This document shows, piece by piece, positions 1 through 64,000 of a stretch of DNA of 64,000 nt (its first letter is position 1; the number at the start of each line of letters is the position of its first letter). The stretch is taken from IMG/VR virus record IMGVR_UViG_3300032085_000337, positions 1 through 64,000 of that record, one strand, 5' to 3'. Origin of the DNA: a virus. The notes below the pieces were generated by a model. It was not told the origin of the DNA and searched no databases. It was given only the letters and a program-made list of their open reading frames with translations. Position numbers and translations under genes: made by a program.

Positions 1-99
1 GTGAACCGTGGGGCTACAGAAAACCGCCTCTGCGTCTACCGCATTGAACGTAACGAGGATGGTAGCAACCCTGAGATATTCGTGGAGGAAGCGTGATGA
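1..99 (+). repeat. Direct repeat copy 1 (matches 38865-38963)
   Basis: 1-91 identical to 38865-38955, one mismatch (C92 vs T38956), then GTGATGA identical; encodes the C-terminus of the 38598-38960 ORF. Confidence 0.95.
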
Positions 100-302
100 A
101 GTTTGACTATAAAAAGTATAAGCCCGCCTTCCTTGGAGTGTATCTGTTTATGTCTTTCCTAATGTGGGCGTATTTTATCGCCTCTGCCTTAGAAGCCCCT
201 GAACAGTATGACCTTGGTGATGCGATCGTTAGGGGGTGGGTACTTTCACTACTATGGCCCCTACTTGTCACGGTAGAACTCATGCGCAGGGTGCTATTCT
301 AA
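93..302 (+). CDS. Small two-TM membrane protein
   Basis: 69 aa, two hydrophobic segments, SLLWP motif, GGAGG RBS upstream. Confidence 0.7.
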   Translation: MMKFDYKKYKPAFLGVYLFMSFLMWAYFIASALEAPEQYDLGDAIVRGWVLSLLWPLLVTVELMRRVLF

Positions 303-327
303 AACAGGAGAGACAGATGAGTGACAG

Positions 328-564
328 ATGTTTACTGTAGAGTTTGAACCAGAGTGTTCAGTCATAACTTGCCTTGACAATCATGATGCCTTTGATGATG
401 TTGAGGTAGTAGTATGCGAGGACAACTCAGTGTTTATTGTACAACACATGTTAGATGTAGACGATACAAACATAATCTACATGTCCTACCAACAACTCAC
501 TGAGATTGCAGCTGCTCTTGACATGCCTGAAGGGGCTTACATACTAGGAAATAAAGGAGATTGA
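328..564 (+). CDS. Hypothetical acidic protein
   Basis: 78 aa ORF in a tightly packed + strand run. Confidence 0.65.
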   Translation: MFTVEFEPECSVITCLDNHDAFDDVEVVVCEDNSVFIVQHMLDVDDTNIIYMSYQQLTEIAAALDMPEGAYILGNKGD

Positions 565-565
565 A

Positions 566-754
566 ATGATCTATGGACTATACGTTTTTGCTATCATGTA
601 TTCACTTGGAGCTATACTTCTCCTTGCTATTACAGAAGCAGCAGAGGAAGACAATCCTAATGCTGACTTGAATCTAGCCTTGCTCTGGCCTTACATTGCT
701 GTTAGAGTAATCCTTGAACGGATTGTGAACGGCCCATACAAGGATGATGAATGA
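566..754 (+). CDS. Small two-TM membrane protein
   Basis: 62 aa, AAGGAG RBS, two hydrophobic segments, ALLWP motif. Confidence 0.7.
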   Translation: MIYGLYVFAIMYSLGAILLLAITEAAEEDNPNADLNLALLWPYIAVRVILERIVNGPYKDDE

Positions 755-933
755 TGCGGTGCTACATTTGCAATGCTATGACAACAGACAACGAGATATA
801 CTGGGAAGAGGACAGACAGGACTGGTCACCATGTCCTAAGTGTATCGCCAAGGTAAAGGAGGCACAGAATGTCGAGCTTTTCGATGGACTACGAACACAA
901 GAAACACCAGCCATGCCAAAGCTGCGGGAGTAG
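751..933 (+). CDS. Small zinc-ribbon protein
   Basis: CYIC...CPKC motif; ATGA overlap with the upstream gene. Confidence 0.6.
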   Translation: MMRCYICNAMTTDNEIYWEEDRQDWSPCPKCIAKVKEAQNVELFDGLRTQETPAMPKLRE

Positions 934-2437
934 TGACGGAGCATACCCCTACGAGGATGGTATCTACTGTCATGTCTGCAAGACTAAAACATTTAATGAT
1001 GATGGAGACACACAAGTGACAGAACAAAAGACACTACCACCTATTCGGGGTAAGATCATGGCTGTCCCTAGCCGTGGACTAAACAAGGCAACAGCTGAGA
1101 AGTATCGTGCTCTTACCTCAGACGATAAGATCAGCCTGCTCTACACAACAGAGGGTAAGGTCACCTCCTTTAAGGAACGGGGTCTATCTGAGAAGACATT
1201 CAAGTTCAACGGCCCAGCGCAGACAGACTTGTTTGGACAGTCAGCCTTCTCTAAGGGTGGTAAGTCAGTCACCATTACTGAGGGTGAGTTCGATGCAATG
1301 GCTGCTTATCAGATGCTCTATATGTCTGAGCCTTGTGTCTCTGTTATCAACGGATCATCTGGTGCAGTGAAGGACTGTAAACGTAACTACGAGTGGCTTG
1401 ATAGTTTCGAGAAGATCAACATTGCATTTGACAACGACAAGGCAGGGCAGGATGCAGCTATGGCAGTAGCTGAGTTGTTTGATCCCCGTAAGGTTCGTCT
1501 TGTTACCATGACCCTCAACGATCCTAATGACTACATCAAGCAGGGGCGTGAACGAGACTTCATTGATGCACACAAGAAGGCTGCTCCCTTCACACCTGAT
1601 GGTATCCTTGCTGGTTCATCCCTCTACGATCTAGTATCAACACCACCTGAGTATGACTGTGTTCCTTATCCCTTCTCTGGTCTCAACAGAATGACTAAGG
1701 GTCTACGAACAGGGGAGCTGATCACGTTTGTAGCTGGTACAGGTGTTGGTAAGACACAGGTGATGCGAGAAATACTTTACTCACTGATCCAACAGGACAA
1801 GGGTAACGTAGGGACACTCTTCCTAGAAGAACCTGTAAGGGATACAGGTCTAGGTATGATGTCTATCCAAGCAGAGAAACCACTACATCTAACAGATACA
1901 ATCTACACTAAGGAAGAATTTGATAATGCGTATGAGAGCACTCTTGGAACTGGTCGGGTCTTTCTCTATGATTCTTTTGGCAGCAATTCTGTGGAACGTA
2001 TTGTTAGCATGGTTCGTTATCTAGCACGTTCATGTGACTGTAAGTTTATCATCTTGGATCACATCAGTATCGTTGTATCAGATCATGCCAAGGATGAACG
2101 TAAAGCACTGGATGAGATTGCTACCAAGCTAAAGACCTTGACAGTAGAACTAGATATCTGTTTGATTATGGTGTCACACCTTAACCGTGACAAGAACCGT
2201 AAGCCTCCAGAAGAGGGTGGGACTATCAACCTGCAAGACATTCGAGGGACAGCAGGTATTGGTCAACTCTCTAACATCATCATTGCCTTGGAACGTAACA
2301 CACAGGCAGACGATGAACTCGAACGTAACACTACTCGTGTTCGTGTAATCAAGAACCGTTTCACTGGTGAGACAGGGGTGGCTGATAGCCTGACATACTC
2401 CCGCCACACTGGTAGACTTAAAAGCTACGAAGGATAA
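869..2437 (+). CDS. T7 gp4-like DNA primase-helicase
   Basis: N-terminal CxxC..CxxC zinc finger, TOPRIM (ITEGEFDA; AFDNDKAG), DnaB-like helicase (AGTGVGKT; ILDHIS; KNRFTG); AAGGAGG RBS before ATG 869. Confidence 0.95.
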   Translation: MSSFSMDYEHKKHQPCQSCGSSDGAYPYEDGIYCHVCKTKTFNDDGDTQVTEQKTLPPIRGKIMAVPSRGLNKATAEKYRALTSDDKISLLYTTEGKVTSFKERGLSEKTFKFNGPAQTDLFGQSAFSKGGKSVTITEGEFDAMAAYQMLYMSEPCVSVINGSSGAVKDCKRNYEWLDSFEKINIAFDNDKAGQDAAMAVAELFDPRKVRLVTMTLNDPNDYIKQGRERDFIDAHKKAAPFTPDGILAGSSLYDLVSTPPEYDCVPYPFSGLNRMTKGLRTGELITFVAGTGVGKTQVMREILYSLIQQDKGNVGTLFLEEPVRDTGLGMMSIQAEKPLHLTDTIYTKEEFDNAYESTLGTGRVFLYDSFGSNSVERIVSMVRYLARSCDCKFIILDHISIVVSDHAKDERKALDEIATKLKTLTVELDICLIMVSHLNRDKNRKPPEEGGTINLQDIRGTAGIGQLSNIIIALERNTQADDELERNTTRVRVIKNRFTGETGVADSLTYSRHTGRLKSYEG

Positions 2438-2440
2438 GAC

Positions 2441-2641
2441 ATGGCTAGAGCATCAATAGTAGACTATAACATCATGGGTCATACGTATATGTCAGAAGGG
2501 GACTACCACTGGGTACTAGTAGACAGCACAGATTCCTTAAAAGAAGCAAAGAAAGTCTTAAAGGAAATAGAGAAAGATAATGACATAGGGGAGTACATCG
2601 ATTTCAGAATTCAAGAAGTTGTAACAACAATAGTAGGATAG
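2441..2641 (+). CDS. Hypothetical protein
   Basis: 66 aa ORF filling the gap between helicase and polymerase. Confidence 0.65.
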   Translation: MARASIVDYNIMGHTYMSEGDYHWVLVDSTDSLKEAKKVLKEIEKDNDIGEYIDFRIQEVVTTIVG

Positions 2642-2646
2642 AAACA

Positions 2647-4389
2647 ATGGAAGTAGTATTCGATATTGAGACAGACGCATTGGATGCTACCGTCATTCAC
2701 GTTCTCGTAGCTAAGCGTGTAGGCCAGAAAGGTTTCTATGTTGTCCGAGATGCTGAGACATTCAAACGTCTAGCTAAACAGGTAACACTCTGGATCGGCC
2801 ACAACGTGATCGGTTTCGACATACCTCAGATCAAGAAACTCTGGGGCTATGAGATACCTCTCAAGGATGTAGCAGACACTCTCGTCATGTCTCGTTTGTC
2901 AGACCCTACCCGTAAGGGTGGTCATAGTCTGGATGCTCTATCAGGTAACGAGAAGATAGACTTCCATGACTTCTCTACCTACACCCCTGAGATGCTAGCC
3001 TACTGTAAACAGGACGTAGCTATCAACGAGAAGGTTTACCTACAACTTAAGGAGGAACTCAGCAACTTCGGTAAGGCTTCAATCCAACTAGAACACCAGA
3101 TGCAAGCCATCGTATGTGAGCAAGAGAAGAATGGATTTATGCTTGACACTGATATTGCAGAGGAAATCTACACCACATGTCTACGAGAGACTAACCGTAT
3201 CGAAGCAGAGATCAAGGAGTTCATGGTTCCTATCGCTGTCCCTGTCAAAGAGGTGATCATCAAACGTAAGAAGGATGGTTCTATCTACTCCAACCAACTA
3301 CTTGAGGGTTGCAATGTACAGGGAGACTATACCAAGATAGCTTGGGAGGAGTTCAACCTAGGCTCACCTGTTCAGGTTAACAAACGTCTAGACAGGTTGG
3401 GTTGGAAGCCCACAGTTAAAACCAAGTCAGGTAACTCATATAAGATTTGTCCTGAGAACCTCGCCACAATCCCTGACACAGCCCCTGAGGCCGTTAAAGG
3501 ACTGAAGGCATGGAAGGTACTAGAGACACGGTGGAAGCTCGCACAGGAGTGGCTACAGAAGTCACAGGAGACAGGTAGGGTACATGGTAGAGTTATCCTT
3601 ACTGGTGCAGTAACACACAGGGCCGCACACCAAGGTCCAAACATGGCAAACATTCCTTCCGTACCACACGGTAAGGATGGTATCCTCTGGAAGATGGAGG
3701 GTATGTACGGTGCAGAGTGCAGGCAAGCATTCAAAGTACCAGAAGGTAAGTTGCTAGTGGGTACAGATGCTGCAGGTATTCAGCTGCGTGTCCTTGCTCA
3801 CTACATGAATGACCCTATCTATACTGAACAGGTCATTGATGGTGACATCCACACCTTTAACAAGGAAGCGCTGGGCAGGTACTGTAAGGATCGTCCCACT
3901 GCTAAGACATTCATCTACGCCTTCCTGCTCGGTGCAGGTACTGGTATGATTGCTAGTATTCTAGGCTGTAACAACCGTCAGGCTAATGAAGCAATGGCTA
4001 ACTTCTACGAGGCTATTCCGTCCCTCAAGAAGCTTAAGTCACAGGCATCACAGGCAGCGAGCATGGGGTGGATGAAGGGATTAGATGGTCGTGTGCTACG
4101 AATAGGTAGTGACCACCTAGCATTGTCTGTTTACCTACAGGGTGGGGAGACAGTTATCATGAGGTTAGCCAATGTATTCTGGCAACGACAAGCAAAGAAG
4201 GAGGGGATTAACTTTAAGCAGTGTGCATGGGTTCACGACGAATGGCAAACAGAAGTCGATGAAGATCAGGCCCAGCGCCTTGGAGAGATACAGGTACAGG
4301 CTATCAAGGATGCAGGTACTTTCTTTAAACTAAACTGCCCGATGGATGGAGAAGCAAAAATCGGGAAGAACTGGCTAGAAACGCATTGA
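2647..4389 (+). CDS. polA: Family A DNA polymerase with 3'-5' exonuclease (T7 gp5-like)
   Basis: ExoI FDIETD, GHNVIGFD, YCKQD; motif A DAAGIQLR, motif B RPTAKTFIYAFLLG, motif C VHDE. Confidence 0.95.
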   Translation: MEVVFDIETDALDATVIHVLVAKRVGQKGFYVVRDAETFKRLAKQVTLWIGHNVIGFDIPQIKKLWGYEIPLKDVADTLVMSRLSDPTRKGGHSLDALSGNEKIDFHDFSTYTPEMLAYCKQDVAINEKVYLQLKEELSNFGKASIQLEHQMQAIVCEQEKNGFMLDTDIAEEIYTTCLRETNRIEAEIKEFMVPIAVPVKEVIIKRKKDGSIYSNQLLEGCNVQGDYTKIAWEEFNLGSPVQVNKRLDRLGWKPTVKTKSGNSYKICPENLATIPDTAPEAVKGLKAWKVLETRWKLAQEWLQKSQETGRVHGRVILTGAVTHRAAHQGPNMANIPSVPHGKDGILWKMEGMYGAECRQAFKVPEGKLLVGTDAAGIQLRVLAHYMNDPIYTEQVIDGDIHTFNKEALGRYCKDRPTAKTFIYAFLLGAGTGMIASILGCNNRQANEAMANFYEAIPSLKKLKSQASQAASMGWMKGLDGRVLRIGSDHLALSVYLQGGETVIMRLANVFWQRQAKKEGINFKQCAWVHDEWQTEVDEDQAQRLGEIQVQAIKDAGTFFKLNCPMDGEAKIGKNWLETH

Positions 4390-4414
4390 CACCACATTGT
4401 GTGTAATGTACAAT
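4386..4414 (+). promoter_or_regulatory. Sigma70-type promoter upstream of the SSB gene
   Basis: TTGACA (4386-4391), 17 bp spacer, TACAAT (4409-4414). Confidence 0.75.
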
Positions 4415-4447
4415 AATCAAACAGACCAACGCCATAAGGAGATAAAC

Positions 4448-4984
4448 ATGGCCGACAAGAAAATCGTACTGAAGAACGTAGAAGTAAGCTGGGCAAAGTT
4501 GCTGGAGGCAGGCCTCAAGTATAAGTCAGAGACAGAGTATGAGTTCTCTGTATCAGTCAAGGCTAACGACCAGCTGCGTGATCTGATGAAGTCCTTCAAG
4601 CTCAACAAGCAGTTCAAGACTAAGGACTCTACATTTGATGGTGAAGAGTTTATCAACCTCACACTAGACACACGTACAAAGAGTGGTTGGGTTCGTCACG
4701 GTGAAGTCTTCGATGAGTTTGGTGATCCAACTAAAGACCTGATTGGTAACGGTTCCAAGATGAACCTGTTCGTAAGTATCGGTCAGAGCAGCTATGGTAA
4801 CATTATCAAGCTTGGTCACCTCGAAGACATGGACATGGAGAGTAAGGAGATGATGTTCCACTTCGGTCAGGTCATGGAACTCGTACCATTCGAAGCACCG
4901 TCAGCTGTTATCAAGAAAGAGAAACAGATCAACGAGTCAGTAGAAGCTTCTGCAGATGACGAGATGGAGATTCCGTTTGGTTGA
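4448..4984 (+). CDS. Probable single-stranded DNA-binding protein (gp2.5-like)
   Basis: AAGGAG RBS before ATG 4448; IGNGS motif; acidic C-terminal tail ending DDEMEIPFG; follows the polymerase gene. Confidence 0.7.
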   Translation: MADKKIVLKNVEVSWAKLLEAGLKYKSETEYEFSVSVKANDQLRDLMKSFKLNKQFKTKDSTFDGEEFINLTLDTRTKSGWVRHGEVFDEFGDPTKDLIGNGSKMNLFVSIGQSSYGNIIKLGHLEDMDMESKEMMFHFGQVMELVPFEAPSAVIKKEKQINESVEASADDEMEIPFG

Positions 4985-5417
4985 TTACCTAGTCACCAAG
5001 AAAGGAGATGAGTTGGAGGGGCTGTCCTTGCCCCTTCACTCTATCGAAGAAGAAGGGGTAGTACTCCTCTATGATGGTGATCTTTTTCTTTACTCACACG
5101 ACGATGTAGAGGAAGACTACTACGTAGATCAAGGTCCACTACCTGAGGATGCTGAGGCCAGAAAGAACATACCTGTTTACTCTGGTTTCTTTAAGTACTT
5201 CCCTGATGCTATTGTAGCTGTCTCTCACCTATCTCTGATCGGAGGTATCCAACACGGTCAGACACGAGAGACACTGCACTGGGATAGAAGTAAGTCTACC
5301 GACCATACTGACGCCCTGTTACGGCATCTTCTTGAAGAGGATTGGGCAGCTGTTGCATGGAGAGCATTAGCTCAACTACAGAAGTCCATAGAAGAAGAAA
5401 GGAAATACGATGACTGA
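4956..5417 (+). CDS. DUF5664-like dATP/dGTP diphosphohydrolase-domain protein
   Basis: RKNIPVYSGFFKYFPDA...HWDRSKSTDHTDALLRH...AVAWRALAQLQ pattern recognised by eye; start uncertain. Confidence 0.55.
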   Translation: MTRWRFRLVDYLVTKKGDELEGLSLPLHSIEEEGVVLLYDGDLFLYSHDDVEEDYYVDQGPLPEDAEARKNIPVYSGFFKYFPDAIVAVSHLSLIGGIQHGQTRETLHWDRSKSTDHTDALLRHLLEEDWAAVAWRALAQLQKSIEEERKYDD

Positions 5418-6273
5418 GGAAACCAAGAGCATTGATACCCTGATTGATGACATCTACTCTGTCTTCACTGATGGTTACAGTAAGTCTCCTGACAACGAGA
5501 AACTGATTGATGCTTTTGGTGAAGCCATGAAGGGCTTGATGAGGTCTCGTTTGACACCACGGGAGAGTTCAGGTGGTACTCTTCGACTGTCAGCTATCGG
5601 TAAACCCGCACGACAACTGTGGTACGATAGCCGAGGGGTAGAGAAGCCTGACTTTACTGGAGACCAACTACTCAAGTTCTTCTACGGTGACGTTATCGAA
5701 GAGGTTCTTCTTACTCTAGCTAAACTTTCTGGTCACAGTGTGACAAATGAGCAACAGAAAGTAGTAGTCGCAGGCATTACAGGACACATGGACGCAGTGA
5801 TTGATGGTCATGTGATTGATGTTAAGTCTGCCTCAGCTACTGCCTTCAAGAAGTTCGATCAGGGTTCTCTAGTATTTGATGATCCATTTGGTTACATGCA
5901 CCAGATCGCAGCATACTCAGAGGCAGTAGAGGGTAACAAGGGTTCAGGGTTCTTAGCTATGAACAAGGTTGATGGTAAACTAACCCTCTTCCAACCTGAC
6001 CCTGACTTCTTACCTGACACACAGGAACGAGTAGACTATCTCAAGGAAGCCTTGGCCTCTGACACACCACCAGAACGGTGTTACGAGGAAGTAACTGAGA
6101 CTAACGGGAACAAGAAACTCCCTATGGGTTGTGCCTTCTGTTCCTTTAAGAAGGAGTGTTGGAAGGATGCTAACAATGGTTCAGGTCTTCGGGGTTTTGG
6201 GTATAGCTTTGGGACTGTGTATCTTACACATGTCGAGAAAGCCCCCAGAGTAGGGGAAGTGGATGTTGAATAG
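5410..6273 (+). CDS. PD-(D/E)XK exonuclease (Cas4/RecB-like)
   Basis: GHMDAVIDGHVIDVKS, QIAAY, C-terminal CAFCSFKKEC. Confidence 0.8.
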   Translation: MTEETKSIDTLIDDIYSVFTDGYSKSPDNEKLIDAFGEAMKGLMRSRLTPRESSGGTLRLSAIGKPARQLWYDSRGVEKPDFTGDQLLKFFYGDVIEEVLLTLAKLSGHSVTNEQQKVVVAGITGHMDAVIDGHVIDVKSASATAFKKFDQGSLVFDDPFGYMHQIAAYSEAVEGNKGSGFLAMNKVDGKLTLFQPDPDFLPDTQERVDYLKEALASDTPPERCYEEVTETNGNKKLPMGCAFCSFKKECWKDANNGSGLRGFGYSFGTVYLTHVEKAPRVGEVDVE

Positions 6274-6667
6274 TAAGAGTTCAACTAGGAAGAGAGCACT
6301 CAAGGCTGGTTATCGTTCTGGCCTTGAGGAACAAACAGCAAAAGACTTGAAGAAACGTAAGGTTCTGTTTACTTACGAAGAGACAAAGATCAAGTGGTTA
6401 GATAGTAAGGTGCGGACATATACTCCCGACTTTGTATTACCTAACGGTGTGATCGTTGAGACCAAGGGCAGGTTCGTAGCAGCGGACAGACGTAAGCACT
6501 TGGAGATACAGAAACAATTTGGAACACTGTATGATATCCGATTTGTTTTCACTAACAGCAAAGCAAAGCTTTACAAAGGGGCCAAGTCCTCTTATGCTGA
6601 TTGGTGTAACAAGCACGGTTTCTTATACGCAGACAAGACCATACCTGAGGATTGGTTAAATGAATGA
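6263..6667 (+). CDS. Endonuclease I / Holliday junction resolvase (T7 gp3-like)
   Basis: YRSGLE, YTPDF, VETKGRF, DIRFVF, W...HGF motifs. Confidence 0.92.
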   Translation: MLNSKSSTRKRALKAGYRSGLEEQTAKDLKKRKVLFTYEETKIKWLDSKVRTYTPDFVLPNGVIVETKGRFVAADRRKHLEIQKQFGTLYDIRFVFTNSKAKLYKGAKSSYADWCNKHGFLYADKTIPEDWLNE

Positions 6668-6845
6668 AGACCTAGTTACCCGTATCGTTGATAGGTTTAG
6701 TATTGCTGAACTGGCAGAGGTTGTAGGTATTACTCCTCGTATGTTCATTGATGCCTTTGAAGACGAGATACTTGATAACCTGACAGCCTTGGCGGATATA
6801 GACCAAGGGTTTGTAATAGAGGATGATGACGATGAATATGAATGA
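6660..6845 (+). CDS. Small acidic hypothetical protein
   Basis: 61 aa, overlapping both neighbours. Confidence 0.6.
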   Translation: MNEDLVTRIVDRFSIAELAEVVGITPRMFIDAFEDEILDNLTALADIDQGFVIEDDDDEYE

Positions 6846-7143
6846 CTACCAACAACAGGCTGTAGAGACAGCTATCTACCCTAGCACAGCACAGGTTACC
6901 TACCCTGCTATGGGTTTGGCTAACGAGGCGGGAGAGGTTCTGGGTAAGGTAAAGAAGATCATTCGGGATGGTACGTTTAACCGTGATGATATCGCAGATG
7001 AACTTGGGGATGTTCTCTGGTACGCAGCTGCACTAGCCCGTGACCTTAACACTGACCTGTCTGCCATTGCCCAACGTAACTTGGATAAGTTAGCCAGTCG
7101 TAAGGAACGTGGTACACTTAAGGGTAGTGGTGATAAACGATGA
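6823..7143 (+). CDS. mazG: MazG-like nucleotide pyrophosphohydrolase
   Basis: GLANEAGEV...DELGDVLWY...NLDKLASR. Confidence 0.88.
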   Translation: MMTMNMNDYQQQAVETAIYPSTAQVTYPAMGLANEAGEVLGKVKKIIRDGTFNRDDIADELGDVLWYAAALARDLNTDLSAIAQRNLDKLASRKERGTLKGSGDKR

Positions 7144-7322
7144 CATGGTTCTGGAGATACATTAACTACCTAGCTACATGGCGGGAACATCGTAAGGTCA
7201 TTAAGCAACTCAATAAGTTTAGTGACAGGGAACTACGGGACATCGGGATCACACGGGGTGATATTGATAGACTGGTGTGGCTCAAAGAAGATAAAGACGC
7301 AAGCGGAAGAGAAACAAAATGA
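7140..7322 (+). CDS. DUF1127 (YjiS-like) small protein
   Basis: WREHRKVIKQLNKFSDRELRDIGITRGDI fits the DUF1127 L..LSD..L.DIG..R.DI signature. Confidence 0.8.
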   Translation: MTWFWRYINYLATWREHRKVIKQLNKFSDRELRDIGITRGDIDRLVWLKEDKDASGRETK

Positions 7323-9334
7323 ATAACTATCAAGAAGTATCAACACGAGCAGAGGTTGTAACACGGCGCACGTACAACCGTCCACTTAACGATGAAGGCA
7401 CTGTGTTCGAGACATGGGCACAAACAGTAGACCGTGTGATCGACCACCAACGATGGCTCTGGGAACGTCAACAACGTGCGGAGTTAAACGAGAAACAATC
7501 AGCAGAACTTACAGAGCTTCGTCAGCTTATGCTTGACCGTAAGGCTACTACATCAGGCCGTACACTCTGGCTAGGTGGTACAGACGTAGCCAAGAAACGT
7601 GAGGCATCTCAGTTTAACTGTAGCTTCGGAAACGTAGAGACAGTTCATGACGTTGTAGATGCTCAGCACCTTCTGCTACAGGGTTGTGGCGTAGGTTTCT
7701 ACCCATCTGTGGGTATCCTCAGTGGCTTTACTGCTCCTGTTGAAGTACAGGTTGTACGTTCAGAGAAGCAGAAGTCTGATCCAAAGGGAGCAGAGGACAA
7801 CGTAGAAGCCTTCTATCAGGAAGACGGTAAGTCAGTATGGGAGGTTGTCGTAGGTGACTCAGCTGAGGCTTGGGCTAAGTCCTTTGGTAAGCTTGTAGCT
7901 ATGAAGAAGCGTGTAGACATTATGCGTCTCAACTACCGTGAAATCCGTGCTGCTGGTATGCGCTTGAAGGGTTACGGCTGGATTAGTTCTGGTGATTCCG
8001 ACTTGTCTGTAGCTCAGACAGCTATCTGTGGTATCCTCAATGATCGTGCAGGTCAGCTGCTACGTCACATGGATATCCTTGATCTGTTGAACCACATGGG
8101 TACAGTCCTGTCTTCACGCCGTAGTGCAGAGATTGCTGTACTCCCTGTGACTAACCCAGAGATTGATGCCTTTATCTCAGCCAAGAAAGACTTCTGGTTG
8201 CATGGCAATGAGCATCGTCAACAGTCTAACAACTCAATCATGTTTGACACCAAGCCTACAAAGTGGGAACTGTCTTACATCTTTGATAAGATTGTAGAAG
8301 CAGGTGGCTCAGAACCAGGATTTATCAATGCTGAGGCTGCTCGTAAACGTGCCCCGTGGTTCAAGGGTGTTAATCCCTGTGCTGAAATCCTCTTGGGTAA
8401 CAAGAGCTTCTGCAACCTTGTAGAGGTAGACTGGGGTAAGTTCCTTGGTGATCACGGTGGACTTGAACGTGCTGTGTGGCTTGCTGCCCGTGCTAACTAT
8501 CGTCAGACATGTGTGAACCTTGATGATGGTGTACTGCAGCGTTCATGGCATGAGCTTAATGAGTTCCTACGTCTCTGTGGTGTTGGTGGTACAGGCATTG
8601 TTAAGTTCCTTGATCACTATACAGGTCGTAACAATGTAGCTTCTATGTTGCAGTCTCTACGTGCTCAGGCACACAAGGGTGCTAACTCAATGGCAGAAGA
8701 GTTTGGTACTCCTATGCCTAAGGCTGTCACTACTGTTAAGCCCTCAGGTACACTGTCTAAGATCATGGACACTACAGAGGGTGTACACAAGCCGCTTGGT
8801 AAGTACATCATCAACAACATCACGTTCTCCAAGGATGATCCAATCATTGCTTCACTTGAGGCAGCTGGATACAAAGTCTTTGAGAAGCCGTTTGAACCCT
8901 CAAGCAAGCTTGTAGCTATGCCTGTGTGTTATGATGATGTTAGCTTTGATGAGGTAGAGACAGATCGGGGTACAGTACATGTTAACCTAGAGTCAGCAGT
9001 AGAACAGTTAGATCGTTACAAACTGTTGATGGACAACTATGTAGACCACAACTGTTCAGTCACAATCAGCTATGACCCATCCGAGGTTCCAGCTATCATT
9101 GACTGGATTCTGACTAACTGGGATACATACGTAGGTGTTTCATTCATCTATCGTAATGACCCTACCAAGACTGCAGAAGACTTGGGCTATGCCTACCTTC
9201 CACAGGAAGTCATCACAGAGGAGGCCTATGTTGCGTATACATCACAGCTTAAGCCTTTGGACCTCTCAGGTCTTACTTCTGACGATGATCTTGTAGATGA
9301 GGCTTGTGCTACAGGTGCTTGTCCTATACGATAG
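7319..9334 (+). CDS. nrdJ: Class II adenosylcobalamin-dependent ribonucleotide reductase
   Basis: RTYNR..ETW, SGRTLW, FNC, GCGVGF, NPCAEI, TVKPSGT, C-terminal CATGACP; no small subunit present. Confidence 0.92.
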   Translation: MNNYQEVSTRAEVVTRRTYNRPLNDEGTVFETWAQTVDRVIDHQRWLWERQQRAELNEKQSAELTELRQLMLDRKATTSGRTLWLGGTDVAKKREASQFNCSFGNVETVHDVVDAQHLLLQGCGVGFYPSVGILSGFTAPVEVQVVRSEKQKSDPKGAEDNVEAFYQEDGKSVWEVVVGDSAEAWAKSFGKLVAMKKRVDIMRLNYREIRAAGMRLKGYGWISSGDSDLSVAQTAICGILNDRAGQLLRHMDILDLLNHMGTVLSSRRSAEIAVLPVTNPEIDAFISAKKDFWLHGNEHRQQSNNSIMFDTKPTKWELSYIFDKIVEAGGSEPGFINAEAARKRAPWFKGVNPCAEILLGNKSFCNLVEVDWGKFLGDHGGLERAVWLAARANYRQTCVNLDDGVLQRSWHELNEFLRLCGVGGTGIVKFLDHYTGRNNVASMLQSLRAQAHKGANSMAEEFGTPMPKAVTTVKPSGTLSKIMDTTEGVHKPLGKYIINNITFSKDDPIIASLEAAGYKVFEKPFEPSSKLVAMPVCYDDVSFDEVETDRGTVHVNLESAVEQLDRYKLLMDNYVDHNCSVTISYDPSEVPAIIDWILTNWDTYVGVSFIYRNDPTKTAEDLGYAYLPQEVITEEAYVAYTSQLKPLDLSGLTSDDDLVDEACATGACPIR

Positions 9335-9343
9335 GTTTTGGCA

Positions 9344-9371
9344 GCACCTGAGCATGTGTCTAAACTGCTCA
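9344..9371 (+). other. Candidate H-type RNA pseudoknot just after the nrdJ stop
   Basis: GCAC(9344-47)/GTGT(9356-59) and TGAGCA(9349-54)/TGCTCA(9366-71) interleave. Confidence 0.4.
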
Positions 9372-9442
9372 TTTACTCTGCGGCGTAAGAGTCATAAACT
9401 TACGTTATGGCGTAAAGATCATACAAACTGAAAGGACTTCTT

Positions 9443-9679
9443 ATGCAGAAGTACATAATGTTAACTCAAGATAACTGTAAGTACTGTACTGCAGCGCTGG
9501 GGTTACTCGAAAGTCTTGGACACAAGGTTGAAGTCTATGACGTACAGGACGAGAACATGAGCCTCGTAGTAAATATGCTCAGAGTCACAAACACAGTACC
9601 TCAGTTGTACGCCCCTGACGGTCAGTTCATCGGTGGTTACACAGAACTTAAGGAGTATCTCAATGACAGTAGTACGTAA
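9443..9679 (+). CDS. Glutaredoxin/NrdH-like redoxin
   Basis: CKYC active site, TVPQ, IGGY; adjacent to RNR. Confidence 0.9.
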   Translation: MQKYIMLTQDNCKYCTAALGLLESLGHKVEVYDVQDENMSLVVNMLRVTNTVPQLYAPDGQFIGGYTELKEYLNDSST

Positions 9680-10112
9680 GCAATTTGACAGAGCACTATA
9701 CGAAGCCTACGATACACCTGCTCGTGATGCTCTGGTTGGTTATCTTGAACTAAAAGGTCACATCATTGTAAACAACGAAGAGAACTTCAATGTTGATGTT
9801 GTTTCTCAGAAGGGAGGATACACTTACTTTAATGAGGTAGAGGTTAAGACTGCATGGAAGGGTGACTGGCCTACTCACTGGTCTGAGATACGTATCCCCC
9901 AGCGCAAGCAACGTCTACTTGACAAACATGTTGACGATGGCAAGAGTGTACTTAACTTTTATATCTTCCGACCAGACTTCAAGCAGGCATGGCGTATCAA
10001 GGATACACTGTTAACTCAGGAAAGTCTCAAGGAAGCCAAGGGCCGATACATCCAGAAGGGTGAGAAGTTCTTCCACATCCCATTCACACAAGCAGAGTTG
10101 ATCAAACTATGA
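9663..10112 (+). CDS. Putative PD-(D/E)XK nuclease-like protein
   Basis: VDVV...NEVEVK motif; AAGGAG RBS before ATG 9663. Confidence 0.5.
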   Translation: MTVVRKQFDRALYEAYDTPARDALVGYLELKGHIIVNNEENFNVDVVSQKGGYTYFNEVEVKTAWKGDWPTHWSEIRIPQRKQRLLDKHVDDGKSVLNFYIFRPDFKQAWRIKDTLLTQESLKEAKGRYIQKGEKFFHIPFTQAELIKL

Positions 10113-10816
10113 GCAAAGAGCCTCCCAAGAAGCAGACACGTACACGGCGCAAGACTACGTACAAAGGGGCAGAAAGTAAGAAGACATCTGGTTTAGTCCC
10201 TCGTACAGATAAACAGAAAGACCTTATTGATGCACTTAAGACAAGCCGCCAAGTCTTTATTCTTGGGCCTGCAGGTACTGGCAAAACATATGTCACGGCG
10301 ACTTATGCTTCCGACCTCTACACGACGAAAGAGATTGATAAGATCGTCATCACAAGACCTCACGTTGCCGTAGGTAAGGAGCTAGGGTTTCTCAAGGGTG
10401 ACCTCACAGAGAAGACTATGCCTTGGGCTTTGCCTGTGCTTGACGTACTAGAGAAACATTTAGGAAAGGGAGCAGTTGAAACAGGTATCAAGAACGGCAA
10501 CATTGAAATGGCTCCTCTTGCACTTATGCGTGGGCGTAGCTTCGATAATGCCTTCATAATTGTAGACGAAACCCAGAACATCTCTACACACGAGTTGAAG
10601 ATGTTGCTCACAAGGGTTGGTGAAGGGACTACTATTGTCCTTAACGGAGATGCTCAACAGTCAGACCTTAAGGAAGCAGATGGTTTGTCAAAGGTTATTC
10701 ACCTAGCCAAGAAGCATCAGCTACCTGTACCTATCATTGAGTTTGGTGTAGACGATATCGTAAGGTCTGACATCACAGCTATGTGGGTACGTACATTTCT
10801 TAAGGAAGGACTATAA
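10109..10816 (+). CDS. phoH: PhoH-like ATPase
   Basis: GPAGTGKT, LGFLKGD, MRGRSF, DETQN, GDAQQSD. Confidence 0.93.
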   Translation: MSKEPPKKQTRTRRKTTYKGAESKKTSGLVPRTDKQKDLIDALKTSRQVFILGPAGTGKTYVTATYASDLYTTKEIDKIVITRPHVAVGKELGFLKGDLTEKTMPWALPVLDVLEKHLGKGAVETGIKNGNIEMAPLALMRGRSFDNAFIIVDETQNISTHELKMLLTRVGEGTTIVLNGDAQQSDLKEADGLSKVIHLAKKHQLPVPIIEFGVDDIVRSDITAMWVRTFLKEGL

Positions 10817-11005
10817 ATGTTTACAGCTATCATACTGATGTGTACTTTAGATGGAGGCCTCTGTCGAGCAGTAGCCCACCCTGTTGTAGTTAACGATCTG
10901 ATCTCCTGTACTCTACTGCTAGGCGAAGGTGTTAAGAAAGTAGAAGAACAGGCAGGTTGGAAGGTAGCCAGTTACAGGTGTCTCCCTTGGGGTGAACCTA
11001 CCTAA
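10817..11005 (+). CDS. Small Cys-containing secreted or membrane protein
   Basis: 62 aa, hydrophobic N-terminus, four Cys; last gene of the + arm. Confidence 0.6.
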   Translation: MFTAIILMCTLDGGLCRAVAHPVVVNDLISCTLLLGEGVKKVEEQAGWKVASYRCLPWGEPT

Positions 11006-11013
11006 CATCGAGA

Positions 11014-11060
11014 CAAGCAAAAGCCCCCTTGGAGATTAATCCTTGGGGGCTTCTTTGTGT
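11014..11060. terminator. Bidirectional rho-independent terminator between the two genome arms
   Basis: AAGCCCCC(11021-28)/GGGGGCTT(11045-52) stem, A-rich on the left and T-rich on the right, between convergent genes. Confidence 0.85.
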
Positions 11061-11063
11061 TTA

Positions 11064-11318
11064 CTACCACTTCACCTTGTCTGCCCAGTAAGCCGCAGAC
11101 ATCTTACCCTTCTTGATGTTCTTGGCATGACGAGCCTTGAATGCTTTGTTTCTAGGTGTACCATCAGGGCTACCCTTGACACCCTTCTGACCAAAGCGGA
11201 TGATCTTCTCTTTACCGTTATCACAGGCCTTAACTACATGAGACTTAGTGGGGTGATCAGGAGTAGTACGAGGCTTGTTACACTTCATCTTGTCTTTATC
11301 TAGTCTTTTACTTGGCAC
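11064..11318 (-). CDS. Small basic conserved phage protein
   Basis: 84 aa, Lys/Arg rich, IIRFGQ..FKARH..SAAYWA..VKW pattern. Confidence 0.7.
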   Translation of the reverse strand: MPSKRLDKDKMKCNKPRTTPDHPTKSHVVKACDNGKEKIIRFGQKGVKGSPDGTPRNKAFKARHAKNIKKGKMSAAYWADKVKW

Positions 11319-11568
11319 GGTCTCTCTCCATCATCCCTTTAATCGCATTAATGTTCTCGTCAATCCTAGCCATAGCAACAGCCTGTGCCTGTACACTAGC
11401 CTCAAGAGCAATTAAACGGGTCTCATGGCGTACCAGTTCCCTTGTGTTACTCTCAATCTCACTGTCAAGTGAAGCTACAAACCACACGAGGGCTATCGTT
11501 TGCATGAGAATTGCGAGTATAAAGGTTACGGGAACTGATTTGCTTAAGTGCCATTGAGTGTCAGCCAC
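11308..11568 (-). CDS. Membrane-anchored coiled-coil protein (holin or lysis-associated)
   Basis: One N-terminal TM then coiled coil; next to the spanin-like gene. Confidence 0.55.
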   Translation of the reverse strand: MADTQWHLSKSVPVTFILAILMQTIALVWFVASLDSEIESNTRELVRHETRLIALEASVQAQAVAMARIDENINAIKGMMERDRAK

Positions 11569-11896
11569 GGTATCTTCCTAGTGTTATTGTTTTTAAGAGA
11601 CCAATCCAGATTTCTCTGGGTGAAGGGAGAACCCATCCAAGGATGAGGAGAAGGATAACCCAAACAGGGATGTCCTGATTGCTTATGTTGAGAGACCCCA
11701 CAGAGCCGCTAGGAGCAACCCCTGAGTAAACAGTCTCTGCCTTGGTAATGTCACCTACCTGAACGCCTGTCTGGTTGTTCTCAGCGCCTGCCTGTACGTT
11801 AGCAGCTACGTTAGGTCCACCCCCACCTAGAAGGGATAATGGATTGAGACATCCTGATAGTAAAAGGATAAGGGATAATGCAGTTAGGTGTCTCAT
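11561..11896 (-). CDS. Probable unimolecular spanin
   Basis: Lipoprotein signal with LSGC lipobox plus C-terminal TM (IPVWVILLLILGWVLP). Confidence 0.7.
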   Translation of the reverse strand: MRHLTALSLILLLSGCLNPLSLLGGGGPNVAANVQAGAENNQTGVQVGDITKAETVYSGVAPSGSVGSLNISNQDIPVWVILLLILGWVLPSPREIWIGLLKTITLGRYRG

Positions 11897-12969
11897 TCCT
11901 TTCTAGCCTTAGGTCTAAGTGATGTTTTGACAGCAGGGGCTTGACCTAGGTTTAGCTTGAAAGACCTTCCCTCGTCACGGCTATCGTCTATGTAGTCTCT
12001 CGAACCTAAAAGAAAACCTAGTGCTCTTATCTGTTCGTAATTTAAGCCCTCTTTAAAAACACTCTGTGTAATATCTAAGAGAACCTCTAGTTCAGTAAAT
12101 TTACCATCCTCAATAGCTTTTTCAAACTGTTCTGTTTTGTACTCAACACCGTCTATCATAATTTCATTGTAGTTGAATTGGTCTTCTACAATTATGTCGT
12201 TGTTCTCGTCTATGTAAGCATTAAACTGTCCAAGCATTAGTTTAGCCTCACTTAGAGGATTTCTTTCAGCCAGTACTTCTACGATCTGTGAGGCACTTGA
12301 ACCCCCTGATTGGTTTACAGAAATACCATCCTGCAATTCTCTGTATATCTCCCTATCAATAGTGATAGAACCCTTTTCAAGGAGACCCTTATCAATCACA
12401 AGTTTTCGGATGAACTGTCTCCCTCCTTCAGACAAGACTGACTCACCTTTTGTAATACCTACGTTAGATAGAGCAGTGTTTACTTTACCGAAAGCAAGGT
12501 CATTAAGAAAGTTCAGACCTACAGGGGATGTTACGGCCTTTATCCACTTAGAAGCTCTTTCACCATTAGTTTGGAGAGCCTGACCAAAGCTAGTCATTTC
12601 AGTACCCTCTGGTACGTCTCCTTGTATCGGAGCTTTGTCAGAAACCTCAGGTAAGGCAGAAGAAACCTCGTCCACAACGGACTGGACAGAACCCATCAAA
12701 CCTTCACCTGCGGCCTGTGCGGTATCCATGATTGCTGGAAGAACACTACCTGCAGCTTCTACGCCAGTTGTAGCTGCATCTATAACATCTTCTAGCTCAG
12801 GAAGGTAGTCGTATACGTCATCTGCTTCGTCGATAATGGATTTCTTACCTGAGACCATAGCCTCTGCAGCCCCGTCTACTACAGACTGCCAGAGGGAAGT
12901 CCCACTGCTTGCGACATCCTCAACTGCACTACTTGTTTGTGCAGCTGCTAAGTTCCATGAGCTTGCCAT
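11893..12969 (-). CDS. Hypothetical (probably virion-associated) protein
   Basis: 358 aa, acidic Ala/Ser-rich N-terminus, in the late operon. Confidence 0.65.
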   Translation of the reverse strand: MASSWNLAAAQTSSAVEDVASSGTSLWQSVVDGAAEAMVSGKKSIIDEADDVYDYLPELEDVIDAATTGVEAAGSVLPAIMDTAQAAGEGLMGSVQSVVDEVSSALPEVSDKAPIQGDVPEGTEMTSFGQALQTNGERASKWIKAVTSPVGLNFLNDLAFGKVNTALSNVGITKGESVLSEGGRQFIRKLVIDKGLLEKGSITIDREIYRELQDGISVNQSGGSSASQIVEVLAERNPLSEAKLMLGQFNAYIDENNDIIVEDQFNYNEIMIDGVEYKTEQFEKAIEDGKFTELEVLLDITQSVFKEGLNYEQIRALGFLLGSRDYIDDSRDEGRSFKLNLGQAPAVKTSLRPKARKE

Positions 12970-13622
12970 TACTGTTCAATCTCCGCAATTACCTTATTCA
13001 AGGTGTTATTGTCTACGAACTTGAAACCCTCCCAGATACCCCGAAGTCTACTACGTTTTTCAGAGATTGTCTTACCACGACCCAACGTTTCCTTAGCATA
13101 AAAGAGGAACATCTTGTCTTGTGTTTCTTTGTTGAATACTGTATCAGCTGGAAGGTTCATACGACGAGTAAGATAACGGAGTGTTGAACCTATAATCTGG
13201 TACTTACCCATAGGTGTAGAGGTAAGCCCGTTCTTGTAGGCGTATGTGCTCTCATCTAGGCGTGGTTTAACATACCGACCATACTCTCCCGATGCTCTTG
13301 AGAAATCAGTAAGCTCTCCAATGGTCATGCTTGAAACAGAGACACCTTTGAATGGTGTGTTTTCTCTCTCGAAGTTACCGTAGAGTGTATCATAGCTCTG
13401 TGCTTCTACTTTACGAAGTGTAGTCTGTGTAGTAGAAGTAGGTTGTAGAGCAGTAATACCGCTTGTGGCAGAGGTAGGAGGTGTACCTGCACCAGCTTGG
13501 TAGGTAGCACCACCCGTAGAGGGAGATGCTTTGGCTTGGTAACTACTCAGGTTAAGCAGTTCAGGCTTATAGTCAGGCATGTCCTTAGACAGTGTTTGAC
13601 CTTTGTTCCACGCACTTGTCAT
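12969..13622 (-). CDS. Lysozyme-like peptidoglycan hydrolase (lambda R/GH104-like fold)
   Basis: VEAQSYDTLYG, TPMGKYQII..TL, FNKETQDKM, IWEG; ATG 13622 follows the upstream stop. Confidence 0.7.
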   Translation of the reverse strand: MTSAWNKGQTLSKDMPDYKPELLNLSSYQAKASPSTGGATYQAGAGTPPTSATSGITALQPTSTTQTTLRKVEAQSYDTLYGNFERENTPFKGVSVSSMTIGELTDFSRASGEYGRYVKPRLDESTYAYKNGLTSTPMGKYQIIGSTLRYLTRRMNLPADTVFNKETQDKMFLFYAKETLGRGKTISEKRSRLRGIWEGFKFVDNNTLNKVIAEIEQ

Positions 13623-13623
13623 A

Positions 13624-15657
13624 TTAAGGCTTTCTGTAAGTTTTTCCATCTGAGGGATCAATAAAATAAGAACCACTAGGTAGACTGTTATAGAAATCAA
13701 CACCTTCTTCATCTGTGGCTCCTTTGAAAGTAAATGGATTTTCTTGACCACCAAGTGCTGGAGGAAGTTCAGTAGTTGTAATAGTATTACCGAGAGTATC
13801 AGCAGTTTCCTGTGCAATCTTGGCTGCTTCTGGGTCTTCAGTAAACGATGGGAGAGCCAGTTTCAACTTAGCTGCAGTGTCCTTGAAGGACTTGAGGCGC
13901 TGGGGGATACCACGTACGGTACTATACCGACTTGCAATACCCTTCCAGAGAGAACTCTCAAGTACTTTAGTTGCTGCATCAAACCGTTCAAACTCAGGTG
14001 AGTCAGGAGTGATCTTACCCTCACGAGCAAGACGGTTCTTCAGGCTGATCTTGGCTGTTCCACCCTCTGCCCAGAGTGCTTCAAAGTCTCCACCATAGTA
14101 AACAGATACAACAGCTGCGATCTCTTGCAGTACTGGATCGTCCTTTACATCAAGAGTAAACTTACCGTTAGTCTCATCAATCTTAACCTGAGGGATACGG
14201 CTTACTAGACCAGCAGCAAGTACACCATAACGGGCTTGGTTGTGTTGAAGGGCTGCACCCATCTGAGCACGGAGGTTACCAGCTACACGACCAGCCTCTC
14301 CGCCCTGTGCCTGCAGTGCATTCACACGAGCAATGTTACGGTTAGAGAAAAGTACATCAAAGTTCTGTGAGGAAGGCTTATCATTCTGAGTGAGGTCATA
14401 CGAAAGGGCAGTGACACTTGAGGCATAGGCATTGATAGCCTCAGGAGAGTCAAGAGAACCAGCCTCAAGACCTGTAATAGCTGAACGGTGGTATGCTCTG
14501 AACTTAGCCTTCTCTACAATCTTCATCCCCTCATACTTTTCACCCAGTTCAGTAGGGAAAGGACTAGGAGGAATGTCGAAACCACCCTCAGGTACGTCAC
14601 CTGTCTGTTGACCAGAAGGTGCTACACCCATAAGCTCAAGAATAACAGGATCGAAGTTAAGGGCAGAGTGGTCAACCTCAGGGATTTCACCCATATTAGC
14701 AAGGTCTGCAGTGATATCATCTGCAATAGTTGCAGCCATCTTAATCATGAAGTCAGAATCCTTAGCTGCAAGAGCAGACAAAGGACTTTTCCCAGAGAGA
14801 GAGATGACACCCATAAGTTGCTTAGCTTTAGCAGTAGCCCCCTTGGCATCGTAGTCTTCTAGACGGGTAAAGACATCTTCGATACTCTGAAGGCGTGTCT
14901 CCATCAAAGCCCACTGCTCAAGAGCCGCCTTACCAGTTGGCTTCTGGAAAGAAGGGTTGGATTTAAGGAGGAGGAATCCGTCCTGAAGTTGGCGCAAGGT
15001 TTTTAGGCTGAGGTTCTCACCACGTTGCTCTACTTGCAGACCTGCAGAAACGGCCTTGATAAAGCTATCAAGTGTTTTCATGTTCTGGTCAAAGCCAGCA
15101 CTAAAGTCGATGTTACCTTGAAGAATACCAGCGTTTGCTGCTACCTGAAAGGCTGCATAGTTGTTACGAGCACGTTCCGCAGCTACATCTTGAGAAATTG
15201 TTTCCCCTTCTGCCTCTGCCTTTTTTATTTCAATGTCTACTAAACCTAGTCGAACAGTCTCATCTGTCTTATTAAACATCTCTGTTGCTGTGTCTACAGG
15301 AGTTTCAACCTGTTTAGGTACATAGAAGATATCCTCACCAATCGTCTTAGTTAGGACAGCTTTTTGGTCACTGTTCAGACTCAGGTTAGCAAAGGTGGTC
15401 CCATACTTAGAAGCCACTTGGTCAGGTGACATACCTGAAGCAAGGTCTTGTTCTACATTACGGATGTTTTCAACGAAAACTGCGTTGTTACGGTCTGTCT
15501 GAGTAGGTCCACTTCCCGCACGTAGTTTTGCTGATCTCTCAGCTGCACCCAAAAGGCCTCCCAAAGCTGAAGCAGCAATGGAAGTCCCTGACATACTCTG
15601 TACTGGTTGAGGTGCGGATGCGGCCCCAGATACGTTCTGGTCTAGTGTAAAAGCCAT
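13624..15657 (-). CDS. Internal virion (ejection) protein
   Basis: 677 aa Ala-rich protein at the T7 gp15/gp16-like position. Confidence 0.65.
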   Translation of the reverse strand: MAFTLDQNVSGAASAPQPVQSMSGTSIAASALGGLLGAAERSAKLRAGSGPTQTDRNNAVFVENIRNVEQDLASGMSPDQVASKYGTTFANLSLNSDQKAVLTKTIGEDIFYVPKQVETPVDTATEMFNKTDETVRLGLVDIEIKKAEAEGETISQDVAAERARNNYAAFQVAANAGILQGNIDFSAGFDQNMKTLDSFIKAVSAGLQVEQRGENLSLKTLRQLQDGFLLLKSNPSFQKPTGKAALEQWALMETRLQSIEDVFTRLEDYDAKGATAKAKQLMGVISLSGKSPLSALAAKDSDFMIKMAATIADDITADLANMGEIPEVDHSALNFDPVILELMGVAPSGQQTGDVPEGGFDIPPSPFPTELGEKYEGMKIVEKAKFRAYHRSAITGLEAGSLDSPEAINAYASSVTALSYDLTQNDKPSSQNFDVLFSNRNIARVNALQAQGGEAGRVAGNLRAQMGAALQHNQARYGVLAAGLVSRIPQVKIDETNGKFTLDVKDDPVLQEIAAVVSVYYGGDFEALWAEGGTAKISLKNRLAREGKITPDSPEFERFDAATKVLESSLWKGIASRYSTVRGIPQRLKSFKDTAAKLKLALPSFTEDPEAAKIAQETADTLGNTITTTELPPALGGQENPFTFKGATDEEGVDFYNSLPSGSYFIDPSDGKTYRKP

Positions 15658-15659
15658 TC

Positions 15660-18600
15660 TTATTCTCCTTGAGAAGCTTTAGCTGTAAGTTGGGAAGCTT
15701 TGGATTGTCCAGTTGCTCTCTTAACTAGGTCCGTCATGGTCTCAAGATTGACTACGGCTCTGTAAAGTTTAGTCTGGTTCTCTTCTGAGAAGCCTCCGTC
15801 TTCGATGAGGTTCATCGCATCGTTGTAAAGCTCTCTCCCTTGCTTCATTTTATCAGGTTCTCCTGTAGAAATCAAGTCCAAAGCTTTAGTAGCCCAAGTG
15901 TCAATACGTCTACGAGCATCCTTGAACTTAGCATCTTCTTTGTAGGAGATATCCTTAGCATCGTAGTGGTTCAAGACCTTCATGGGGGTAGCACCACCAA
16001 GGACAGAAGCTGCCAAACCAGTTCCTACTTCATCAAACTCACCTGCCAAGCCACGCCGTTTACTGCGGTACTCCCCAGTTTCGATAAGCTCTACGACTTT
16101 AGAGTAGATATCTACGGACTTGACGTTCCGCATAAGAACCTTGAACTCTTCGACTGCTATTTGTTTGTGTCCACCTGTGATGGTTTCAAGTGTTGCCTTG
16201 ATAGCCTTGTAAGTGTCAAAACCAATCTGGGCAGAAGGTCCACCTAGTGTGGCATACAAAGGGTCTTCTCTAAACAGCTCAGAGTATTGCTGTACGATAC
16301 CACCCATAGGAGCAATACGTGAACCAAGAGAGACATCCTCTCCTACAAGTTGAGACAGCATAAAGTCAAACAAACCAAACTTAACTGCATTGAGTGTAGC
16401 TGTTGAGTTCTCGTCCTCTGGGTCTACTCCGAAAGCAACTAGAGCAGCTGTCATCTTAGGTGAGAAGCCCATACCACGTGTACCAAACAGGACTGTGTTG
16501 ACACCCACCATTCGAGCACGTTCCGCCTTGGTCAAGTCACGACCGATAAGGATGTTGTCGACGAAGCGGTTGGTGTAAGACATCCACTGAGTAGCAAGGC
16601 CCATGATTGCGCCTTCTTGGTAAGAACCCTTCTGACCAGAAGTCATACGGAAGGAGAGTACTTGCTCTCTGTTTGCTACATACTGTAGGCCTGCCTCACT
16701 GAATACATCATCAGAGATTTTCTTAGCATTGTGCTCTACAACCGCAGTGGCTACAGAGGCAATACGTCCGAACAATTCACCCATCTTGTATGGTGTAAGA
16801 CCAAGCTCAAGAAACTCAGAAGCAGCATTCTTCTTAGGGTCAAAGGCAGTACCACTACGTTCAAGAACAGAAGTACCTACAATGTCACGGCCTGACTCAC
16901 GCATGTACTTTACAGTAGCAAGTAGCTCCTCTTTAGTCATACCCGCAAAACCATTAGCATACAAGGCGTCAATGTCTTTAGCTGCAGCCTTAGGAGTTTT
17001 ACGCATAAGCTGTGCAATGATAGGGACAGCAGCCGTTGCTTTAATACCCGCCTTAGGGGAGATAGCCATGATCTGTGCTACGTGTGATGCGTTCAAGACC
17101 AGCTGATCAGGGTTAAAAATACCCATCTTCATGTGGAAAACCATAGCACGGACACGACCAGCGGCCCCATCAAGCCAGTCCTCAGGATTAGTCTTAATGC
17201 CTTTACCTTTACCCATAAACACACCCTCGTCGTAGATGTGCTGGCCCATACGTATAAAGAAGTTATTCTCTTTATCTGTACGTTCCTCAAGGCCCATGCG
17301 GCGTTTAATCACAGTCTGTTGTTCAGCCATGTCAGCATCTACGCCCTCACTGCCCTTAATCTTGGCACGACGAAGGAAGTCATTAGGATCAGAGGGTACT
17401 GGCCCATCAAAGGTTACGTTACCCATACGACGAGCCTTATCAACCCAACCATTCACTGCAGCCTGAGTGGCTTTAGAGTGAGTGTAACGGTAGGCTGTAG
17501 ACTGGAACTGCTCAAGGATGTTGGTGATAGGGTCTTGGTTGCTTACACGGCCACCACCATACTCCATCAGGGGAGCATCACCACGTTTACGTGCTACACG
17601 GCGGGACTGGTAGTCACCTACACTCAGACCATAGCCATCAGTAATCTCTGTGTCTACCTGTTGGTCTCTCCGTTTAACCTCAAACTTGTTAGCAAAGCTT
17701 TCCTTGTGACGTTGAGACAAGTCTTTCAGGTCATCAAAGTTCTCTACTGAAGGGTTCCACTTGTTGTTACGAGAGATGATATCGTTAACACGATCAAGGT
17801 CTTCACCCGACAACTCAAGCTTAGAGATAGACTTCAAGCCTGTGGCCTTTAGGAAACCACCAATAGTCTCTTGGATGTTGTTAAGTTCACGAGCAGCTGA
17901 GGTAGCCTCTTTGCTACTGTAAGAACCTAGGAGACTGCGGAAGCCTCCCTTACCCTTCTTACCACCTGCAAACTCTACATCAAACAGAGTACCAACAAAG
18001 AAGTTAGTTGTCTCGTTGTTACGTGAGCCACCGAAGTTGTAACCAAGTACATCAGACTTCTGAGGTACACGAGCATCAGCTACGTCAGTGACGTACTCGA
18101 AGAAGTTACCATTGGCATCCTCGAAGGGTTCATCAAGCTTGTAGACGATACGATCACCTACGGCAGAACCACGTACAGAACCCTGTAGACGACTGAACAC
18201 AACAGCATCATCGGCTACCGTTACAGGTACACCGATAGTTGTATAGCCTTCACTAACGTCTACTGTCCAGCCGCCACGTTCTGTTACCTTCTTCAGGATT
18301 TCAGTAGCCTTGACATTCCAAGAACTGTTGTTGAAGTCTACCAAGGCACGGTAGGCTTTCATCTGTTGCTCAGAAGGTACTCGTCCGTTAACAGCCATGA
18401 AGTCCTGCTCAAACTTAGCAGAGCTAGGAGCACCACGTTGTGCAGCAAGATCAAGTTCTGTGTCCCCAAGAGGACTATCACGATATGATGTGATGATCTT
18501 GTTAAGCTCTTCTGACTCACCCTTAGACAGTTTAGAGATATCCTTGAAGGCTACGTCAGCCTCCTTGGATACACGAGCAACAAGACCCTCTGCAGCATTT

Positions 18601-20114
18601 AGCATAAACCCAAGGCGGGGGCCAAGGGCAGTCTGACCAGCTGAGAAGAGAGAAGCAGCAGACCGTTTAAGGAAACCTTCTTCTACGTTTACATCCTCAA
18701 TCTCTGTAGCAAGACGACTTGTATCAACACGTTCACTGTACTCAAGATACCAGCCACGTTTATCCTCATCTACACCAAAGGCTTTAGTACGATCTGAGTT
18801 AAGACGTACTGCTTTGTAACGAGGGTCATCCTTGACAGCCTTCATTGCAGCTGCTTTTGTTGTGAAGGGTTTACCTGTGTCTGCCTTACCAAGAAGGGCA
18901 GTGTATATGTAGTTGTCTGAACCCTCGGCACGACGACGAGACACCTTAACAAAGGCGTTAGTTGACTGAGCAACAAGACGATCAGCTACTTCTGTTGTAG
19001 CCTCCGCCAATGATTTAGTTGTGAATGTTTTACCAGCAAAGGGTGAAGACAACATCTCTGCCATCTTCTCAAAGAGCATTGATCTCTTTGTACCTTCTGT
19101 TACAACAGCTGCGCTGGGCGTGTTGACAGAGGGCTTAGGGTCCATAGTGGATGGGCCTGCTTTGTAGGCAACGGCTGGAGAGGGTCTTGCAGAGTTAAGT
19201 TGCTTAACGGTAGCCTTACCCCCTTCAGCTATCCCCTTCGTGGCTGTAACGGCTTCTGAGACAGTCTTAGAGGCAAGCAGATCGGAGACTGCGGAACGAG
19301 TACCAGTAGCAGCCTTCTTAACACCAGCTGAGGCAAGACGACCTACAGTCTTTGTACCACCAAGAGTAGCAATGTCAGCAAGGGCTAGGAGTTGGTTGAA
19401 GCCAGCATCTGTGTCAGTACCAAAGTTATCAACCAAGGCCTGTAGTTCTTTCAGGCTCTCGTACTCACGAATGTTGAAGAGACCCTTTGCTTCTGCATCT
19501 GCAATCTCTTTATCCCAGAAGGCATTGAACTCATCTTCTTCCATAAACAAGGAGTCAGCATACTTTTGTGAGAGGCTTGAATCCCTACGGATAGCCATCT
19601 CAAGTACACCTACAGTAAAGTCTCGTGCCGTGTTCAATGCACCAGCTGTCAACCACTTGAAGGTAGAAGGATCATTCTCTTCCAGACGTTTAGAGATACG
19701 GCTGCTAATCTTCTCGTAGTTGGTGAGGACACGGAGTGACTCAGGGTTCACTGTCTCATCGTCTACCATCAACATACTTGAGAAGATAAACTCCTGAGGT
19801 GCTACAGCAATAGCCTTACGTTCTACGTGCTCACGAGCAAGTCGGCCAGCCTCCTCTACGGAAACACCAGCCTCGTATAGAGTATCAAGGTAACGAGTAA
19901 GATCGGGATACTGTTTAGCAAGACCCTCATGTGTGAAGTCTTGGTTTGCCCGTGTCTCAGAGATAACCTGTGGGTCTTCATCCAGAAGATAAGCCTGAGC
20001 TTCCACAGTTTCGATCTCAAGAGGAGAGTTAGGGTCAATAGGTTTACTTTTAGATTGAGTGGTCTCTTCTTCAAGACCTCCCTCAAGCTCCTCGAAAGAT
20101 GCAATGCTATCCAT
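15660..20114 (-). CDS. Large internal virion (ejection) protein
   Basis: 1484 aa ORF downstream of tail tubular B, GNAT and gp14-like genes. Confidence 0.7.
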   Translation of the reverse strand: MDSIASFEELEGGLEEETTQSKSKPIDPNSPLEIETVEAQAYLLDEDPQVISETRANQDFTHEGLAKQYPDLTRYLDTLYEAGVSVEEAGRLAREHVERKAIAVAPQEFIFSSMLMVDDETVNPESLRVLTNYEKISSRISKRLEENDPSTFKWLTAGALNTARDFTVGVLEMAIRRDSSLSQKYADSLFMEEDEFNAFWDKEIADAEAKGLFNIREYESLKELQALVDNFGTDTDAGFNQLLALADIATLGGTKTVGRLASAGVKKAATGTRSAVSDLLASKTVSEAVTATKGIAEGGKATVKQLNSARPSPAVAYKAGPSTMDPKPSVNTPSAAVVTEGTKRSMLFEKMAEMLSSPFAGKTFTTKSLAEATTEVADRLVAQSTNAFVKVSRRRAEGSDNYIYTALLGKADTGKPFTTKAAAMKAVKDDPRYKAVRLNSDRTKAFGVDEDKRGWYLEYSERVDTSRLATEIEDVNVEEGFLKRSAASLFSAGQTALGPRLGFMLNAAEGLVARVSKEADVAFKDISKLSKGESEELNKIITSYRDSPLGDTELDLAAQRGAPSSAKFEQDFMAVNGRVPSEQQMKAYRALVDFNNSSWNVKATEILKKVTERGGWTVDVSEGYTTIGVPVTVADDAVVFSRLQGSVRGSAVGDRIVYKLDEPFEDANGNFFEYVTDVADARVPQKSDVLGYNFGGSRNNETTNFFVGTLFDVEFAGGKKGKGGFRSLLGSYSSKEATSAARELNNIQETIGGFLKATGLKSISKLELSGEDLDRVNDIISRNNKWNPSVENFDDLKDLSQRHKESFANKFEVKRRDQQVDTEITDGYGLSVGDYQSRRVARKRGDAPLMEYGGGRVSNQDPITNILEQFQSTAYRYTHSKATQAAVNGWVDKARRMGNVTFDGPVPSDPNDFLRRAKIKGSEGVDADMAEQQTVIKRRMGLEERTDKENNFFIRMGQHIYDEGVFMGKGKGIKTNPEDWLDGAAGRVRAMVFHMKMGIFNPDQLVLNASHVAQIMAISPKAGIKATAAVPIIAQLMRKTPKAAAKDIDALYANGFAGMTKEELLATVKYMRESGRDIVGTSVLERSGTAFDPKKNAASEFLELGLTPYKMGELFGRIASVATAVVEHNAKKISDDVFSEAGLQYVANREQVLSFRMTSGQKGSYQEGAIMGLATQWMSYTNRFVDNILIGRDLTKAERARMVGVNTVLFGTRGMGFSPKMTAALVAFGVDPEDENSTATLNAVKFGLFDFMLSQLVGEDVSLGSRIAPMGGIVQQYSELFREDPLYATLGGPSAQIGFDTYKAIKATLETITGGHKQIAVEEFKVLMRNVKSVDIYSKVVELIETGEYRSKRRGLAGEFDEVGTGLAASVLGGATPMKVLNHYDAKDISYKEDAKFKDARRRIDTWATKALDLISTGEPDKMKQGRELYNDAMNLIEDGGFSEENQTKLYRAVVNLETMTDLVKRATGQSKASQLTAKASQGE

Positions 20115-20131
20115 TGTTAAGCCTTAAATTA

Positions 20132-20605
20132 TTACTTGAATAAGCCGAAGTCTTCAGCGTAGCCACCGAGAGTGGGTGCATTACCCGCTGCTGAGAAACC
20201 AAGTTTAGCAATGTCGCCATATGTCTGGGCTTGCATATTGAACTTAGAGATGTTAGCAGACAGGCCACTAAGCTGTGAACCAAAACCAAGTTCTGCACCA
20301 AGTTGTGAACGACCTGCACCAGTAGCACCAGAAAGACCTGAACTCTGGGAAGTACCAGCTGCTTGAGCAGAAGCTTTTGCACGGGCAGAGGCTAGGATGT
20401 TGGAACGGATAGCAGCCCTACGTTGACGTTTTGCCTGTACTTCCTGAGCTTGTTGCTGCGCCCTAGCTGACTTACGAGCGGCTTTACCTGCGGCAATAGT
20501 ACCACCCACTCCTACAACAGCACCGACAGTTGCAACACCTGCGGTAAATGCTGCTGCCCCTGTAGCCATTGTCAACGCTGTACCAATGGCAGTAAAAATA
20601 GCCAT
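20132..20605 (-). CDS. Internal virion protein (gp14-like)
   Basis: Gly/Ala-rich hydrophobic N-terminus followed by a Q/A/R coiled segment. Confidence 0.65.
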   Translation of the reverse strand: MAIFTAIGTALTMATGAAAFTAGVATVGAVVGVGGTIAAGKAARKSARAQQQAQEVQAKRQRRAAIRSNILASARAKASAQAAGTSQSSGLSGATGAGRSQLGAELGFGSQLSGLSANISKFNMQAQTYGDIAKLGFSAAGNAPTLGGYAEDFGLFK

Positions 20606-20606
20606 C

Positions 20607-21065
20607 TTAAAACTCCTTCATGTAATGGGTTTCCGCTTTGACGTAACCCTTTTTCTTGTATACTTTAGATAAGTCTGCTATCTCTTCCAGATATGCCATA
20701 CCGATGTACTTAGCACCTCGACCTTCTGCCCATTCCTCGTAAGTGGACATAAGACGGAAACCTGCAGATGTTTTACGGTAGTCTTTGTGTACAAACCAAG
20801 CAATCTCACTAGCCACTTTCTCAGAGGAGAAGAGGGGTTCCATTACTTGACAACAGATGTAACCAACTATCTCACCATCCGTCTCTGCTACAAAGACATT
20901 TACATCTTCCAATGGTAGAGTAGCTAGGAAAACTTCCTGTGTCTTTTTAGCATCCCAAGAGTAAGGGAGTTTGGACTCTTTGTGAAACTGTTTGAACAAC
21001 ATGAGACAGTCAAGAAGATCGCCCTCAACTGCCTCACGGATATTAATAGCTGTTGTTTTTAGCAC
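20607..21065 (-). CDS. GNAT acetyltransferase at the T7 gp13-like position
   Basis: IREA..D, VAETDGEIVG, WFVHKDYRKTSAG, VYKKKGY. Confidence 0.8.
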   Translation of the reverse strand: MLKTTAINIREAVEGDLLDCLMLFKQFHKESKLPYSWDAKKTQEVFLATLPLEDVNVFVAETDGEIVGYICCQVMEPLFSSEKVASEIAWFVHKDYRKTSAGFRLMSTYEEWAEGRGAKYIGMAYLEEIADLSKVYKKKGYVKAETHYMKEF

Positions 21066-23190
21066 CGATTACCTCGTAGCCTACTAGGTGGAAGTCTTTA
21101 CCTGAGACACTCTCAAACCTAAGTTTCATTGATCTCCCTCGTCCACGTACCTTTGACTTAGTTACAACCGTGTCAGTAGGGTAGTTGATAGAAGATAGAT
21201 CATTGGGGTTTACAACAGGTACGTCCTTGAGTTTGTAGATTTCTCTCGGAGTGCTGTTACTCTTAGAAAGGTTCCACGACACAGACATCAAACAGCTAGA
21301 TGGGTTGATAAACTCATAACCTACACCACTTGCTACATACCCGTCTTCTGTTACTCGCATATAGGTTGTTACATAGGGAGCATTCTTGAATGTAGTAATG
21401 TCACCCATGAAGTCGTAACCAGCCTCAGCAAAGCTCTTGTAGTCTGCAGAACCCCAGTCAAGATATGTGTCACCTCGGAATGTAGCAAAGGTCATCTTAC
21501 CTGTCGTACCATCCCGAACAAGTAGTTTGATCTCACTGTCACCCTCAAGGTAGTCACGATACAGAGTAGCTACTACGTTGTCACTTCCGTTCACAACAAC
21601 ATCAGCACCATTAACTACTTGGGTCTCTGTGGAAGTAGAACCAAGGCCACCATAGTAAGAAGTACCAATGATGTAAGAAGTGCTAGATGCTTCATCTTCT
21701 ACACGCCAAGGATAGAAAGCCTGTAGGGCCAAGTCCATGACTAGGATGTTGTTATACTTGTAGTCAATACTCTCATCGTTATCAGGGTAGAACCAGAACA
21801 CACGTTGGTTGATCTTGTCATACTCAACAGTAACCTGAGCCTTCTTGGCGTTTGAGATGTTGTTCCACAAAGTCTGGATAGTACTGAGAGACAAGTTCTG
21901 AGCAGTTGGTGTGTTGAGGTTTTCAGACTGCTGTACTGCGTAGATACCAGTCTTGCCCCACCAGATAGGGATACCATCTGCTACAACGAAGGAGTTTTCA
22001 TTAGAAAGACCTACATCACTGATGCGAGTGATAGCATACTCAGTTGCACGGAATACGTTATCAACACCAGCAACAGCCCACACACCGTTCTCAGCAAACA
22101 CCAAGAGTGAAGCACCTAGTACGTGGAGCTTACGGATGTTGTGAGCATCAGGGATACGTACAACACCACCATCAGTGTCGAGTAGATCACTAAGTACTTC
22201 AGAGGTAGGGTCATTTACTTGGTAGCAGTTGCCTACATCTGACATACGTTCAGTCAAACGAGAGAAGTAAACCTTACCACCGTTCTTAGCTGAGTCAATG
22301 CCTGCATAGAATACACGACCAGCATACGCAGCAACAGAACGGAAACGACCTGTCTCAACTTCTGTTGTCAGTCCTGTACGGGCTTTATTGAACACATCCA
22401 AGACATAGTGACCGTTAGAGGCCAGAGATGAACCAGTGTAAATCTCTAACCAGTCGGCTTTATTGAAAGCTCCGTTAGCATTTTTACCAGAATACCAAGG
22501 GTGAGTCAGAGCAGGATAGACTATGTAAGAACCATAAGTGTTTAAAGCAGCACTACCTTTTGGACCAACCCAACCTACGTTGTACGTGTCGTATATTCTT
22601 TGGTTACTTACTGATGTGCCTTCACCGAAGTATAGACTGGTAACATCTACATCAGAACCCTGCCACTCAAAGTCTCTTTCCTTAAAGGAGATAGAGGTTG
22701 CTGTGAAGGCTTCTGTACTGGTGTTGAACTCTAGGTAGAAAGTGTTGATTGCGGGAGAAGCCACAATCAGGTAGCCATTCAAGGAAGTGACTTGAACACG
22801 TTCCTCAGAAGGAGATAGGTTGTTAGAGGCAGAGTGAGTATTAAGATCAACACTGCCTGAGTACTTGTTAGCCGACAGAGGGTCAGTAGACTTCTCATAG
22901 AAGTAGAGAATGTTGTTAACTTGTACTACAAGAAACTCAAGGTTAACCTGACCAGCTACGTTGTACCAGTCAAGTGTTTGAACCAGAGCACCCTCAGGTA
23001 CAACAACATCTGAGAGTACATGGTTGTCTTCTAGTGTGACAGCCTTACGTCTACGACGAGTACCATCACGCCCAAGAGAACAGTTAAGCTCATCAACAGA
23101 TGCGTTCTCTGGGAATGTAAGTTCAGAGGCCTCAGTGATGAGACCCTTGATAAAGGTGTTAACCGTTCTCTGGGTCAGGCTTTGTGGCAT
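21043..23190 (-). CDS. Tail tubular protein B / nozzle
   Basis: 715 aa beta-rich, AYAGRVFYAG, C-terminal RGRGRSMKLRF; position after tubular A. Confidence 0.75.
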   Translation of the reverse strand: MPQSLTQRTVNTFIKGLITEASELTFPENASVDELNCSLGRDGTRRRRKAVTLEDNHVLSDVVVPEGALVQTLDWYNVAGQVNLEFLVVQVNNILYFYEKSTDPLSANKYSGSVDLNTHSASNNLSPSEERVQVTSLNGYLIVASPAINTFYLEFNTSTEAFTATSISFKERDFEWQGSDVDVTSLYFGEGTSVSNQRIYDTYNVGWVGPKGSAALNTYGSYIVYPALTHPWYSGKNANGAFNKADWLEIYTGSSLASNGHYVLDVFNKARTGLTTEVETGRFRSVAAYAGRVFYAGIDSAKNGGKVYFSRLTERMSDVGNCYQVNDPTSEVLSDLLDTDGGVVRIPDAHNIRKLHVLGASLLVFAENGVWAVAGVDNVFRATEYAITRISDVGLSNENSFVVADGIPIWWGKTGIYAVQQSENLNTPTAQNLSLSTIQTLWNNISNAKKAQVTVEYDKINQRVFWFYPDNDESIDYKYNNILVMDLALQAFYPWRVEDEASSTSYIIGTSYYGGLGSTSTETQVVNGADVVVNGSDNVVATLYRDYLEGDSEIKLLVRDGTTGKMTFATFRGDTYLDWGSADYKSFAEAGYDFMGDITTFKNAPYVTTYMRVTEDGYVASGVGYEFINPSSCLMSVSWNLSKSNSTPREIYKLKDVPVVNPNDLSSINYPTDTVVTKSKVRGRGRSMKLRFESVSGKDFHLVGYEVIGAKNNSY

Positions 23191-23476
23191 TTAGTTTTTC
23201 CTTCTCAGCCTGACGTTCTTTGGCTCGGTCATTAACAGCTTTTCTAGCGGTAGGTTTCTTATGAGCTAAGTGAAGTTTAACAGCTGCTAGAGCACCTGCT
23301 GCTCCAGTCCAACTACCTTGAAGTCCTGCGGGAAGTGGAGCACCGTTCTCATACTTAACTGCGTAGAACTTAAAACCATCCTGAGGCTTATAAACAACCA
23401 AAGCCTTCTCGGTCTTGTCACTCTTCACAACATAAGTTTGACCGTCTTCACTTTTACTTACTTCAATTTCTGCCAT
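23159..23476 (-). CDS. Hypothetical protein
   Basis: 105 aa ORF between tail tubular A and B. Confidence 0.65.
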   Translation of the reverse strand: MAEIEVSKSEDGQTYVVKSDKTEKALVVYKPQDGFKFYAVKYENGAPLPAGLQGSWTGAAGALAAVKLHLAHKKPTARKAVNDRAKERQAEKEKLNATKPDPENG

Positions 23477-24221
23477 AGTTGTTCTTAGCTCTTCCTGTGT
23501 TTACTTTATACATATCGTTCTGAACATAGACCTTTTGTCTACGAGCAGTCTGTTCGATCTTAGGATCAGCACCTGACTTAAACAGAGACATTGCAGTAGC
23601 CTTAGCCTCTGCTAACAAGAAAGGGAACATCGTAGCATCCATGTCTGGTACAAAGGTATCAGAGAAGGAATCAAACGTAGGATACTTGACACCGTAGGCC
23701 CGTGTCTTAGCTGATGTAAGAAGAGCATCCACAGATGCGTCATACGAGTCTAGTACAATAGTGTCATCATCGAACGATGTGTAGTACATAGGCATAGCAT
23801 CTTTACGAATAAGAAGAATGCTTTCAGAACCTACGTCAGGAACCTGCTTTACATTAGAGGCTAGACTGTTTCTGTTATCTACTAGTCCCAAGAACTCGTC
23901 AGGGCTGAGGTACTTAAGTCGTCTGTACTCTACACCACCTGAAACACGAGATACGTTGTAGTCTAGAAACTCAATTTTCTTAACACGGGCAGGGAAAGAG
24001 AAGTGAGTAGGACGGGCTGAACTAGAGAAAGAAGTAAGCTTCAGAGTCTGAGAATGCTCAGGGATAAAGCGAGTAGCAATCATTGCAAAGTAAGTATTCT
24101 CTACTACTTTAGCAATCTGTTCAGCTTCATTAGAATCTACAAGACTGTTGATCTCCTCCGAATCCATGTCGGACAAGATGTTCTGAACCATTTCGAGGAG
24201 AGTCATCTTCATGTTATGCAC
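23463..24221 (-). CDS. Tail tubular protein A / adaptor
   Basis: N-terminal TLLEMVQNILSDM..EEINSL pattern of gp11-like adaptors; position. Confidence 0.75.
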   Translation of the reverse strand: MHNMKMTLLEMVQNILSDMDSEEINSLVDSNEAEQIAKVVENTYFAMIATRFIPEHSQTLKLTSFSSSARPTHFSFPARVKKIEFLDYNVSRVSGGVEYRRLKYLSPDEFLGLVDNRNSLASNVKQVPDVGSESILLIRKDAMPMYYTSFDDDTIVLDSYDASVDALLTSAKTRAYGVKYPTFDSFSDTFVPDMDATMFPFLLAEAKATAMSLFKSGADPKIEQTARRQKVYVQNDMYKVNTGRAKNNYGRN

Positions 24222-24786
24222 TCATTCCAATAATAGAGACATAGATGTTTGCGTAGTTTACATCTACGTTATCTGCATCCGCTTTAGTCTTGATCTCAAT
24301 ATAATCGTTTTGATTGAGGGTAGTAACACCTGTTACACTGATAGAACCCCAGTTCCCTGAGGAGATAGTACGAATTGCTCTTGAGCCTACAATCTCCACA
24401 CCGTTCTTAAACAATGCCCACTGGACTGCGTGACTTGCACCACCAGCCTGTGAGGATGACATAGTTACATTAATGAGACTTGTAATCTCTGTGGGGTCAT
24501 CGTATCTAAAACGAAGGTTAGGGGATGTAAGAACAGTGAAACCTTCTACATGAGAAGAAGAGACTGGGAAGGATAGGAACTTCTCAACTGTATCCGTATC
24601 AATGGTGTACGCATAAGGAGAAGTGGCAGAGAAAGAAGTAGCAGCACCTAGGTGTCTATGGATAGGTTGCCATGTACCACTACCAGAACCATTAGCAACA
24701 TATACTTCACCACTGTTAGCTGTAGCTGTACCCTTAGGTTCATGCAATGCACTACCAGTAAGAGAGGAATGTTCTACGTTAGCCAT
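24214..24786 (-). CDS. Structural protein with a C1q/TNF-like beta-sandwich C-terminus
   Basis: LHEPKG..A..G.VYVANG.GSG.W N-terminus; LFKNG and TLNQNDYIEI in the C-terminal domain. Confidence 0.55.
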   Translation of the reverse strand: MANVEHSSLTGSALHEPKGTATANSGEVYVANGSGSGTWQPIHRHLGAATSFSATSPYAYTIDTDTVEKFLSFPVSSSHVEGFTVLTSPNLRFRYDDPTEITSLINVTMSSSQAGGASHAVQWALFKNGVEIVGSRAIRTISSGNWGSISVTGVTTLNQNDYIEIKTKADADNVDVNYANIYVSIIGMSA

Positions 24787-24823
24787 AATAATTAGTCCTT
24801 AGCAGGGGAGACTTGTTAAGACT

Positions 24824-24852
24824 ATTATACACACAGGTAAATATCTTGTCAA
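24824..24852 (-). promoter_or_regulatory. Sigma70 consensus late promoter
   Basis: Minus strand TTGACA-17 bp-TATAAT. Confidence 0.85.
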
Positions 24853-24854
24853 GC

Positions 24855-24892
24855 ATAAAAGAAGAAGGAGGGAATTTCTCCCCTCCCCCTGT
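24855..24892 (-). terminator. Terminator after the major capsid gene
   Basis: Minus strand AGGGGGAGGGG-loop-TCCCTCCTTCT followed by TCTTTT. Confidence 0.65.
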
Positions 24893-24902
24893 TGCAAGTT
24901 AG

Positions 24903-25844
24903 TTACGCAAGAGGCGCAGTCATAACAGTTGCAAGGTTCTCTGGACGGTACAGTTTCAGACCGTAACGTGCAGTAGTAACGAACTCTGTACGCTGGAAGT
25001 CTTTGTTGTACTCTGTGTCCACTTCTGGCATCTGACGCCATGCACCAACGAAAGGCAATACAGCTTGGTCAGCAGAGAAGAACATGTTTGTGATTGCGTT
25101 GTTTACAGTTGTACCACCGATTGTTTCAGCAGCTTCTGTCTTCAGGTAGTTAGAAGTGTAAACGTCGAAACCGTAGATGTTCGCAATGAACGACATACCA
25201 GTTGCAATACCATCACGTACAACACCTTCCCAACGTGGGTTGTTGGATACGTTTGTAAGTTGTGACAGTGTGTTAAGTTCAAACTCAACTGATGGGTCAA
25301 CGATAGCTACGAGGTTCTTCTGTGGAACTTTTGCAGTCTTAAGAGCAAGGTTGGCTTTAGCAAAGTCTGCTACGCCGATCTTACCGCCAGTACCTGAACC
25401 GAGCATACGGTGATCAACGCCATTGATTGTGTTGGCATCGTCAACAGTTTGCTGGCCACCGAGAGCCATGATGTCTGACTCAAGACGTTCCATGAGAGCA
25501 CGTTCCTGAAGTGGTACGAACTGAGACATGATCTCGTTTGCGTAGTACACATCCTGCATTGCTTTGTTGGTGATGTAGTTACCAGCTTGCAGGTACTCAG
25601 TGATTGAGAATGTGAACTGTGCATCGTCGATGGGATCGTATGTTACAGCTGTATCTTCAGAGTAGTTGTTGATTGTCGCATCACCGAGTGATGGGATTTT
25701 GAATGTGTCTCCGTCTGGGAATTGATCCAGCCACTTGACATATTTCATACCCTGCAGTTCGTCACGCAGGATTTCTTTAAGTTCGGCGGACCAAACTTCT
25801 GCACGTTTTGCAAGTGCGAGTGTTGCTACTGTGTTACCAGCCAT
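24903..25844 (-). CDS. Major capsid protein (podovirus)
   Basis: AEVWSAEL, GDTFKIP, IYGFDVYTSN, YGLKLYRPE; follows the scaffold gene. Confidence 0.88.
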   Translation of the reverse strand: MAGNTVATLALAKRAEVWSAELKEILRDELQGMKYVKWLDQFPDGDTFKIPSLGDATINNYSEDTAVTYDPIDDAQFTFSITEYLQAGNYITNKAMQDVYYANEIMSQFVPLQERALMERLESDIMALGGQQTVDDANTINGVDHRMLGSGTGGKIGVADFAKANLALKTAKVPQKNLVAIVDPSVEFELNTLSQLTNVSNNPRWEGVVRDGIATGMSFIANIYGFDVYTSNYLKTEAAETIGGTTVNNAITNMFFSADQAVLPFVGAWRQMPEVDTEYNKDFQRTEFVTTARYGLKLYRPENLATVMTAPLA

Positions 25845-25856
25845 TGTCGTATTCCT

Positions 25857-26624
25857 TTATCGGTAAAAGTTGTCACCCAGACGGTCGGCATCAGCCATCA
25901 TTGCTCGCTGGGTAGACGGTTTATAGTATAGTGACGAGTTCTCTTTGCGAAGGCGTTGGTAGTAACCAAAGTCCCTCTCAGAAGAGGCTTGCATTGTAGA
26001 ACCTTCGGTACGAATGCTCCCTTGAACCAGTGGGTTTGAACGGGGTGCTGGCTTACCCATCAACTGCATAAACGCAGCAGGGGACTTAGCAGCCATACTC
26101 TGTAGCTCCGCCATTGGTAGCCCTAGCTCAGAAGCTTTTTGCTGCACTGTAGCAGCTGCCTCTGTTCCGTAGGCCTTTTCAAGTTCCGACTCAACCAGAG
26201 CAATGTTGCTTTTAGCTACACTTTCCTGCTCTCGCTTCCTCAGGGTCTGTTCAACTAGGCTCTCAATGTCTGCTTCACTCGAACTTGGCTTGGTATTAGC
26301 TACATCCGCAGTGCCACCGATATTATTATTGGGGTCTGAAAGTTCGGCGGTGGAGGCCGAGGCCGTTTCTTTCAGATGTTCAGTAACTCCTAGTCGATAA
26401 GCCTGTTTCTCAAGGTCAGCCTTCAAAGCAGCATTCTCTTGTTTCATCTGTTCGATGAACTTATCTGCTTCAAGTTTGCCTTTAGCTAGTGCTTCGACAT
26501 CATTGAACTTACGTCCCTCTCCCACAAGTTCATTCACAACAGAAGGGCTGGTCGGCTCCTCAAAAGATGAAACTTGCTCACTCTGTGTTGCGGGGGTCAC
26601 CTGCTCCTCAGAAAATACACTCAT
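25857..26624 (-). CDS. Capsid scaffolding protein
   Basis: Acidic, coiled-coil, GRKFNDVEALAKG; between portal and MCP. Confidence 0.75.
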   Translation of the reverse strand: MSVFSEEQVTPATQSEQVSSFEEPTSPSVVNELVGEGRKFNDVEALAKGKLEADKFIEQMKQENAALKADLEKQAYRLGVTEHLKETASASTAELSDPNNNIGGTADVANTKPSSSEADIESLVEQTLRKREQESVAKSNIALVESELEKAYGTEAAATVQQKASELGLPMAELQSMAAKSPAAFMQLMGKPAPRSNPLVQGSIRTEGSTMQASSERDFGYYQRLRKENSSLYYKPSTQRAMMADADRLGDNFYR

Positions 26625-26626
26625 TG

Positions 26627-26869
26627 TTATTCCTTGTCTAAGTTGATCAGGTCCAACACAGTGGTCACTGCTCGATTGAACCCGTTACGGTCTGCCTGTT
26701 TATATGCCCACGAGGGTGAGTCATAGTCTGCGGCAGGGGTAGTCTCCTTAAGCATAGGCTCTAGGATTTCTTTGAGGCGGTCTAGACTATCTCTGTTAGA
26801 CTGGAGTGTCTGGGCAACCGCCTCTTTTTCTTTCTTTGACTTACAGTCTCTGAACCAAGCTGCCTTCAT
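26627..26869 (-). CDS. Conserved small protein after the portal gene
   Basis: 80 aa, YDSPSWAYKQADRNG. Confidence 0.7.
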   Translation of the reverse strand: MKAAWFRDCKSKKEKEAVAQTLQSNRDSLDRLKEILEPMLKETTPAADYDSPSWAYKQADRNGFNRAVTTVLDLINLDKE

Positions 26870-28647
26870 TCAAGAGGCTCCTCAGGGGCAGGCTGAAGCT
26901 CTTGTGAGCCTTGGTCAACCATCTCCTCTTGTTCAGCCTCAAACTCAATCTGAGCCTCTGTAGCAACCTTCTGAGTCTCCATCTGTTCACTGACAGATAC
27001 GTTCTCTTTGAAGAGTGCTGGCTCACCAAGTTCGTCTGCAAGGAGACGGGCAAACTCTTTGCCTGAAAGGTGGGCTGCTACTGTAGGATCAGAAGCTTTG
27101 ATCTGATACATTGTTGTGAGGTTCTGGACACGTTGAGCACGTTCAGCAAAGTGACGAGCACCCATTGGAACGATCTTACCATTGGCTTTGATATCGTCCC
27201 GTGTGATCTGTGTGAAGAAGTAAAGACCTGTGTCTTCATTCAAGACCTTAGCTGTATCCTCATAGTCCATGTTACGACGAGCAGTCTCAAGCATGGCGTT
27301 CAGGATAGGCTCAAGAAACACACGTTCAAAGTGGGCAGTCTTGTGTTGGAAGATACGACCAGCAGCTGTCATAAGCTGACCTACTTCAAAGGCTGTCTTC
27401 TCACCTGCACTACGGATACCCATAGCCTCACGAGGAGCACCTGCCATCATCTCCATCTTAGCTTCGATGTTCTGAATCTGGAAGTCTGCATTAAGTGCTG
27501 TACTGTCAGGTGCAAGGTAACCTACATCACCCTCATCGCCCAAGTAGATACGAGCATTAGGCTCGAAGTCGAAGTCCTCTACGTCACCCCTGATCTTAAG
27601 GACAGGGTAGGCAATCTGATCAAACACATCAGCCTTAAGGTTCTCAAGGTGATCAATGCGATACTGCATACCTACGAGGTTATCAAGTGGCCCCATGCTG
27701 TAGAGGTTGTCAGGGCGGTCTCGCCAGCCAACGTGGAAGATAGGATCACGACCAAGCCAAGAAGGGTTCTCTTCGTTTGACAGGACGTATGCACGGTCTA
27801 CAATAGTGATGATACGGTTGTTAAGGAGCTTACCCTCAACCTTGTCGTAGATGTCACCGTAGAAAGTAAGAACCTCTACGTAGTCTGATTCGTAGTAGTC
27901 TGTGAGAGAGGCAAAGCCATCAGCTACAAAACCCTCAGACTTGTTGATGTCTACTTCGTTACCTCTGGCAGAACCACGGTTGCCAAGCATCTTGTTGAAG
28001 ATGTCAGCCATGTAACCCTTTGATGAGTCATTCTCTACCATGCGTTGAATTTCACCCAAGGTAAGAACAGACCTAACGATCTTAGGTGTGTCCGAGAAAT
28101 TCGCAGCAAGAGGATTGAAACAGATATCGAAGGGAGAGATACGAACTACTTTAGGACCAACGTAGTTTACGATACGGTCACCGTCTTCATACTCAGTTAC
28201 TTTACGTCCAAAGTCTACAGTCGCAAAGCAGTTACCATACTGGATGTAGTCGTTAACTAGTTTACTCGTAGTGTTTACAAAGTCAGACTGACGTAGCTTG
28301 TTTTGCATATACGCCTGAATGATAGACCGTTTGATCTTAGTATCGGAATCAGCATCAGTAGCTTCAAAACGGAACCAACGCTTCTGAGGGAACAAAGCAG
28401 CAAAGTAGTTTGCGTGAAGGTTGTCAGCAATCTGAGTCAGCTTGGGGGTGGTTGTAGAGTTAGACCAAGGCAACTTGTTGTTAGATGTGGTACGAGTGTC
28501 CGTAGCATAGATATAGTTACGAAGCTCTTTCCACTCTTTAACCTTTTCAGAACGTGCATTGTTCCAAGAAGTCCAACGGTTAGCAATCTCCACAGCTAGG
28601 CTGTGAGGATCAATCATGCTTTCAATGTCAATAGTAGTGCCAGCCAT
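26866..28647 (-). CDS. Portal protein
   Basis: 593 aa, YGNCFA, RISPFDI, EKTAFEV; directly after TerL. Confidence 0.88.
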   Translation of the reverse strand: MAGTTIDIESMIDPHSLAVEIANRWTSWNNARSEKVKEWKELRNYIYATDTRTTSNNKLPWSNSTTTPKLTQIADNLHANYFAALFPQKRWFRFEATDADSDTKIKRSIIQAYMQNKLRQSDFVNTTSKLVNDYIQYGNCFATVDFGRKVTEYEDGDRIVNYVGPKVVRISPFDICFNPLAANFSDTPKIVRSVLTLGEIQRMVENDSSKGYMADIFNKMLGNRGSARGNEVDINKSEGFVADGFASLTDYYESDYVEVLTFYGDIYDKVEGKLLNNRIITIVDRAYVLSNEENPSWLGRDPIFHVGWRDRPDNLYSMGPLDNLVGMQYRIDHLENLKADVFDQIAYPVLKIRGDVEDFDFEPNARIYLGDEGDVGYLAPDSTALNADFQIQNIEAKMEMMAGAPREAMGIRSAGEKTAFEVGQLMTAAGRIFQHKTAHFERVFLEPILNAMLETARRNMDYEDTAKVLNEDTGLYFFTQITRDDIKANGKIVPMGARHFAERAQRVQNLTTMYQIKASDPTVAAHLSGKEFARLLADELGEPALFKENVSVSEQMETQKVATEAQIEFEAEQEEMVDQGSQELQPAPEEPLE

Positions 28648-28674
28648 TGTGACTCCTAGTCTAGCTATGTGTTA

Positions 28675-28703
28675 ATAATAACACACTGTGATATTTATGT
28701 CAA
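28675..28703 (-). promoter_or_regulatory. Sigma70-type promoter upstream of the portal gene
   Basis: Minus strand TTGACA-17 bp-TATTAT. Confidence 0.7.
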
Positions 28704-28706
28704 CAC

Positions 28707-30251
28707 TTAAAATGCAACACCACCGAATTTAGGGTGAAATACTACATTATTATCTTGACTTCTTTTTCTTTTTACTGCTGAACTAGGCTTAACGGCAACC
28801 TCAACGGCTGCAGCAAGACAGTCTTTACAGTCATCATGCGCTGGGTTGTAAGAGACAAGCTCCTCTTCCAGCACCTGACAGTTACCACCACGGTAGTGAT
28901 ACATCTGCAAGTTGTCATACCGAGGCTCAAGGATAGCAGCGATACGTTCTTCTTTAGAACCCTGATGTCTGTTAGGTCTGTGCTCATCAATCTTCAAAGC
29001 AAGACCATTAGGTTTGATGTAGTTGTCCTTGAGTTCAGAAACGATAGCTGACTGAGCAGCTGTACATTCAGCCCGTAACTTCCTAAAGTCCCAACGGTTA
29101 AGAAGGTCTAGGATGTGACGGAAGTACTCAGAAATCTTATCTGTCTTAAAGCGATCAATGTCCAAGACGTAGACGTTGTTCTCTGAGTCAACACCAATAA
29201 CTACGATAGCCGTATAGTCTGCTCGTTTACTGACAGAGTAAGCAAAGTCAACAGCTGCACTTACATTAAGTTTCTGCCCCTTGTAGAACCACTGACCGCC
29301 ATCTCTGGTGAGGTGTTTCTTATCATAGTACTGGAACTTCTCATAGGCGATAGGTTGACTGTCAGGGTCGGTAGGGTCATTGTAGTACTGTGCTCTGAAC
29401 TGAACACGGTCCAAGTACTGACCACGCTTCTTGGCAAGGATTTGTACATCAAAGCCAAAGAACTTACCGTCCTTACGGAGTTGACGAGGCCAGAGGAACT
29501 CCCCTGTACCATCACCGTTATCTTCTACAGCCTTCTCCATTACCTCGTAGATATTCTCTTTACCTACAAGCTCTCCCTCTTTGGAGTAGATATCCTCTTC
29601 CATACCCATCAAGTCTGAGTACAAGTCTTTAGGATGGTAACGTGTACCTACTACCCACTCCTGTGCTTCACTACCTTCGATAGACGAAAGCAGGGAGTAC
29701 TGAGACTTAACCTTGTTACGGCCTTCGTTTGTGTAGGCGTTCTCAAAAACAACAACGTCATCTAGGACGGCAATATCGCAGTGCATACCTGTAAGAGAGG
29801 TAGTAAGGCCACCTGTAAAGATAGAAGGGTCACGGATAGCTTCCTTCTTACGGTCTGGGTGATCAAGTGCAATCTCTGATGTAGTCCACTTCTCACGTTT
29901 ACTTTCATCCTTGTTGAGGTGATCAGGCCAGTACTTCTGGTGAATGTCTGACTCGAATATGTTCTTGATAAAGGATAGCTGCTTCTGTGCTAGGTTAGAT
30001 GTAGCAGAGATATACAGAACACGTAGGGTTGGGTTCTTGGTAAGCTCCCATGCAACCCTGTAAGCTACAAGGGCAGACTTACCGTGGTCACGAGGAAACA
30101 ACAAAAGCTGGTGAGACTTAGCATCCTGCCGAGTCCACCACTTACATACGTCTTCGTGACAACTTCCGAGAACACGTTGAGGAGCAACAAGCCTGATGAA
30201 TGTCACCAAGCTTGCCTCCGCAGCTTCTCTGATTTCGTGTATACTTGCCAT
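28707..30251 (-). CDS. terL: Terminase large subunit
   Basis: Walker A PRDHGKS, TGMHCD..VLDD, VGTRYH, nuclease VDFA..DYTA, HDDCKD. Confidence 0.93.
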   Translation of the reverse strand: MASIHEIREAAEASLVTFIRLVAPQRVLGSCHEDVCKWWTRQDAKSHQLLLFPRDHGKSALVAYRVAWELTKNPTLRVLYISATSNLAQKQLSFIKNIFESDIHQKYWPDHLNKDESKREKWTTSEIALDHPDRKKEAIRDPSIFTGGLTTSLTGMHCDIAVLDDVVVFENAYTNEGRNKVKSQYSLLSSIEGSEAQEWVVGTRYHPKDLYSDLMGMEEDIYSKEGELVGKENIYEVMEKAVEDNGDGTGEFLWPRQLRKDGKFFGFDVQILAKKRGQYLDRVQFRAQYYNDPTDPDSQPIAYEKFQYYDKKHLTRDGGQWFYKGQKLNVSAAVDFAYSVSKRADYTAIVVIGVDSENNVYVLDIDRFKTDKISEYFRHILDLLNRWDFRKLRAECTAAQSAIVSELKDNYIKPNGLALKIDEHRPNRHQGSKEERIAAILEPRYDNLQMYHYRGGNCQVLEEELVSYNPAHDDCKDCLAAAVEVAVKPSSAVKRKRSQDNNVVFHPKFGGVAF

Positions 30252-30252
30252 T

Positions 30253-30660
30253 CTACGTAGGGTTTCCAGCTGACCAAGAGGTTACAACAGATGTATTAAA
30301 GTAAGTAAGGTATTCATAAACACCAGTTGTACGAGATGTTGCTCTAGACGTTGATCTCCTTGTTGTTTGGTTCATCTCGTACGAGGGATTGTAGGTACTC
30401 CAGTATGTTGTCCAGTAAGTCAGATAGGATGTGCTCCAAGAAGTATTCCACCCAGAAGAAGTTTCTACAAAGGTTTGAAGGCTTGTCGTAGAAACTGTAG
30501 AATACAGATCACTCTTGTTATAAAAGTCTGAAAAAGATATAGGCCCAGAAGAAGGCAGGGACGGTGCTCCGTAGTACTCAGCCAAGGAGTGAGGAGGTGT
30601 ACCACTATACTCCGATGAAATCTCGTTTAGAGATAAAGTTCCAGATGTTTTAATAGTCAT
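30253..30660 (-). CDS. Small Thr/Ser-repeat protein, putative tail-fibre tip adhesin
   Basis: N-terminal SG.LSLNEI..EY.G..PHSL.EYYG..P.SG.ISFSDFY domain typical of proteins following S74 fibres; C-terminal xTS(W/Y/R) tetrapeptide repeats. Confidence 0.65.
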   Translation of the reverse strand: MTIKTSGTLSLNEISSEYSGTPPHSLAEYYGAPSLPSSGPISFSDFYNKSDLYSTVSTTSLQTFVETSSGWNTSWSTSYLTYWTTYWSTYNPSYEMNQTTRRSTSRATSRTTGVYEYLTYFNTSVVTSWSAGNPT

Positions 30661-30669
30661 GATTTCGTC

Positions 30670-31569
30670 CTACTTGTATGCGTCTTTCATAAGAGACCTG
30701 ACTTCGTGGATGTAGGCTATGTACTGCACAACTCTGTCTTGCCAATCTTGGTGTATCTCTGGGTGTACAAGACCTGATTGATAATTGGAGAGGAGTTTGT
30801 TGACAAGCTTCTTAGGTTCTAGTGAATTTATAAGTGGTTCGTTTATGTGTGAAAACCCGCAGAGGTTTCTCTCTTTGAAGTTAGTTAAAGGAGAAACACG
30901 TTTGCCTAAAGAAACAGCATTAATAATTGACTCACTATTATGCGATGCGTATACCACATCAACGTAAGGCATGATTGAGTAGATGTCGTCTTCTGGGGAA
31001 AGGATACTTGCACAGGGCAGTAACATTTCTTTCAGTTCCTGTAAGTTCTCTTTGTGGGTAAGAGGGTGAGGCTTAATAGCAGCAAGCTTCCCGTGCTCCT
31101 CAACAACCCACCGTAACTTTGGCACACTGGTAATCTTTGGAAAAATGTTTGATCCCGCAAGAACGGCTATAGCCTCATACCTACTAGTAGGTTTTGAGCC
31201 GCCTATGTGTGAGTACTTGTTTGCGGAACCTCCCATAACTCTATCTGACAGAAAACCTGTGTAATCAAATTTGTCTATCTTACTACTACACAAAGCATCC
31301 TGTACTTGTATTTGTTTTATCTCTTGTTGCAAAGGGTTTAACATAAAGAACCCAGCAAAGGATGTATAGTTTACTGTCCAAAACTGCAGAGGTTGAAAAG
31401 CGGTACAGTCGTAAGAACCTACACATGGGTAGTCTTTCAGTACTTCCAGCGTAAAAGCTTCTACAGGTTTTAAGATGTCAAGATCAGAAGTAAAGGAAAA
31501 AGTATTCCCTAAACGTAGCTCCATCTCTTTTTCATCAAACATTTTTCCTTCTGTTTCTAAATCAAGCAA
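30670..31569 (-). CDS. KpsC/KpsS-like (capsule biosynthesis) glycosyltransferase-fold protein
   Basis: IKPHP motif and VYASHNSESIINAVSLGKRV resemble the KxHP and T.NS..G.EA...GK.V motifs of CMP-sugar transferases. Confidence 0.55.
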   Translation of the reverse strand: MLDLETEGKMFDEKEMELRLGNTFSFTSDLDILKPVEAFTLEVLKDYPCVGSYDCTAFQPLQFWTVNYTSFAGFFMLNPLQQEIKQIQVQDALCSSKIDKFDYTGFLSDRVMGGSANKYSHIGGSKPTSRYEAIAVLAGSNIFPKITSVPKLRWVVEEHGKLAAIKPHPLTHKENLQELKEMLLPCASILSPEDDIYSIMPYVDVVYASHNSESIINAVSLGKRVSPLTNFKERNLCGFSHINEPLINSLEPKKLVNKLLSNYQSGLVHPEIHQDWQDRVVQYIAYIHEVRSLMKDAYK

Positions 31570-32089
31570 AAGGCATTACCCGCATTTCGTAACCCATGAA
31601 GTCGGTGTAACCTAGTAACTTTGTAGCAAGATTCTTTTCCCCTTGACCAGTAAGGAAAGAAACGGCGAGCTTGCTATAGCTGGGAACAACGGGCATCATA
31701 GCTTTGAAACCCTTAGAGGCTGCGGATTGTGTGACAAGGTCGTACATTTCTGTACCAATACCCTTTCCTCTGTGGGACTCCTTCACGGCAGTCATAAGCG
31801 TAACTACAAGCTCTGACTGTAGGTAACCTGCGTTGACAATAGCCTTTTGAAGTTCAGGATGAGTGTTCACGTAACCAGAACCAGAAGCGGTACGCCACAT
31901 ATGAGCACCTACAAGATTACCGTCCTCGTAAGCAAAGATAACCTCTGCTCCTAAATGTTTTGTACACTCATGTTCAAACATTACATCAAGGGGAACTGTA
32001 GCATCTGCATCCCCTTTAATAAAAGAAATAAGGTTTTCTTTTTCCGAACTAGACAAGGAATCGAGAAGTTGTTTTTTGTATTCAATCAT
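31562..32089 (-). CDS. GNAT acetyltransferase
   Basis: AYEDGNLVG; acetyl-CoA motif A AVKESHRGKGIGTEM. Confidence 0.8.
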   Translation of the reverse strand: MIEYKKQLLDSLSSSEKENLISFIKGDADATVPLDVMFEHECTKHLGAEVIFAYEDGNLVGAHMWRTASGSGYVNTHPELQKAIVNAGYLQSELVVTLMTAVKESHRGKGIGTEMYDLVTQSAASKGFKAMMPVVPSYSKLAVSFLTGQGEKNLATKLLGYTDFMGYEMRVMPFA

Positions 32090-32807
32090 TATTAGACCAC
32101 TCCAATCTTTTACAGATTAAGTCTTTTATTTCAAGAAGAGTATTTCTGTTACAGGAAAGACAGTCTCCACAGGCCTCTACGTGAGTACCTGTAAATATAG
32201 GAGTCCTACAACTGAAACACAAACGCATGTACTCTTTAGGTAAAGAAAGGTAGCTTTTAAAGAAGTCTCTATTCTCTGTATGCCAACTGAGTTTCACTTT
32301 CCCAAACGAGAGTGTGCGAACCATTTCCGAAAGAGCTTCTACTTGTTCTTCCTCGAAGTACTCTGACCTTTTAACAATCCCAGTATTTCTTAGAAAAGCT
32401 ACCATCAAATCTTCACCGATAACAATATACTTAAGATTATACTTCACGGCCATTTGAACGGATAGTAAAACAGGCATAAAGAAATCACGCATTACTCCTG
32501 AGTTAAAACGAGGGTCTATGTCTACACTAGATACAAAAAGCTCGACATCTCTTTGGATATGTTCTACTTGTTTTTTTACAAGGTGTTCTTCTACTTTGTG
32601 TCTTTCCCTAAGACTGGGTAAAAGTTTGACATGGTGTGCGTAGATAGTTCTATCGGTGACTACTCTACTATACTGCCATAAAACATATGCACTGTCTAAA
32701 CCCCCTGACAAAAGTAGAAGAGAGTCTACACCATTCTTAGCTTCTGAAAAAACTTCCTCGAAAGGTACAAAACCCGTAGGTACAAAACCATTCTTTTTAG
32801 GAATCAT
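32082..32807 (-). CDS. Divergent QueC-like PP-loop ATPase
   Basis: LLLSGGLDS PP-loop and C-terminal SC...CGDCLSC zinc cluster; lacks canonical QueC YGQ and VPxRN motifs. Confidence 0.7.
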   Translation of the reverse strand: MIPKKNGFVPTGFVPFEEVFSEAKNGVDSLLLLSGGLDSAYVLWQYSRVVTDRTIYAHHVKLLPSLRERHKVEEHLVKKQVEHIQRDVELFVSSVDIDPRFNSGVMRDFFMPVLLSVQMAVKYNLKYIVIGEDLMVAFLRNTGIVKRSEYFEEEQVEALSEMVRTLSFGKVKLSWHTENRDFFKSYLSLPKEYMRLCFSCRTPIFTGTHVEACGDCLSCNRNTLLEIKDLICKRLEWSNND

Positions 32808-32830
32808 AAAACAGACCTGACGCTTTTTGT

Positions 32831-34693
32831 TTACTCACTGGCTAGTACAGCTTTTAGTTCATCAATCTGCTCTTGCTGTTCTTTAACAGCTTCGATAAGC
32901 AAACCGACTATGTTGCCATAAGCTACTGACAGGTAATCACCACTCTCGTGTACTACCTCTGGGAGAACTTTTTGAACTTCTTGAGCAATAACACCGAGGC
33001 TATCCCTGCCATCTTTTTGGAAGGTAACACCACGGAGTTGCTTAACCTTGTCAACAGCTTCAGAAATAGTCTCAATTTCAGTCTTCAAGCGTTCATCTGA
33101 GAAGGCTGTTACATCACCTGTGGCCAGAATATTACCAGAGACATGTAGCTTTTCAGTGGGGCTTGATGTCCCAATCCCGACATTACCGCTGCTGTTGATG
33201 CGCATACGTTCTGTGGGACGAACATCAGAATTTTCTCTAGTGGAAAAAGTGAGTGCTTGCCTATATCCAGAGACGCTTTCTTGGTCCCAGCCAATCTCTG
33301 CCCCGTGAAAGTTCCAGCCTTCAGAAATACCAAAGCCAATATAGCCTTTACCCTGAACAGAGCCAGACCCGCCCTCTGTGTTGTAAAACAGTGCGGATGC
33401 AGTGTCGTTCACGCCTTCTGACACCATAAGCTTTGCGTCAGGCGAACTCGTACCAATCCCGACATTACCGCTGCTGTCGATGCGCATGCGTTCTGAGCCG
33501 TTGGTGCGGATTTTAACATTGTCTTGACCTACAACCTCAAGGCCGTCATCACCTCTGTTTAGCTGCAAGTAGTTACCATCGTCTGTAGCACTGTCGTGGT
33601 CTAGGTAAATACGGGGGTTGCCACCTGCCGAACCGAGGTCAACTTTAATGCTCCCTTTAACGTGTAGGCTTTCTTCAGGCAAATTCGTGCCAATCCCAAC
33701 CTTATTTCCTGTCGCATCCACATACAGCGTGTTTGTGTCCACAGTCAGCCCAGCAAACGTAGGGCTGTCATTGGGCTGCACGGCACTGTCAGCCAGTGTA
33801 CCTTGTGCTGCTGTAGCATAGTCAGTAGAAGCTGTAGTAGCAGCTGTACCAAGACCAAGGTTAGTACGAGCAGTAGCTGGGCTTGTTAGGTCTGAAAGGT
33901 TGTTAGTTGAAACAAGATCACCAGATGCTGCATTAGCTGTAACCTGCCAAGTTGTGCCGTTATAAACGTAGAGCAATTCGGTGCTTGAGTTAAAGTAGAT
34001 AGCACCTACAACAAGGGCATCACCGTCATCGTCTACAGTTGGGTCAGAAGCCTTAACACCTAGGTAACGATCATCAAACGAGTCCAAGGCTGCAAGGGCT
34101 GCGTCTCGTGCTGTCTCTGCCCCAGTCTTAGCTGTTTCAGCTTCCGTGGCTGACGTAGCTGCATTGGTTGCGGAGGTAGCAGCTTCAGATGCCTTCGTAG
34201 AGGCCGTAGAAGCACTAGTAGAGGCGTTAGTCTCAGAAGTGGCTGCGTTGATAGCCGAAGTAACAGCATTGCTCTCAGATGTACCTGCGTTAGTCTCTGC
34301 TAGTTCGGCAGCAGTCCGTGCAGTCTGGGCAGCTGTAGCACTTGTAGCAGCAGCCGTAGCTGACAAACCAGCAGCAGTCTCAGAAACTTCAGCATTAGTT
34401 TCAGCTGTCTCAGCATTGTTCTCAGCCAACTCAGCCGCAGCCTGTGCAACCAAAGCAGCAGCCTTAGCAGCCTCTACATCGGCAAGGTAGTCAGTCCCGT
34501 TGATAAGTAAACCAGTAGCACCAATAATGTTATTACCATTAAGGTCTAGGTCTGCCTCCATAGCATTAGGAGTACTGCCATCCAAAGACAGAGTGTTATC
34601 GAAAGCATCTCGTAGAGCTTCGAAGTTTTCATTCAACACCTCAGTGGAGTTAAACCCTGACTGTAGTGTAGTTACTGTTGGTTTCTTAGCCAT
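32831..34693 (-). CDS. Tail fibre with C-terminal peptidase S74 intramolecular chaperone
   Basis: Ala/Thr/Glu-rich coiled shaft, GNVGIGT repeats, SDERLKTEI...GVIAQEV...LLIEAVKE. Confidence 0.9.
   Translation of the reverse strand: MAKKPTVTTLQSGFNSTEVLNENFEALRDAFDNTLSLDGSTPNAMEADLDLNGNNIIGATGLLINGTDYLADVEAAKAAALVAQAAAELAENNAETAETNAEVSETAAGLSATAAATSATAAQTARTAAELAETNAGTSESNAVTSAINAATSETNASTSASTASTKASEAATSATNAATSATEAETAKTGAETARDAALAALDSFDDRYLGVKASDPTVDDDGDALVVGAIYFNSSTELLYVYNGTTWQVTANAASGDLVSTNNLSDLTSPATARTNLGLGTAATTASTDYATAAQGTLADSAVQPNDSPTFAGLTVDTNTLYVDATGNKVGIGTNLPEESLHVKGSIKVDLGSAGGNPRIYLDHDSATDDGNYLQLNRGDDGLEVVGQDNVKIRTNGSERMRIDSSGNVGIGTSSPDAKLMVSEGVNDTASALFYNTEGGSGSVQGKGYIGFGISEGWNFHGAEIGWDQESVSGYRQALTFSTRENSDVRPTERMRINSSGNVGIGTSSPTEKLHVSGNILATGDVTAFSDERLKTEIETISEAVDKVKQLRGVTFQKDGRDSLGVIAQEVQKVLPEVVHESGDYLSVAYGNIVGLLIEAVKEQQEQIDELKAVLASE
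33171..33495. repeat. 43-bp in-frame direct repeat inside the tail fibre gene
   Basis: 33171-33213 vs 33453-33495, two mismatches, 282 bp apart; encodes ERMRI(D/N)SSGNVGIG. Confidence 0.85.
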
Positions 34694-34694
34694 G

Positions 34695-35186
34695 TTAGTT
34701 CATCAACCCAATTCGTGTTGCATCATCTTCTGTTTCGGCTTTTTCAAGAGCAGCCTGTTTCAGAGCACCATCAAGTTCATCCTTAGATGGTCTACCCCGT
34801 TTCTTACTTCCATTATCCAAGTAACCAGCATCAGCCAAGTACTTCTGAGCATTGTAACTTGCCTTACCTTCTTCAAGATCATTGATCATGTTTCTGATGG
34901 TACGAGCCTTCAACTTCAACATTAACTCTTTCTGCATCTGTACATGGTGTGTCTTAAACCATGAAAGGTTACACAAGTTCTCCCAAACAGAGTAATCACC
35001 AAACACAGATAGAGCAAACTCATACTCTGTAGGGTCTTCCATTTCAATGTAAATCTTATGCAGTGACAGGTAAGTCTTATCACCTACCTTATGGTCTTTC
35101 TTCTTTAAAGAGTAGTTTGTAAACTCATTACGAGTGTCTGGAAGTGTAGTCTCGTAGAACCACATCTTACTAGGTTTCTTAGCCAT
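34695..35186 (-). CDS. First late gene, possible terminase small subunit
   Basis: 163 aa, KRGRPSK motif, first gene of the late arm; assignment is positional. Confidence 0.5.
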   Translation of the reverse strand: MAKKPSKMWFYETTLPDTRNEFTNYSLKKKDHKVGDKTYLSLHKIYIEMEDPTEYEFALSVFGDYSVWENLCNLSWFKTHHVQMQKELMLKLKARTIRNMINDLEEGKASYNAQKYLADAGYLDNGSKKRGRPSKDELDGALKQAALEKAETEDDATRIGLMN

Positions 35187-35306
35187 GTCTCTGTTTGTTC
35201 CTTTACTATAAGAAAGGGGATAAAGGAGTTACCTGTCAATGTAACAGGTCATCCTTTCACTCTCCCTCTTACAAGTGTATATAGGCAGGGGAGACTTGTT
35301 AAGACT

Positions 35307-35335
35307 ATTATACACATACGTATTTGGGATGTCAA
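35307..35335 (-). promoter_or_regulatory. Sigma70 consensus late promoter sharing a 32-bp block with the 24802-24833 promoter
   Basis: Minus strand TTGACA-17 bp-TATAAT; 35285-35316 identical to 24802-24833. Confidence 0.85.
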
Positions 35336-35919
35336 GTATTAATTTACCTAACTATGAAATTAACTGGATTATGTGACTATGTTACCTACTCTTGTTACCT
35401 AAGGTGTCTAGAATTTCTGCTAGTAAATATTTTTGTGTGTTGTACATACAGTAGGCCACCCCCTATCCCCCCTTCCTCCCCCTAAGACTGTTGCATAATT
35501 ATCACATGGGGGTGTCATTCCTGCCACGGTGTTGCCTGATTGTGACACCTGTTGTCTCTAGGTTACATGTTCATTGATGTGTTACAGGTTATCTTGGTGG
35601 ATATGTTATAATGTAACACTATTGTTGGGGTGTTATAACTAGACTAACCCCCACACCTTCTAACACATTGGAAAGATTACATAACTAGGTTACCTAACTA
35701 CATAACTTTTTCTTCCCATTATAAGGAGTATGCATAGGGCTATAAATTAATTTCTAATCAGGTGCATTTTCTTGTTGCTTTCTGTTTTTGTATCGGTCTA
35801 TAAATATTCATCGGCAAGCAAACACCGACACAAACGAGATACCAACGTCACTGAGTCAACCTGAGCTACTGAGCAAGCCCTAGCAAGCAAGAGGGGCAAG
35901 AGACTAAAACAAAAGACTG

Positions 35920-35976
35920 TTGACTAGCTTACGATTACCTGTCTACCGTTTAGGCAACCACGCTGTTTGACATTGT
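35920..35976 (+). promoter_or_regulatory. Candidate early promoter followed by a boxA-like element
   Basis: TTGACT(35920)-18 bp-TACCGT(35944), then CGCTGTTTGACATTGT (35961-35976). Confidence 0.45.
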
Positions 35977-36145
35977 AAACACTAAGCTCTTAGCCTAGGG
36001 ATTGACCCCGATAATGGCCTGAGGATAGAGCTAGGGTAGGCTGCACAGTAAGCAGATACAAACACCCTAGCTCTCCTTTATCTCTTGACGTTGGCATGAA
36101 TATTTGTGTCAATCTCTTAGGATAAAACTCGAAAGGAAAAGACAA

Positions 36146-36373
36146 ATGGAACAAGATATCAAAGCAATCGGTGAACAAATGCGAGACGTTGCAGAAGATA
36201 ATTGGCAAGCTTTGAGCAAGGAATATTGGAGGCTTCACAAGCTTGTCGAGACAGAAAGCTTTAGCTCACGGTGGGAACAAATGGACGCAATCCGCAAGCT
36301 CTCACAATTAGGCTTGGCGCTTCATGCATCAGGCGAGGCGCTTAGTGCAATCAATTTGGTTCGCTGCCATTAG
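36146..36373 (+). CDS. Early hypothetical protein
   Basis: GAAAGGA RBS before ATG (MEQDIKAIG...). Confidence 0.65.
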   Translation: MEQDIKAIGEQMRDVAEDNWQALSKEYWRLHKLVETESFSSRWEQMDAIRKLSQLGLALHASGEALSAINLVRCH

Positions 36374-36439
36374 AGCTTTGATTTATCGGGTGCATCTCAC
36401 GGGGTGTACCTAGATAAACCAAACTGAAAGGATAGACCA

Positions 36440-37030
36440 ATGACAAACCATGTTCGCAACATTCTTAAGCTATACCGCCAAGCGACACAGGAAGACACAA
36501 TCAACGGTGTTGAATGGTATGCAAGGGCTGAACGCATGGCCAAGGCTATTGCTAGTGACGCTGGCTTGCCATTGTCTACTGTGATTGGCGTCATGGCTGC
36601 TTTATCCCCCAATAACCGCTGGGAACGTAATTGCAGGGATGCTGCTACTATGTGTCAGGCTTGGCAGAATGGCGACAGTATGGATAGCTTCAAGGTGTCA
36701 TGCTATAACACAATGAAAGCTAAGGCTTGGGCTATCCTTGAGCTAGGCTTAACAGACGACGAAGACATTCTGTCACACCTTAACGGCCAGAAGATACGTT
36801 CGTTTTACTCTAACATTCGTGGCTTGGACGAAGTGACGATTGACGGTCATGCCCTGAACATTGCACGGGGCAAGCGAGAGGGCTTGACAAGCGACAAGAC
36901 TAACATGGGGAAGCGTGAATATCGTGAGCTTCAAGCAGCCTATGTGAGGGCAGCTAAGCGGGTAAAGGTAAAGCCTCACGTTCTGCAGGCTATTACTTGG
37001 ACAACGTGGAAGCGTGTTCACAATATCTAA
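36440..37030 (+). CDS. Conserved phage early protein (DUF7178-like, predicted all-alpha glycosylase-like fold)
   Basis: WY..A, AALSPNNRWERN, KIRSFY.NI, VTIDGHA, QAITW motifs; GAAAGGA RBS. Confidence 0.6.
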   Translation: MTNHVRNILKLYRQATQEDTINGVEWYARAERMAKAIASDAGLPLSTVIGVMAALSPNNRWERNCRDAATMCQAWQNGDSMDSFKVSCYNTMKAKAWAILELGLTDDEDILSHLNGQKIRSFYSNIRGLDEVTIDGHALNIARGKREGLTSDKTNMGKREYRELQAAYVRAAKRVKVKPHVLQAITWTTWKRVHNI

Positions 37031-37053
37031 TTAACAAAGAGAGAGATAAGACT

Positions 37054-37272
37054 ATGACTAACACACAACACAAGAACATTCTGAAGCATCTTAAGACAGC
37101 CAAGGGACTAACAGTCCGTGAAGCCCTGATTGAATACAGCATTAGCAGCCTGACTAAGCGGGTGCATGAGCTACGGGGTTTGGGGTATGACATTGAATCA
37201 GTCCGAAAGAAGCACCCTGTAACAGGTCAGAGATATACACGTTACTTTCTGCTAGAGGAGCAAGAGCAATGA
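37054..37272 (+). CDS. Winged helix-turn-helix DNA-binding protein
   Basis: ILKHL..GLT.REA..YSISSL..RV.ELR..GY.I pattern. Confidence 0.75.
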   Translation: MTNTQHKNILKHLKTAKGLTVREALIEYSISSLTKRVHELRGLGYDIESVRKKHPVTGQRYTRYFLLEEQEQ

Positions 37273-37481
37273 GCATGTGCGGAGAGATAGAGAACACAGA
37301 GAACGTAATCAAATCCCTGAGGGCTAAGGAATTTAATATTCAATTCAATAGTAGTGGGTTGACAGATAAAGAGAGACTAACGATAGTTAACACTATCAGA
37401 GAGGAGCTTCTTGAAGAGACTGTAAGGTTGAACAAGCTCCTAGAATTAGCCAACAAGGCGGAGGGTTCACACCGTGCTTAG
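37269..37481 (+). CDS. Hypothetical protein
   Basis: 70 aa, ATGA overlap, GAGGAG RBS. Confidence 0.6.
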   Translation: MSMCGEIENTENVIKSLRAKEFNIQFNSSGLTDKERLTIVNTIREELLEETVRLNKLLELANKAEGSHRA

Positions 37482-37686
37482 ATATCTTTATAGAGTAGGC
37501 ATTGCCTTGTCTGTCCTGTTTAATGTAATCCTGTTAGGAGAAAGCAATCAGACATTCTCAGCCCGCAACTATGGGTGGAAGAGGGAGGGAAAACCCAATG
37601 GCGTTTGGTTAATTGACAGGCTATCTAAGAAGGATCACTGCCGCATGTCATGGGTTTACTGGATCACAGCCAAGAAAAAAAGTTAG
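37474..37686 (+). CDS. Small membrane-associated hypothetical protein
   Basis: N..LLGESNQTFSAR..W...HC pattern; GGAGG RBS. Confidence 0.6.
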   Translation: MLRYLYRVGIALSVLFNVILLGESNQTFSARNYGWKREGKPNGVWLIDRLSKKDHCRMSWVYWITAKKKS

Positions 37687-37783
37687 GCTTTATGTCGATT
37701 AGGGGTAGACGGATCAGAAATTCACGATATAATAAGTATTAACGATGCCCCCCGCCACATACACCTGAAAGGATAGGTTTCTA

Positions 37784-37933
37784 ATGTTACCTGTTACACT
37801 AGAAGAACACTTAATCACTATGGGTCTGATACCTTTATCCTCGTTTGAGGAACTTGATACTGTAGTTAATCCTACAGGCCAAGAGGAAGACCTGCCAACA
37901 TACAACGAAGAGACACAGGAGTATATGTTCTAA
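37784..37933 (+). CDS. 49-aa acidic protein (not in the ORF track)
   Basis: GAAAGGA RBS, MLPVTLEEHL...QEYMF*, stop overlaps the thyX start (TAATG). Confidence 0.6.
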   Translation: MLPVTLEEHLITMGLIPLSSFEELDTVVNPTGQEEDLPTYNEETQEYMF

Positions 37934-38601
37934 TGACACAGATTAAAACAACATACATTGATCACATGGGTTCAGACCTTTCCGTAGTCAACGCAGCACG
38001 GGTTAGCTTTGGTAAGAAGAGTGACTGGGAGTTCTCTGCACTAAAAGAGGGCCTACTTGAGAGAGACGCCAAGCTCATCAACTACCTAGCCAAGCACAAG
38101 CACATCAGCCCCTTCGGCCATGCCTTTGCCTCCTTCCATGTTAAGGCTCCTATCTTTGTAGCACGACAGCTGGTCAAGCATAAGTTCCTGCGCTGGAATG
38201 AGATCAGTCGTCGTTACGTTGATGATGAGCCTGAGTTCTATGTGCCTGACGTATGGCGTGGCCGTAGTGCTGACAAGAAGCAGGGGTCTGAGGGTGAGGT
38301 TAAACTTGGAACACTTGATGATGTTATAGTGTCGGACAGCCCACATGAGGCACTCTGTGCGTATAACTCATTGCTTGATGCAGGCGTAGCACCTGAGCAA
38401 GCCCGCATGGTACTGCCACAGTCCACCATGACAGAATTTTACTGGTCAGGTTCACTGGATGCCTTTGCTGACATGTGCCGCCTACGTTGTAAGGAAGACA
38501 CACAGTATGAGAGCCGTGTAGTAGCTGATCAGGTATCTGATGTCATGCAAGACCTTTATCCTGTATCATGGGCTGCACTAATGAAAGGAGAAAAGCAATG
38601 A
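37933..38601 (+). CDS. thyX: Flavin-dependent thymidylate synthase
   Basis: VNAARVSF, HISPF, PIFVARQLVKH..NEISRRY, EQARMVLP. Confidence 0.93.
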   Translation: MTQIKTTYIDHMGSDLSVVNAARVSFGKKSDWEFSALKEGLLERDAKLINYLAKHKHISPFGHAFASFHVKAPIFVARQLVKHKFLRWNEISRRYVDDEPEFYVPDVWRGRSADKKQGSEGEVKLGTLDDVIVSDSPHEALCAYNSLLDAGVAPEQARMVLPQSTMTEFYWSGSLDAFADMCRLRCKEDTQYESRVVADQVSDVMQDLYPVSWAALMKGEKQ

Positions 38602-38960
38602 CTAATCGTAAATTTACACCGCCAACAGAGTTCCCCGCAGAGTATGTCGATGGGTTTGGGTGTAAGGTCACTATCTTGGGGCGTTCTTATTACAACAAAG
38701 AGAGACCTCTGGTAGGTTTTGATGACGAGGGCTGCGCCTGTAATTACGCAGAAAACGGGGCTTATTGGCCTGATGATGGGGGTAAATATGACCTTCACGA
38801 CATCCAAAAGCGCATCACAACGTGGCACAACGTCTACGAGGGTTGGGTCGGGGCTTCAAATAAAGTGAACCGTGGGGCTACAGAAAACCGCCTCTGCGTC
38901 TACCGCATTGAACGTAACGAGGATGGTAGCAACCCTGAGATATTCGTGGAGGAAGTGTGA
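38598..38960 (+). CDS. Hypothetical protein whose 3' end forms the junction repeat
   Basis: AAAGGAG RBS, ATGA overlap with thyX; last ~30 codons repeated at the window start. Confidence 0.7.
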   Translation: MTNRKFTPPTEFPAEYVDGFGCKVTILGRSYYNKERPLVGFDDEGCACNYAENGAYWPDDGGKYDLHDIQKRITTWHNVYEGWVGASNKVNRGATENRLCVYRIERNEDGSNPEIFVEEV

Positions 38961-38963
38961 TGA
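38865..38963 (+). repeat. Direct repeat copy 2 (matches 1-99); junction between phage 1 and phage 2
   Basis: See 1-99; sequences diverge completely after 38963. Confidence 0.95.
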
Positions 38964-39031
38964 CTGACGGAAACACAGATGACCCTTGTGACGAAATGAT
39001 ACCCCCATCCAAGAAAGAGCCTAAATAAAGC

Positions 39032-39060
39032 TTGACAAGTGGTCTTGGTTATGCTATAAT
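39032..39060 (+). promoter_or_regulatory. Perfect sigma70 promoter with extended -10 upstream of the RNAP gene
   Basis: TTGACA-17 bp-TATAAT with TGn before the -10. Confidence 0.85.
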
Positions 39061-39095
39061 TGGCACATCAAGACCACAAAACCTTAGGACCATGT

Positions 39096-39261
39096 TGACC
39101 TTAGGTAATCAAACTATTTTTATACTAGGGGGTGTAAAATTTCTCTTTTTTGTTATCTATTAGTGTAGGGTTCTTGCTTTAAGGTAGACTGACCCTACGT
39201 AATCAAACTATTTTAGCTCTAGGGGGTTATATTTTTCGTCTTTTTTGTTATCTATTAGTGT
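39096..39261 (+). repeat. Two imperfect ~71-bp direct repeats upstream of the RNAP gene
   Basis: 39096-39166 vs 39190-39261 share GTAATCAAACTATTTT, CTAGGGGGT and TCTTTTTTGTTATCTATTAGTGT. Confidence 0.85.
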
Positions 39262-39294
39262 TAAGTTTATTCAAAGAATAGGGAACCACAAGAA

Positions 39295-41565
39295 ATGATA
39301 AAAACAACACAATTCGAGCTTGAGGCACAGATGCAGGACCGTGGTTATGCTAGGTTCCTCAAGCAAATTGAAGCAGCCCGTAAGAACGAGGGCCAGAGCA
39401 ACACAGCTTATGGCCGTGAGCTTATCAAGGCTAACATTGATGATGTTGTTGTAGCCATTGGGGCTTTCATAGACACACAAGCAACCGTTAAGCGTAAAGC
39501 ACCAGCATCTATCCTGCTCAATGACCTTAACCTTGAAGCTGTGGCTTACTTGGCCCTCAAGACCATCGTGAACAGCCTTGGGCATGATGAAGCTAAGACC
39601 ACAGCCACAGCTATCAACATTGGCCTTGCAGTCTCCAACGCTATCAAACTGGCAGAGCTTAGTGCTGACAAAGAGAGCAAGGGCCTCGTTAAGCACATTG
39701 AGACAAGCGCAAAGAGAGCGCTGGGCAATGACAACAGCAAAGAGAAGGCTGTATCTGAGACATTGGCATTCTTTAACATGCAATCTGCTTGGTCTGTTGA
39801 GGATCAACTCAAGGTTGGTATCACCTTGGTTGAGCTTATCGCTGCGTCTGGCCTCATTGAGAATATCACTGTTGGTAGTGGCAAAAGCTCCTTTAACAAA
39901 CTAGTCCCTACAGATAAGACTATGGAGATGGTTGAGGTGATGAACTTATGCCCTGAGTTCGCCCCAGTCTACCTTCCGATGATAGTAGAGCCTAAAGACT
40001 GGGACACTGATGGCAATGGTGGTTACCTTACACTCCGCCAACCTCTTGTTAAGACACGCTTTGAGGGGCACACAGAGGCCCTTCAGGGGGCTGACTTGTC
40101 TTCTGTGCGTCAGAGCATCAATATCATCCAACAGACCGCTTGGAAGGTCCACACAGGGCTTCTCAGTATCGCTCAGAGGGCCTTTGATGATGGCTTGGAC
40201 GTAGACTGCTTCCCATTCAACTACAAAGACGACCGCCCTAAGCGCACAAGCATCCGTGTAGGGGCTACTACAGTGTTATCGCTGGCTGAGGAGTTCAGAG
40301 GGCACGAGGCTATCTATTTCCCTCACAACATGGACTGGAGGGGCCGTGTGTACCCAATGGTTGATGGCCTATCCCCACAAGGTAATAAACTGGCTAAGTC
40401 GCTCCTCTCTTTTGCTGAAGGTAAACGTATCACGGGTGGCGCTGAGAACTTCTTGGCTATCCACATCGCCAATGAGTTCGGTAAGGACAAGCTGTCCCTT
40501 GGTGATCGTGTAGCTTGGGTCTTTGAGAATGAAGATAAGATCGTTGAGGCTGCTAATGACCCTTTTGGGCCTAACAAAGACTTTTGGCTCAATGCTGACA
40601 GCCCTTGGGGCTTCCTTCGTGGCTGCTTAGAGTGGGCTGGCTACTGTGCTGACCCGGAGGACTTCCTTAGCACCCTGCCAGTAGCCTTTGATGGCTCTTG
40701 CTCTGGTCTCCAGCACTTCTCTGCGATGTTCAAAGATGAAGTTGGTGGCCGTGAAGTGAACCTTTTACCTGACCTAGACCGCCAAGACATCTACAGTGCC
40801 GTCAAAGAGGCCGTGGAAGGGGTACTACAAGCCTCTGATGACGCTTTGGCTACACAGTGGCTTAAATCAGGACTTATGGGCCGTAGCCTCTTTAAAACGC
40901 CCACAATGACCTATGGCTACTCTTCTGAAGTTCCGGGCATGACTGATCAGATCAAAGCTTACGTTAAGGATAGCGGGAATGATGCCTTTGCTAAAGATGA
41001 GTTGTTTGTAGCTTGTAATTATCTTGCTAAGATCACTTTCGCAGAGATAGAAAACATCGTGGTCAAAGCTGCTGAAGCTAAAACATGGCTCCAAGCTTGT
41101 GTCAAAGGCAAGCAGGAAGCTGCTCAATGGACTACACCTGATGGGATGGTTGTTGTGCAGAAGTACAAAGTGCGTAAATCTAAGCAACTCAACATAATGG
41201 TAGAGGGCGAACGTATTCGCTCACGCTATGACGTACCTACAGACGCTGTAGACAGCCGTAAGATGGCCTCTGCTATCGCTCCTAACGTGATCCACAGCCT
41301 AGACGCTGCACACATCCGTATGGTTGCTCTAGCTGCCTCTGGTGAGCAGATGCACAGCCTTGCGATGATCCACGACAGCTTTGGTTGTCACGCTGCTGAT
41401 GCTGGCAGGTTCTTCAACATCATTCGTGAGCAGTTCGTGGCTCTTTACAGCGGAGATGTAGCTGAGATGCTTAATGCAGAACTCTCTGGCGGGTCTGTAG
41501 AGCTTCCTACAATGGGTACTTTGGACCTTGAGGGCATTATTGATACTGACTACTCCTTCGCCTAA
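39295..41565 (+). CDS. T7-like single-subunit DNA-directed RNA polymerase
   Basis: DWRGRVYP, PQG, motif A FDGSCSGLQH, motif B RSLFKTPTMTYGY, PNVIHSLDA, motif C IHDSFG. Confidence 0.95.
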   Translation: MIKTTQFELEAQMQDRGYARFLKQIEAARKNEGQSNTAYGRELIKANIDDVVVAIGAFIDTQATVKRKAPASILLNDLNLEAVAYLALKTIVNSLGHDEAKTTATAINIGLAVSNAIKLAELSADKESKGLVKHIETSAKRALGNDNSKEKAVSETLAFFNMQSAWSVEDQLKVGITLVELIAASGLIENITVGSGKSSFNKLVPTDKTMEMVEVMNLCPEFAPVYLPMIVEPKDWDTDGNGGYLTLRQPLVKTRFEGHTEALQGADLSSVRQSINIIQQTAWKVHTGLLSIAQRAFDDGLDVDCFPFNYKDDRPKRTSIRVGATTVLSLAEEFRGHEAIYFPHNMDWRGRVYPMVDGLSPQGNKLAKSLLSFAEGKRITGGAENFLAIHIANEFGKDKLSLGDRVAWVFENEDKIVEAANDPFGPNKDFWLNADSPWGFLRGCLEWAGYCADPEDFLSTLPVAFDGSCSGLQHFSAMFKDEVGGREVNLLPDLDRQDIYSAVKEAVEGVLQASDDALATQWLKSGLMGRSLFKTPTMTYGYSSEVPGMTDQIKAYVKDSGNDAFAKDELFVACNYLAKITFAEIENIVVKAAEAKTWLQACVKGKQEAAQWTTPDGMVVVQKYKVRKSKQLNIMVEGERIRSRYDVPTDAVDSRKMASAIAPNVIHSLDAAHIRMVALAASGEQMHSLAMIHDSFGCHAADAGRFFNIIREQFVALYSGDVAEMLNAELSGGSVELPTMGTLDLEGIIDTDYSFA

Positions 41566-41569
41566 AGCT

Positions 41570-41713
41570 AAAAACCCCCACTATAGAGAAAGAGGCCTTC
41601 AGGTAATTCTGGGGGCCTTTTCTTTGTGGGACGGCCCCTTTCAGGGACCATTTATGAGTGCTAGAAACCCTTATAAATAAGGCATCTCCAAAAACTACTC
41701 GTATAGAGGAAGA
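41570..41713 (+). promoter_or_regulatory. Two candidate phage-RNAP promoters
   Basis: AAAAACCCCCACTATAGAGAAAGA (41570-93) and AAAAACTACTCGTATAGAGGAAGA (41690-713), 18/24 identical, T7-like TATAG core. Confidence 0.55.
41590..41626 (+). terminator. Rho-independent terminator after the RNAP gene
   Basis: AGGCCTTCAG-GTAATT-CTGGGGGCCT followed by TTTCTTT. Confidence 0.75.
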
Positions 41714-41971
41714 AACCTCAACACTACCCAGCCGTTCTGGGTTATCAAACGGGGCACGAAGAGCTGTGAGACTTAAAAGTTACACATGACCTCTCCTTCT
41801 ACTACCCTGCTTAAAGCTGACAATGGTGTTAGCTGAAGGCCTGTAGTAGAAGACACTACCTTAAGAAAACCCAATACTATGGGGGTAAGGGGGCACTCTA
41901 AGCTATAAGAACTTAAAGTTACACATAAGTTCCCCTTAAGCATACTATAGTACACAAAAGGAACCAATAAG

Positions 41972-42166
41972 ATGATACAAGAAGCACTAGACACCATTAT
42001 GTACATGGATGAGGAAGACACTCAGCGCTACCTTCTGGTCCTCCTTGAGCGAGACCCTGAGCTATTCTATTCTATTCATAATGAGATTTTGCAATTAGAC
42101 TTCCTAAACGATATGCGGGAAGAAGAGCACAATGGCTACCCAATGTACCCGGAGCTAAGCCGATGA
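41972..42166 (+). CDS. Hypothetical acidic protein
   Basis: 64 aa, AAGGA RBS. Confidence 0.6.
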   Translation: MIQEALDTIMYMDEEDTQRYLLVLLERDPELFYSIHNEILQLDFLNDMREEEHNGYPMYPELSR

Positions 42167-42348
42167 GTAAGATGACTATCTCATTTGTAGCTGTATCAGC
42201 TTCAACAGGCTTAATGCTCTGGGATTATGCAATGTCACAGCCTTCTGTTGGCTTAATGTTGCTACCAGCCTTCTTTAGTGGTGGCTATATGGCAATTGCA
42301 GCAGCACACCTACTTGAACTAATTAAACAAAATAACAAAAAGGACTAA
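42163..42348 (+). CDS. Small two-TM membrane protein
   Basis: 61 aa hydrophobic, ATGA overlap. Confidence 0.6.
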   Translation: MSKMTISFVAVSASTGLMLWDYAMSQPSVGLMLLPAFFSGGYMAIAAAHLLELIKQNNKKD

Positions 42349-42419
42349 ACAGATGAAATATTATGTACTCCCAGATGGCACAGTGACCTTTAAGCGTAAA
42401 GACTGTGCGGAATACGACA

Positions 42420-43985
42420 ATGACTGAGATTACCAGACAGCCTTGTCCAACATGTCCTAGTAGCGATGCTTTCGCCTATAACACTGATGGCTATGGTGTC
42501 TGTTTCTCATGTGGTAGTTCATATCCTAAAAAGGGCGTTAAGTATTCTGAGGAAACACTGGCGCTCTACCCTTTAGGTGATAGTAGCTATGACAACTATG
42601 AGCCTGAGCCTTCACAAGAGGACGCTAAATACATTAGCATCCGTGGTATCACTAGTGAGACTATGGAGCACTATGGTGTAAAAACCGTAGTCTCACACTC
42701 AGGTGAGCCTGTAAGCCAGTCCTATGTTTACCCTTCAGGGTCTACAAAGACACGCAAGTTCCCTAAGTCCTTCACAGCTACTGGTAAGATGGATGAACTC
42801 TATGGAATGAACTTGTTCACTCGTGGTAGTTCTAAATCAGTCACCATAGTAGAAGGAGAACTAGATGCTCTAAGCGCTTGGCAGATGCTAGGTGGCGTAG
42901 GCAACCGCTACATTAACCCTGTAGTTTCACTACCATCAGCTAATCCATCTAAAACCTTTTGGGAAAACGTAGTCCCTTGGTTAGATGGCTTTGAGAAGAT
43001 TATTCTCTCTGTAGACGCTGATGGACCGGGTGATGCTGTTGCTCAAAAGATAAACAACATCTTCCCTAAGAAGGTCTTCAGGGTAGACCACAGCACCTAC
43101 AAGGACGCTAACGAGTTCCTACAGGCTGGTAAGTCCTCAGAATACAAAAGTGCTTGGTTTAACGCCCAGCGCTTTATGCCTGACAACATCTTGCATAGTT
43201 CTGAAGACCTCCTAAAGCTTTTTGACCACACACCAGATCATTCCTACGTCCCTACAGGCATCCCTGACTTTGATGCTAAGGCTATGGGCTTAATGCAGGG
43301 ACACCTAACAGTCTTTAAGGCCCCTACAGGGATCGGTAAGACCGAGCTTATGCGCTATCTTGAGTGGAACTTCCTTCAGCGTAACGTAAGTTTTGCTACT
43401 ATGCACTTGGAAGAGACTAAGCTCCGTAGTGTCTTAGGGTTAGTTTCATATGACCTGAAAGACAACTTGACCCGTAAGGATCTTGTTGAAGACAAAGGCA
43501 AGACTGAAGAAGTCCGTGAGAGCATTAAGAAACTTGGTGATAGCGATAACTACTACCAGTTCTTTATGAAAGATGGACAAACAGAGGATGACCTAATCGC
43601 TCAGATCAGAATGTTCAAAGAAGCTTATGACTGTAAGTTCGTAATGTTTGAGCCTATCCAAGATGCAGTTTCTACAGGCTCTGAGGAGAACAAAGAAGCT
43701 AAACTCGCTGAGTTGGCAGTTCGTCTCTCTAAGGTTGCTGCTGATCTAAACGTAGGTATTGTGACTATCGCTCACACTAATGACGATGGTGAAGTCAAAT
43801 ACTGCAAGATGATTGGCCAGCGTGCTTCTGTTATCGTAAGACTAGATAGAAACAAAGAAGCTGAAGACATCCAAGATCGTAACACTACACGCTTGGTTAT
43901 CGAAAAGAACCGTCCAACGTCTGAAGAGGGCTTTGCGGGTGAACTTTTGTTCAACATAGACACCTTCAACATGGAGGCACTATAA
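42420..43985 (+). CDS. T7 gp4-like primase-helicase
   Basis: CPTC..CFSC zinc finger, IVEGELDA, VDADGPG, APTGIGKT, EKNRP. Confidence 0.93.
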   Translation: MTEITRQPCPTCPSSDAFAYNTDGYGVCFSCGSSYPKKGVKYSEETLALYPLGDSSYDNYEPEPSQEDAKYISIRGITSETMEHYGVKTVVSHSGEPVSQSYVYPSGSTKTRKFPKSFTATGKMDELYGMNLFTRGSSKSVTIVEGELDALSAWQMLGGVGNRYINPVVSLPSANPSKTFWENVVPWLDGFEKIILSVDADGPGDAVAQKINNIFPKKVFRVDHSTYKDANEFLQAGKSSEYKSAWFNAQRFMPDNILHSSEDLLKLFDHTPDHSYVPTGIPDFDAKAMGLMQGHLTVFKAPTGIGKTELMRYLEWNFLQRNVSFATMHLEETKLRSVLGLVSYDLKDNLTRKDLVEDKGKTEEVRESIKKLGDSDNYYQFFMKDGQTEDDLIAQIRMFKEAYDCKFVMFEPIQDAVSTGSEENKEAKLAELAVRLSKVAADLNVGIVTIAHTNDDGEVKYCKMIGQRASVIVRLDRNKEAEDIQDRNTTRLVIEKNRPTSEEGFAGELLFNIDTFNMEAL

Positions 43986-44004
43986 TATGAAGGAATAAAA
44001 TAAT

Positions 44005-45846
44005 ATGAAAATAGTATTCGATCTAGAGACCGATGGGCTTTTAGACAAGCTAACCAAAATCCATGTCTTCTCATGGTCTGTGGTTGGCTCTGATGTAGTC
44101 CACAGCACTAACGACCTCAGCACTATCCAAGAGGTTATGCAAAAGGCAACAACAGTTATAGGCCACAATATCGTATCCTTTGACCTTGCAGCCCTAGCGA
44201 TGTTCGACATCCACACAGATGCTGACATCATAGACACCCTTCCCCTTAGTTGGTACTTAGAACCTAAGCGTGTTCGACACGGCTTAGACCAATGGGGCGA
44301 GAGCTTGGGCATTAAGAAACCTAAGATCGACGACTGGGACAACCTGAGCTATGAGGACTACAAGCATCGCTGTGAGGAAGACGTAAGAATCAACCTCAAA
44401 GTCCTTGAGACCCTAGAGCGCAAGCTAAAGCGTCTTTATCGTGATGAGGGTGAGCAAAAGCGTCTCACTGACTATCTGACCTTTAAGATGCAGTGTGCTA
44501 GGGACCAAGAGGTCTATGGTTGGCGCTTGGATGTCCCAAAGGCCCAAGACTTACAACAAACACTACAACAAATGAAGGAGAGTTCACAAGAACAGCTATC
44601 AGCAGCTATGCCACAAAAGCCTATTACAAAAGTAATGAACCCGCCAAAAGTGATGCACAAGAAAGATGGATCACTCTCTGCTAGAGGCGAGGCTTGGCAA
44701 CAACTGCTTAAAGACAACTTTATGCCAGCATCTACAATGCAGCCTATGACTATCTTAGTAGGCCATGACGCTGGCAACCCTAATAGCCATGAGCAAGTTA
44801 AAGATTGGCTCTATGACCTTGGTTGGAAGCCCCAGACATTCAAATATGTCCGTGGTGATAACTTTGGTGAAGAGCGTAAAATCCCACAGCTACGGGATGG
44901 CTCTGAGCTATGCCCAAGCGTACTTGCACTTGCTGAGGTAGAACCTTCGATCAAACTACTAGAAAACCTGACAGTCACTAGTCACAGACTTGGTGTTGTT
45001 AATGCTTATCTGGAGTGTGAGGTCGATGGTTGGCTTTCAGCAGGTATCTCAGGCCTCACTAACACCTTCCGCTTCAAACATAGGAAGCCTCTGGTTAACC
45101 TCCCCGCTGTCGATAAGCCTTGGGGAAAAGAACTTAGGGGTTGCTTGATTGCTCCAGAAGGTGAAGTGCTTGTTGGTTGCGATATGGTTTCCCTAGAGGA
45201 CACCACTAAGCGACACTACATGCAGCCTATTGACCCTGACTATGTTGCAGAGATGCAAAGGGATGGCTTCGATCCACACTTGGATTTGGCTAAACATGCT
45301 GGTGTAGTAACCCAAGACCAGATTGACCAGCACAACGCTGGCACTATCAACCTTGGGAACATCCGTAAGGGCTACAAGGCTGCTAATTATGCCTCAGTTT
45401 ATGGGGTAGGCCCAGCGACCCTCTCAAGGGCCACAGGTCTATCTCAAGGTGAAGCTAAGAAGCTCATTGAGGCATATTGGGGTCGCAATTGGGCAGTTCA
45501 AAAGATAGCTGAAACAAGAAAGGTAAGAGAAATAAACGGTGAAGCTTGGATACTCAATGAGGTCTCAGGCTTCTGGCACAGCCTACGTTCCGATAAGGAC
45601 CGTTGGTCAACCACAAACCAAAGCACTGGCGTCTACTGCTTTGACCAATACGTTATGTTGGTTAAGGCTGCTGGTGAGAAGGTCATAGGTCAATTCCATG
45701 ATGAGGTCGTGGTTGCTACTGATGACTACAAGAGAACAGAGCGTGTGCTTCTTGAGTGCAAGGGCAAGCTCAACGAAAAGATTAAACTTAACGTCCCACT
45801 TGGAATTGATTATGCAGTGGGCAACAACTATGCGGAGATACACTAG
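44005..45846 (+). CDS. polA: Family A DNA polymerase with 3'-5' exonuclease
   Basis: FDLETDG, GHNIVSFD, CEEDV; motif A DMVSLE, motif B RKGYKAANYASVYG, motif C FHDE. Confidence 0.93.
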   Translation: MKIVFDLETDGLLDKLTKIHVFSWSVVGSDVVHSTNDLSTIQEVMQKATTVIGHNIVSFDLAALAMFDIHTDADIIDTLPLSWYLEPKRVRHGLDQWGESLGIKKPKIDDWDNLSYEDYKHRCEEDVRINLKVLETLERKLKRLYRDEGEQKRLTDYLTFKMQCARDQEVYGWRLDVPKAQDLQQTLQQMKESSQEQLSAAMPQKPITKVMNPPKVMHKKDGSLSARGEAWQQLLKDNFMPASTMQPMTILVGHDAGNPNSHEQVKDWLYDLGWKPQTFKYVRGDNFGEERKIPQLRDGSELCPSVLALAEVEPSIKLLENLTVTSHRLGVVNAYLECEVDGWLSAGISGLTNTFRFKHRKPLVNLPAVDKPWGKELRGCLIAPEGEVLVGCDMVSLEDTTKRHYMQPIDPDYVAEMQRDGFDPHLDLAKHAGVVTQDQIDQHNAGTINLGNIRKGYKAANYASVYGVGPATLSRATGLSQGEAKKLIEAYWGRNWAVQKIAETRKVREINGEAWILNEVSGFWHSLRSDKDRWSTTNQSTGVYCFDQYVMLVKAAGEKVIGQFHDEVVVATDDYKRTERVLLECKGKLNEKIKLNVPLGIDYAVGNNYAEIH

Positions 45847-46362
45847 ATGGCAAAAGTTAAAACAAAAGAAGTCGCAATGACAGGTTTCCTTGAGTATGCA
45901 CGGGTCTTCCCCGGTAACATGGATGCAAACATGGATTACCATGAGAAAACACAAGGACAGTACAACGTAAACTTTTATCCTGAGACCACAGAAGGCTTTG
46001 AGGCTTTCTTTGATGCTGGTGCGCCTGTGTCAGCTATGGGCCATGATACAATCAAGGTCGGTGACCCTGAGATTGCTACAGGTAAGTTCCTGAAGCTTAA
46101 GCGTCCTAACAAGCACCCTTCAGGTATTGAGGACTTTGGCGGTGCTCCTGTAGTCTTTGACTTCCGTGAGGGTGAAAGCCTTAAGAAGTGGTCAATGGAA
46201 GAAGATGGCGAGCTTGGTAATGGCACTAAAGCTACTGTTAAGGTTTCAATCTATGGTGAAGGCCCCCGTGCATCTATCCGTTTGGAGAAGATTGCAGTTC
46301 ACGAACTCGTAGAGTTTGATGGTAACACAGGAGGTGCTTCCTCTAACAAGGACAAGTTCTAA
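45847..46362 (+). CDS. Probable single-stranded DNA-binding protein
   Basis: Follows polymerase; ELGNGT.A.V motif; C-terminal Phe. Confidence 0.7.
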   Translation: MAKVKTKEVAMTGFLEYARVFPGNMDANMDYHEKTQGQYNVNFYPETTEGFEAFFDAGAPVSAMGHDTIKVGDPEIATGKFLKLKRPNKHPSGIEDFGGAPVVFDFREGESLKKWSMEEDGELGNGTKATVKVSIYGEGPRASIRLEKIAVHELVEFDGNTGGASSNKDKF

Positions 46363-46661
46363 TGGACGGGTCTGAGTTCTGTGGCCACTGTGGTAGTCTT
46401 TATGAGGACGGGTGTGTTTGTGGTGAGTGTAGCTTTGACGCTGTAGACAAACCCTTTCACTACAACCACTCTGGCGGCATTGAGTGCATTGAGTACATCA
46501 AGCAGGTCTTAGGTAAGGAAGGCTTTATAGCTTACTGTCGTGGTAATGTTATGAAGTACAACCACCGGGCCTTCTACAAGGGTAACCCAAATGAGGACAT
46601 GGCGAAAGCTGAACAATACCTCAAGTGGGCTAATGAAGCTCTTGGGGAGGTCTATAAATGA
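46362..46661 (+). CDS. DUF3310 (T7 gp1.7-like nucleotide kinase) protein
   Basis: DAVDKPFHY..GIECIEYI..GNVMKY..R..KG..EDMAKA..YL. Confidence 0.85.
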   Translation: MDGSEFCGHCGSLYEDGCVCGECSFDAVDKPFHYNHSGGIECIEYIKQVLGKEGFIAYCRGNVMKYNHRAFYKGNPNEDMAKAEQYLKWANEALGEVYK

Positions 46662-47248
46662 AAGTCCTAGTCGCCTGTGAATACTCTGGGCGGGTTCGTG
46701 ATGCTTTCATCAAGAGGGGGCACGAGGCTATGTCTTGTGACCTCCTTGAGACTGATGTTAGTGGCCCACACTACACTGGGAATGTCTTAGATATCTTAGG
46801 GCAAGGTTGGGACATGCTTATTGCGCACCCACCTTGCACTTACCTAGCCAACTCTGGTGTAAGTTGGTTACACAAGGATGAGGCTAGGTGGGGCCTACTT
46901 GATGAAGGTGCGGCTTTCTTTAAGGCTCTCCTTGAGGCAAACGTGGACAAGGTGGCTATTGAGAACCCTATTATGCACAAGTACGCTAAGGAGCGCATTG
47001 GTGGTGTTAGGCAAACTCAGGTCATACAGCCTTGGATGTTTGGTCACACTGAGCAGAAGGCTACATGCTTGTGGCTCAGGGGCCTACAACCACTGCTTCC
47101 CACAAACAACGTAAAGGAAGATATGATGAAACTAGATAAAAAAGAACGTCAGCGCCTGCACTACTTACCACCCTCTAAAGATCGGTGGAAACTTAGGTCA
47201 ACAACCTATCAAGGAATAGCAGACGCAATGGCTGAACAGTGGGGGTAG
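46658..47248 (+). CDS. Compact C5 DNA cytosine methyltransferase-like protein
   Basis: VLVACEYSG, AHPPCT, IENP, KATCLW, RSTTYQGIADAMAEQWG. Confidence 0.75.
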   Translation: MKVLVACEYSGRVRDAFIKRGHEAMSCDLLETDVSGPHYTGNVLDILGQGWDMLIAHPPCTYLANSGVSWLHKDEARWGLLDEGAAFFKALLEANVDKVAIENPIMHKYAKERIGGVRQTQVIQPWMFGHTEQKATCLWLRGLQPLLPTNNVKEDMMKLDKKERQRLHYLPPSKDRWKLRSTTYQGIADAMAEQWG

Positions 47249-47249
47249 T

Positions 47250-47930
47250 ATGAAAATCCTAATTGATGGTGACATCCTAACTTATCGTGCTGCGTTCTCT
47301 TGCGAGGGCCAGCCGATAGAGGATGCACAAGACAAGATTGATGAGATGGTAGAGGAAATCTTGGGGGCTGTAGCTTTTAGTTACACCTCCGAGAACTACG
47401 AAATGTTTATCACTGGGAAAGGGAACTTTCGCTTTGATGTTCAGCCAACCTACAAGCAGAACCGTTCAGGCAAACCTAAGCCTGAGCATCTGCCAGCACT
47501 TCGTGATTATCTTGTAGAGGCCTATGACGCTAAAGTTTCTAGTGGGCAAGAAGCAGATGATGACATCACTATCCGAGCCACAGAGCTAGGCCCAGATGCT
47601 ATCATTGCTTCTATCGACAAGGACTTTCTGCAAGTCCCCTGCCACCACTACAACCTAAATAAGAAAACATTGGTTAAGGTTGATGGTTTTGAGGGGTTAA
47701 GGTTCTTCTACACCCAGATCATTATGGGTGATAGTGCTGACAATGTGTTTGGCATCAAGGGTGTTGGTCCAGTGAAAGCTGGCAAGATGCTTGCTGATGC
47801 TACAACAGAGCGTGAGCTTTATGATATTTGTGTGGCTGCTTATGGTGGTGACACAGGTAAGGTTACAGAGAACGCAAGACTTCTGTGGCTACTGCGTGAG
47901 GAAGGTCAAAAATGGTCTCCCCCAAGCTAA
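47250..47930 (+). CDS. 5'-3' exonuclease (T7 gp6/FEN-like)
   Basis: LIDGD, YKQNR, EADD, SIDKD, GDSADN..GIKGVG. Confidence 0.92.
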   Translation: MKILIDGDILTYRAAFSCEGQPIEDAQDKIDEMVEEILGAVAFSYTSENYEMFITGKGNFRFDVQPTYKQNRSGKPKPEHLPALRDYLVEAYDAKVSSGQEADDDITIRATELGPDAIIASIDKDFLQVPCHHYNLNKKTLVKVDGFEGLRFFYTQIIMGDSADNVFGIKGVGPVKAGKMLADATTERELYDICVAAYGGDTGKVTENARLLWLLREEGQKWSPPS

Positions 47931-48307
47931 GGCGATCTGCAATCAAGGCTGGCTTTCGATCTGGCCTTGAGCAAGACAACTCGAAACATCTAGAGAGGTA
48001 CAATGTAGACTATGAATATGAAAAATATAAAATCAAGTTCGTCTCAAAGGCGAGAACGTACACTCCAGACTTTAGACTTTCGAACGGGGTAATCATTGAG
48101 ACTAAGGGGCGCTTCATTCCTAGTGATAGGACCAAGCATCTCTTGATCAAAGAGCAACACCCAGAGCTAGACATCAGATTTGTGTTTAGCAATAGCAAAC
48201 AAAGGCTATCCAAGACATCCCAACAGACCTATGGAGGCTGGTGTGATCGTCATGGGTTCCTCTACGCTGACGGGTTGATCCCCGTTGAGTGGATGAAAGA
48301 GAGGTGA
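47912..48307 (+). CDS. Endonuclease I (T7 gp3-like)
   Basis: FRSGLE, YTPDF, IETKGRF, DIRFVF. Confidence 0.92.
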   Translation: MVSPKLRRSAIKAGFRSGLEQDNSKHLERYNVDYEYEKYKIKFVSKARTYTPDFRLSNGVIIETKGRFIPSDRTKHLLIKEQHPELDIRFVFSNSKQRLSKTSQQTYGGWCDRHGFLYADGLIPVEWMKER

Positions 48308-48309
48308 TC

Positions 48310-48711
48310 GTGCCATCTAGTGCCCCAAGGGCTTGTCGTGTCCCCGGGTGCGCTGCCTATTCGTGTAGTGACGATAACTGTTTGGACAAAAGACAAGCTA
48401 CACATAAACCAAAAGAAACGGGAGACCCTCATAAGCGGGGGTCTCTTAGCCGCTCTAAAGCCTACAGCACCTCAAGGTGGCGTAAGGTGCGGCAGTCTCA
48501 AATGTCTAAGGCCCCACTGTGCCAAAGGTGCTTAAGTTTCGACATGGTAACTATAGCAACTGATGTAGACCACTATGTCCCACACAGGGGTGACAAGAAG
48601 CTTATGTGGGACGCTAGTAATTTGCAGTCTTTATGCAGATCGTGTCACAGTTGGAAGACCCAAGAAGAACTAAAGGGCACATTCCACGACTACCGTAATA
48701 TTGTTGCGTAA
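48310..48711 (+). CDS. Terminase-associated HNH endonuclease (HK97 gp74-like)
   Basis: CRVPGC N-terminus, Y..SRW, PLCQRC..VDH..PH.GD..NLQSLCRSCHSWKT; immediately before terS. Confidence 0.9.
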   Translation: MPSSAPRACRVPGCAAYSCSDDNCLDKRQATHKPKETGDPHKRGSLSRSKAYSTSRWRKVRQSQMSKAPLCQRCLSFDMVTIATDVDHYVPHRGDKKLMWDASNLQSLCRSCHSWKTQEELKGTFHDYRNIVA

Positions 48712-48821
48712 AGACCAGCGCATTAGCAACTAATGTTTGTTTTGGTGGCGTGTAAAAACTTTCGATTGGGGCATGTCTTCCAGTTTACTTGAATATTCTT
48801 AAAAACATTGGAGGTTCTGCA
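48712..48821. other. Predicted cos/packaging initiation region
   Basis: Non-coding gap between HNH and P27-type terS, where cos lies in HK97-like phages (positional inference). Confidence 0.45.
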
Positions 48822-49319
48822 ATGGCAGGCGCAAAAGGACGCTCAGGCGGACACAATAAGAAATCTATAGCTGAACACAAACTATCTGGCACTTATCGTG
48901 GCAACAGACACTCAGGCATCCTACAGGAGAACGCAATGCAGGTAGAGCCTGAGCAATACATCACCACCAGCAGCACTAAGGTTGATCTATTCAACCGCTT
49001 CAGTGAGCTACTGTACAACGAGGGCCTTACATCAGGTGAGGTCGATAGTCTCTACATCAGTCAGATCGTTGATCTCTATGATGCTTACACACAGGCTGCT
49101 GTTGTCTACAACACTGAGGGTGTGGCTGCTAAGGTTGGCAACAAGCTGGCTATCAACCTGATGATGGAGCTACAGAAGGAGATGCGTGTGCTGCTTGGTG
49201 AGTATGCATTGACACCATCCACCCGTGCCCTAAAGGAACGCACTAAGGACACTGAGCCATATGAGGCTGAAGACCCTGTAGCTGACTTCCTCAACACTAA
49301 GCCACGCTTGGTTAAGTGA
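48822..49319 (+). CDS. terS: Terminase small subunit (P27-like)
   Basis: GGAGG RBS; N-terminal GRSGG..K....HKL.GT.R..RH and C-terminal LTPSTR. Confidence 0.8.
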   Translation: MAGAKGRSGGHNKKSIAEHKLSGTYRGNRHSGILQENAMQVEPEQYITTSSTKVDLFNRFSELLYNEGLTSGEVDSLYISQIVDLYDAYTQAAVVYNTEGVAAKVGNKLAINLMMELQKEMRVLLGEYALTPSTRALKERTKDTEPYEAEDPVADFLNTKPRLVK

Positions 49320-49352
49320 ATACAACACAACATAACATAAGGACTACACAAC

Positions 49353-49697
49353 ATGGCAAACCTATTTATTACAGACAACCATAAGCACACAGACACTGAC
49401 GAGGACTTGGACCTAGTAACATGCCTTGAGCACCCAAGGGTCACTAAGGTCACTATTATGCCTGATGGCACATTGGTAGCTGAGATGGCTAACATTGATG
49501 CGTCCGCTGATATTATCCGCAAGCAAGAGGGCTTGCATAAGTCAAACAAGACTGGCTTCCGTGGTGTCTCTATTCGTGGTAGTAAGTATCGTGCAGACAT
49601 CTCGCATGGTGGCATCCAATACAACTTGGGTTCCTTTGAGACCATGAGAGAGGCTGTGGAAGCTCGTATAAAAGCTGAAATGGAGTTGAGCCAATGA
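49353..49697 (+). CDS. AP2-domain DNA-binding protein
   Basis: NKTGFRGVS..KYRADI...YNLGSFET..EA..AR..AE; no HNH motif upstream. Confidence 0.8.
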   Translation: MANLFITDNHKHTDTDEDLDLVTCLEHPRVTKVTIMPDGTLVAEMANIDASADIIRKQEGLHKSNKTGFRGVSIRGSKYRADISHGGIQYNLGSFETMREAVEARIKAEMELSQ

Positions 49698-49993
49698 AGG
49701 CTATTATCTTAGCACTGTTAGTTTCTGTAGCCTCCACAGGTGCAGCCATGAGTGGAATAACCAAAGAGAAAGCTGAGAAGTGTGCTGGCCTTATGGGTGT
49801 GGTTTTGTTTGTGGCAATGGGCCGTGACTTTGGTAACACACCAGAGAAAGCCTACTTAGCTATTACAGACCTTGGTGTTTCACCAGAGGCTGCTAATGAG
49901 ATCGTAATCAATGTGTTCTACAAGATGAAAGACAACACACCTAATGAGGTTGCTGATAGCTTCCTCAATTACTGTATTTCGGAGGAAACATGA
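49694..49993 (+). CDS. Exported hypothetical protein
   Basis: Signal-peptide-like N-terminus, two Cys. Confidence 0.6.
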   Translation: MKAIILALLVSVASTGAAMSGITKEKAEKCAGLMGVVLFVAMGRDFGNTPEKAYLAITDLGVSPEAANEIVINVFYKMKDNTPNEVADSFLNYCISEET

Positions 49994-50517
49994 AAATAGG
50001 AACCAAAGGCCTACAATTGATTAAAGACTTTGAGGGTCTAGAACTAAAGGCTTACATGCCTACCCCAGATGATGTCCCTACTATTGGTTATGGTCACACT
50101 AAGACAGCTAAGATGGGCATGGAGATCACTGAAAAGCAAGCTGAAGCTCTACTCAAGAAAGATTTAGCTTGGGTTGAACTTGCAGTAAACAAACGGGTCA
50201 CAGTGCCTATTACACAAGAGCAATACGATGCTTTGTGTTCTTTCGTCTATAACCTTGGTGAAACTAATTTCGCTAAATCTACATTGCTAAGACGACTAAA
50301 CAATAAGCGCTACACTGAGGCTGCTGATGAGCTTCTGCGCTGGAACAAGCAAGGCGCTAAAGTCCTCCGTGGGCTGACACGCCGCAGGGAGGCCGAGAGA
50401 GCACTGTTCCTATCAGAGCCTGATGCCCCTACCTCAGCAACCGCACAAGGCCCCCTAGCGGCCGTCTTATGGGTTCTAGAGGCTATCTTAGACGCTATTC
50501 TCAGTAAAAGGAGTTGA
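49990..50517 (+). CDS. Endolysin, GH24 phage lysozyme
   Basis: IKDFEG..AY..D..TIGYGHT, QYDALCSFVYNLG, GLTRRREAE. Confidence 0.93.
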   Translation: MKIGTKGLQLIKDFEGLELKAYMPTPDDVPTIGYGHTKTAKMGMEITEKQAEALLKKDLAWVELAVNKRVTVPITQEQYDALCSFVYNLGETNFAKSTLLRRLNNKRYTEAADELLRWNKQGAKVLRGLTRRREAERALFLSEPDAPTSATAQGPLAAVLWVLEAILDAILSKRS

Positions 50518-50518
50518 T

Positions 50519-50875
50519 ATGTTTGCATTACTCATGTCTTTAGTCAATCCGCTCGCTAAGGTTGCTTTGGACCTCATGGCTGCTAAGACGCAACAAGCCA
50601 ACGCTAAGACCGACCAGCAGCGAATTGAAGCTGAGGTGACTATTCACCAACTAGAGGCCCGGCAGGAAGTCCTTATTGCTGAACAAGCAACACGGGCGAC
50701 ACGTTGGATTAGGCCTCTGTTTGCCCTTCCTTTCGTAGTCTATAACTTCAAGGTTGTTGTTTGGGATAAGGTTCTGGGCTTAGGTACTACAGACGTACTT
50801 TCAGAACAATACTGGCAGCTACAAATGATCGTCTTCGGGGCATATTTCATTACAAGAGGTCTCGGCAAGAAATAA
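50519..50875 (+). CDS. Holin (3TM/GTA-holin-like)
   Basis: WIRP motif, TM segments, C-terminal YF..R...K; directly after the endolysin. Confidence 0.7.
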   Translation: MFALLMSLVNPLAKVALDLMAAKTQQANAKTDQQRIEAEVTIHQLEARQEVLIAEQATRATRWIRPLFALPFVVYNFKVVVWDKVLGLGTTDVLSEQYWQLQMIVFGAYFITRGLGKK

Positions 50876-50892
50876 CTTTAAGGAGGCCTCTT

Positions 50893-51138
50893 ATGGCTAG
50901 ACGTACAGTCAAAGAGGTCTCAGATGACCTAGATAAGCTGATCGACAGATGCGACAACGTAAAGCAGAACATTAACGAGTTGGAGCTAAAGTTGGCTCTA
51001 TTGCATCAAAAGGTGCATGTCATTGAGGGCAATCTATCAGGCGTCCTTAGTTCCTTCAGTTGGGCTTGGCGCACTGTTGGTGGTTTGTTCTTGGCTGCTT
51101 TAGTGGCCTTTATACTCAGCGGGGGTCTAGCTAAATGA
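50893..51138 (+). CDS. Coiled-coil protein with C-terminal TM (lysis accessory)
   Basis: AGGAGG RBS; coiled coil then TM. Confidence 0.6.
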   Translation: MARRTVKEVSDDLDKLIDRCDNVKQNINELELKLALLHQKVHVIEGNLSGVLSSFSWAWRTVGGLFLAALVAFILSGGLAK

Positions 51139-51539
51139 AAAGTAATTTGTTGTGGGGGTTAGCCCTTGGTTTGGTTTTTACTACGTTGACACAGTTGGTC
51201 TTACTATTACTGTCACCACCAACACCCTACAAGGACGTTGAGATCACATCTGTTACACAGGTTGATGAGGGCTACATAGTTGAGGCTAACTTCATCAAGA
51301 CAGCCTGTAAGTTTAGGAGACTGGAGGTCTTTGGTATTAACACAGGTGTCCCTGTTTACCTAAAGTGGGAGGCATTAGATGGCTCTCCTTCTACAGACTA
51401 TGATAGGTCTATTGGCAAACAGCATCTTATCATCTTAGCTATCACATCTGATGAAGATTATGACACACTTGAGATCAGGACACGCCATGACTGCAAAGGT
51501 GAGTTAGTGGATAAGGTCTTTGCAACCATTAACACATAA
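51135..51539 (+). CDS. Membrane-anchored periplasmic protein
   Basis: N-terminal TM, beta-rich domain with two Cys. Confidence 0.6.
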   Translation: MKSNLLWGLALGLVFTTLTQLVLLLLSPPTPYKDVEITSVTQVDEGYIVEANFIKTACKFRRLEVFGINTGVPVYLKWEALDGSPSTDYDRSIGKQHLIILAITSDEDYDTLEIRTRHDCKGELVDKVFATINT

Positions 51540-51551
51540 GGAGTAGGCTCT

Positions 51552-51846
51552 ATGAGCGATGACATATTTAACCTAGATGAGTTCGTTTCTCAAGAGCCTG
51601 TAGTTAAGAAAGCTAGTGCAGTTGAGGAAGTATGTAAGCTCTACGTCTACTTATGTGGACATTGGGCCTAATTACTTGTCTACACTTAATGGCGGCTCTG
51701 CTGGCCAAAGGGCTGAAAACGTGACCTTCTCAGCTACAACATCTATGTCCCAAGATGACAGGATAGAGGTGTGGATTAAGAACACATCAGATGACACTGA
51801 TGTTACAGTCCTGAAAGCTGGTCAGTTCCAAGTATTCGAACGATGA
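51552..51846 (+). pseudogene. Apparent fused remnant: 39-aa ORF (51552-51671) overlapping a C-terminal C1q-like fragment (51616-51846)
   Basis: RBS-led short ORF and an out-of-frame beta-sandwich fragment with no evident RBS. Confidence 0.4.
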
Positions 51847-51894
51847 ACAATGGGTCTCCCTTAACGGGGGGCCTACAGCAACAAAGGAAACAAA

Positions 51895-52071
51895 ATGGCA
51901 GACAGACGAGAGCCTAAAAGCCCTTATGAGCTACAACCCATCGACTATGTTATGTCGGCACTAGAAAACGCACTTCATTCAGGTTTAACCTTAGAGGAGG
52001 TAGTTGAGCTAGGTAACTTTGCTCAAAGCATTGAAGCTTGGGACTACGCAATTTCACTATACACAATATAA
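51895..52071 (+). CDS. 58-aa hypothetical protein (not in the ORF track)
   Basis: AAAGGA RBS, MADRREPKSPYEL...SLYTI*. Confidence 0.6.
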   Translation: MADRREPKSPYELQPIDYVMSALENALHSGLTLEEVVELGNFAQSIEAWDYAISLYTI

Positions 52072-52083
52072 GAAAGATACAAC

Positions 52084-52848
52084 ATGACGACTCACTTAGT
52101 AATCCCGGATGGGCACTCTAAGCCCTCTGAAGACCTTGGTCGGTTTGACCTACTCAATAAGTTCATTAGAGACCTCAAGCCTGATGTTGTAGTTAACATC
52201 GGTGATGCAGCAGACATGCACAGCCTTAACACCTTCGATAAGGGTAAAGGTTCCTTTCATGGGGCATCCTATGAGAAGGACATCAGTTGTGCAGTTGAGA
52301 GCTTTGACCGTACATTCCACAAGGCCCCAAAGAACATCCGTAAGGTATTCTGTACTGGCAACCATGAGCACCGCATTACACGGGTCTTGGATCAATCACC
52401 TGAGCTTGCTGGTGACACTCATGGTGTCTCTATGGGTCACCTTCAGCTAGACAATTACTTTGATGATGTAGTCCCCTACGAGGGTGCAGCAGCAGGCACT
52501 ATTGTGGTTGATGGTATCATCTACGCACACTACCTAACTTCAGGTGCTATGGGTCGTCCTATCAGTGGCGACAACCATGCTCGTTCATTGCTCCTTAAGG
52601 GCCACATGAGTGCTACAGTGGGCCACAGCCACTTCTTTGATTACAGCACACACGTTGATGCTTCAGGGAGGCGTATGATGGGCCTAGTGGCTGGTAGCTT
52701 CAAAGGGCCTAAGAATGATGCCTACGCTGGCACTAGCGCACGCAACTACTGGCGTGGTGTTTGTGTTAAGCGCATGGTTAACGATGGCACTTATGATCTT
52801 CAAATGGTCTCTATGGCCCAACTGGAGAAACTATACAAAACAACATAA
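52084..52848 (+). CDS. Calcineurin-like metallophosphoesterase
   Basis: PDGH, GDAAD, GNHE, H, GHSH motifs. Confidence 0.88.
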   Translation: MTTHLVIPDGHSKPSEDLGRFDLLNKFIRDLKPDVVVNIGDAADMHSLNTFDKGKGSFHGASYEKDISCAVESFDRTFHKAPKNIRKVFCTGNHEHRITRVLDQSPELAGDTHGVSMGHLQLDNYFDDVVPYEGAAAGTIVVDGIIYAHYLTSGAMGRPISGDNHARSLLLKGHMSATVGHSHFFDYSTHVDASGRRMMGLVAGSFKGPKNDAYAGTSARNYWRGVCVKRMVNDGTYDLQMVSMAQLEKLYKTT

Positions 52849-52858
52849 AGGAAACAAC

Positions 52859-54526
52859 ATGGCACTGGTAGCAGATGCAATTAAGTACGCCAAAGACATA
52901 TCAGATGGTAAAATATTAGCTAATAAATACGTCCGCTTGCAGTGCCAATCATTCCTCAATGACCTAGAGACTAATCAGCATGAAGAGGGCTTCCGCTGGC
53001 AGTTTTCAGAAGAGCTTGCTAGTCACGCACTAGGCTTCATGCAACTGTTCAAGTACGTTGAGGGGACGGTAGCTGGCCAACAGGTCAATCTATCCCCTTG
53101 GCAAGCATTCTTGATTGCTAATGCTTATGGTTGGGTTGATAAGCTCAATGATGGCATCAGGCGCTATACACGACTAATCTCTTTGGTTGGTCGTAAGAAC
53201 GCTAAGTCTACTGTCTTGGCTCTTGTGGGTCTTTATGAGCTACGCTTTGGCCCTGAAGGCTCTCAGCTAGTCACTATGGCTACACAGAAGGAGCAGGCTA
53301 AACTTGTGTGGAACATGAGTGGCCGTATGGCTGAGACTTCAGACCAGCGCTTGCTACCTAGTTATAACCGCACAGTGTCCACTATCTCTAATAAAGACAA
53401 TTGGACACGCTATTGGCCACTGTCTAAGGAAAGTAAGCGTCTTGATGGTCTGAACATTCGTTTGGCTATCATTGATGAAGCTGCTGCTATCCGTGACGAG
53501 AACCTCTTTGATGTTGTTACATCATCTATGGGTTCGCAGTTGTCACCACAAACTTGGATGATCACTACAGGTCAGACGGGGGCTGAGAGTAACCCTTTTA
53601 TGAAGTCTTTAGACTACGGTAAGAAGGCGCTTGATGGTGTAGTTGATGACCAGCGTGTGTTCACACTAGCTTATCATATTGATGAAGATGATGACTGGAA
53701 TGACCCTACGGTTTGGATCAAAGCTAACCCTAATCTTGGCATCAGTGTCTCTGAAGAGTTCTTGATGGAAGAGATGAAGGAAGCTGAGAACATCCCTAGC
53801 AAAGCTGTTAATTTCAAAGTGAAATACTGCAACCAATTCCTTAGCACTGCGGAAGCTTGGTTGGACGTAGCTTTGTGGAACAAGTGTACAACCTCTAAGC
53901 TGCCCACTGAGGGCCTCCCTCTTTATGTTGGCATGGACTTAGGCGCAACATCAGACTTAACCGCTGTGGCTCTTCTATGGGACGCTGATGGCACTTACTA
54001 TGTTGACTTCAGGGCTTGGATACCTGAAGAGGCATTTAAGTCCTGTCCTAAGCATGTGAGGTCTGTTTATGACCAAGCTGCTGAGAGTGGCCACCTAGTT
54101 ATCACTGAGGGTGACGTAGCTGACCACAATGCTGTTTACGACTACCTAACTGAACTAGCAGAACTTGAGCAAGTCAAGGAGATAGCTTTTGATAGCTGGT
54201 CAGCAGTACACCTGACTTCTAGGCTTACTGAAGCTGGCCTGCCCATGGTGCGCTACGACCAGAGCATGAAAGCTATGTCTCCAGCTTCTAAGGAGGCTGA
54301 GATACTCATTCGCAATAGGTCTATCCAACACCTTGGGAAGCCTTTCTTTGGTTGGTGTTTTAATAACTGTGAGCTTTACACAGATGCTAATGAGAACATC
54401 AAGGTGCGTAAGGGGCCAGACCCAGCGCTCAAGATTGACCCTATTATCGCTATGATTATGGCTGTTGGCCGAGCTACACTTCAACAGGCTGAGAAGCCAA
54501 AGAAGTTCAGCTTCTATATAGATTAA
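52859..54526 (+). CDS. terL: Terminase large subunit (HK97/Terminase_1-like)
   Basis: L.PWQ.F, GRKNAKS, LDGLN..IIDE, WIKANPNLG, GMDL..SDL, KIDP; AAGGA RBS before ATG 52859. Confidence 0.93.
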   Translation: MALVADAIKYAKDISDGKILANKYVRLQCQSFLNDLETNQHEEGFRWQFSEELASHALGFMQLFKYVEGTVAGQQVNLSPWQAFLIANAYGWVDKLNDGIRRYTRLISLVGRKNAKSTVLALVGLYELRFGPEGSQLVTMATQKEQAKLVWNMSGRMAETSDQRLLPSYNRTVSTISNKDNWTRYWPLSKESKRLDGLNIRLAIIDEAAAIRDENLFDVVTSSMGSQLSPQTWMITTGQTGAESNPFMKSLDYGKKALDGVVDDQRVFTLAYHIDEDDDWNDPTVWIKANPNLGISVSEEFLMEEMKEAENIPSKAVNFKVKYCNQFLSTAEAWLDVALWNKCTTSKLPTEGLPLYVGMDLGATSDLTAVALLWDADGTYYVDFRAWIPEEAFKSCPKHVRSVYDQAAESGHLVITEGDVADHNAVYDYLTELAELEQVKEIAFDSWSAVHLTSRLTEAGLPMVRYDQSMKAMSPASKEAEILIRNRSIQHLGKPFFGWCFNNCELYTDANENIKVRKGPDPALKIDPIIAMIMAVGRATLQQAEKPKKFSFYID

Positions 54527-54541
54527 CCAAAGGAGGCATAA

Positions 54542-55732
54542 ATGCCATCACTTTTAGATTGGCTACGGCCTTCAACTGTCACAGATGACGTCCCAACAAC
54601 AAACAGCAACTTTACCTTCTCTATTGCAGCTAACCCTAATAGTGCAGTTGAGGTGACACCTGAGAACGCTATGACTAACGCTACGGTGTTTACATGTCTT
54701 AGTGTCCTTGGGACTGCTGTATCACAACTCCCGGTAGCTGTAATGAAAGAGGGCGATAAGTCCTTCTCACCAGTTAAGCACTACGTTAACGATTTGCTTA
54801 AGAAGCCTAACGCTTCCCAAAGTCAATACGAGTTCCTCTACGGTATTGTGGTGGACCTTATGCTCTACGGCAACTGCTACATCCAGAAGATCACCACAAG
54901 CTCTGGTAAGGTCATTGAGTTGGTCCCATTGCCAGCCAATGAGGTTGAGACCGTGTTGTCTATCTCAGGCAAGCGCACGTTTATCTTGAATAAGAAGGTC
55001 TACACAGAGAAAGAGATCATTCACCTTCGTGACTTTGTTGGACAAGAGGCTCAAGGTCTTTCTCGTGTTAAGCAGACAGCCCGTCTGGTGGCTATAGACA
55101 ATGCTATTGACGTTCTTATCGCCGATACCTTTGTCAACGGCACTAGTGCCTCTGGCATCGTTAGTTTCCCTGATGATGTTGAGCCTGCCACAGCCCAAGC
55201 GTTTACAGACGCATGGTCACGCAAGTTCGGCAAAGGTGGCACTACTCGTGGTTCTGTGGCTGTCATTGGTGGTGGGGCAACCTTCCAACAACTTTCACCA
55301 CTAAGCCCTGCTGATGGTGACATCCAGTCACTGAAGGAACAGACTACAGCCCGCATTGGTGCTGTCTTCCGTATCCCTTCGCACATGCTGGAGATATTCA
55401 GTGGCGCTAAGTACAGCAACGTACAGGTCCGCAATACAGCTTTCTATCGTGATAGCATTGCCCCACTAACAACCTTGATTGAGCAGAAGCTGACTTTTGG
55501 TCTTCTTGGTGACAGTGGCTTAACTATCCGCTTTGATGCTGCTGACTTGCTTCGTGGTGATCTTCAGCAAGCCACTACTGTGGCTGTAGACGCTGTGGGT
55601 GCTGGGCTGCTTAGCGTTGATGAGGCCCGTGCCCTTATGGGTTACAGTCCTATGGCTGAAGAGGATAAACCTAAGCCGCCACAACAAATACCAACACAAG
55701 AGGAGGTACAAGAAGATGTGGATGATTCGTAG
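54542..55732 (+). CDS. HK97-family portal protein
   Basis: LLKKPN, LMLYGNCY, IIHLR..GLS, IGAVFRIP, DEARALMGY.P. Confidence 0.93.
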   Translation: MPSLLDWLRPSTVTDDVPTTNSNFTFSIAANPNSAVEVTPENAMTNATVFTCLSVLGTAVSQLPVAVMKEGDKSFSPVKHYVNDLLKKPNASQSQYEFLYGIVVDLMLYGNCYIQKITTSSGKVIELVPLPANEVETVLSISGKRTFILNKKVYTEKEIIHLRDFVGQEAQGLSRVKQTARLVAIDNAIDVLIADTFVNGTSASGIVSFPDDVEPATAQAFTDAWSRKFGKGGTTRGSVAVIGGGATFQQLSPLSPADGDIQSLKEQTTARIGAVFRIPSHMLEIFSGAKYSNVQVRNTAFYRDSIAPLTTLIEQKLTFGLLGDSGLTIRFDAADLLRGDLQQATTVAVDAVGAGLLSVDEARALMGYSPMAEEDKPKPPQQIPTQEEVQEDVDDS

Positions 55733-55883
55733 GCCAACAGGCACAATCTACTCACGCAAGACCCTTGCTGGTCTAAAGGCAGCGTATGGTGGAAACAAGA
55801 AAGAGCTAGAGGCCCAAGGTTGGCTTTTCGTTAATCTTGAGGAACCTAAGAAGAAGGAAGAAACCGTTGCAGATGATAAGTAA
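55716..55883 (+). CDS. 55-aa basic hypothetical protein
   Basis: AGGAGG RBS before ATG 55716; bridges portal and protease genes. Confidence 0.55.
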   Translation: MWMIRRPTGTIYSRKTLAGLKAAYGGNKKELEAQGWLFVNLEEPKKKEETVADDK

Positions 55884-56511
55884 ATCTATACCGTTGCAGA
55901 TTGAGGCTAAGGCTGATGCTCCAGCGGGGACAATCTCAGCTTATCTTACAACCTTTGGTAACTCTGATGTTGTCTCTGACATCATGGCTAAGGGTTCCCT
56001 TGATAAGTTTATTGCTAAGTTCAATCCACAAGCCAAGAAGCTCCCAATGTTCTACGAGCATGACCACACATCTATCATTGGTGAGTGGACAGGGCTTAAG
56101 GCTGATGAACATGGTGTAGTTGGCGAGGGTGTTCTTTACACTGAGACTACCAAAGGCTCTGATGTTTACAAGCTAATGAAGCGTAACGCTGTTAGCTCTG
56201 TCTCCATTGGCTTTCGTAGCTCAGACTTTGAAAAGAATGATGATGGTGGACGCACGTTCAAGGAGATTGAGCTTGTAGAGACCTCTGTGGTCCTTAACCC
56301 TGCTAATGACCAAGCACAGATCATGTCCGTTAAATCTGATGATGGCTACATTGAAACAGCAGCGCTTAAGAAACACCTGATTGAAGGTGGTTTGACTAAG
56401 GCTGAATGTGAAGCCCTGTTCCTTAACGGATGGAAAGGCCTAAAGATGCTCCGTGAGACGGACATCAAGGCAGAAACACTAGCTGAAGCACTTAAGCGCT
56501 TTAAGCTGTAA
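55873..56511 (+). CDS. HK97-family prohead protease
   Basis: PMFYEHD..IG.W, SVSIGF, LVETSVVLNPAN. Confidence 0.92.
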   Translation: MISKSIPLQIEAKADAPAGTISAYLTTFGNSDVVSDIMAKGSLDKFIAKFNPQAKKLPMFYEHDHTSIIGEWTGLKADEHGVVGEGVLYTETTKGSDVYKLMKRNAVSSVSIGFRSSDFEKNDDGGRTFKEIELVETSVVLNPANDQAQIMSVKSDDGYIETAALKKHLIEGGLTKAECEALFLNGWKGLKMLRETDIKAETLAEALKRFKL

Positions 56512-56622
56512 CCAGTTTGGGGCGGAATGCTCTAATATCACCCTACCAACCCAAAACCCTATAAGACTATTTGTGCAGTGGAATACTGCCTTTGTGTCTC
56601 TATCATCTCTGAAAGGATGAAC

Positions 56623-57726
56623 ATGACTATTGAAGTAAATGAAGCCCTTGAAGCTATCAAGGCACAAGTCTCTGAGAAGTTTGAAGGTGTAGCTGTTAAG
56701 GCTGACCTTGAGGCACTCACAGAAACCAAAGCAGACGTAGCATCTGTGGTTGAATTGAAAGGCCACCTTGAAGCTCTTGAAGCCAAGTTCGACGCTATGC
56801 CTGCACCATCTATCCTTAAAGCAACCCAAGAAGAGGTTAAACTTATGAACTCAGTATCCGAAGGCTTTGCAAAGTCATTTGAAGCCACAGGCAAGAACCA
56901 TCTTGATGTAGAGCTTAAGGCTATCACTCAGGGTCGTGACGTTACTGGTGGTAAAGTTGAAACATTCGGTCTCATTGGCTCAATGTTCAATGGCAACCCA
57001 ATTCGCTCACTTGCTTCTGTTATGAACACCACAAGCAAAGCCATTGACCTGCCAGTTCGTGCAGGCAACCACGGTGCTGCTAACGCTGGTGCAATTAAGA
57101 ACGTAGCTGACAACGGCAACGCAAGCGTGGGTGTTACACAGTTGATCGTCCAAACTTTCAACGCACGTTCAGATGTCACTATTGAAGCTGTCAACGACAT
57201 TCCGGGATTTGACCAATTCTGGGCACAAGACATGCTTGCTGAAGTAGCCTCTATTGAAGCTGCTGAGCATGTTACTGAGCTTGCAACTATGGATGTTGGT
57301 AAAACAGCCGCATCAACATCTGTTATCACTTGGGACGAGATCGTTGATCTTTACTACTCAATTGAGCCAGCGGCTCGTGTTGGTGGTTCCTTCATGTTCT
57401 CAAGCGAAGTAATGGCGCAACTCCGTACACTTTCTAACAGTGGTACAGGTTCTGAGCTTATGTTCGACCCACAGCTTGGTGGCTTCCGTCTGTTCGGTGC
57501 TCCAGTGTACGAAAACGGCTACATGGCTGCGCCTGCTGCTAACGCTGTTACAGGTGCATTCGGTGACTGGAAGAAGGGCCTTGTGATTGCACAACGTGCT
57601 TCAGCGTCTCTTGGTCGCTACGACCAGACTGTTCCCGGTAAGTATGTCTATTACGCTGAAATGCGTTCAGGTATCTCTAACTGGGATAACTCAGCCCTGA
57701 AGACACTTAAAATGGCTGCTGTTTAA
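56623..57726 (+). CDS. HK97-fold major capsid protein
   Basis: N-terminal coiled delta domain; LFGAPV, FGDW; after the protease gene. Confidence 0.9.
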   Translation: MTIEVNEALEAIKAQVSEKFEGVAVKADLEALTETKADVASVVELKGHLEALEAKFDAMPAPSILKATQEEVKLMNSVSEGFAKSFEATGKNHLDVELKAITQGRDVTGGKVETFGLIGSMFNGNPIRSLASVMNTTSKAIDLPVRAGNHGAANAGAIKNVADNGNASVGVTQLIVQTFNARSDVTIEAVNDIPGFDQFWAQDMLAEVASIEAAEHVTELATMDVGKTAASTSVITWDEIVDLYYSIEPAARVGGSFMFSSEVMAQLRTLSNSGTGSELMFDPQLGGFRLFGAPVYENGYMAAPAANAVTGAFGDWKKGLVIAQRASASLGRYDQTVPGKYVYYAEMRSGISNWDNSALKTLKMAAV

Positions 57727-57740
57727 ACCTTAACCTTGTT

Positions 57741-57767
57741 GGCCCCTGAGCACTACGCTTGGGGGTC
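57741..57767 (+). repeat. Conserved hairpin copy 1 (after MCP)
   Basis: GGCCCCTGAGCA-CTAC-GCTTGGGGGTC. Confidence 0.75.
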
Positions 57768-57791
57768 ACCTCAACTGTAAGGAGAGAGCAT

Positions 57792-58337
57792 TTGACCTAC
57801 CAAGTAACTATCCCAGCTACTGCATCACTTGTGCCTGTAGCTGATCTAAAGACCCACCTGCTGTTGTTCGGTGACACTTCCTATGACACTGAGCTACAAG
57901 ACATCCTTCTTACTGCTGAGGGTTTTGTTTCTGACTTCCTAGGGGACTTTCTAGCTACCACAACAGTCAGGAAGAACATTGTAGCCTTTGGTGATATTGA
58001 GCTACCCCACAAATCACCCACTAACATTGTGGTGTCTTATTGGGACACAAGCAACACTGCACAAGTTTGGCCTTCAAGTAACTATGTGGTTGACACCTCT
58101 GATGTTTACCCAGTTATTATCTTCAACACTAACCCTTCTGGGTTCTCGACAAAGTTCGCTAACAAAGGCTTTGTGACCTACGACACAGTGCTGGACCCAG
58201 TTACAGCTAAGATTAAACACGCAGTGCTTCTTATTGCCGCTGAACTGTTTGAGAACCGCAACAACTCCTCAGAAAAGAAGATGGAGAAGGTTCAGCTTAC
58301 AGCTATGAGACTGATGCAATCTCTGCGGGGGTGGTAG
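57792..58337 (+). CDS. Head-tail connector (HK97 gp6/SPP1 gp15-like)
   Basis: LKTHL...D..L, IKHAVLLIAAELFENR; AAGGAG RBS with TTG start. Confidence 0.85.
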   Translation: MTYQVTIPATASLVPVADLKTHLLLFGDTSYDTELQDILLTAEGFVSDFLGDFLATTTVRKNIVAFGDIELPHKSPTNIVVSYWDTSNTAQVWPSSNYVVDTSDVYPVIIFNTNPSGFSTKFANKGFVTYDTVLDPVTAKIKHAVLLIAAELFENRNNSSEKKMEKVQLTAMRLMQSLRGW

Positions 58338-58338
58338 T

Positions 58339-58671
58339 ATGCTAACATTCCCAAAGAAGGCTGAGTTCTACACAAAGTCCGACACTTACAATGATTATGG
58401 GGAACCAATAGCATCAGGGGCGCTTTCGTTCACTACAGGTGTTCGCATGACCACTTTATCGTTTAAGGATATGGTTAAGGCCACTGGAACTATAGACACC
58501 AGTCAGTTCTTTGTGTTCACTCGAAAGAACCCTAACACCCTAGCTGTTGTGGTTGGGGACTTCATTAAGGTTGATGGTCAGTCTTTTGAGGTTATAGGTA
58601 TTGACCCTATTTATGGCAAACGCTCAGACATTACGTTCCTTGTGGACCTAATTGAAGACCCTGTGGTTTAA
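58339..58671 (+). CDS. Head closure protein (SPP1 gp16-like)
   Basis: NDYGEP, IKVDGQSFEVIGIDP; position. Confidence 0.75.
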   Translation: MLTFPKKAEFYTKSDTYNDYGEPIASGALSFTTGVRMTTLSFKDMVKATGTIDTSQFFVFTRKNPNTLAVVVGDFIKVDGQSFEVIGIDPIYGKRSDITFLVDLIEDPVV

Positions 58672-58680
58672 GGAGGTAAC

Positions 58681-59049
58681 ATGCAACTAACTAAAGACTT
58701 CGCAGCTAAACTAGCGACAGCTACCTCTCCAACACGGGCCTTCCCAGCTATCTCTAAGTCCACTGACCTACCTGCTGTAGTCTACTCTGGCAGGGGTGGT
58801 ATTCGTGAGGCATTTTATAGTGGCTCTTACGGACTGCGTGAGACACGCTTTCAGGTTGATGTTTACGCTAAGACCTACACTGAGGTATCAACCCTAAAGG
58901 ACAGCATCCTAGCGGCCTTTCACGGCTTCTCAGGGGCTATGGGTTCCTCTACTGTAAGCAGGTCAACTGTAGACAACACCTTAGAAACATTTGATGATAG
59001 TGGTGAGAAGATTTACCGCATAATCATTGAGATCACTTTACTTGACTAA
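58681..59049 (+). CDS. Tail terminator (DUF3168-like)
   Basis: LPAVVY, RFQVDVYAKTY. Confidence 0.8.
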   Translation: MQLTKDFAAKLATATSPTRAFPAISKSTDLPAVVYSGRGGIREAFYSGSYGLRETRFQVDVYAKTYTEVSTLKDSILAAFHGFSGAMGSSTVSRSTVDNTLETFDDSGEKIYRIIIEITLLD

Positions 59050-59073
59050 CAACCTCCCTAGAAAGGAAACACT

Positions 59074-59541
59074 ATGGCTTCTGTAACAGGTCGTGCCGCA
59101 GGCTTTATCGCCACACTTTACTACTCAGCTACTGTTGATACTGGTAAAACTATCCTATCAATGGCCACAACAGCCGCATCTGGCAATGAGGTTCTTGATG
59201 TAGCTGACATTGGTTCGCTCAATAAGACCCGCACAGTCATTGACATCCCTGTTTATGGTGATGATGTTAAGGGTAAGCTACCGGGCCAAGCAGACCCCGG
59301 CTCCTTTGACTTCAATGTTACCCTAAACCTTGATGACGCTATCCACACTGCTCTGCGTGATGATGATGGTTTGACTATCCACACCTTTGTGATTAAGTTT
59401 ACACAGGGTGCTAACATCACTTATGCAGTCTTTGATGGTTATGTTGGTGATGCAACAGTCTCACAGCCTATTGATGACCGTATCCAGATGGATGTGTCAG
59501 TAGCTCGTGCTGGTGCTATCACATGGCTTGACGCAGCCTAA
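59074..59541 (+). CDS. Major tail tube protein
   Basis: PGQADPGSFDF, FDGYV; position after the terminator. Confidence 0.8.
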   Translation: MASVTGRAAGFIATLYYSATVDTGKTILSMATTAASGNEVLDVADIGSLNKTRTVIDIPVYGDDVKGKLPGQADPGSFDFNVTLNLDDAIHTALRDDDGLTIHTFVIKFTQGANITYAVFDGYVGDATVSQPIDDRIQMDVSVARAGAITWLDAA

Positions 59542-59547
59542 TCAATC

Positions 59548-59574
59548 GGCCCCTGAGCATTGTGCTTGGGGGTC
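59548..59574 (+). repeat. Conserved hairpin copy 2 (after tail tube)
   Basis: GGCCCCTGAGCA-TTGT-GCTTGGGGGTC; differs from copy 1 only in the four central bases. Confidence 0.75.
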
Positions 59575-59598
59575 GCCTTATTTAATGAAAGAGATAGA

Positions 59599-59850
59599 AT
59601 GACAAAACCAAAAACCTTGATTGATGACGCACTGCTACAGGCTATGTTGGACCAATCACAATTTGCAGCCCCGCAAGAAGAGGAGTTCTGGTACAGCCGA
59701 GGGATGCAAAAGAGATATGTGTTCGAGATTGGCGCTAAGTTGCTAGTGTCTGAGGAGATGACACCACTAGAGGCCATTGAGATGGCTCAGGAATACGTTG
59801 ACACATTCTATGAAACAACAATGTCACCCCAAGGGTGGAAGAAGGATTAA
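59599..59850 (+). CDS. Hypothetical protein
   Basis: 83 aa acidic ORF between tail tube and chaperone genes. Confidence 0.6.
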   Translation: MTKPKTLIDDALLQAMLDQSQFAAPQEEEFWYSRGMQKRYVFEIGAKLLVSEEMTPLEAIEMAQEYVDTFYETTMSPQGWKKD

Positions 59851-59855
59851 ACTAA

Positions 59856-60167
59856 ATGGCTAAACTAGGTAAAGTGAAAAGCAGCAAACCACTTAGTATT
59901 GGGATTGATGGTGTCTTCATTAAGAATATGCCAGCCAAACGGATGCAAGACTTGTTCGGCAATATTGATGAGCGCCTAAAGTCAGAGCCTGAAGGTGTTG
60001 TAGTTGAGCTTTTCAATGAGCTAATCTGTGACGACAGTGGGGATGTGTTCGAGGATGTAGCTACTTATGAAGCTATCCTTGATGTTCTTTCTATCAAAGA
60101 TATTCGTGACATCATGAAAGCAATTGCTGAAACAATGAACCCGAGTGCTAAAGACTTGGGAAAGTAA
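59856..60167 (+). CDS. Tail assembly chaperone (lambda G-like)
   Basis: Ends ...LGK* on a GGGAAAG slippery site. Confidence 0.8.
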   Translation: MAKLGKVKSSKPLSIGIDGVFIKNMPAKRMQDLFGNIDERLKSEPEGVVVELFNELICDDSGDVFEDVATYEAILDVLSIKDIRDIMKAIAETMNPSAKDLGK

Positions 60168-60562
60168 AGACACAGTGGTTATCTCAAGTTAGAACCTTTA
60201 TGCTTGCCAATGGTTCTAGCTTGTCCACTGTGGATGCTCTTCCACTAGGAGACGCTAAGGCCCTCTATGTCACTCTACAGGGTGGCCTGTGGGGGCCTTA
60301 TGGTGAGGCACACAAGACTTATGCACTGTACTGCTCCCAACACCTTCAGAAAGAGGTTGCTGTGGCTGTAGCTCAAGGTAAGAAGTACAAGCCTACGCAG
60401 CCTTTGGACTTCCACGAGATGTTCCCAGTCTATGATGACTTCCACTCTCTCGGACAGGGTAAGTTGAGACGAAAGCAAGCCAAGAGAGACAGTGTGGCGT
60501 TGAAGGCCCTTTCTGTACTACCAGCAGAGGGCGCACCAAAGTGGCTGAAGGAGCTAACGTAA
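60158..60562 (+). CDS. Tail assembly chaperone frameshift extension (lambda T-like)
   Basis: -1 frame from GGGAAAG (60158-64) is open into ORF 60200-60562. Confidence 0.8.
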   Translation, partial: GKVKTQWLSQVRTFMLANGSSLSTVDALPLGDAKALYVTLQGGLWGPYGEAHKTYALYCSQHLQKEVAVAVAQGKKYKPTQPLDFHEMFPVYDDFHSLGQGKLRRKQAKRDSVALKALSVLPAEGAPKWLKELT

Positions 60563-61035
60563 TGTCTACAAAGGAAATTGAGGTAAAGGGACTAAGGGAG
60601 CTTGAAAAGGCTCTCTTGGCACTACAGAAGGAATACGGTGGCAAGGCTGGAGCACAGGCTATGCGGCCTGCTGTAACTGCTGCCATTAAGCCACTAAAGC
60701 AACAGGTCATTCAAGACACACCTGTTGATAGTGGGGCTTTGCAGGCATCTATTAAACAAACTGTTGGTGCAGTGACTAAGGACATGTTGTCCCACTCCAG
60801 AAACCACTACAACAACACAACCGTAATTGCAGGTCGTGTTGGTTACTTTGGAAACAAAGTCTACAAGAGGGCTATTTCTGTTGAGTATGGCACAATAGAT
60901 ATCGCAGCACAGCACAATCTAGAGAACGTATTCGACCGTGAAGCCAAGGGAATGGCTACAAGGTTTGGAAGTAAACTTGGGCCAGCTATCGAAAAGAAAG
61001 CTAAAGCTCTTCACAATAAACAAATGAAAGGCTAA
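60562..61035 (+). CDS. HK97 gp10-like tail completion protein
   Basis: IEVKGLRELEKAL, TPVDSGALQASI, VEYGT. Confidence 0.85.
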   Translation: MSTKEIEVKGLRELEKALLALQKEYGGKAGAQAMRPAVTAAIKPLKQQVIQDTPVDSGALQASIKQTVGAVTKDMLSHSRNHYNNTTVIAGRVGYFGNKVYKRAISVEYGTIDIAAQHNLENVFDREAKGMATRFGSKLGPAIEKKAKALHNKQMKG

Positions 61036-61039
61036 GTTT

Positions 61040-62980
61040 ATGGCAACGATAGCAAACCTATCAATTGGCCTCAGTGCCGACAGTGCAAAGCTCAAGAAAG
61101 ATTTAGATAAGGCTAGTAAGCAGTCTAAGCAATGGGCTAACAAGCAGAAGAAGCAGTTTAAGGGTGTAGCTGACTCAGTTAAGCTTATTGGTGCAGCAGT
61201 TGCAGGCATAAGCTTTGCTCAGTTTATCAGGGGGTCTATCCAGGTTTCCAAAGAGCTTAAGAACATGTCTAATCTTACTGGCGTTAGCTCCAGTGAGTTG
61301 CAACGTGTAACACCGTCCTTGGAGAGAGCAGGTCTTTCACTAGAGAAGTATGCTGACATCATTAAGGATGTTAACGACAAAACTCACGACTTCCTCCAGA
61401 CTGGTGGTGGTCCTATGAAGGACTTCTTTGAGACCATTGCCCCCAAGATTGGTATTACGGCAGATGCTTTTAAGGGGTTGTCTGGTAAGGATGCCCTACA
61501 GCTTTATATCTCCTCACTAGAGAAAGCTGGTCTGTCAACAGAGCAAATGACTTTCTATATGGAAGCTTTGGCTTCTGACAGCACTATGTTGCTACCACTA
61601 CTTAGGAACAACGCAGCAGGGATGGAAGAGTTTGCCCTTGCAGCAAACCAAGTGCTAAACCCTGAGACATCGCAATCTTTGATTAACATTGGCACTTCCT
61701 TTAGCACCCTTGGTAAGATCATTACCAACATGACGCTTAACGCCATTCAACCACTACTATCATTCATTGAGAAGGTGCTGGATGGTTGGAGGCAGATGAT
61801 CACTGATATGCCAGAGCTTGTCTACGGTATTGAGGCTATCGCAGCCGCTGTTGTTGGCTTAACCTTAGCTATGTTTGCTAACCCAATAACTTTGTGGATT
61901 GCTGCTATTTCAGCTTTGGTGGTTGGCGCCGGTTGGCTCTACTACAAATTCAAAGATGTTGCTGAGGCCGTAGGCGGGGCGGGCGAGTTGTTTACGCTCA
62001 TGGCTGATAGCGCCAAGTTCGAGATTGACCGTGTTATAGCATTTGGTGAGAAGCTTAAGCTAAAGATGCAGATGGTCTTCTTGCGTATTAAAGACGCTTG
62101 GACTGAGATGCTCAACACTATGCGCATGTCTTTTGCTAAGATGCTAGACAGCCTAGCTGAAGGCCCAATGGGTTCTTTGTTTGGCATGGAAGGTGGCAAT
62201 GAAGCTGCCGCTGGTGCAGCAAACAGTGCCGCCACAAATGCTAATATGGAGCAGTTCATTAAGCTTGGTTCTGCTCTCAAAGCAAACTCTGAGGCCCTTA
62301 ACGCAGTCAACCCGCACCTCAAGAAGATGAAAGAGGCTTGGGCTGGTGGCGAGCCTATGAAGGTTGAGGTGGAAAACCCACCCGGCGCAGACCTTACAAA
62401 AGGCGGAGACCTTGGCGCAGGTGCTGCTGGTGGTAGCAAGAAAACAGTTGACCCCAACTCCCCAGAAGGCTTGGCTAAACAGTTCGTTGAGACACTGAAA
62501 AGCAGCTTCTCTAATGCTCTGGCTACTGGTGACTGGAAGAGCTTTCTTGATACTGCTCTAGACACTTTGACTATGAGCATAATAACGTCCTTCACAGAGG
62601 GAATGTTTAAGCCTTTTGAAGACGCTCTTGGCAGTATGGTATCAGGCATGTTTAGTGGGGCAGGTGGCTTAGGTGGTGGAATAGGTAGCTTCGTTGGCTC
62701 TATCTTTGGTTTTGCAGAAGGTGGCATTGTGCCTACCACATCAACCTCAAAGTCTTATGCTGACAGTGTACCTGCGATGCTTCAACCCGGTGAGCTTGTG
62801 GTCCCCAAGGACCAAGTTGACAACTTTATGAATGGTGCTGTTGGTGGTGGTGGTGGTGGTACTTACAACCTCAACATCACAGGTGACGTAACAAGACAGA
62901 CACGTACACAAGTCTTGTCTATGATGGACGACATTGCTAATGGCGTAAACCGTCAAAACAAAGAAAGAGGCTCCCGTTAA
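61040..62980 (+). CDS. Tape measure protein
   Basis: 646 aa Ala/Gly-rich; ANPI; C-terminal FAEGGIV..DSVPAMLQPGELV. Confidence 0.92.
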   Translation: MATIANLSIGLSADSAKLKKDLDKASKQSKQWANKQKKQFKGVADSVKLIGAAVAGISFAQFIRGSIQVSKELKNMSNLTGVSSSELQRVTPSLERAGLSLEKYADIIKDVNDKTHDFLQTGGGPMKDFFETIAPKIGITADAFKGLSGKDALQLYISSLEKAGLSTEQMTFYMEALASDSTMLLPLLRNNAAGMEEFALAANQVLNPETSQSLINIGTSFSTLGKIITNMTLNAIQPLLSFIEKVLDGWRQMITDMPELVYGIEAIAAAVVGLTLAMFANPITLWIAAISALVVGAGWLYYKFKDVAEAVGGAGELFTLMADSAKFEIDRVIAFGEKLKLKMQMVFLRIKDAWTEMLNTMRMSFAKMLDSLAEGPMGSLFGMEGGNEAAAGAANSAATNANMEQFIKLGSALKANSEALNAVNPHLKKMKEAWAGGEPMKVEVENPPGADLTKGGDLGAGAAGGSKKTVDPNSPEGLAKQFVETLKSSFSNALATGDWKSFLDTALDTLTMSIITSFTEGMFKPFEDALGSMVSGMFSGAGGLGGGIGSFVGSIFGFAEGGIVPTTSTSKSYADSVPAMLQPGELVVPKDQVDNFMNGAVGGGGGGTYNLNITGDVTRQTRTQVLSMMDDIANGVNRQNKERGSR

Positions 62981-62993
62981 TTCGGGGGTCTTC
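62968..62993 (+). terminator. Hairpin at the end of the tape measure gene
   Basis: GAGGCTCCCG-TTAATT-CGGGGGTCTT; weak U tract. Confidence 0.45.
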
Positions 62994-63016
62994 CCCATTT
63001 TAACAAAGGATAAGAG

Positions 63017-63628
63017 ATGGCTTACACTTGGAGCGGACAACGTATTACAGCCCCTATTACAATATCAAGCAACCAACCTGAGTTTGTCACAGAGACTGCC
63101 AACCTTAAGAGGCTTGTAACTTCACAAGATGCCCAACGGTGGGAGCTTACGTTTGGACTAGAACCAACTACAGACGCTGGTGGACTATTTGTAGCTATGA
63201 CCTCCGCAGCGCAAGGTGTGCGCACAATGGTCGTGCCACAGATTTATAAGTCTGGGTCAGTAAACGAATGTGCTACTACAGCAACAGTTGATGCTATCGC
63301 AGCCGCTGGTGCTAGTTCTGTAACAGTTAGCCTTGGCACAGGTGATATTGGTAAAGTAATCTACAAAGGTACTTTCATTAAGTTTGCAGGACACACTAAG
63401 GTTTATATGGTTACAGCAGACGCTACAGCCGTAGACAACACCACAGAGGCACTGGCTACCCTATCGGTTTACCCTGAGCTTAGGGCTGGTGTAGTTGTGT
63501 CTGAGGTTGTTTCTTATTTAGATGATGTTGACCTTTCTTATTGGCTAGGTGAGCAACTGCGTGGCATAAGTTATGCCGATGGCATTGTAGCCTCAGTGGG
63601 TAGTGTTGCTGTTCTGGAGGCTATCTGA
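63017..63628 (+). CDS. Distal tail (Dit-like) protein
   Basis: Directly after TMP; AQRWEL, G.FIKF.GH.KVYMV, YP.LR. Confidence 0.65.
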   Translation: MAYTWSGQRITAPITISSNQPEFVTETANLKRLVTSQDAQRWELTFGLEPTTDAGGLFVAMTSAAQGVRTMVVPQIYKSGSVNECATTATVDAIAAAGASSVTVSLGTGDIGKVIYKGTFIKFAGHTKVYMVTADATAVDNTTEALATLSVYPELRAGVVVSEVVSYLDDVDLSYWLGEQLRGISYADGIVASVGSVAVLEAI

Positions 63629-64000
63629 TGAGAGGGCTTTCTGCTACATCTTTAGCTATACTAGGTGAGGATAGGCTTAAGGCTTTCCTTATGGTTAAGT
63701 TGGACTTCCCCTCAGTGTCGTATTACTTCACAGACTATGGGCGTGATATTGACTTTGGGGGTAACACATATTCATCTGGCAGTGGCGTGATGGATTTTGA
63801 GCCACCAAGGTTGTCCTCTACAGTTGACAGAGAAGCTTATCGCCTAAGTATCTCTGACCACAACAACACCTTCCAGAACCTTTTTAGGCTTGGTGCAACA
63901 GGGTCTGATGTTACAATCTACCTTGTGCTAGTTGGCTCAGGTGGTCCTGAGTTGGGTGCGGATGATGTTATAGTGGCCTATAAAGGTCGCATTGATGAGA
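63628..64000 (+). CDS. Baseplate hub-related tail protein, truncated at the window end
   Basis: ATG overlapping the upstream TGA; MRGLSATSLAIL...YYFTDYGRDIDFGGNTY; open to 64000. Confidence 0.6.
   Translation, partial: MRGLSATSLAILGEDRLKAFLMVKLDFPSVSYYFTDYGRDIDFGGNTYSSGSGVMDFEPPRLSSTVDREAYRLSISDHNNTFQNLFRLGATGSDVTIYLVLVGSGGPELGADDVIVAYKGRIDE

What the first reader, a model, noticed from the sequence alone, without database searches (positions are those of the whole stretch)
30253..32807. Candidate phage system for post-translational decoration of a tail-tip protein: QueC-like + GNAT + KpsC/S-like transferase + Thr/Ser-repeat substrate
Seen: four tightly packed genes (two 8-bp overlaps, 9-bp and 1-bp gaps), AT-richer by eye than their flanks, sit between the S74 tail fibre and terL. 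They encode a PP-loop SGGLDS/zinc-cluster enzyme, an acetyltransferase, a KPHP-motif glycosyltransferase-like protein and a 135-aa protein with a fibre-associated N-domain and a hydroxyl-rich tail. No folE, queD, queE or dpdA is present. Established: KpsC/KpsS are CMP-Kdo transferases with an HP motif; PP-loop enzymes adenylate carboxylates to form amides or nitriles, and QueC-family proteins in type IV CBASS and Qat defence systems modify proteins. Inference: the three enzymes build and tailor a glycan or other adduct on the small tip protein, a leader/core-like logic that could set host range, shield the virion or mimic the host surface. Modification of the host cell surface for superinfection exclusion is an alternative.
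Basis: partly seen in the sequence, partly recalled or inferred. Interest (0 to 1): 0.85.

Follow-up and report, generated by a model that had tools for sequence, protein, structure and literature searches.

The report
Phage sugar-transferase paired with Thr/Ser-repeat fibre protein
A marine roseobacter phage carries, beside its tail fibre gene, a sugar-adding enzyme that in many phages sits next to a small fibre-type protein made of threonine/serine repeats, which suggests that these phages sugar-coat a tail-tip protein.

Summary
Four tightly packed minus-strand genes (30253-32807), GC 0.405 against 0.456 for the phage, lie between the S74 tail fibre and terL of a SIO1/ICBM1-like Siovirus. 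This slot is already described as variable.

The 290/299-aa protein folds like the beta-Kdo transferases KpsC/WbbB (Z 10.7-11.1) and keeps an invariant K-x-H-P CMP-binding motif. It lacks their QXXXD nucleophile motif.

The 241-aa protein has a QueC/Cap9 fold (Z 15.8/14.0), with the PP-loop and Cys cluster but not the canonical QueC substrate motifs. No deazaguanine pathway genes are present. The 175-aa protein is a GNAT.

The 135-aa protein joins an N-domain, shared with glycine-rich fibre-tip proteins, to a Thr/Ser tail with 4-residue periodicity.

New here: the transferase sits beside a Thr/Ser-repeat protein in 14 of 14 viral loci, and in the cultured phages Caulobacter Quill_5.2 and Vibrio KVP40. 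The QueC-like and GNAT genes are facultative, but all four recur in a different order in an unrelated phage.

Best reading (about 0.45): O-glycosylation of the repeat protein with a host-derived CMP-activated acid sugar, tailored by the other two enzymes. No chemistry is shown.

The parts
32831..34693 (-). Tail fibre (620 aa) with a C-terminal Peptidase_S74 intramolecular chaperone domain. It forms the upstream boundary of the cassette.
   Evidence: Pfam PF13884, 1e-15, residues 532-582. Many PHROG tail-fibre families match. About 90-94% nucleotide identity to the fibres of ICBM1, P12053L and SIO1.
32082..32807 (-). QueC/Cap9-fold PP-loop ATPase (241 aa) of a divergent branch found mostly in viruses. 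It is a putative ATP-dependent carboxylate-activating amide-forming enzyme; its substrate is unknown.
   Evidence: SGGLDS and the Cys cluster C197xxC200-x12-C213xxC216xxC219 are invariant in 9 sequences. Model pLDDT 82.3. VIA Z 15.8 to Cap9 (9nto_B) and 14.0 to B. subtilis QueC (3bl5). PADLOC QueC 1.3e-4 over residues 28-226. Pfam QueC scores 17.6 bits, below the 22-bit cut-off. The Atlas nearest clusters score 0.94-0.96; all are QueC-domain clusters and 96-100% viral.
31562..32089 (-). GNAT acetyltransferase (175 aa).
   Evidence: PF00583, 6.2e-7, 30.1 bits against a 20.7-bit cut-off. Only 5 close homologues were found. Three of their longest-contig lengths (2595, 3673, 22890) equal those listed for transferase homologues.
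30670..31569 (-). GT-B glycosyltransferase-like protein (299 aa from TTG; more likely 290 aa from the ATG at 31542). It has the KpsC/WbbB fold and the CMP-binding K-x-H-P motif. It belongs to a large family that has no Pfam model.
   Evidence: phrog_26179 (unknown function), 1.6e-20. Model pLDDT 85.8. Foldseek top hits are WbbB, KrkA and KpsC at 2.5e-5 to 1.3e-4. VIA Z 11.1 to KpsC 8fux (rmsd 3.7, 222 aligned). The wide search puts KpsC at Z 10.7 and 10.1 and WbbB at 9.4, and only 6 of 48,161 chains reach Z 8. K157, H159 and P160 are invariant in 127 family members.
30511..30660 (-). N-domain (about residues 1-50) of the 135-aa protein. It is shared with glycine-rich fibre-tip-type proteins and is a putative docking module.
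   Evidence: An HMM built from 5 N-domains hits ICBM1 gp50 (3.8e-12), which holds the same terL-proximal position. It also hits OLIVR5 gp116 (2.5e-15), which directly follows a tail fibre gene, and the L024 344-aa protein (3e-23). ICBM1 gp50 and the L024 protein carry PF21722 Gly_rich_2. The Atlas structural neighbours include GP38 adhesin and Gly_rich_2 clusters, but the Atlas model has pLDDT of only 0.50, so this is a lead only.
30253..30510 (-). Thr/Ser/aromatic-rich tail (about residues 51-135) with 4-residue Thr periodicity and a conserved C-terminal W-x-x-x-N-P-T. It is the putative acceptor of the transferase.
   Evidence: 53% Ser+Thr in the best 40-aa window. Thr-Thr spacing at lags 4 and 8 is 2.67 and 2.3 times expectation, and lag 2 is 0. 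The C-terminal WSAGNPT, WSADNPT, WAASNPT and WSDGNPT are aligned in 4 homologues.
28707..30251 (-). Large terminase; the downstream boundary of the variable slot.
   Evidence: phrog_38, 5.7e-93. About 90% nucleotide identity to ICBM1 and P12053L.

Best explanation
The conserved core is a two-gene module: a CMP-sugar-dependent GT-B glycosyltransferase and a fibre-type protein built of Thr/Ser tetrad repeats (T-[TS]-S-x, where x is aromatic or basic).

Proposed mechanism (inferred). In the infected cell the transferase binds a CMP-activated acidic sugar taken from the host pool. CMP-Kdo is the most economical candidate, because every Gram-negative host makes it for LPS (recalled). CMP-nonulosonic acids are the alternative. 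Binding would be through the invariant K-x-H-P and S-E motifs, and the sugar would be transferred to Thr/Ser hydroxyls of the repeat tail. The Asp nucleophile motif QXXXD of retaining Kdo transferases is missing. The chemistry is therefore more likely direct and sialyltransferase-like than double displacement.

The modified protein would then dock on the tail fibre through its N-domain, which it shares with glycine-rich fibre-tip proteins. This would give the fibre a glycan-coated tip that affects adsorption or shields the virion.

The QueC-like PP-loop enzyme would activate a carboxylate with ATP and convert it to an amide. The carboxylate of the acid sugar is the candidate at hand. The GNAT would acetylate an amine. 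Both are optional tailoring enzymes.

Shown here: the folds, the motifs and the gene linkage. Inferred: the donor, the acceptor, the chemistry and the virion location.
For: 1. Fold. The model (pLDDT 85.8) matches beta-Kdo transferases best. Foldseek's top hits are WbbB, KrkA and KpsC. The top 14 rows are all Kdo transferases, at Z 11.1 down to 9.1. An independent scan of 48,161 chains ranks KpsC, KpsC and WbbB first, followed by a polysialyltransferase.

2. Motifs. K157-x-H159-P160 is invariant in 127 of 127 members, and E204 is at least 90% conserved. The passages read in PMC12887879 describe (K/R)XHP as the CMP-binding motif shared by sialyltransferases and retaining Kdo transferases. In KrkA, Ser-Ser about 44 residues after the His and a Glu about 49 residues after it bind the CMP phosphate and ribose. 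Here S203 and E204 lie 44 and 45 residues after H159.

3. Weak sequence links, all to CMP-acid-sugar transferases. Of 127 members, 9 hit PF07388 polysialyltransferase (best 2.3e-4) and 5 hit PF05159 Capsule_synth (best 1e-3). The KVP40 homologue hits GT52 at 5e-4.

4. Linkage. In each of 14 of 14 IMG/VR loci found with the transferase profile, exactly one ORF has a 40-aa window with at least 50% Ser+Thr. That is 14 of 571 ORFs of 60 aa or more. In every locus this ORF is adjacent to the transferase or separated from it by one small gene. The same holds in metagenome locus L034 (0.68), in Caulobacter phage Quill_5.2 gp041/gp042 (0.53) and in Vibrio phage KVP40 .0254/.0256 (0.70, with the same N-domain at 2.5e-9).

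5. The repeat proteins share Thr periodicity: lags 4 and 8 are enriched 2.2-3.3 times and lag 2 is depleted to 0.3 or less in 9 of 12.

6. The four-gene set recurs in the same order in L025. It recurs in a different order (GT, QueC-like, small protein, GNAT) in the unrelated L008-type phage.

7. None of 9 transferase-bearing viral records encodes a CMP-sugar synthetase (PF02348). The donor would therefore have to come from the host.

8. Precedent. Glycans on mycobacteriophage capsid and tail-tube C-termini are cited in a passage of PMC12619734.
Against: No call shows any modification, and none shows that the small protein is in virions.

Known relatives by fold (KpsC, KpsS, WbbB, KrkA) act on glycolipid or glycan acceptors, not on proteins (passages of PMC12887879, and recall).

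The QXXXD motif is absent, so catalysis cannot simply be copied from those enzymes. No residue-level superposition could be made.

The window protein itself has no Pfam, NCBIfam or PDB sequence match.

Loci are not independent. L008, L009, L021, L022, L037 and L038 are one phage type; L012-14 are another and L015-16 another. That leaves about 10 distinct IMG/VR types.

In Caulobacter phage Cr30 the neighbour gp254 is Thr/Tyr-rich but reaches only 0.35 on the Ser+Thr measure.

In KVP40 the module does not lie in an annotated fibre module.

QueC-like genes also occur in fibre modules without the transferase or the N-domain protein (L020 type, L023/L039 type), so their role need not concern a glycan.

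Gene adjacency to a fibre-type protein could reflect a shared host-interaction module rather than an enzyme-substrate pair.
Confidence: 0.45

Rival explanations
1. The transferase modifies a host envelope glycan (LPS or capsule) during infection, for superinfection exclusion or to stop progeny sticking to debris. The Thr/Ser-repeat proteins are ordinary unmodified fibre parts that merely share the host-interaction module.
For: All solved relatives by fold act on glycolipid or glycan acceptors (titles; passages of PMC12887879). The cassette lies in a slot described as variable and devoted to fibres (passage of PMC6775973). It has lower GC than its flanks, as acquired accessory genes often do.
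Against: The transferase is adjacent to exactly the one Ser/Thr-rich ORF in 14 of 14 loci. These loci come from podovirus-like, myovirus-like and T4-like contexts, which is hard to explain by module sharing alone. The phage looks lytic, since it is Siovirus-like. The 290-aa protein has no membrane segment or signal peptide visible in its sequence or in the model's secondary structure. This was judged by eye and no predictor was run.
Confidence: 0.2
2. The QueC-like enzyme is a Cap9/QatC-type protein ligase. It uses ATP to join a carboxylated small molecule (7-carboxy-7-deazaguanine from the host, or another acid) to the N-terminus of the N-domain protein or of a fibre protein, independently of any glycosylation.
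For: Cap9 is the best structural match (Z 15.8, rmsd 2.6, 167 aligned). Cap9 and QatC ligate carboxy-deazaguanine to partner N-termini without carrying their own queD/queE (Results of PMC13329287 read). Among the QueC-like contexts that are neither duplicates nor too short to read, 7 hold the N-domain protein close by: window, L025, L034, L008 type, L036, L026 and L024. Two do not: the L020 type and the L023/L039 type. The N-terminus of the N-domain is conserved (M-[TA]-[IL]-[KQ]-[TS]-x-G).
Against: According to PMC13329287, Cap9 keeps the canonical QueC substrate motifs. Judged by spacing from the PP-loop, this family has H58-H59, M-R-D-F-F and G-E-D where Y-x-Q-x-H-x-x-E, V-P-x-R-N and Y-P-D-C would lie (no structural alignment was available). 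No CD-NTase or Qat partner genes were seen among the four proteins scanned.
Confidence: 0.15
3. RiPP-like logic. The small protein is a precursor whose N-domain acts as a leader for the enzymes. Its Thr/Ser core is chemically rewritten into a product that is not a virion part.
For: The layout is a conserved N-part, a hypervariable repeat core and a conserved C-terminal Trp. The tailoring enzymes vary from locus to locus. In KVP40 the module is followed by a QueC-family protein, an NAPRTase-like protein and two radical SAM proteins.
Against: The same N-domain heads glycine-rich fibre-tip-type proteins that have no such enzymes next to them (ICBM1 gp50, OLIVR5 gp116). In L012-L017 the repeats belong to proteins of 425-656 aa. 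No protease or exporter is conserved across the loci.
Confidence: 0.07
4. The transferase-like protein is a non-catalytic fibre assembly factor, and the repeats are purely structural.
For: In L012, L015 and L017 a small ORF of 163-183 aa lies between the repeat protein and the transferase. Its position resembles that of fibre assembly genes (recalled; Pfam found no family for the L012 and L017 ORFs).
Against: The strictly invariant positions are K-x-H-P, at the place of the nucleotide-binding motif, with E204 at least 90% conserved, in 127 members that share only 21% mean column identity. That is the pattern of a working active site.
Confidence: 0.05

Closest known systems
Retaining beta-Kdo glycosyltransferases KpsC/KpsS (GT107), WbbB (GT99) and KrkA (GT140)
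   Same: They are the best structural matches (Z 10.7-11.1). They share the (K/R)XHP CMP-binding motif, and Ser/Glu lie at the spacing of KrkA's phosphate and ribose ligands. Like them, this enzyme would draw on the host CMP-Kdo pool.
   Different: There is no QXXXD motif, so no Asp nucleophile. The window protein does not match Pfam Capsule_synth. It is a stand-alone 290-aa protein encoded by phages next to a repeat protein. The known enzymes act on glycolipids or glycans.
Bacterial sialyltransferase-type HP-motif GT-B enzymes (GT38 polysialyltransferase, GT52, GT80)
   Same: The same (K/R)XHP motif. A polysialyltransferase is the next-best fold match (Z 9.1-9.2 over the C-domain). The most frequent weak Pfam hits in the family are PF07388 and, for KVP40, PF07922. 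These enzymes need no Asp nucleophile (recalled).
   Different: Only the C-terminal domain aligns well. All hits are below the curated cut-offs.
Cap9 (type IV CBASS) and QatC (QatABCD): QueC-family protein ligases
   Same: They share the fold with the 241-aa protein (Z 15.8 and 11.3), the PP-loop and a C-terminal Cys cluster. Like the window phage, these systems work without their own queD/queE.
   Different: Here the gene is phage-encoded in a fibre module, with no CD-NTase or QatA/B/D. The substrate-pocket motifs match neither Cap9 and canonical QueC nor the motifs listed for QatC.
Mycobacteriophage virion glycosylation (Freeman et al. 2023)
   Same: Phage-encoded glycosyltransferases decorate virion proteins. 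This is known here only from a passage of PMC12619734. The paper itself is not held.
   Different: There the targets are the capsid and tail-tube C-termini in actinobacteriophages. The type of transferase in that work was not seen in any call. Here the candidate acceptor is a dedicated repeat protein with a fibre-docking N-domain, in phages of Gram-negative hosts, and no glycan has been shown.
Dedicated adhesin glycosylation in bacteria: serine-rich repeat adhesins with GtfA/B, and AIDA-I/TibA with the heptosyltransferases Aah/TibC (recalled; not tested here)
   Same: The logic is the same: a repeat-rich adhesin encoded next to its own transferase. In the AIDA-I case the transferase draws on an LPS precursor sugar.
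   Different: The enzyme families, donors and organisms differ.
T-even Gp38-type and Gly_rich_2 fibre-tip proteins
   Same: The N-domain of the 135-aa protein is homologous to the N-termini of PF21722 glycine-rich proteins that follow fibre genes. The Atlas gives GP38 and Gly_rich_2 clusters as structural neighbours (lead only).
   Different: The glycine-rich receptor-binding domain is replaced by Thr/Ser tetrad repeats.

Membership tests
Retaining beta-Kdo transferases (GT99/GT107/GT140; Pfam PF05159 for KpsC/KpsS) | Modified GT-B fold like KpsC/WbbB | tested here: met
   VIA Z 11.1 (8fux_A, rmsd 3.7, 222 aligned) and 10.5 (8csb_B). KpsC, KpsC and WbbB rank 1-3 of 48,161 chains.
Retaining beta-Kdo transferases (GT99/GT107/GT140; Pfam PF05159 for KpsC/KpsS) | (K/R)XHP CMP-binding motif | tested here: met
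   K157, H159 and P160 are invariant in 127 of 127 aligned members. The motif is defined in passages of PMC12887879.
Retaining beta-Kdo transferases (GT99/GT107/GT140; Pfam PF05159 for KpsC/KpsS) | QXXXD motif with the nucleophilic Asp in the C-terminal domain | tested here: not met
   No Gln is conserved in at least 90% of the 127 members, and the only Asp conserved at that level is D45, in the N-domain. The stretch about 27 residues before the His reads L-P-G-S-N (G130 and N132 at least 90% conserved). This was judged from sequence conservation and spacing; no residue-level superposition was possible.
Retaining beta-Kdo transferases (GT99/GT107/GT140; Pfam PF05159 for KpsC/KpsS) | Match to the Pfam Capsule_synth model | tested here: not met
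   The window protein has no Pfam hit. There is no PF05159 match in the record. Five of 127 relatives hit weakly (best 1e-3).
Retaining beta-Kdo transferases (GT99/GT107/GT140; Pfam PF05159 for KpsC/KpsS) | Transfer of Kdo from CMP-beta-Kdo | not testable with these tools
   This needs an enzyme assay or mass spectrometry.
Sialyltransferase-type HP-motif GT-B (GT38/GT52/GT80) | (K/R)XHP plus a downstream Ser/Glu nucleotide-binding site | tested here: inconclusive
   KPHP is invariant. S203 and E204 lie 44 and 45 residues after H159. Only E204 is at least 90% conserved in the 127 members. The comparison with KrkA's Ser271, Ser272 and Glu276 is by spacing only.
Sialyltransferase-type HP-motif GT-B (GT38/GT52/GT80) | Match to family models (PF07388, PF07922) | tested here: inconclusive
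   Nine of 127 relatives hit PF07388 (best 2.3e-4). The KVP40 homologue hits PF07922 at 5e-4 with 19.8 bits, below the 26.1-bit cut-off. The window protein itself has no hit.
QueC family (PF06508) | SGGxDS PP-loop | tested here: met
   S34-G-G-L-D-S39 is invariant in 9 sequences.
QueC family (PF06508) | C-terminal zinc-type Cys cluster C(x)8CxxCxxC | tested here: inconclusive
   A variant form is present: C200-x12-C213-xx-C216-xx-C219, plus C197, all invariant. The motif is as given in PMC13329287. Metal binding was not tested.
QueC family (PF06508) | QueC fold | tested here: met
   Z 15.8 to Cap9 and 14.0 and 13.1 to QueC structures, aligned out to residues 225-227.
QueC family (PF06508) | Score above Pfam's gathering threshold | tested here: not met
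   The window protein scores 17.6 bits against 22. Four of 8 more distant relatives pass, at 23.2-32.1 bits.
Canonical QueC (preQ0 synthase) | Catalytic signature YxQxHxxE, VPxRN, YPDC | tested here: not met
   By spacing from the PP-loop, the family has H58-H59-V-K, M106-R-D-F-F and G131-E-D133 at those places (compared with the motifs). No structure-based alignment was available.
Canonical QueC (preQ0 synthase) | Context with queD, queE, folE or a TGT/DpdA gene | tested here: not met
   None was found in the 73-kb record. The control genomes gave matches in each of these searches.
Cap9/QatC protein-deazaguanylating ligases | Partner genes (CD-NTase, or QatA/QatB/QatD) | tested here: not met
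   PADLOC gave only a QueC model hit among the four cassette proteins. The neighbours are the fibre, the GNAT, the transferase and terL. NCBIfam QatC matched 1 of 9 members, at E 0.39.
GNAT acetyltransferases (PF00583) | Match above the Pfam cut-off | tested here: met
   30.1 bits against 20.7.
Gly_rich_2 / Gp38-type fibre-tip proteins | Glycine-rich domain PF21722 | tested here: not met
   The 135-aa protein has no Pfam hit. Only its N-domain is shared with the PF21722 proteins ICBM1 gp50 and the L024 344-aa protein.

The most novel reading that the evidence does not exclude
Many tailed phages of Gram-negative hosts may build a mucin-like tail-fibre tip. These would include roseobacter sioviruses, Caulobacter podophages and Cr30, Vibrio KVP40-like phages and many uncultured marine phages. 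A dedicated protein of Thr/Ser tetrad repeats would be densely O-glycosylated by a new family of CMP-acid-sugar protein glycosyltransferases using the host's LPS precursor pool. In some phages the sugar carboxylates would then be amidated or otherwise capped by a virus-specific QueC-fold ligase and a GNAT. That would be a phage-made, tunable glycan brush governing adsorption. It would also be the first protein O-glycosyltransferase of the KpsC/sialyltransferase HP-motif class.
Probability: 0.2. Interest if true: 0.9.

Novelty: new variant of a known kind. Interest (0 to 1): 0.7.

Why it matters
If the pair is enzyme and substrate, phage virion glycosylation would extend beyond actinobacteriophages. 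It would reach abundant marine phages and model phages of Gram-negative bacteria (KVP40, Cr30, Lullwater-like phages).

It would also give a function to a large unannotated protein family. That family has 300 representatives at E up to 0.001 in a library clustered at 50% identity, no Pfam model, and a PHROG labelled 'unknown function'.

It would define a recognisable acceptor sequence type, the Thr/Ser tetrad repeats.

It would show a further use of the QueC scaffold. The 2026 survey of the family (Results of PMC13329287 read) does not describe a fibre-module group among its major clusters.

A glycan-tipped fibre would bear on host range and on how phages avoid or exploit surface recognition. 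The hypothesis is directly testable in a harmless laboratory host, Caulobacter vibrioides CB15.

Tried and rejected
- **Sequence searches of the transferase.** Searches against Pfam, NCBIfam, PADLOC and PDB sequences, both as a single protein and as a profile, gave nothing usable.
- **Single-protein searches in phage collections.** The single-protein scan of viral contigs found no relative. tblastn of the window's QueC-like protein against 50,697 phage records found nothing. tblastn of the window's transferase found one record.
- **Complex prediction.** A job with the QueC-like protein (alignment A2) and the small protein (alignment A5) returned 'no answer' with score 0.00. It is no evidence either way.
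- **Bacterial genomes.** The scan with A1 found no relative. A3 and A6 were too diverse for that tool. Relatives cannot be drawn for a virus record. Whether the family occurs in bacterial genomes or prophages is therefore untested, except that one viral record (G008, holding L018) is classed as a provirus.
- **KVP40.0258.** hhalign of KVP40.0258 (annotated QueC-like) against A2 gave only 27.5% probability over 22 columns. I do not count it as the same subfamily. It does pass Pfam QueC at 36.9 bits. KVP40-like phages are also reported to carry a separate deazaguanine DNA-modification cluster (passage of PMC12028318), so its adjacency may have another meaning.
- **Sugar amidotransferase idea.** I considered that the QueC-like enzyme is an N-acetyl-sugar amidotransferase (WbuX/PseA type). 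Four of 9 members hit TIGR03573, but at best 4.6e-4 against a 203-bit cut-off. This is a lead only.
- **The fibre as acceptor.** I considered the S74 fibre's own Ser/Thr/Ala-rich segment (0.47) as the acceptor. I set this aside as less likely than the dedicated repeat protein; it is not excluded.
- **Literature.** The full-text searches found no description of this gene pair. The paper on Lullwater-like Caulobacter phages contains 0 occurrences of 'glycosyl' and 'threonine'.

Full report
**What the window is.** The window is bases 1-64000 of a 73,002-base IMG/VR virus record. Bases 28000-35500 match the Siovirus roseophages ICBM1, P12053L and SIO1 at about 89-94% identity. The match covers only the portal, terL, fibre and downstream parts; the stretch between terL and the fibre does not match. 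In ICBM1 this slot holds a different set of genes: two fibre assembly proteins, a second fibre, and hypothetical proteins gp50, gp51 and gp55. [quoted passage not shown] The finding therefore lies in a known hypervariable host-interaction slot.

**The observation.** One caveat applies. The transferase more likely starts at the ATG at 31542 (290 aa) than at the TTG at 31569, and that removes one of the two 8-bp overlaps. The cassette has GC 0.405, against 0.486 for the fibre, 0.457 for terL and 0.456 for the phage genome. No QueD, TGT/DpdA, radical SAM or credible FolE gene is present in the record.

**The transferase.** Sequence libraries gave nothing except phrog_26179, 'unknown function'. 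An AlphaFold model built on 15 homologues is confident (pLDDT 85.8, pTM 0.86).

- Foldseek's top PDB hits are WbbB, KrkA and KpsC, at 2.5e-5 to 1.3e-4.
- The VIA second look gives Z 11.1-9.1 for 14 Kdo-transferase entries before the first other protein, a polysialyltransferase at 9.1.
- The Foldseek-independent scan of 48,161 chains ranks KpsC, KpsC and WbbB first. Only 6 chains reach Z 8.

A profile search of 1.84 billion representatives shows a large family: 300 hits at E up to 0.001 and 188 at E up to 1e-10. In 127 full-length members with 21% mean column identity, the only invariant residues are K157, H159 and P160. Residues D45, Y59, K109, Y110, G130, N132, E204, K214, S256 and G257 are at least 90% conserved.

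The KrkA paper (passages) states that (K/R)XHP is the CMP-binding motif of both sialyltransferases and retaining Kdo transferases. It states that downstream Ser-Ser and Glu bind the CMP phosphate and ribose. It also states that retaining Kdo transferases need a QXXXD motif, whose Asp forms the covalent Kdo adduct. This family has the first motif, and Ser/Glu at the right spacing for the second feature, but it lacks QXXXD: L-P-G-S-N stands there. Weak Pfam hits in the family go to polysialyltransferase (9 of 127), Capsule_synth (5 of 127) and, for the KVP40 homologue, GT52. I conclude that it is a CMP-acid-sugar GT-B enzyme with a KpsC-like fold. It is not a member of the retaining Kdo transferase families, and it probably uses a different catalytic mechanism.

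**The small protein.** Residues 1 to about 50 form a domain whose HMM finds three proteins:

- ICBM1 gp50, in the same terL-proximal position;
- a 344-aa protein in L024;
- Agrobacterium phage OLIVR5 gp116, which directly follows a fibre gene.

ICBM1 gp50 and the L024 protein carry the Gly_rich_2 domain. The Atlas lists GP38 adhesin and Gly_rich_2 clusters among its structural neighbours, but on a poor model, so this is a lead only. The N-domain thus heads interchangeable distal modules of fibre-type proteins.

In the window phage the distal module is a Thr/Ser/aromatic tail. Its Thr residues recur every fourth position and never every second. It ends in a conserved W-x-x-x-N-P-T.

**The linkage, which is the main new result.** A transferase profile fetched 14 IMG/VR loci. 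In each of the 14, exactly one ORF of at least 60 aa has a 40-aa window with 50% or more Ser+Thr. That is 14 of 571 ORFs. This ORF lies next to the transferase:

- directly downstream in L006 and L007;
- downstream with the QueC-like gene between in L008 and L009;
- directly upstream in L010, L011, L018 and L019;
- upstream with one 163-183-aa ORF between in L012-L017.

These are about 10 distinct phage types, not 14. They include a myovirus-like tail module (L006) and T4-like contexts (L012, L015).

In the window, 1 of 201 ORFs passes the same Ser+Thr threshold. None passes it in the gene maps printed for the QueC-only loci (L020, L023, L024, L027-L033, L039).

Cultured phages show the same pairing:

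- Caulobacter phage Quill_5.2: fibre gp040, repeat protein gp041 (0.53), transferase gp042.
- tblastn with gp042 finds 45 phage records: 9 Caulobacter, 35 Vibrio (KVP40-like) and 1 Stenotrophomonas.
- KVP40: gene .0254 has the same N-domain (2.5e-9) and T-T-S-x repeats (0.70). It lies two genes before the transferase .0256.
- Cr30: a 116-aa Thr/Tyr-rich protein that reaches only 0.35 on the Ser+Thr measure. It precedes the transferase and follows a fibre-like protein.

**The QueC-like protein and the GNAT.** The QueC-like model (pLDDT 82.3) matches Cap9 (Z 15.8) and QueC (Z 14.0 and 13.1) best. It stands above generic PP-loop enzymes at about 12 and QatC at 11.3. The family keeps SGGLDS and a variant Cys cluster. 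Judged by spacing, it lacks the Y-x-Q-x-H-x-x-E, V-P-x-R-N and Y-P-D-C motifs that the 2026 survey shows to be essential in QueC and retained in Cap9.

The Atlas's nearest clusters are all virus-dominated QueC-domain clusters. Among 8 more distant relatives from fetched loci, 7 have QueC as their best Pfam hit and 4 score above the cut-off.

Context of the QueC-like gene:

- L025: same four genes in the same order as the window.
- L034: fibre, QueC-like, transferase, repeat protein.
- L008 type: transferase, QueC-like, repeat protein, GNAT (PF00583, 21.7 bits).
- L026: QueC-like, N-domain protein, one further gene, GNAT (34.4 bits).
- L024: the glycine-rich N-domain protein, one gene, then QueC-like.
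- Two types, L020 and L023/L039, have a QueC-like gene in a fibre module without either partner.

The two enzymes are therefore facultative. They are linked to fibre modules in general and to the N-domain protein in most cases. All four genes recur in two gene orders, which argues for a functional set.

**Mechanism.** The best-supported reading is O-glycosylation of the repeat tail by the transferase, with a CMP-activated acid sugar from the host. None of 9 transferase-bearing viral records encodes a CMP-sugar synthetase. The QueC-like enzyme (carboxylate activation and amide formation, the chemistry common to the family) and the GNAT would be optional tailoring steps. The donor, the acceptor, the chemistry and the virion location are all inferences, and I put the whole reading at about 0.45. 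The main rivals are:

- action of the transferase on host glycans (0.2);
- a Cap9-like N-terminal protein ligation by the QueC-like enzyme (0.15, and not exclusive of the best reading);
- RiPP-like processing (0.07);
- a non-catalytic assembly role (0.05).

**Comparison with what is known, and novelty.** Glycosylation of phage virion proteins is known from mycobacteriophages (passage of PMC12619734; the source paper is not held). Dedicated adhesin glycosylation is known in bacteria (recalled). The following appear undescribed:

- this transferase family;
- the tetrad-repeat protein type;
- their strict pairing across phage groups;
- the fibre-module QueC-like branch.

This rests on the searches, the passages, and the Results of PMC13329287. 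I rate the finding a new variant of a known kind and of high but unproven interest. It can be tested directly in Caulobacter phages.

Noticed in passing
window 1-99 and 38865-38963; window 38964-64000: A 99-nt direct repeat (98.99% identical) brackets a 38,963-bp unit that looks like a complete Siovirus genome with terminal repeats. The rest of the window encodes a different set of genes, including primase/helicase-like, DNA-polymerase-like and tape-measure-like ORFs as judged by eye from their N-terminal sequences. It has no second copy of the terL, portal, fibre or cassette genes. The 73-kb record may be a join of two phages.
   Followed up: partly
L043 (Vibrio phage KVP40, record 131224-137161): In KVP40 the repeat protein (.0254) and the transferase (.0256) are followed by several further genes. 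These are a 210-aa protein, a QueC-family protein with a degenerate PP-loop (.0258; Pfam QueC 36.9 bits), an NAPRTase-like protein (.0259) and two radical SAM proteins (.0260.0261). Whether these belong with the pair or with the phage's deazaguanine DNA-modification genes is open.
   Followed up: partly
L007 2821-4140; L008 10745-12070; L024 7741-8700: Phage contigs that carry the cassette also encode a TctA-family tricarboxylate transporter membrane protein (PF01970; 203 and 218 bits) a few genes downstream. L024 has a weak TctC-like receptor match (21.6 bits, below the cut-off). A carboxylate importer beside a carboxylate-activating enzyme may not be a coincidence.
   Followed up: partly
L012 6301-6813; L015 5472-6023; L017 6387-6878; L018 7762-8418: A small ORF of 163-218 aa, with related N-terminal sequences (M-L-Y-A/L-R/K-I/L-N...), lies beside the repeat protein and the transferase in the more distant loci. 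It sits between them in L012, L015 and L017, and directly after the transferase in L018. Its position resembles that of fibre assembly genes (recalled). Pfam found no family for the L012 and L017 ORFs.
   Followed up: partly
L011, L012, L015, L017, L019 and Quill_5.2 gp041 (N-termini of the repeat proteins): Repeat proteins that lack the fibre-tip N-domain instead begin with a shared basic motif (…R-R-L/W-L…G-G…) before the repeats. Many repeat proteins end in an aromatic residue or Trp near the C-terminus. These look like two alternative head modules for the same kind of tail.
   Followed up: no
window 34695-35186: The 163-aa gene upstream of the fibre (phrog_8035, unknown function; 1.7e-55) is also AT-rich (GC 0.398). 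It is conserved in ICBM1 as gp57. It carries a weak AT-hook match near its C-terminus.
   Followed up: no

Follow-up and report, generated by a model that had tools for sequence, protein, structure and literature searches.

The locus analysed here raises the question of whether a T7-type single-subunit RNA polymerase (RNAP) and replication module truly belong to the same phage as an HK97-type head and a lambda-like tail. The window is the whole stretch of DNA that was analysed, namely positions 1-64,000 (64,000 nucleotides) of IMG/VR record IMGVR_UViG_3300032085_000337, and the contig is the whole 73-kb record. The siphovirus within it is a real, uncultured marine phage of about 33-34 kb with a T7-type RNAP, a combination that is rare but known. 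The record itself is a chimera, in which a co-occurring strain of Roseobacter phage SIO1 was mis-joined to the siphovirus through a common 99-nt stretch. The explanation that best fits the data overall is a marine virus, as yet uncultured, whose tail is long and non-contractile, with T7-type transcription and cos packaging, recorded as a chimera with SIO1, and we assign it a probability of roughly 0.85.

Gene content and relatives

The siphovirus extends from about position 38964 through the end of the window to contig base 73002, which is most of its genome. The record lacks the last part of this strain's genome, roughly 140 nt beyond contig base 73002. All 43 ORFs used lie on the plus strand (Table 1). 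Pfam and PHROG matches agree with the original prediction that the RNAP and replication genes run into HNH, terS, TerL, portal, protease, MCP, tail tube and TMP genes with no strand switch. However, terS and TerL, which had been described as adjacent, are separated by 3.4 kb that holds a second HNH gene, an endolysin, a holin-like gene and a metallophosphoesterase. The tail module extends on the contig to 69263, and a J-like fibre is present. Of the 43 ORFs, 41 were compared with Pfam and PHROGs, and none of them matched a sheath protein. The tail tube, TMP, distal tail protein and J-like fibre, together with the lack of a sheath, point to a siphovirus morphotype, as read from the genes.

Table 1. 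Features of the two phages in the record (window coordinates)
Feature	Position	Strand	Basis
SIO1 strain (podovirus), outside the siphovirus	1-38963	.	98.1%/91% nt identity, Pfam, depth
SIO1-part primase-helicase	869-2437		Pfam
SIO1-part PolA	2647-4389		Pfam
SIO1-part RNR	7319-9334		Pfam
SIO1-part T7-type portal	26866-28647	-	Pfam
SIO1-part T7-type TerL	28707-30251	-	Pfam
SIO1-part ThyX	37933-38601		Pfam
99-nt stretch common to both phages, 3' end of gp12-like gene; chimeric join point	38865-38963	+	
Predicted early host-RNAP promoter, TTGACA-17-TATAAT with TG, upstream of RNAP gene	39032-39060	+	
Two 72-nt direct repeats, RNAP leader	39096-39166 and 39190-39261	+	83% identical
Single-subunit T7-type RNAP, 756 aa	39295-41565	+	PF00940 4e-93, PF14700
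Two predicted phage-RNAP promoters, AAAAAC-N6-TATAGAG	41570-41590 and 41690-41711	+	
Hairpin with T run between the two promoter motifs, predicted early terminator	41592-41622	+	-20.4 kcal/mol
Fused primase-helicase, T7 gp4 type	42405-43985	+	Toprim_2 + DnaB_C
Family A DNA polymerase (PolA)	44005-45846	+	PF00476 5e-16
Possible ssDNA-binding protein, 171 aa	45847-46362	+	ESM Atlas neighbours PF24083/PF10991, score 0.96
DUF3310 protein, 99 aa	46362-46661	+	PF11753 2e-18
Accessory gene, PHROG family 757 'DNA methyltransferase'	46658-47248	+	phrog_757 4e-58
5'-3' exonuclease, FEN type	47250-47930	+	PF02739, PF01367; 29% to Xp10 exonuclease
Endonuclease I, T7 gp3-type Holliday junction resolvase	47912-48307	+	PF05367 1e-50; 55% to T7 gp3
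HNH endonuclease beside terminase genes, HK97 gp74-like position	48310-48711	+	PF01844 6e-9
HNH-terS spacer, 111 nt, predicted cos	48712-48822	.	G006 contig ends
terS (weak match)	48823-49319	+	phrog_83 1e-7; PF05119 3e-4, below its cut-off
Second HNH	49353-49697	+	PHROGs
Endolysin	49990-50517	+	PHROGs
Holin-like gene; small ORFs	50519-50875 (holin-like gene)	+	PHROGs
Metallophosphoesterase	52084-52848	+	Pfam Metallophos
TerL	52715-54526	+	Pfam PF03354, PF20441
Portal	54542-55732	+	PF04860
S78 prohead protease	55837-56511	+	Pfam
HK97-type MCP	56578-57726	+	PF05065
Head-tail adaptor, head closure, tail terminator, four small ORFs	within 57759-64000	+	PHROGs
Lambda-like tail tube (major tail protein)	59074-59541	+	PHROGs, PF16460
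TMP, 646 aa	61040-62980	+	PHROGs
Distal tail protein, then next tail protein cut by window end	to 64000	+	PHROGs

Ten related IMG/VR records were searched for the partner gene (RNAP or TerL), and seven of them are fragments of 5.9-19.7 kb. The other three have both RNAP and TerL, with genes on one strand: G001 (33.4 kb), which closes into a circle of 33,304 bp through a terminal overlap of 134 nt (99% identity), G006 (33.4 kb; 33,371 bp) and G007 (23.4 kb). Their RNAPs are 79% and their TerL proteins 86-88% identical to those of this phage at the amino acid level. The lineage is widespread in marine metagenomes, with at least half of the sampled words present in eight runs and matching runs coming from 10 studies.

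The primase-helicase is 24% identical to T7 gp4 and 29% to the protein of the SIO1 part, and PolA, at 22% to T7 gp5, has its best GenBank phage match in roseophage CRP-6 (51.9%). The product of the next gene was originally called an SSB. It has no Pfam or PHROG match, but its ESM Atlas neighbours offer a lead to phage ssDNA-binding families, and it may have this function. The proposed likeness to T7 gp1.7 holds for the C-terminal part of that protein (39% over 66 aa), to which the DUF3310 protein corresponds. Neither the DUF3310 gene nor the accessory gene that follows it is present in G001 and G006, and the accessory gene varies among populations, with contigs that skip 46666-47261 in three of four runs. 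The endonuclease I stop codon (TGA, 48305-48307) lies 2 nt before the HNH start, as had been noted, where the HNH start is an in-frame GTG at 48310.

Predicted promoters and transcription

The RNAP is 32% identical to T7 gp1. It conserves the residues that align with D537, D812, K631, Y639 and H784 of T7, the C-terminus is SFA, and the polymerase is predicted to be active from its conserved catalytic residues. The putative early promoter matches the sigma-70 consensus at 12 of 12 positions and is the only such site within 38700-52800. The putative phage promoter motif occurs in this phage, in two strict copies, only just downstream of the RNAP gene. It is found at the same place in four of five distinct relatives (L102 has a degenerate form only), and in G001 and G006 it is found exclusively there.

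These elements, which are predicted from sequence, suggest a simple scheme. Host RNAP would start at the sigma-70 promoter, transcribe the T7-type RNAP gene and halt at the hairpin terminator directly behind it. The phage RNAP might then start at one or both of the T7/SP6-like promoters (41570 and 41690) and transcribe the replication and HNH genes, cross the joined cos site and continue through terS and the lysis, head and tail genes. A putative terminator that follows the last tail gene (contig 69274-69305) would end this transcript.

Alternately, the phage RNAP might serve the replication genes only, and the structural and lysis genes would be transcribed by the host polymerase, possibly in modified form. 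Xp10 reportedly uses such a mixed strategy. No phage-promoter motif is found before the terS, TerL or head genes of this phage, G001 or G006, so late transcription may depend on the host polymerase or on promoters of a class not recognised here, and on virion DNA a cos site would split the two modules. However, the sigma-70 sites in 52000-64000 all score 9 of 12 and are fewer than in shuffled sequences, and no strong one precedes the structural genes. Also, between 41700 and the tail tube gene no hairpin resembling a terminator was found with a stem longer than 6 pairs, and genes are on a single strand with short intergenic gaps. A division of labour between the two polymerases is less likely, and transcription of both modules by the phage RNAP is preferred.

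A broader proposal can be made tentatively, and is more likely wrong than right. This phage and its relatives would constitute a new lineage, probably at family level, of siphoviruses of the Roseobacter group, in which T7-type transcription was acquired independently of Xp10, and one promoter cluster behind the RNAP gene would drive a unit of about 28 kb across the cos junction. If so, the lysis, head and tail genes could be expressed only once the injected DNA is circularised or concatemeric, which would constitute a built-in timer that is undescribed for T7-like systems. The 756-aa polymerase and its simple predicted promoter are also a candidate orthogonal expression tool.

Genome ends and packaging

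The linear contig G006 both starts and stops inside the HNH-terS spacer, and its two ends are 17 nt apart on the same-strain contig G007. The ends of this one contig suggest that the physical genome ends are probably a cos site within the spacer. The region 47900-48900, singled out earlier as a suspect spot, probably contains this genome end rather than an assembly break. The HK97-type terminase, aided by the adjacent HNH nuclease, would package DNA from concatemers by cutting in the spacer. It is improbable that the ends are not cohesive, with headful or terminal-repeat packaging and G006 ends that coincide with the spacer fortuitously. The circular assembly of G001 is compatible with such packaging, but both G006 ends lie so close together in a single 111-nt spacer of a 33.4-kb genome, and the TerL has the HK97-type domains PF03354 and PF20441 with an HNH gene adjacent.

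Linkage of the two modules

Alignments of G001, G006 and G007 are collinear with positions 39307-66692. G001 and G007, which come from other samples, align unbroken across 47252-49391 and 47257-49698, respectively. Depths, given here as per-contig word depths of Logan contigs, are even along the siphovirus within each run (20-22 in X1, the likely source sample, and 39-52 in X2). Three independent contigs with the same linked order imply that the union of replication and structural modules is not an assembly artefact, and the hybrid architecture of the original prediction is real.

A mis-join within the siphovirus, at 48.3-48.8 kb, that fused the RNAP-to-endonuclease I part of a T7-like podovirus with an HK97-like siphovirus can hardly be entertained. 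Such a join would sit exactly between two functional modules, at the place where G006 ends. Yet the break that would then be expected in 47900-48900 is absent: G001 and G007 continue through it, depth is equal on both sides in four of four runs, and G006 connects the tail genes to the RNAP the opposite way round the circle. Also, HNH-cos-terS is the usual gene order in HK97-type phages (PMC3592412).

The chimeric record

The original prediction overlooked the chimera with SIO1. Positions 100-20000 are 98.1% identical to SIO1 (AF189021) over 94% of that range, and positions 35000-38978 are 91% identical. The high genome-wide nucleotide identity expected of Siovirus is found for window 1-38963 only. 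Contig positions 1-99 are the same as 38865-38963 except for one base, and at its other end the contig resembles 37933-38723 (82% identity). In run X1, contigs that reach 38963 continue into an SIO1-like variant of window 100-129, and the depth of exact contigs is 197-259 for the SIO1 part versus 20-22 for the siphovirus part. Because X1 may be the source sample, the evidence from this run shares the data of the assembly. Runs X3 and X8 are independent, and in both the ratio is reversed. None of seven SIO1 structural proteins matches the siphovirus, G001 or G006.

That all 73 kb of the record form a single genuine genome, with two replication modules and both podovirus and siphovirus virion modules, has a negligible probability despite its single contig in IMG/VR and CheckV completeness of 100, given that 1-38963 corresponds (91-98% nt) to a phage complete in itself at 39.9 kb, that relatives of each half stand alone (33-34 kb for the siphovirus and 38.9-40.2 kb for the SIO1 type), that the 99-nt repeat occurs at both the join and the record start, and that depths differ tenfold in X1 with a reversed ratio in X3 and X8. 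A record scored as 100% complete is a two-phage chimera, which matters to those who take it as a reference.

Gene sharing with SIO1 and probable host

The siphovirus and SIO1, a podovirus, have several genes in common: ThyX (80% aa, 82% nt), the gp12-like gene (96% aa over 52 aa), a 67-aa ORF (67%), MazG (45%) and endonuclease I (56%). An RNR of the SIO1 type is encoded by G001, G006 and G007, with identities of about 72% (aa) for the first two and about 70% (nt) for the third. In contrast, no match to the RNAP was found in this strain's SIO1 part of the contig. The lineage shows that T7-like and HK97-like phages have exchanged modules, and that genes were recently exchanged with SIO1.

The DNA common to both phages, including the ThyX gene and the 99-nt stretch (99% identical), suggests Roseobacter-group hosts for both. 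PolA resembles that of roseophage CRP-6, the MCP shares 48% identity with one encoded by a Pseudorhodobacter turbinis prophage, and near-identical DNA is found in marine metagenome runs. The host is probably in the Roseobacter group of marine Alphaproteobacteria, and the earlier assignment to marine Alphaproteobacteria gains indirect support. The lineage is probably tied to this ecologically important group. The known siphoviruses with a T7-type polymerase infect Gammaproteobacteria.

Comparison with known phages

A megablast search of 39295-64000 against 50,697 GenBank phage records, from which records very near the window may be left out, gave two matches only, of 93 and 55 nt. The best identities to GenBank phages are 33% for RNAP, 36% for TerL and 52% for PolA, and the MCP is at most 26% identical to any (over more than 70% of its length).

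In its packaging and head genes the phage resembles HK97-type cos siphoviruses such as mEp235 and Methylophilaceae phage P19250A (TerL 34-36%). A PF03354/PF20441 TerL, PF04860 portal, S78 protease and PF05065 capsid occur in order, and the HNH gene lies 111 nt before terS. However, the lysis cassette of this phage is between terS and TerL. For those HK97-type phages, no T7-type RNAP or replication module is known.

Autographiviridae (T7, SP6 and phiKMV, and marine roseophages CRP-125 and CRP-113) share with this phage an early gene for an RNAP whose catalytic residues are conserved, a similar promoter core (CACTATAG), a fused gp4-type primase-helicase, endonuclease I, a gp1.7-like piece and a single coding strand. 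Its RNAP, though of the T7 family, is at most 33% identical to those of Autographiviridae in GenBank and about 100 aa shorter, and the gene order behind it is unlike that of T7. The T7-type portal, capsid, tail tube and internal core proteins are lacking, and a tblastn search with T7 structural genes gave no match in this phage. Membership in the family was rejected on the virion genes, which instead encode a tape measure, a J-like fibre and, for an HK97-type head, the PF04860 portal and PF05065 MCP.

PMC8541194 and PMC9145550 describe siphoviruses that have a T7-type polymerase as very rare. As described there, Xp10 and its relatives (Xipdecavirus; Xop411, OP1, phiL7, CP1 and BUCT603) are like this phage in having an HK97-type head, a lambda-like long tail, HNH genes near the terminase, a T7-family single-subunit RNAP and their own replication genes. 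Only four of 43 proteins match Xp10 at E 1e-3 (RNAP 34%, exonuclease 29%, HNH 49% and endolysin 40%). None of the structural proteins does so, and the genome-wide similarity that unites Xipdecavirus is absent. The Xp10 genome (44.4 kb) consists of two arms that converge, and its RNAP gene ends the leftward one, which is the replication arm, in the phiKMV order. It has separate primase and helicase genes, and endonuclease VII in place of endonuclease I. In contrast, the RNAP comes first in this phage, on a single strand of 33-34 kb. Xipdecavirus was rejected on both layout and proteome, and in the RNAP tree Xp10 falls outside this clade and is not its sister.

Colwellia phage 9A and Shewanella phage KASIA are also reported, in PMC8541194 and PMC9145550, to be siphoviruses with a single-subunit RNAP. 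By those descriptions, on which the comparison is based, their RNAP gene lies ahead of the structural module and is oriented away from the replication genes. No described genus fits the phage, in keeping with the "little-described hybrid lineage" first proposed. By these comparisons it is a new lineage, with no close GenBank phage, of the rare kind known from Xp10, 9A and KASIA, and represents an independent and compact (33-34 kb) addition to them.

Two phages in one record

The 73,002-bp IMG/VR record, which is classed as linear with a CheckV completeness of 100, is a chimera of two phages. A strain of the Roseobacter podovirus SIO1 (AF189021) occupies window 1-38963 and is a separate phage, and a siphovirus extends from 38964 to the end of the contig. 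The ORF map has three blocks (1-11 kb on the plus strand, 11.5-35.2 kb on the minus strand and 36-73 kb on the plus strand). GC content lies between 0.43 and 0.49 throughout, so composition does not separate the two parts, and a tRNA scan found no tRNA genes.

The first 36 kb include a second primase-helicase, a second PolA and a ribonucleotide reductase (RNR), and, on the other strand, a portal and a terminase of T7 type. SIO1 aligns to 94% of window 100-20000 at 98.1% identity, and its bases 8277-12025 align to 35000-38978 at 91%. In a self-comparison, contig 1-99 matches 38865-38963 save one base, and the last 794 bases (contig 72209-73002) repeat 37933-38723, the stretch of ThyX and the sequence after it, at 82% identity. 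These repeats at the contig start, at 38865-38963 and at the contig end imply a layout of two loops with a common node. Loop one reads as an SIO1 strain of ~38.9 kb, and loop two would consist of 38964-73002, ~140 nt absent from the record and the shared 99 nt, for ~34.3 kb.

Per-contig depths of Logan contigs from four metagenome runs were compared over 34001-54000. In X1, possibly the source sample, exact contigs have depths of 197-259 on the SIO1 side versus 20-22 on the siphovirus side. The ratio is reversed in two other runs, X3 (0-10 versus 16-28) and X8 (mostly 1-55 versus 90-245, excluding the bin over a variable accessory gene). Contigs of X1 that reach 38963 run on into an SIO1-like variant of window 100-129. 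SIO1-type relatives exist alone at 38.9-40.2 kb, and none of seven SIO1 structural proteins matches the siphovirus or its relatives.

The SIO1 part is a nearly complete, circularly permuted strain (98% nucleotide identity to AF189021). Its stretch from ThyX/gp12 to the primase-helicase is ~600-700 nt shorter than that of SIO1, and nothing in it corresponds to SIO1 12026-12826. Two intergenic regions of this part, on the same side as the minus-strand structural genes, share a direct repeat of 38 nt (95% identical; 24802-24839 and 35285-35322), possibly a regulatory element in SIO1.

Gene content of the siphovirus

Genes were assigned with Pfam and PHROGs in 41 of the 43 siphovirus ORFs, that is, all but 51616-51846 and 71486-71689. 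No sheath, integrase or repressor family matched in the 41 ORFs scanned. At the usual ~0.15 nm per residue, the 646-aa tape measure would predict a non-contractile tail of roughly 100 nm.

Siphovirus genes with family assignments (window coordinates unless marked as contig)
Gene or product	Position	Strand	Match or remark
T7-family RNA polymerase (RNAP), 756 aa	39295-41565	+	PF00940, 4e-93
Fused primase-helicase	42405-43985	+	Toprim + DnaB_C
PolA	44005-45846	+	PF00476
DUF3310 protein	46362-46661	+	PF11753
5'-3' exonuclease	47250-47930	+	PF02739, PF01367
Endonuclease I	47912-48307	+	PF05367, 1e-50
HNH	48310-48711	+	PF01844
terS (weak match)	48823-49319	+	phrog_83, 1e-7
TerL	52715-54526	+	PF03354, PF20441
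Portal	54542-55732	+	PF04860
S78 protease	55837-56511	+	PF04586
HK97-type capsid	56578-57726	+	PF05065
Adaptor, head closure, tail terminator	57759-59049	+	PHROGs
Lambda-like tail tube	59074-59541	+	PF16460
Tape measure, 646 aa	61040-62980	+	phrog_2854
Distal tail protein	63017-63628	+	phrog_1302
J-like central fibre	contig 64210-67305	+	beyond window
492-aa protein (tail region)			beyond window, after J-like fibre
Tail-fibre assembly protein	contig 68844-69263	+	beyond window
MazG			beyond window, after tail-fibre assembly protein
RNR, 605 aa	contig 69615-71432		beyond window
Collagen-like protein			beyond window, after RNR
ThyX	contig 72134-72880	+	beyond window

The original prediction was a T7-like RNAP and replication module joined to an HK97-type head and a lambda-like tail, and the RNAP, replication, head and tail genes that it listed are borne out by these families. 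The endonuclease I stop codon (48305-48307) is followed 2 nt on by the in-frame GTG of the HNH gene, as had been stated. Three details differ. The terS and TerL genes are both present but are not adjacent, being separated by 3.4 kb that encode a second HNH, an endolysin, a holin-like protein and a metallophosphoesterase. The proposed SSB has no family match, and its one lead comes from ESM-Atlas. The gene described as gp1.7-like encodes the DUF3310 protein, which resembles only the C-terminal part of T7 gp1.7 (39% over 66 aa).

PHROG family 757, labelled "DNA methyltransferase", includes the ORF at 46658-47248. This accessory gene is absent from contigs of three of the four runs compared, and from two independent IMG/VR relatives, G001 and G006. 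Contigs that lack it have a clean 596-nt skip with 4 other letters in place. The presence or absence of the gene is polymorphic in the phage population.

A conserved 20-nt core, GAGCACCGCTTGGGAC, occurs four times at intervals of ~160 nt in contig 68060-68560, inside the gene for the 492-aa protein. These repeats indicate a tandemly repeated domain in that protein.

Linkage of the replication and structural modules

Searches of IMG/VR returned six close contigs by TerL and nine by RNAP, with one contig common to both. Of 10 related records checked for the second of the two genes, the three longest had both RNAP and TerL on one strand, and the other seven were fragments of 5.9-19.7 kb. G001 (33,438 bp; RNAP 79% and TerL 88% identical in amino acids) is collinear with window 39307-66692 and closes to a circle of 33,304 bp through a 134-nt overlap of its ends (99% identical). 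G006 (33,371 bp) and G007 (23,429 bp) have RNAPs 79% and TerLs 86% identical to those of the siphovirus, and remain collinear with it to approximately contig 69241 and to window 58409, respectively. At the module junction, on which the predicted hybrid depends, the alignment is unbroken in G001 (47252-49391) and G007 (47257-49698). Matches to the 43 siphovirus ORFs number 31 in G001 and 35 in G006. The siphovirus is a real, stand-alone genome.

The relatives also differ from the siphovirus in several places. The second HNH (49353-49697) has a 60% amino acid match in G006 and a weak one in G001 (41% over 61 aa), so the mobile HNH genes differ from strain to strain. Between TerL and portal, G006 and G007 contain 0.8 kb more (G006 4567-5390), and their TerL match includes one in-frame TAG. 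In all three relatives, the position of the 605-aa RNR is taken by an SIO1-type RNR (~70% nucleotide identity to window 7311-9333), to which the 605-aa enzyme is ~24% identical. This difference looks like non-orthologous replacement of one nucleotide-metabolism gene.

Predicted genome ends

The first and last bases of G006 correspond to window 48796 and 48709, respectively, which places both ends in the 111-nt spacer between HNH and terS. G007 is identical to G006 over the end stretches, and places the G006 ends 17 nt apart. One study describes an HNH endonuclease beside the cos site and terminase genes in many phages (PMC3592412). Because of the G006 ends, the HK97-type domains of TerL and the HNH gene beside the terminase genes, we infer that cohesive ends are cut within this spacer. 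Replicating DNA that is circular or concatemeric is expected to give assemblies that run across the spacer.

Polymerase, predicted promoters and a proposed transcription model

The 756-aa polymerase looks active, in that it keeps the residues aligned to T7 D537, D812, K631, Y639, R627, H784 and H811, whose roles we take to be those in T7 RNAP, and ends in SFA. Upstream, 39032-39060 contains a perfect TTGACA-17-TATAAT with an upstream TG, the sole 12/12 match in 38700-52800. Two 72-nt direct repeats (83% identical) are present at 39096-39261, between this predicted early promoter and the RNAP start codon.

The motif AAAAACCCCCACTATAGAG is located directly 3' of the polymerase stop codon and is followed by a hairpin with a T run (41592-41622, -20.4 kcal/mol) and by a second copy, AAAAACTACTCGTATAGAGG, at 41690. 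In its core the motif is similar to CACTATAG, the core of T7/SP6 promoters. The motif has the same position in four of five distinct relatives despite diverged flanks, and a related locus, L102, has a degenerate form only; the eight loci examined represent four distinct sequences besides the window's own. The strict motif was not found elsewhere in the siphovirus, G001 or G006. A repeat search of the whole phage for a promoter family (20-mers with at least 17 matches) recovered only the 492-aa tail-gene repeats and chance triplets. Because the loose pattern AAAACN7TATRG is not enriched over the window (7 found, 8.5 expected), the case for a promoter rests on position and conservation and not on count. 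After the last tail gene, contig 69274-69305 forms a 9-bp hairpin with a T run, and in G006 another T-run hairpin occupies this place.

The early promoter, the motif/hairpin cluster, its conservation and the end hairpin suggest a model with two units. The host polymerase would read an early unit of promoter, polymerase gene and terminator. The phage polymerase would then read one long unit from 41.6 kb to 69.3 kb, in the order replication, HNH, cos, terS, lysis, head and tail genes. The virion DNA ends would interrupt this long unit, and the late genes would be reachable only once the ends have joined. Late transcription in lambda likewise needs joined ends. Alternatively, the host polymerase might transcribe the late genes instead, which we consider unlikely. 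Upstream of the structural genes, no promoter of either kind is recognised in the siphovirus, nor is the phage motif in G001 or G006. Directly after the major tail protein gene, a GC-rich hairpin of 13 bp (59547-59575) that lacks a clear T run may be an RNA-stabilizing or attenuating element.

Host and habitat

Eight runs contain at least half of the sampled words of DNA near-identical to 39001-49000. Runs with such DNA span 10 studies, and almost all of these runs carry the label of a marine, seawater, aquatic or viral metagenome. The siphovirus and SIO1 have in common ThyX (80% amino acid, 82% nucleotide identity) and a gp12-like gene (96% over 52 aa, with a 99-nt stretch at 99%). The SIO1-type RNRs of the relatives are ~72% identical in amino acids (G001, G006) or ~70% in nucleotides (G007). 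PolA is closest to that of a roseophage, the only named cellular relative of the major capsid protein (MCP) is a prophage protein of Pseudorhodobacter turbinis (48%), and the nearest named RNAP outside its clade is on a Shimia sp. contig (38%). These genes and the marine runs point indirectly to Rhodobacterales as probable hosts, and so lend indirect support to the earlier proposal of marine Alphaproteobacteria.

Relation to known phages

The siphovirus appears to have no close relative among GenBank phages. A megablast search of 39295-64000 against them gave only two matches, of 93 and 55 nt. The best protein matches there are to roseophage CRP-125 and other Autographiviridae for RNAP (33%), Methylophilaceae phage P19250A for TerL (36%) and roseophage CRP-6 for PolA (52%), and MCP matches are at most 26% over >70% of the length. 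In a collection of 5.8 billion proteins, the first 27 RNAP matches listed are 61-98% identical and all metagenomic, and the next ones listed have lengths of 800-890 aa and do not exceed 38% identity. In a FastTree phylogeny of 120 RNAP sequences, from which three of <700 aa had been dropped beforehand, the siphovirus-type polymerases form one clade (25 tips, support 1.0, stem 1.26), and the RNAP of the Xanthomonas siphovirus Xp10 is elsewhere in the tree.

RNAP genes in siphoviruses are called very rare, and the examples named are Xp10, Xop411, OP1, phiL7, CP1, BUCT603, Colwellia 9A and KASIA (PMC8541194, PMC9145550). The study of CRP-822-type roseosiphophages nowhere mentions an RNA polymerase (PMC12629253). 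The literature, in main texts and largely outside subscription journals, yielded no description of a T7-type RNAP in a siphovirus from marine sources or roseobacters.

The hybrid architecture is confirmed as an observation, and its interpretation is supported by the gene families, the linkage in G001, G006 and G007, and the remoteness of GenBank matches. The siphovirus represents a new lineage, and its kind is rare but already known. Its distinctive features are a compact one-strand genome with RNAP first, a single predicted promoter cluster, a predicted cos between the replication and packaging modules, and evidence for recent exchange with SIO1. Four of the 43 siphovirus proteins match Xp10, none of them structural. 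The map of Xp10 has two arms, with RNAP last, separate primase and helicase genes and endonuclease VII, whereas the siphovirus has one strand, RNAP first, a fused primase-helicase and endonuclease I.
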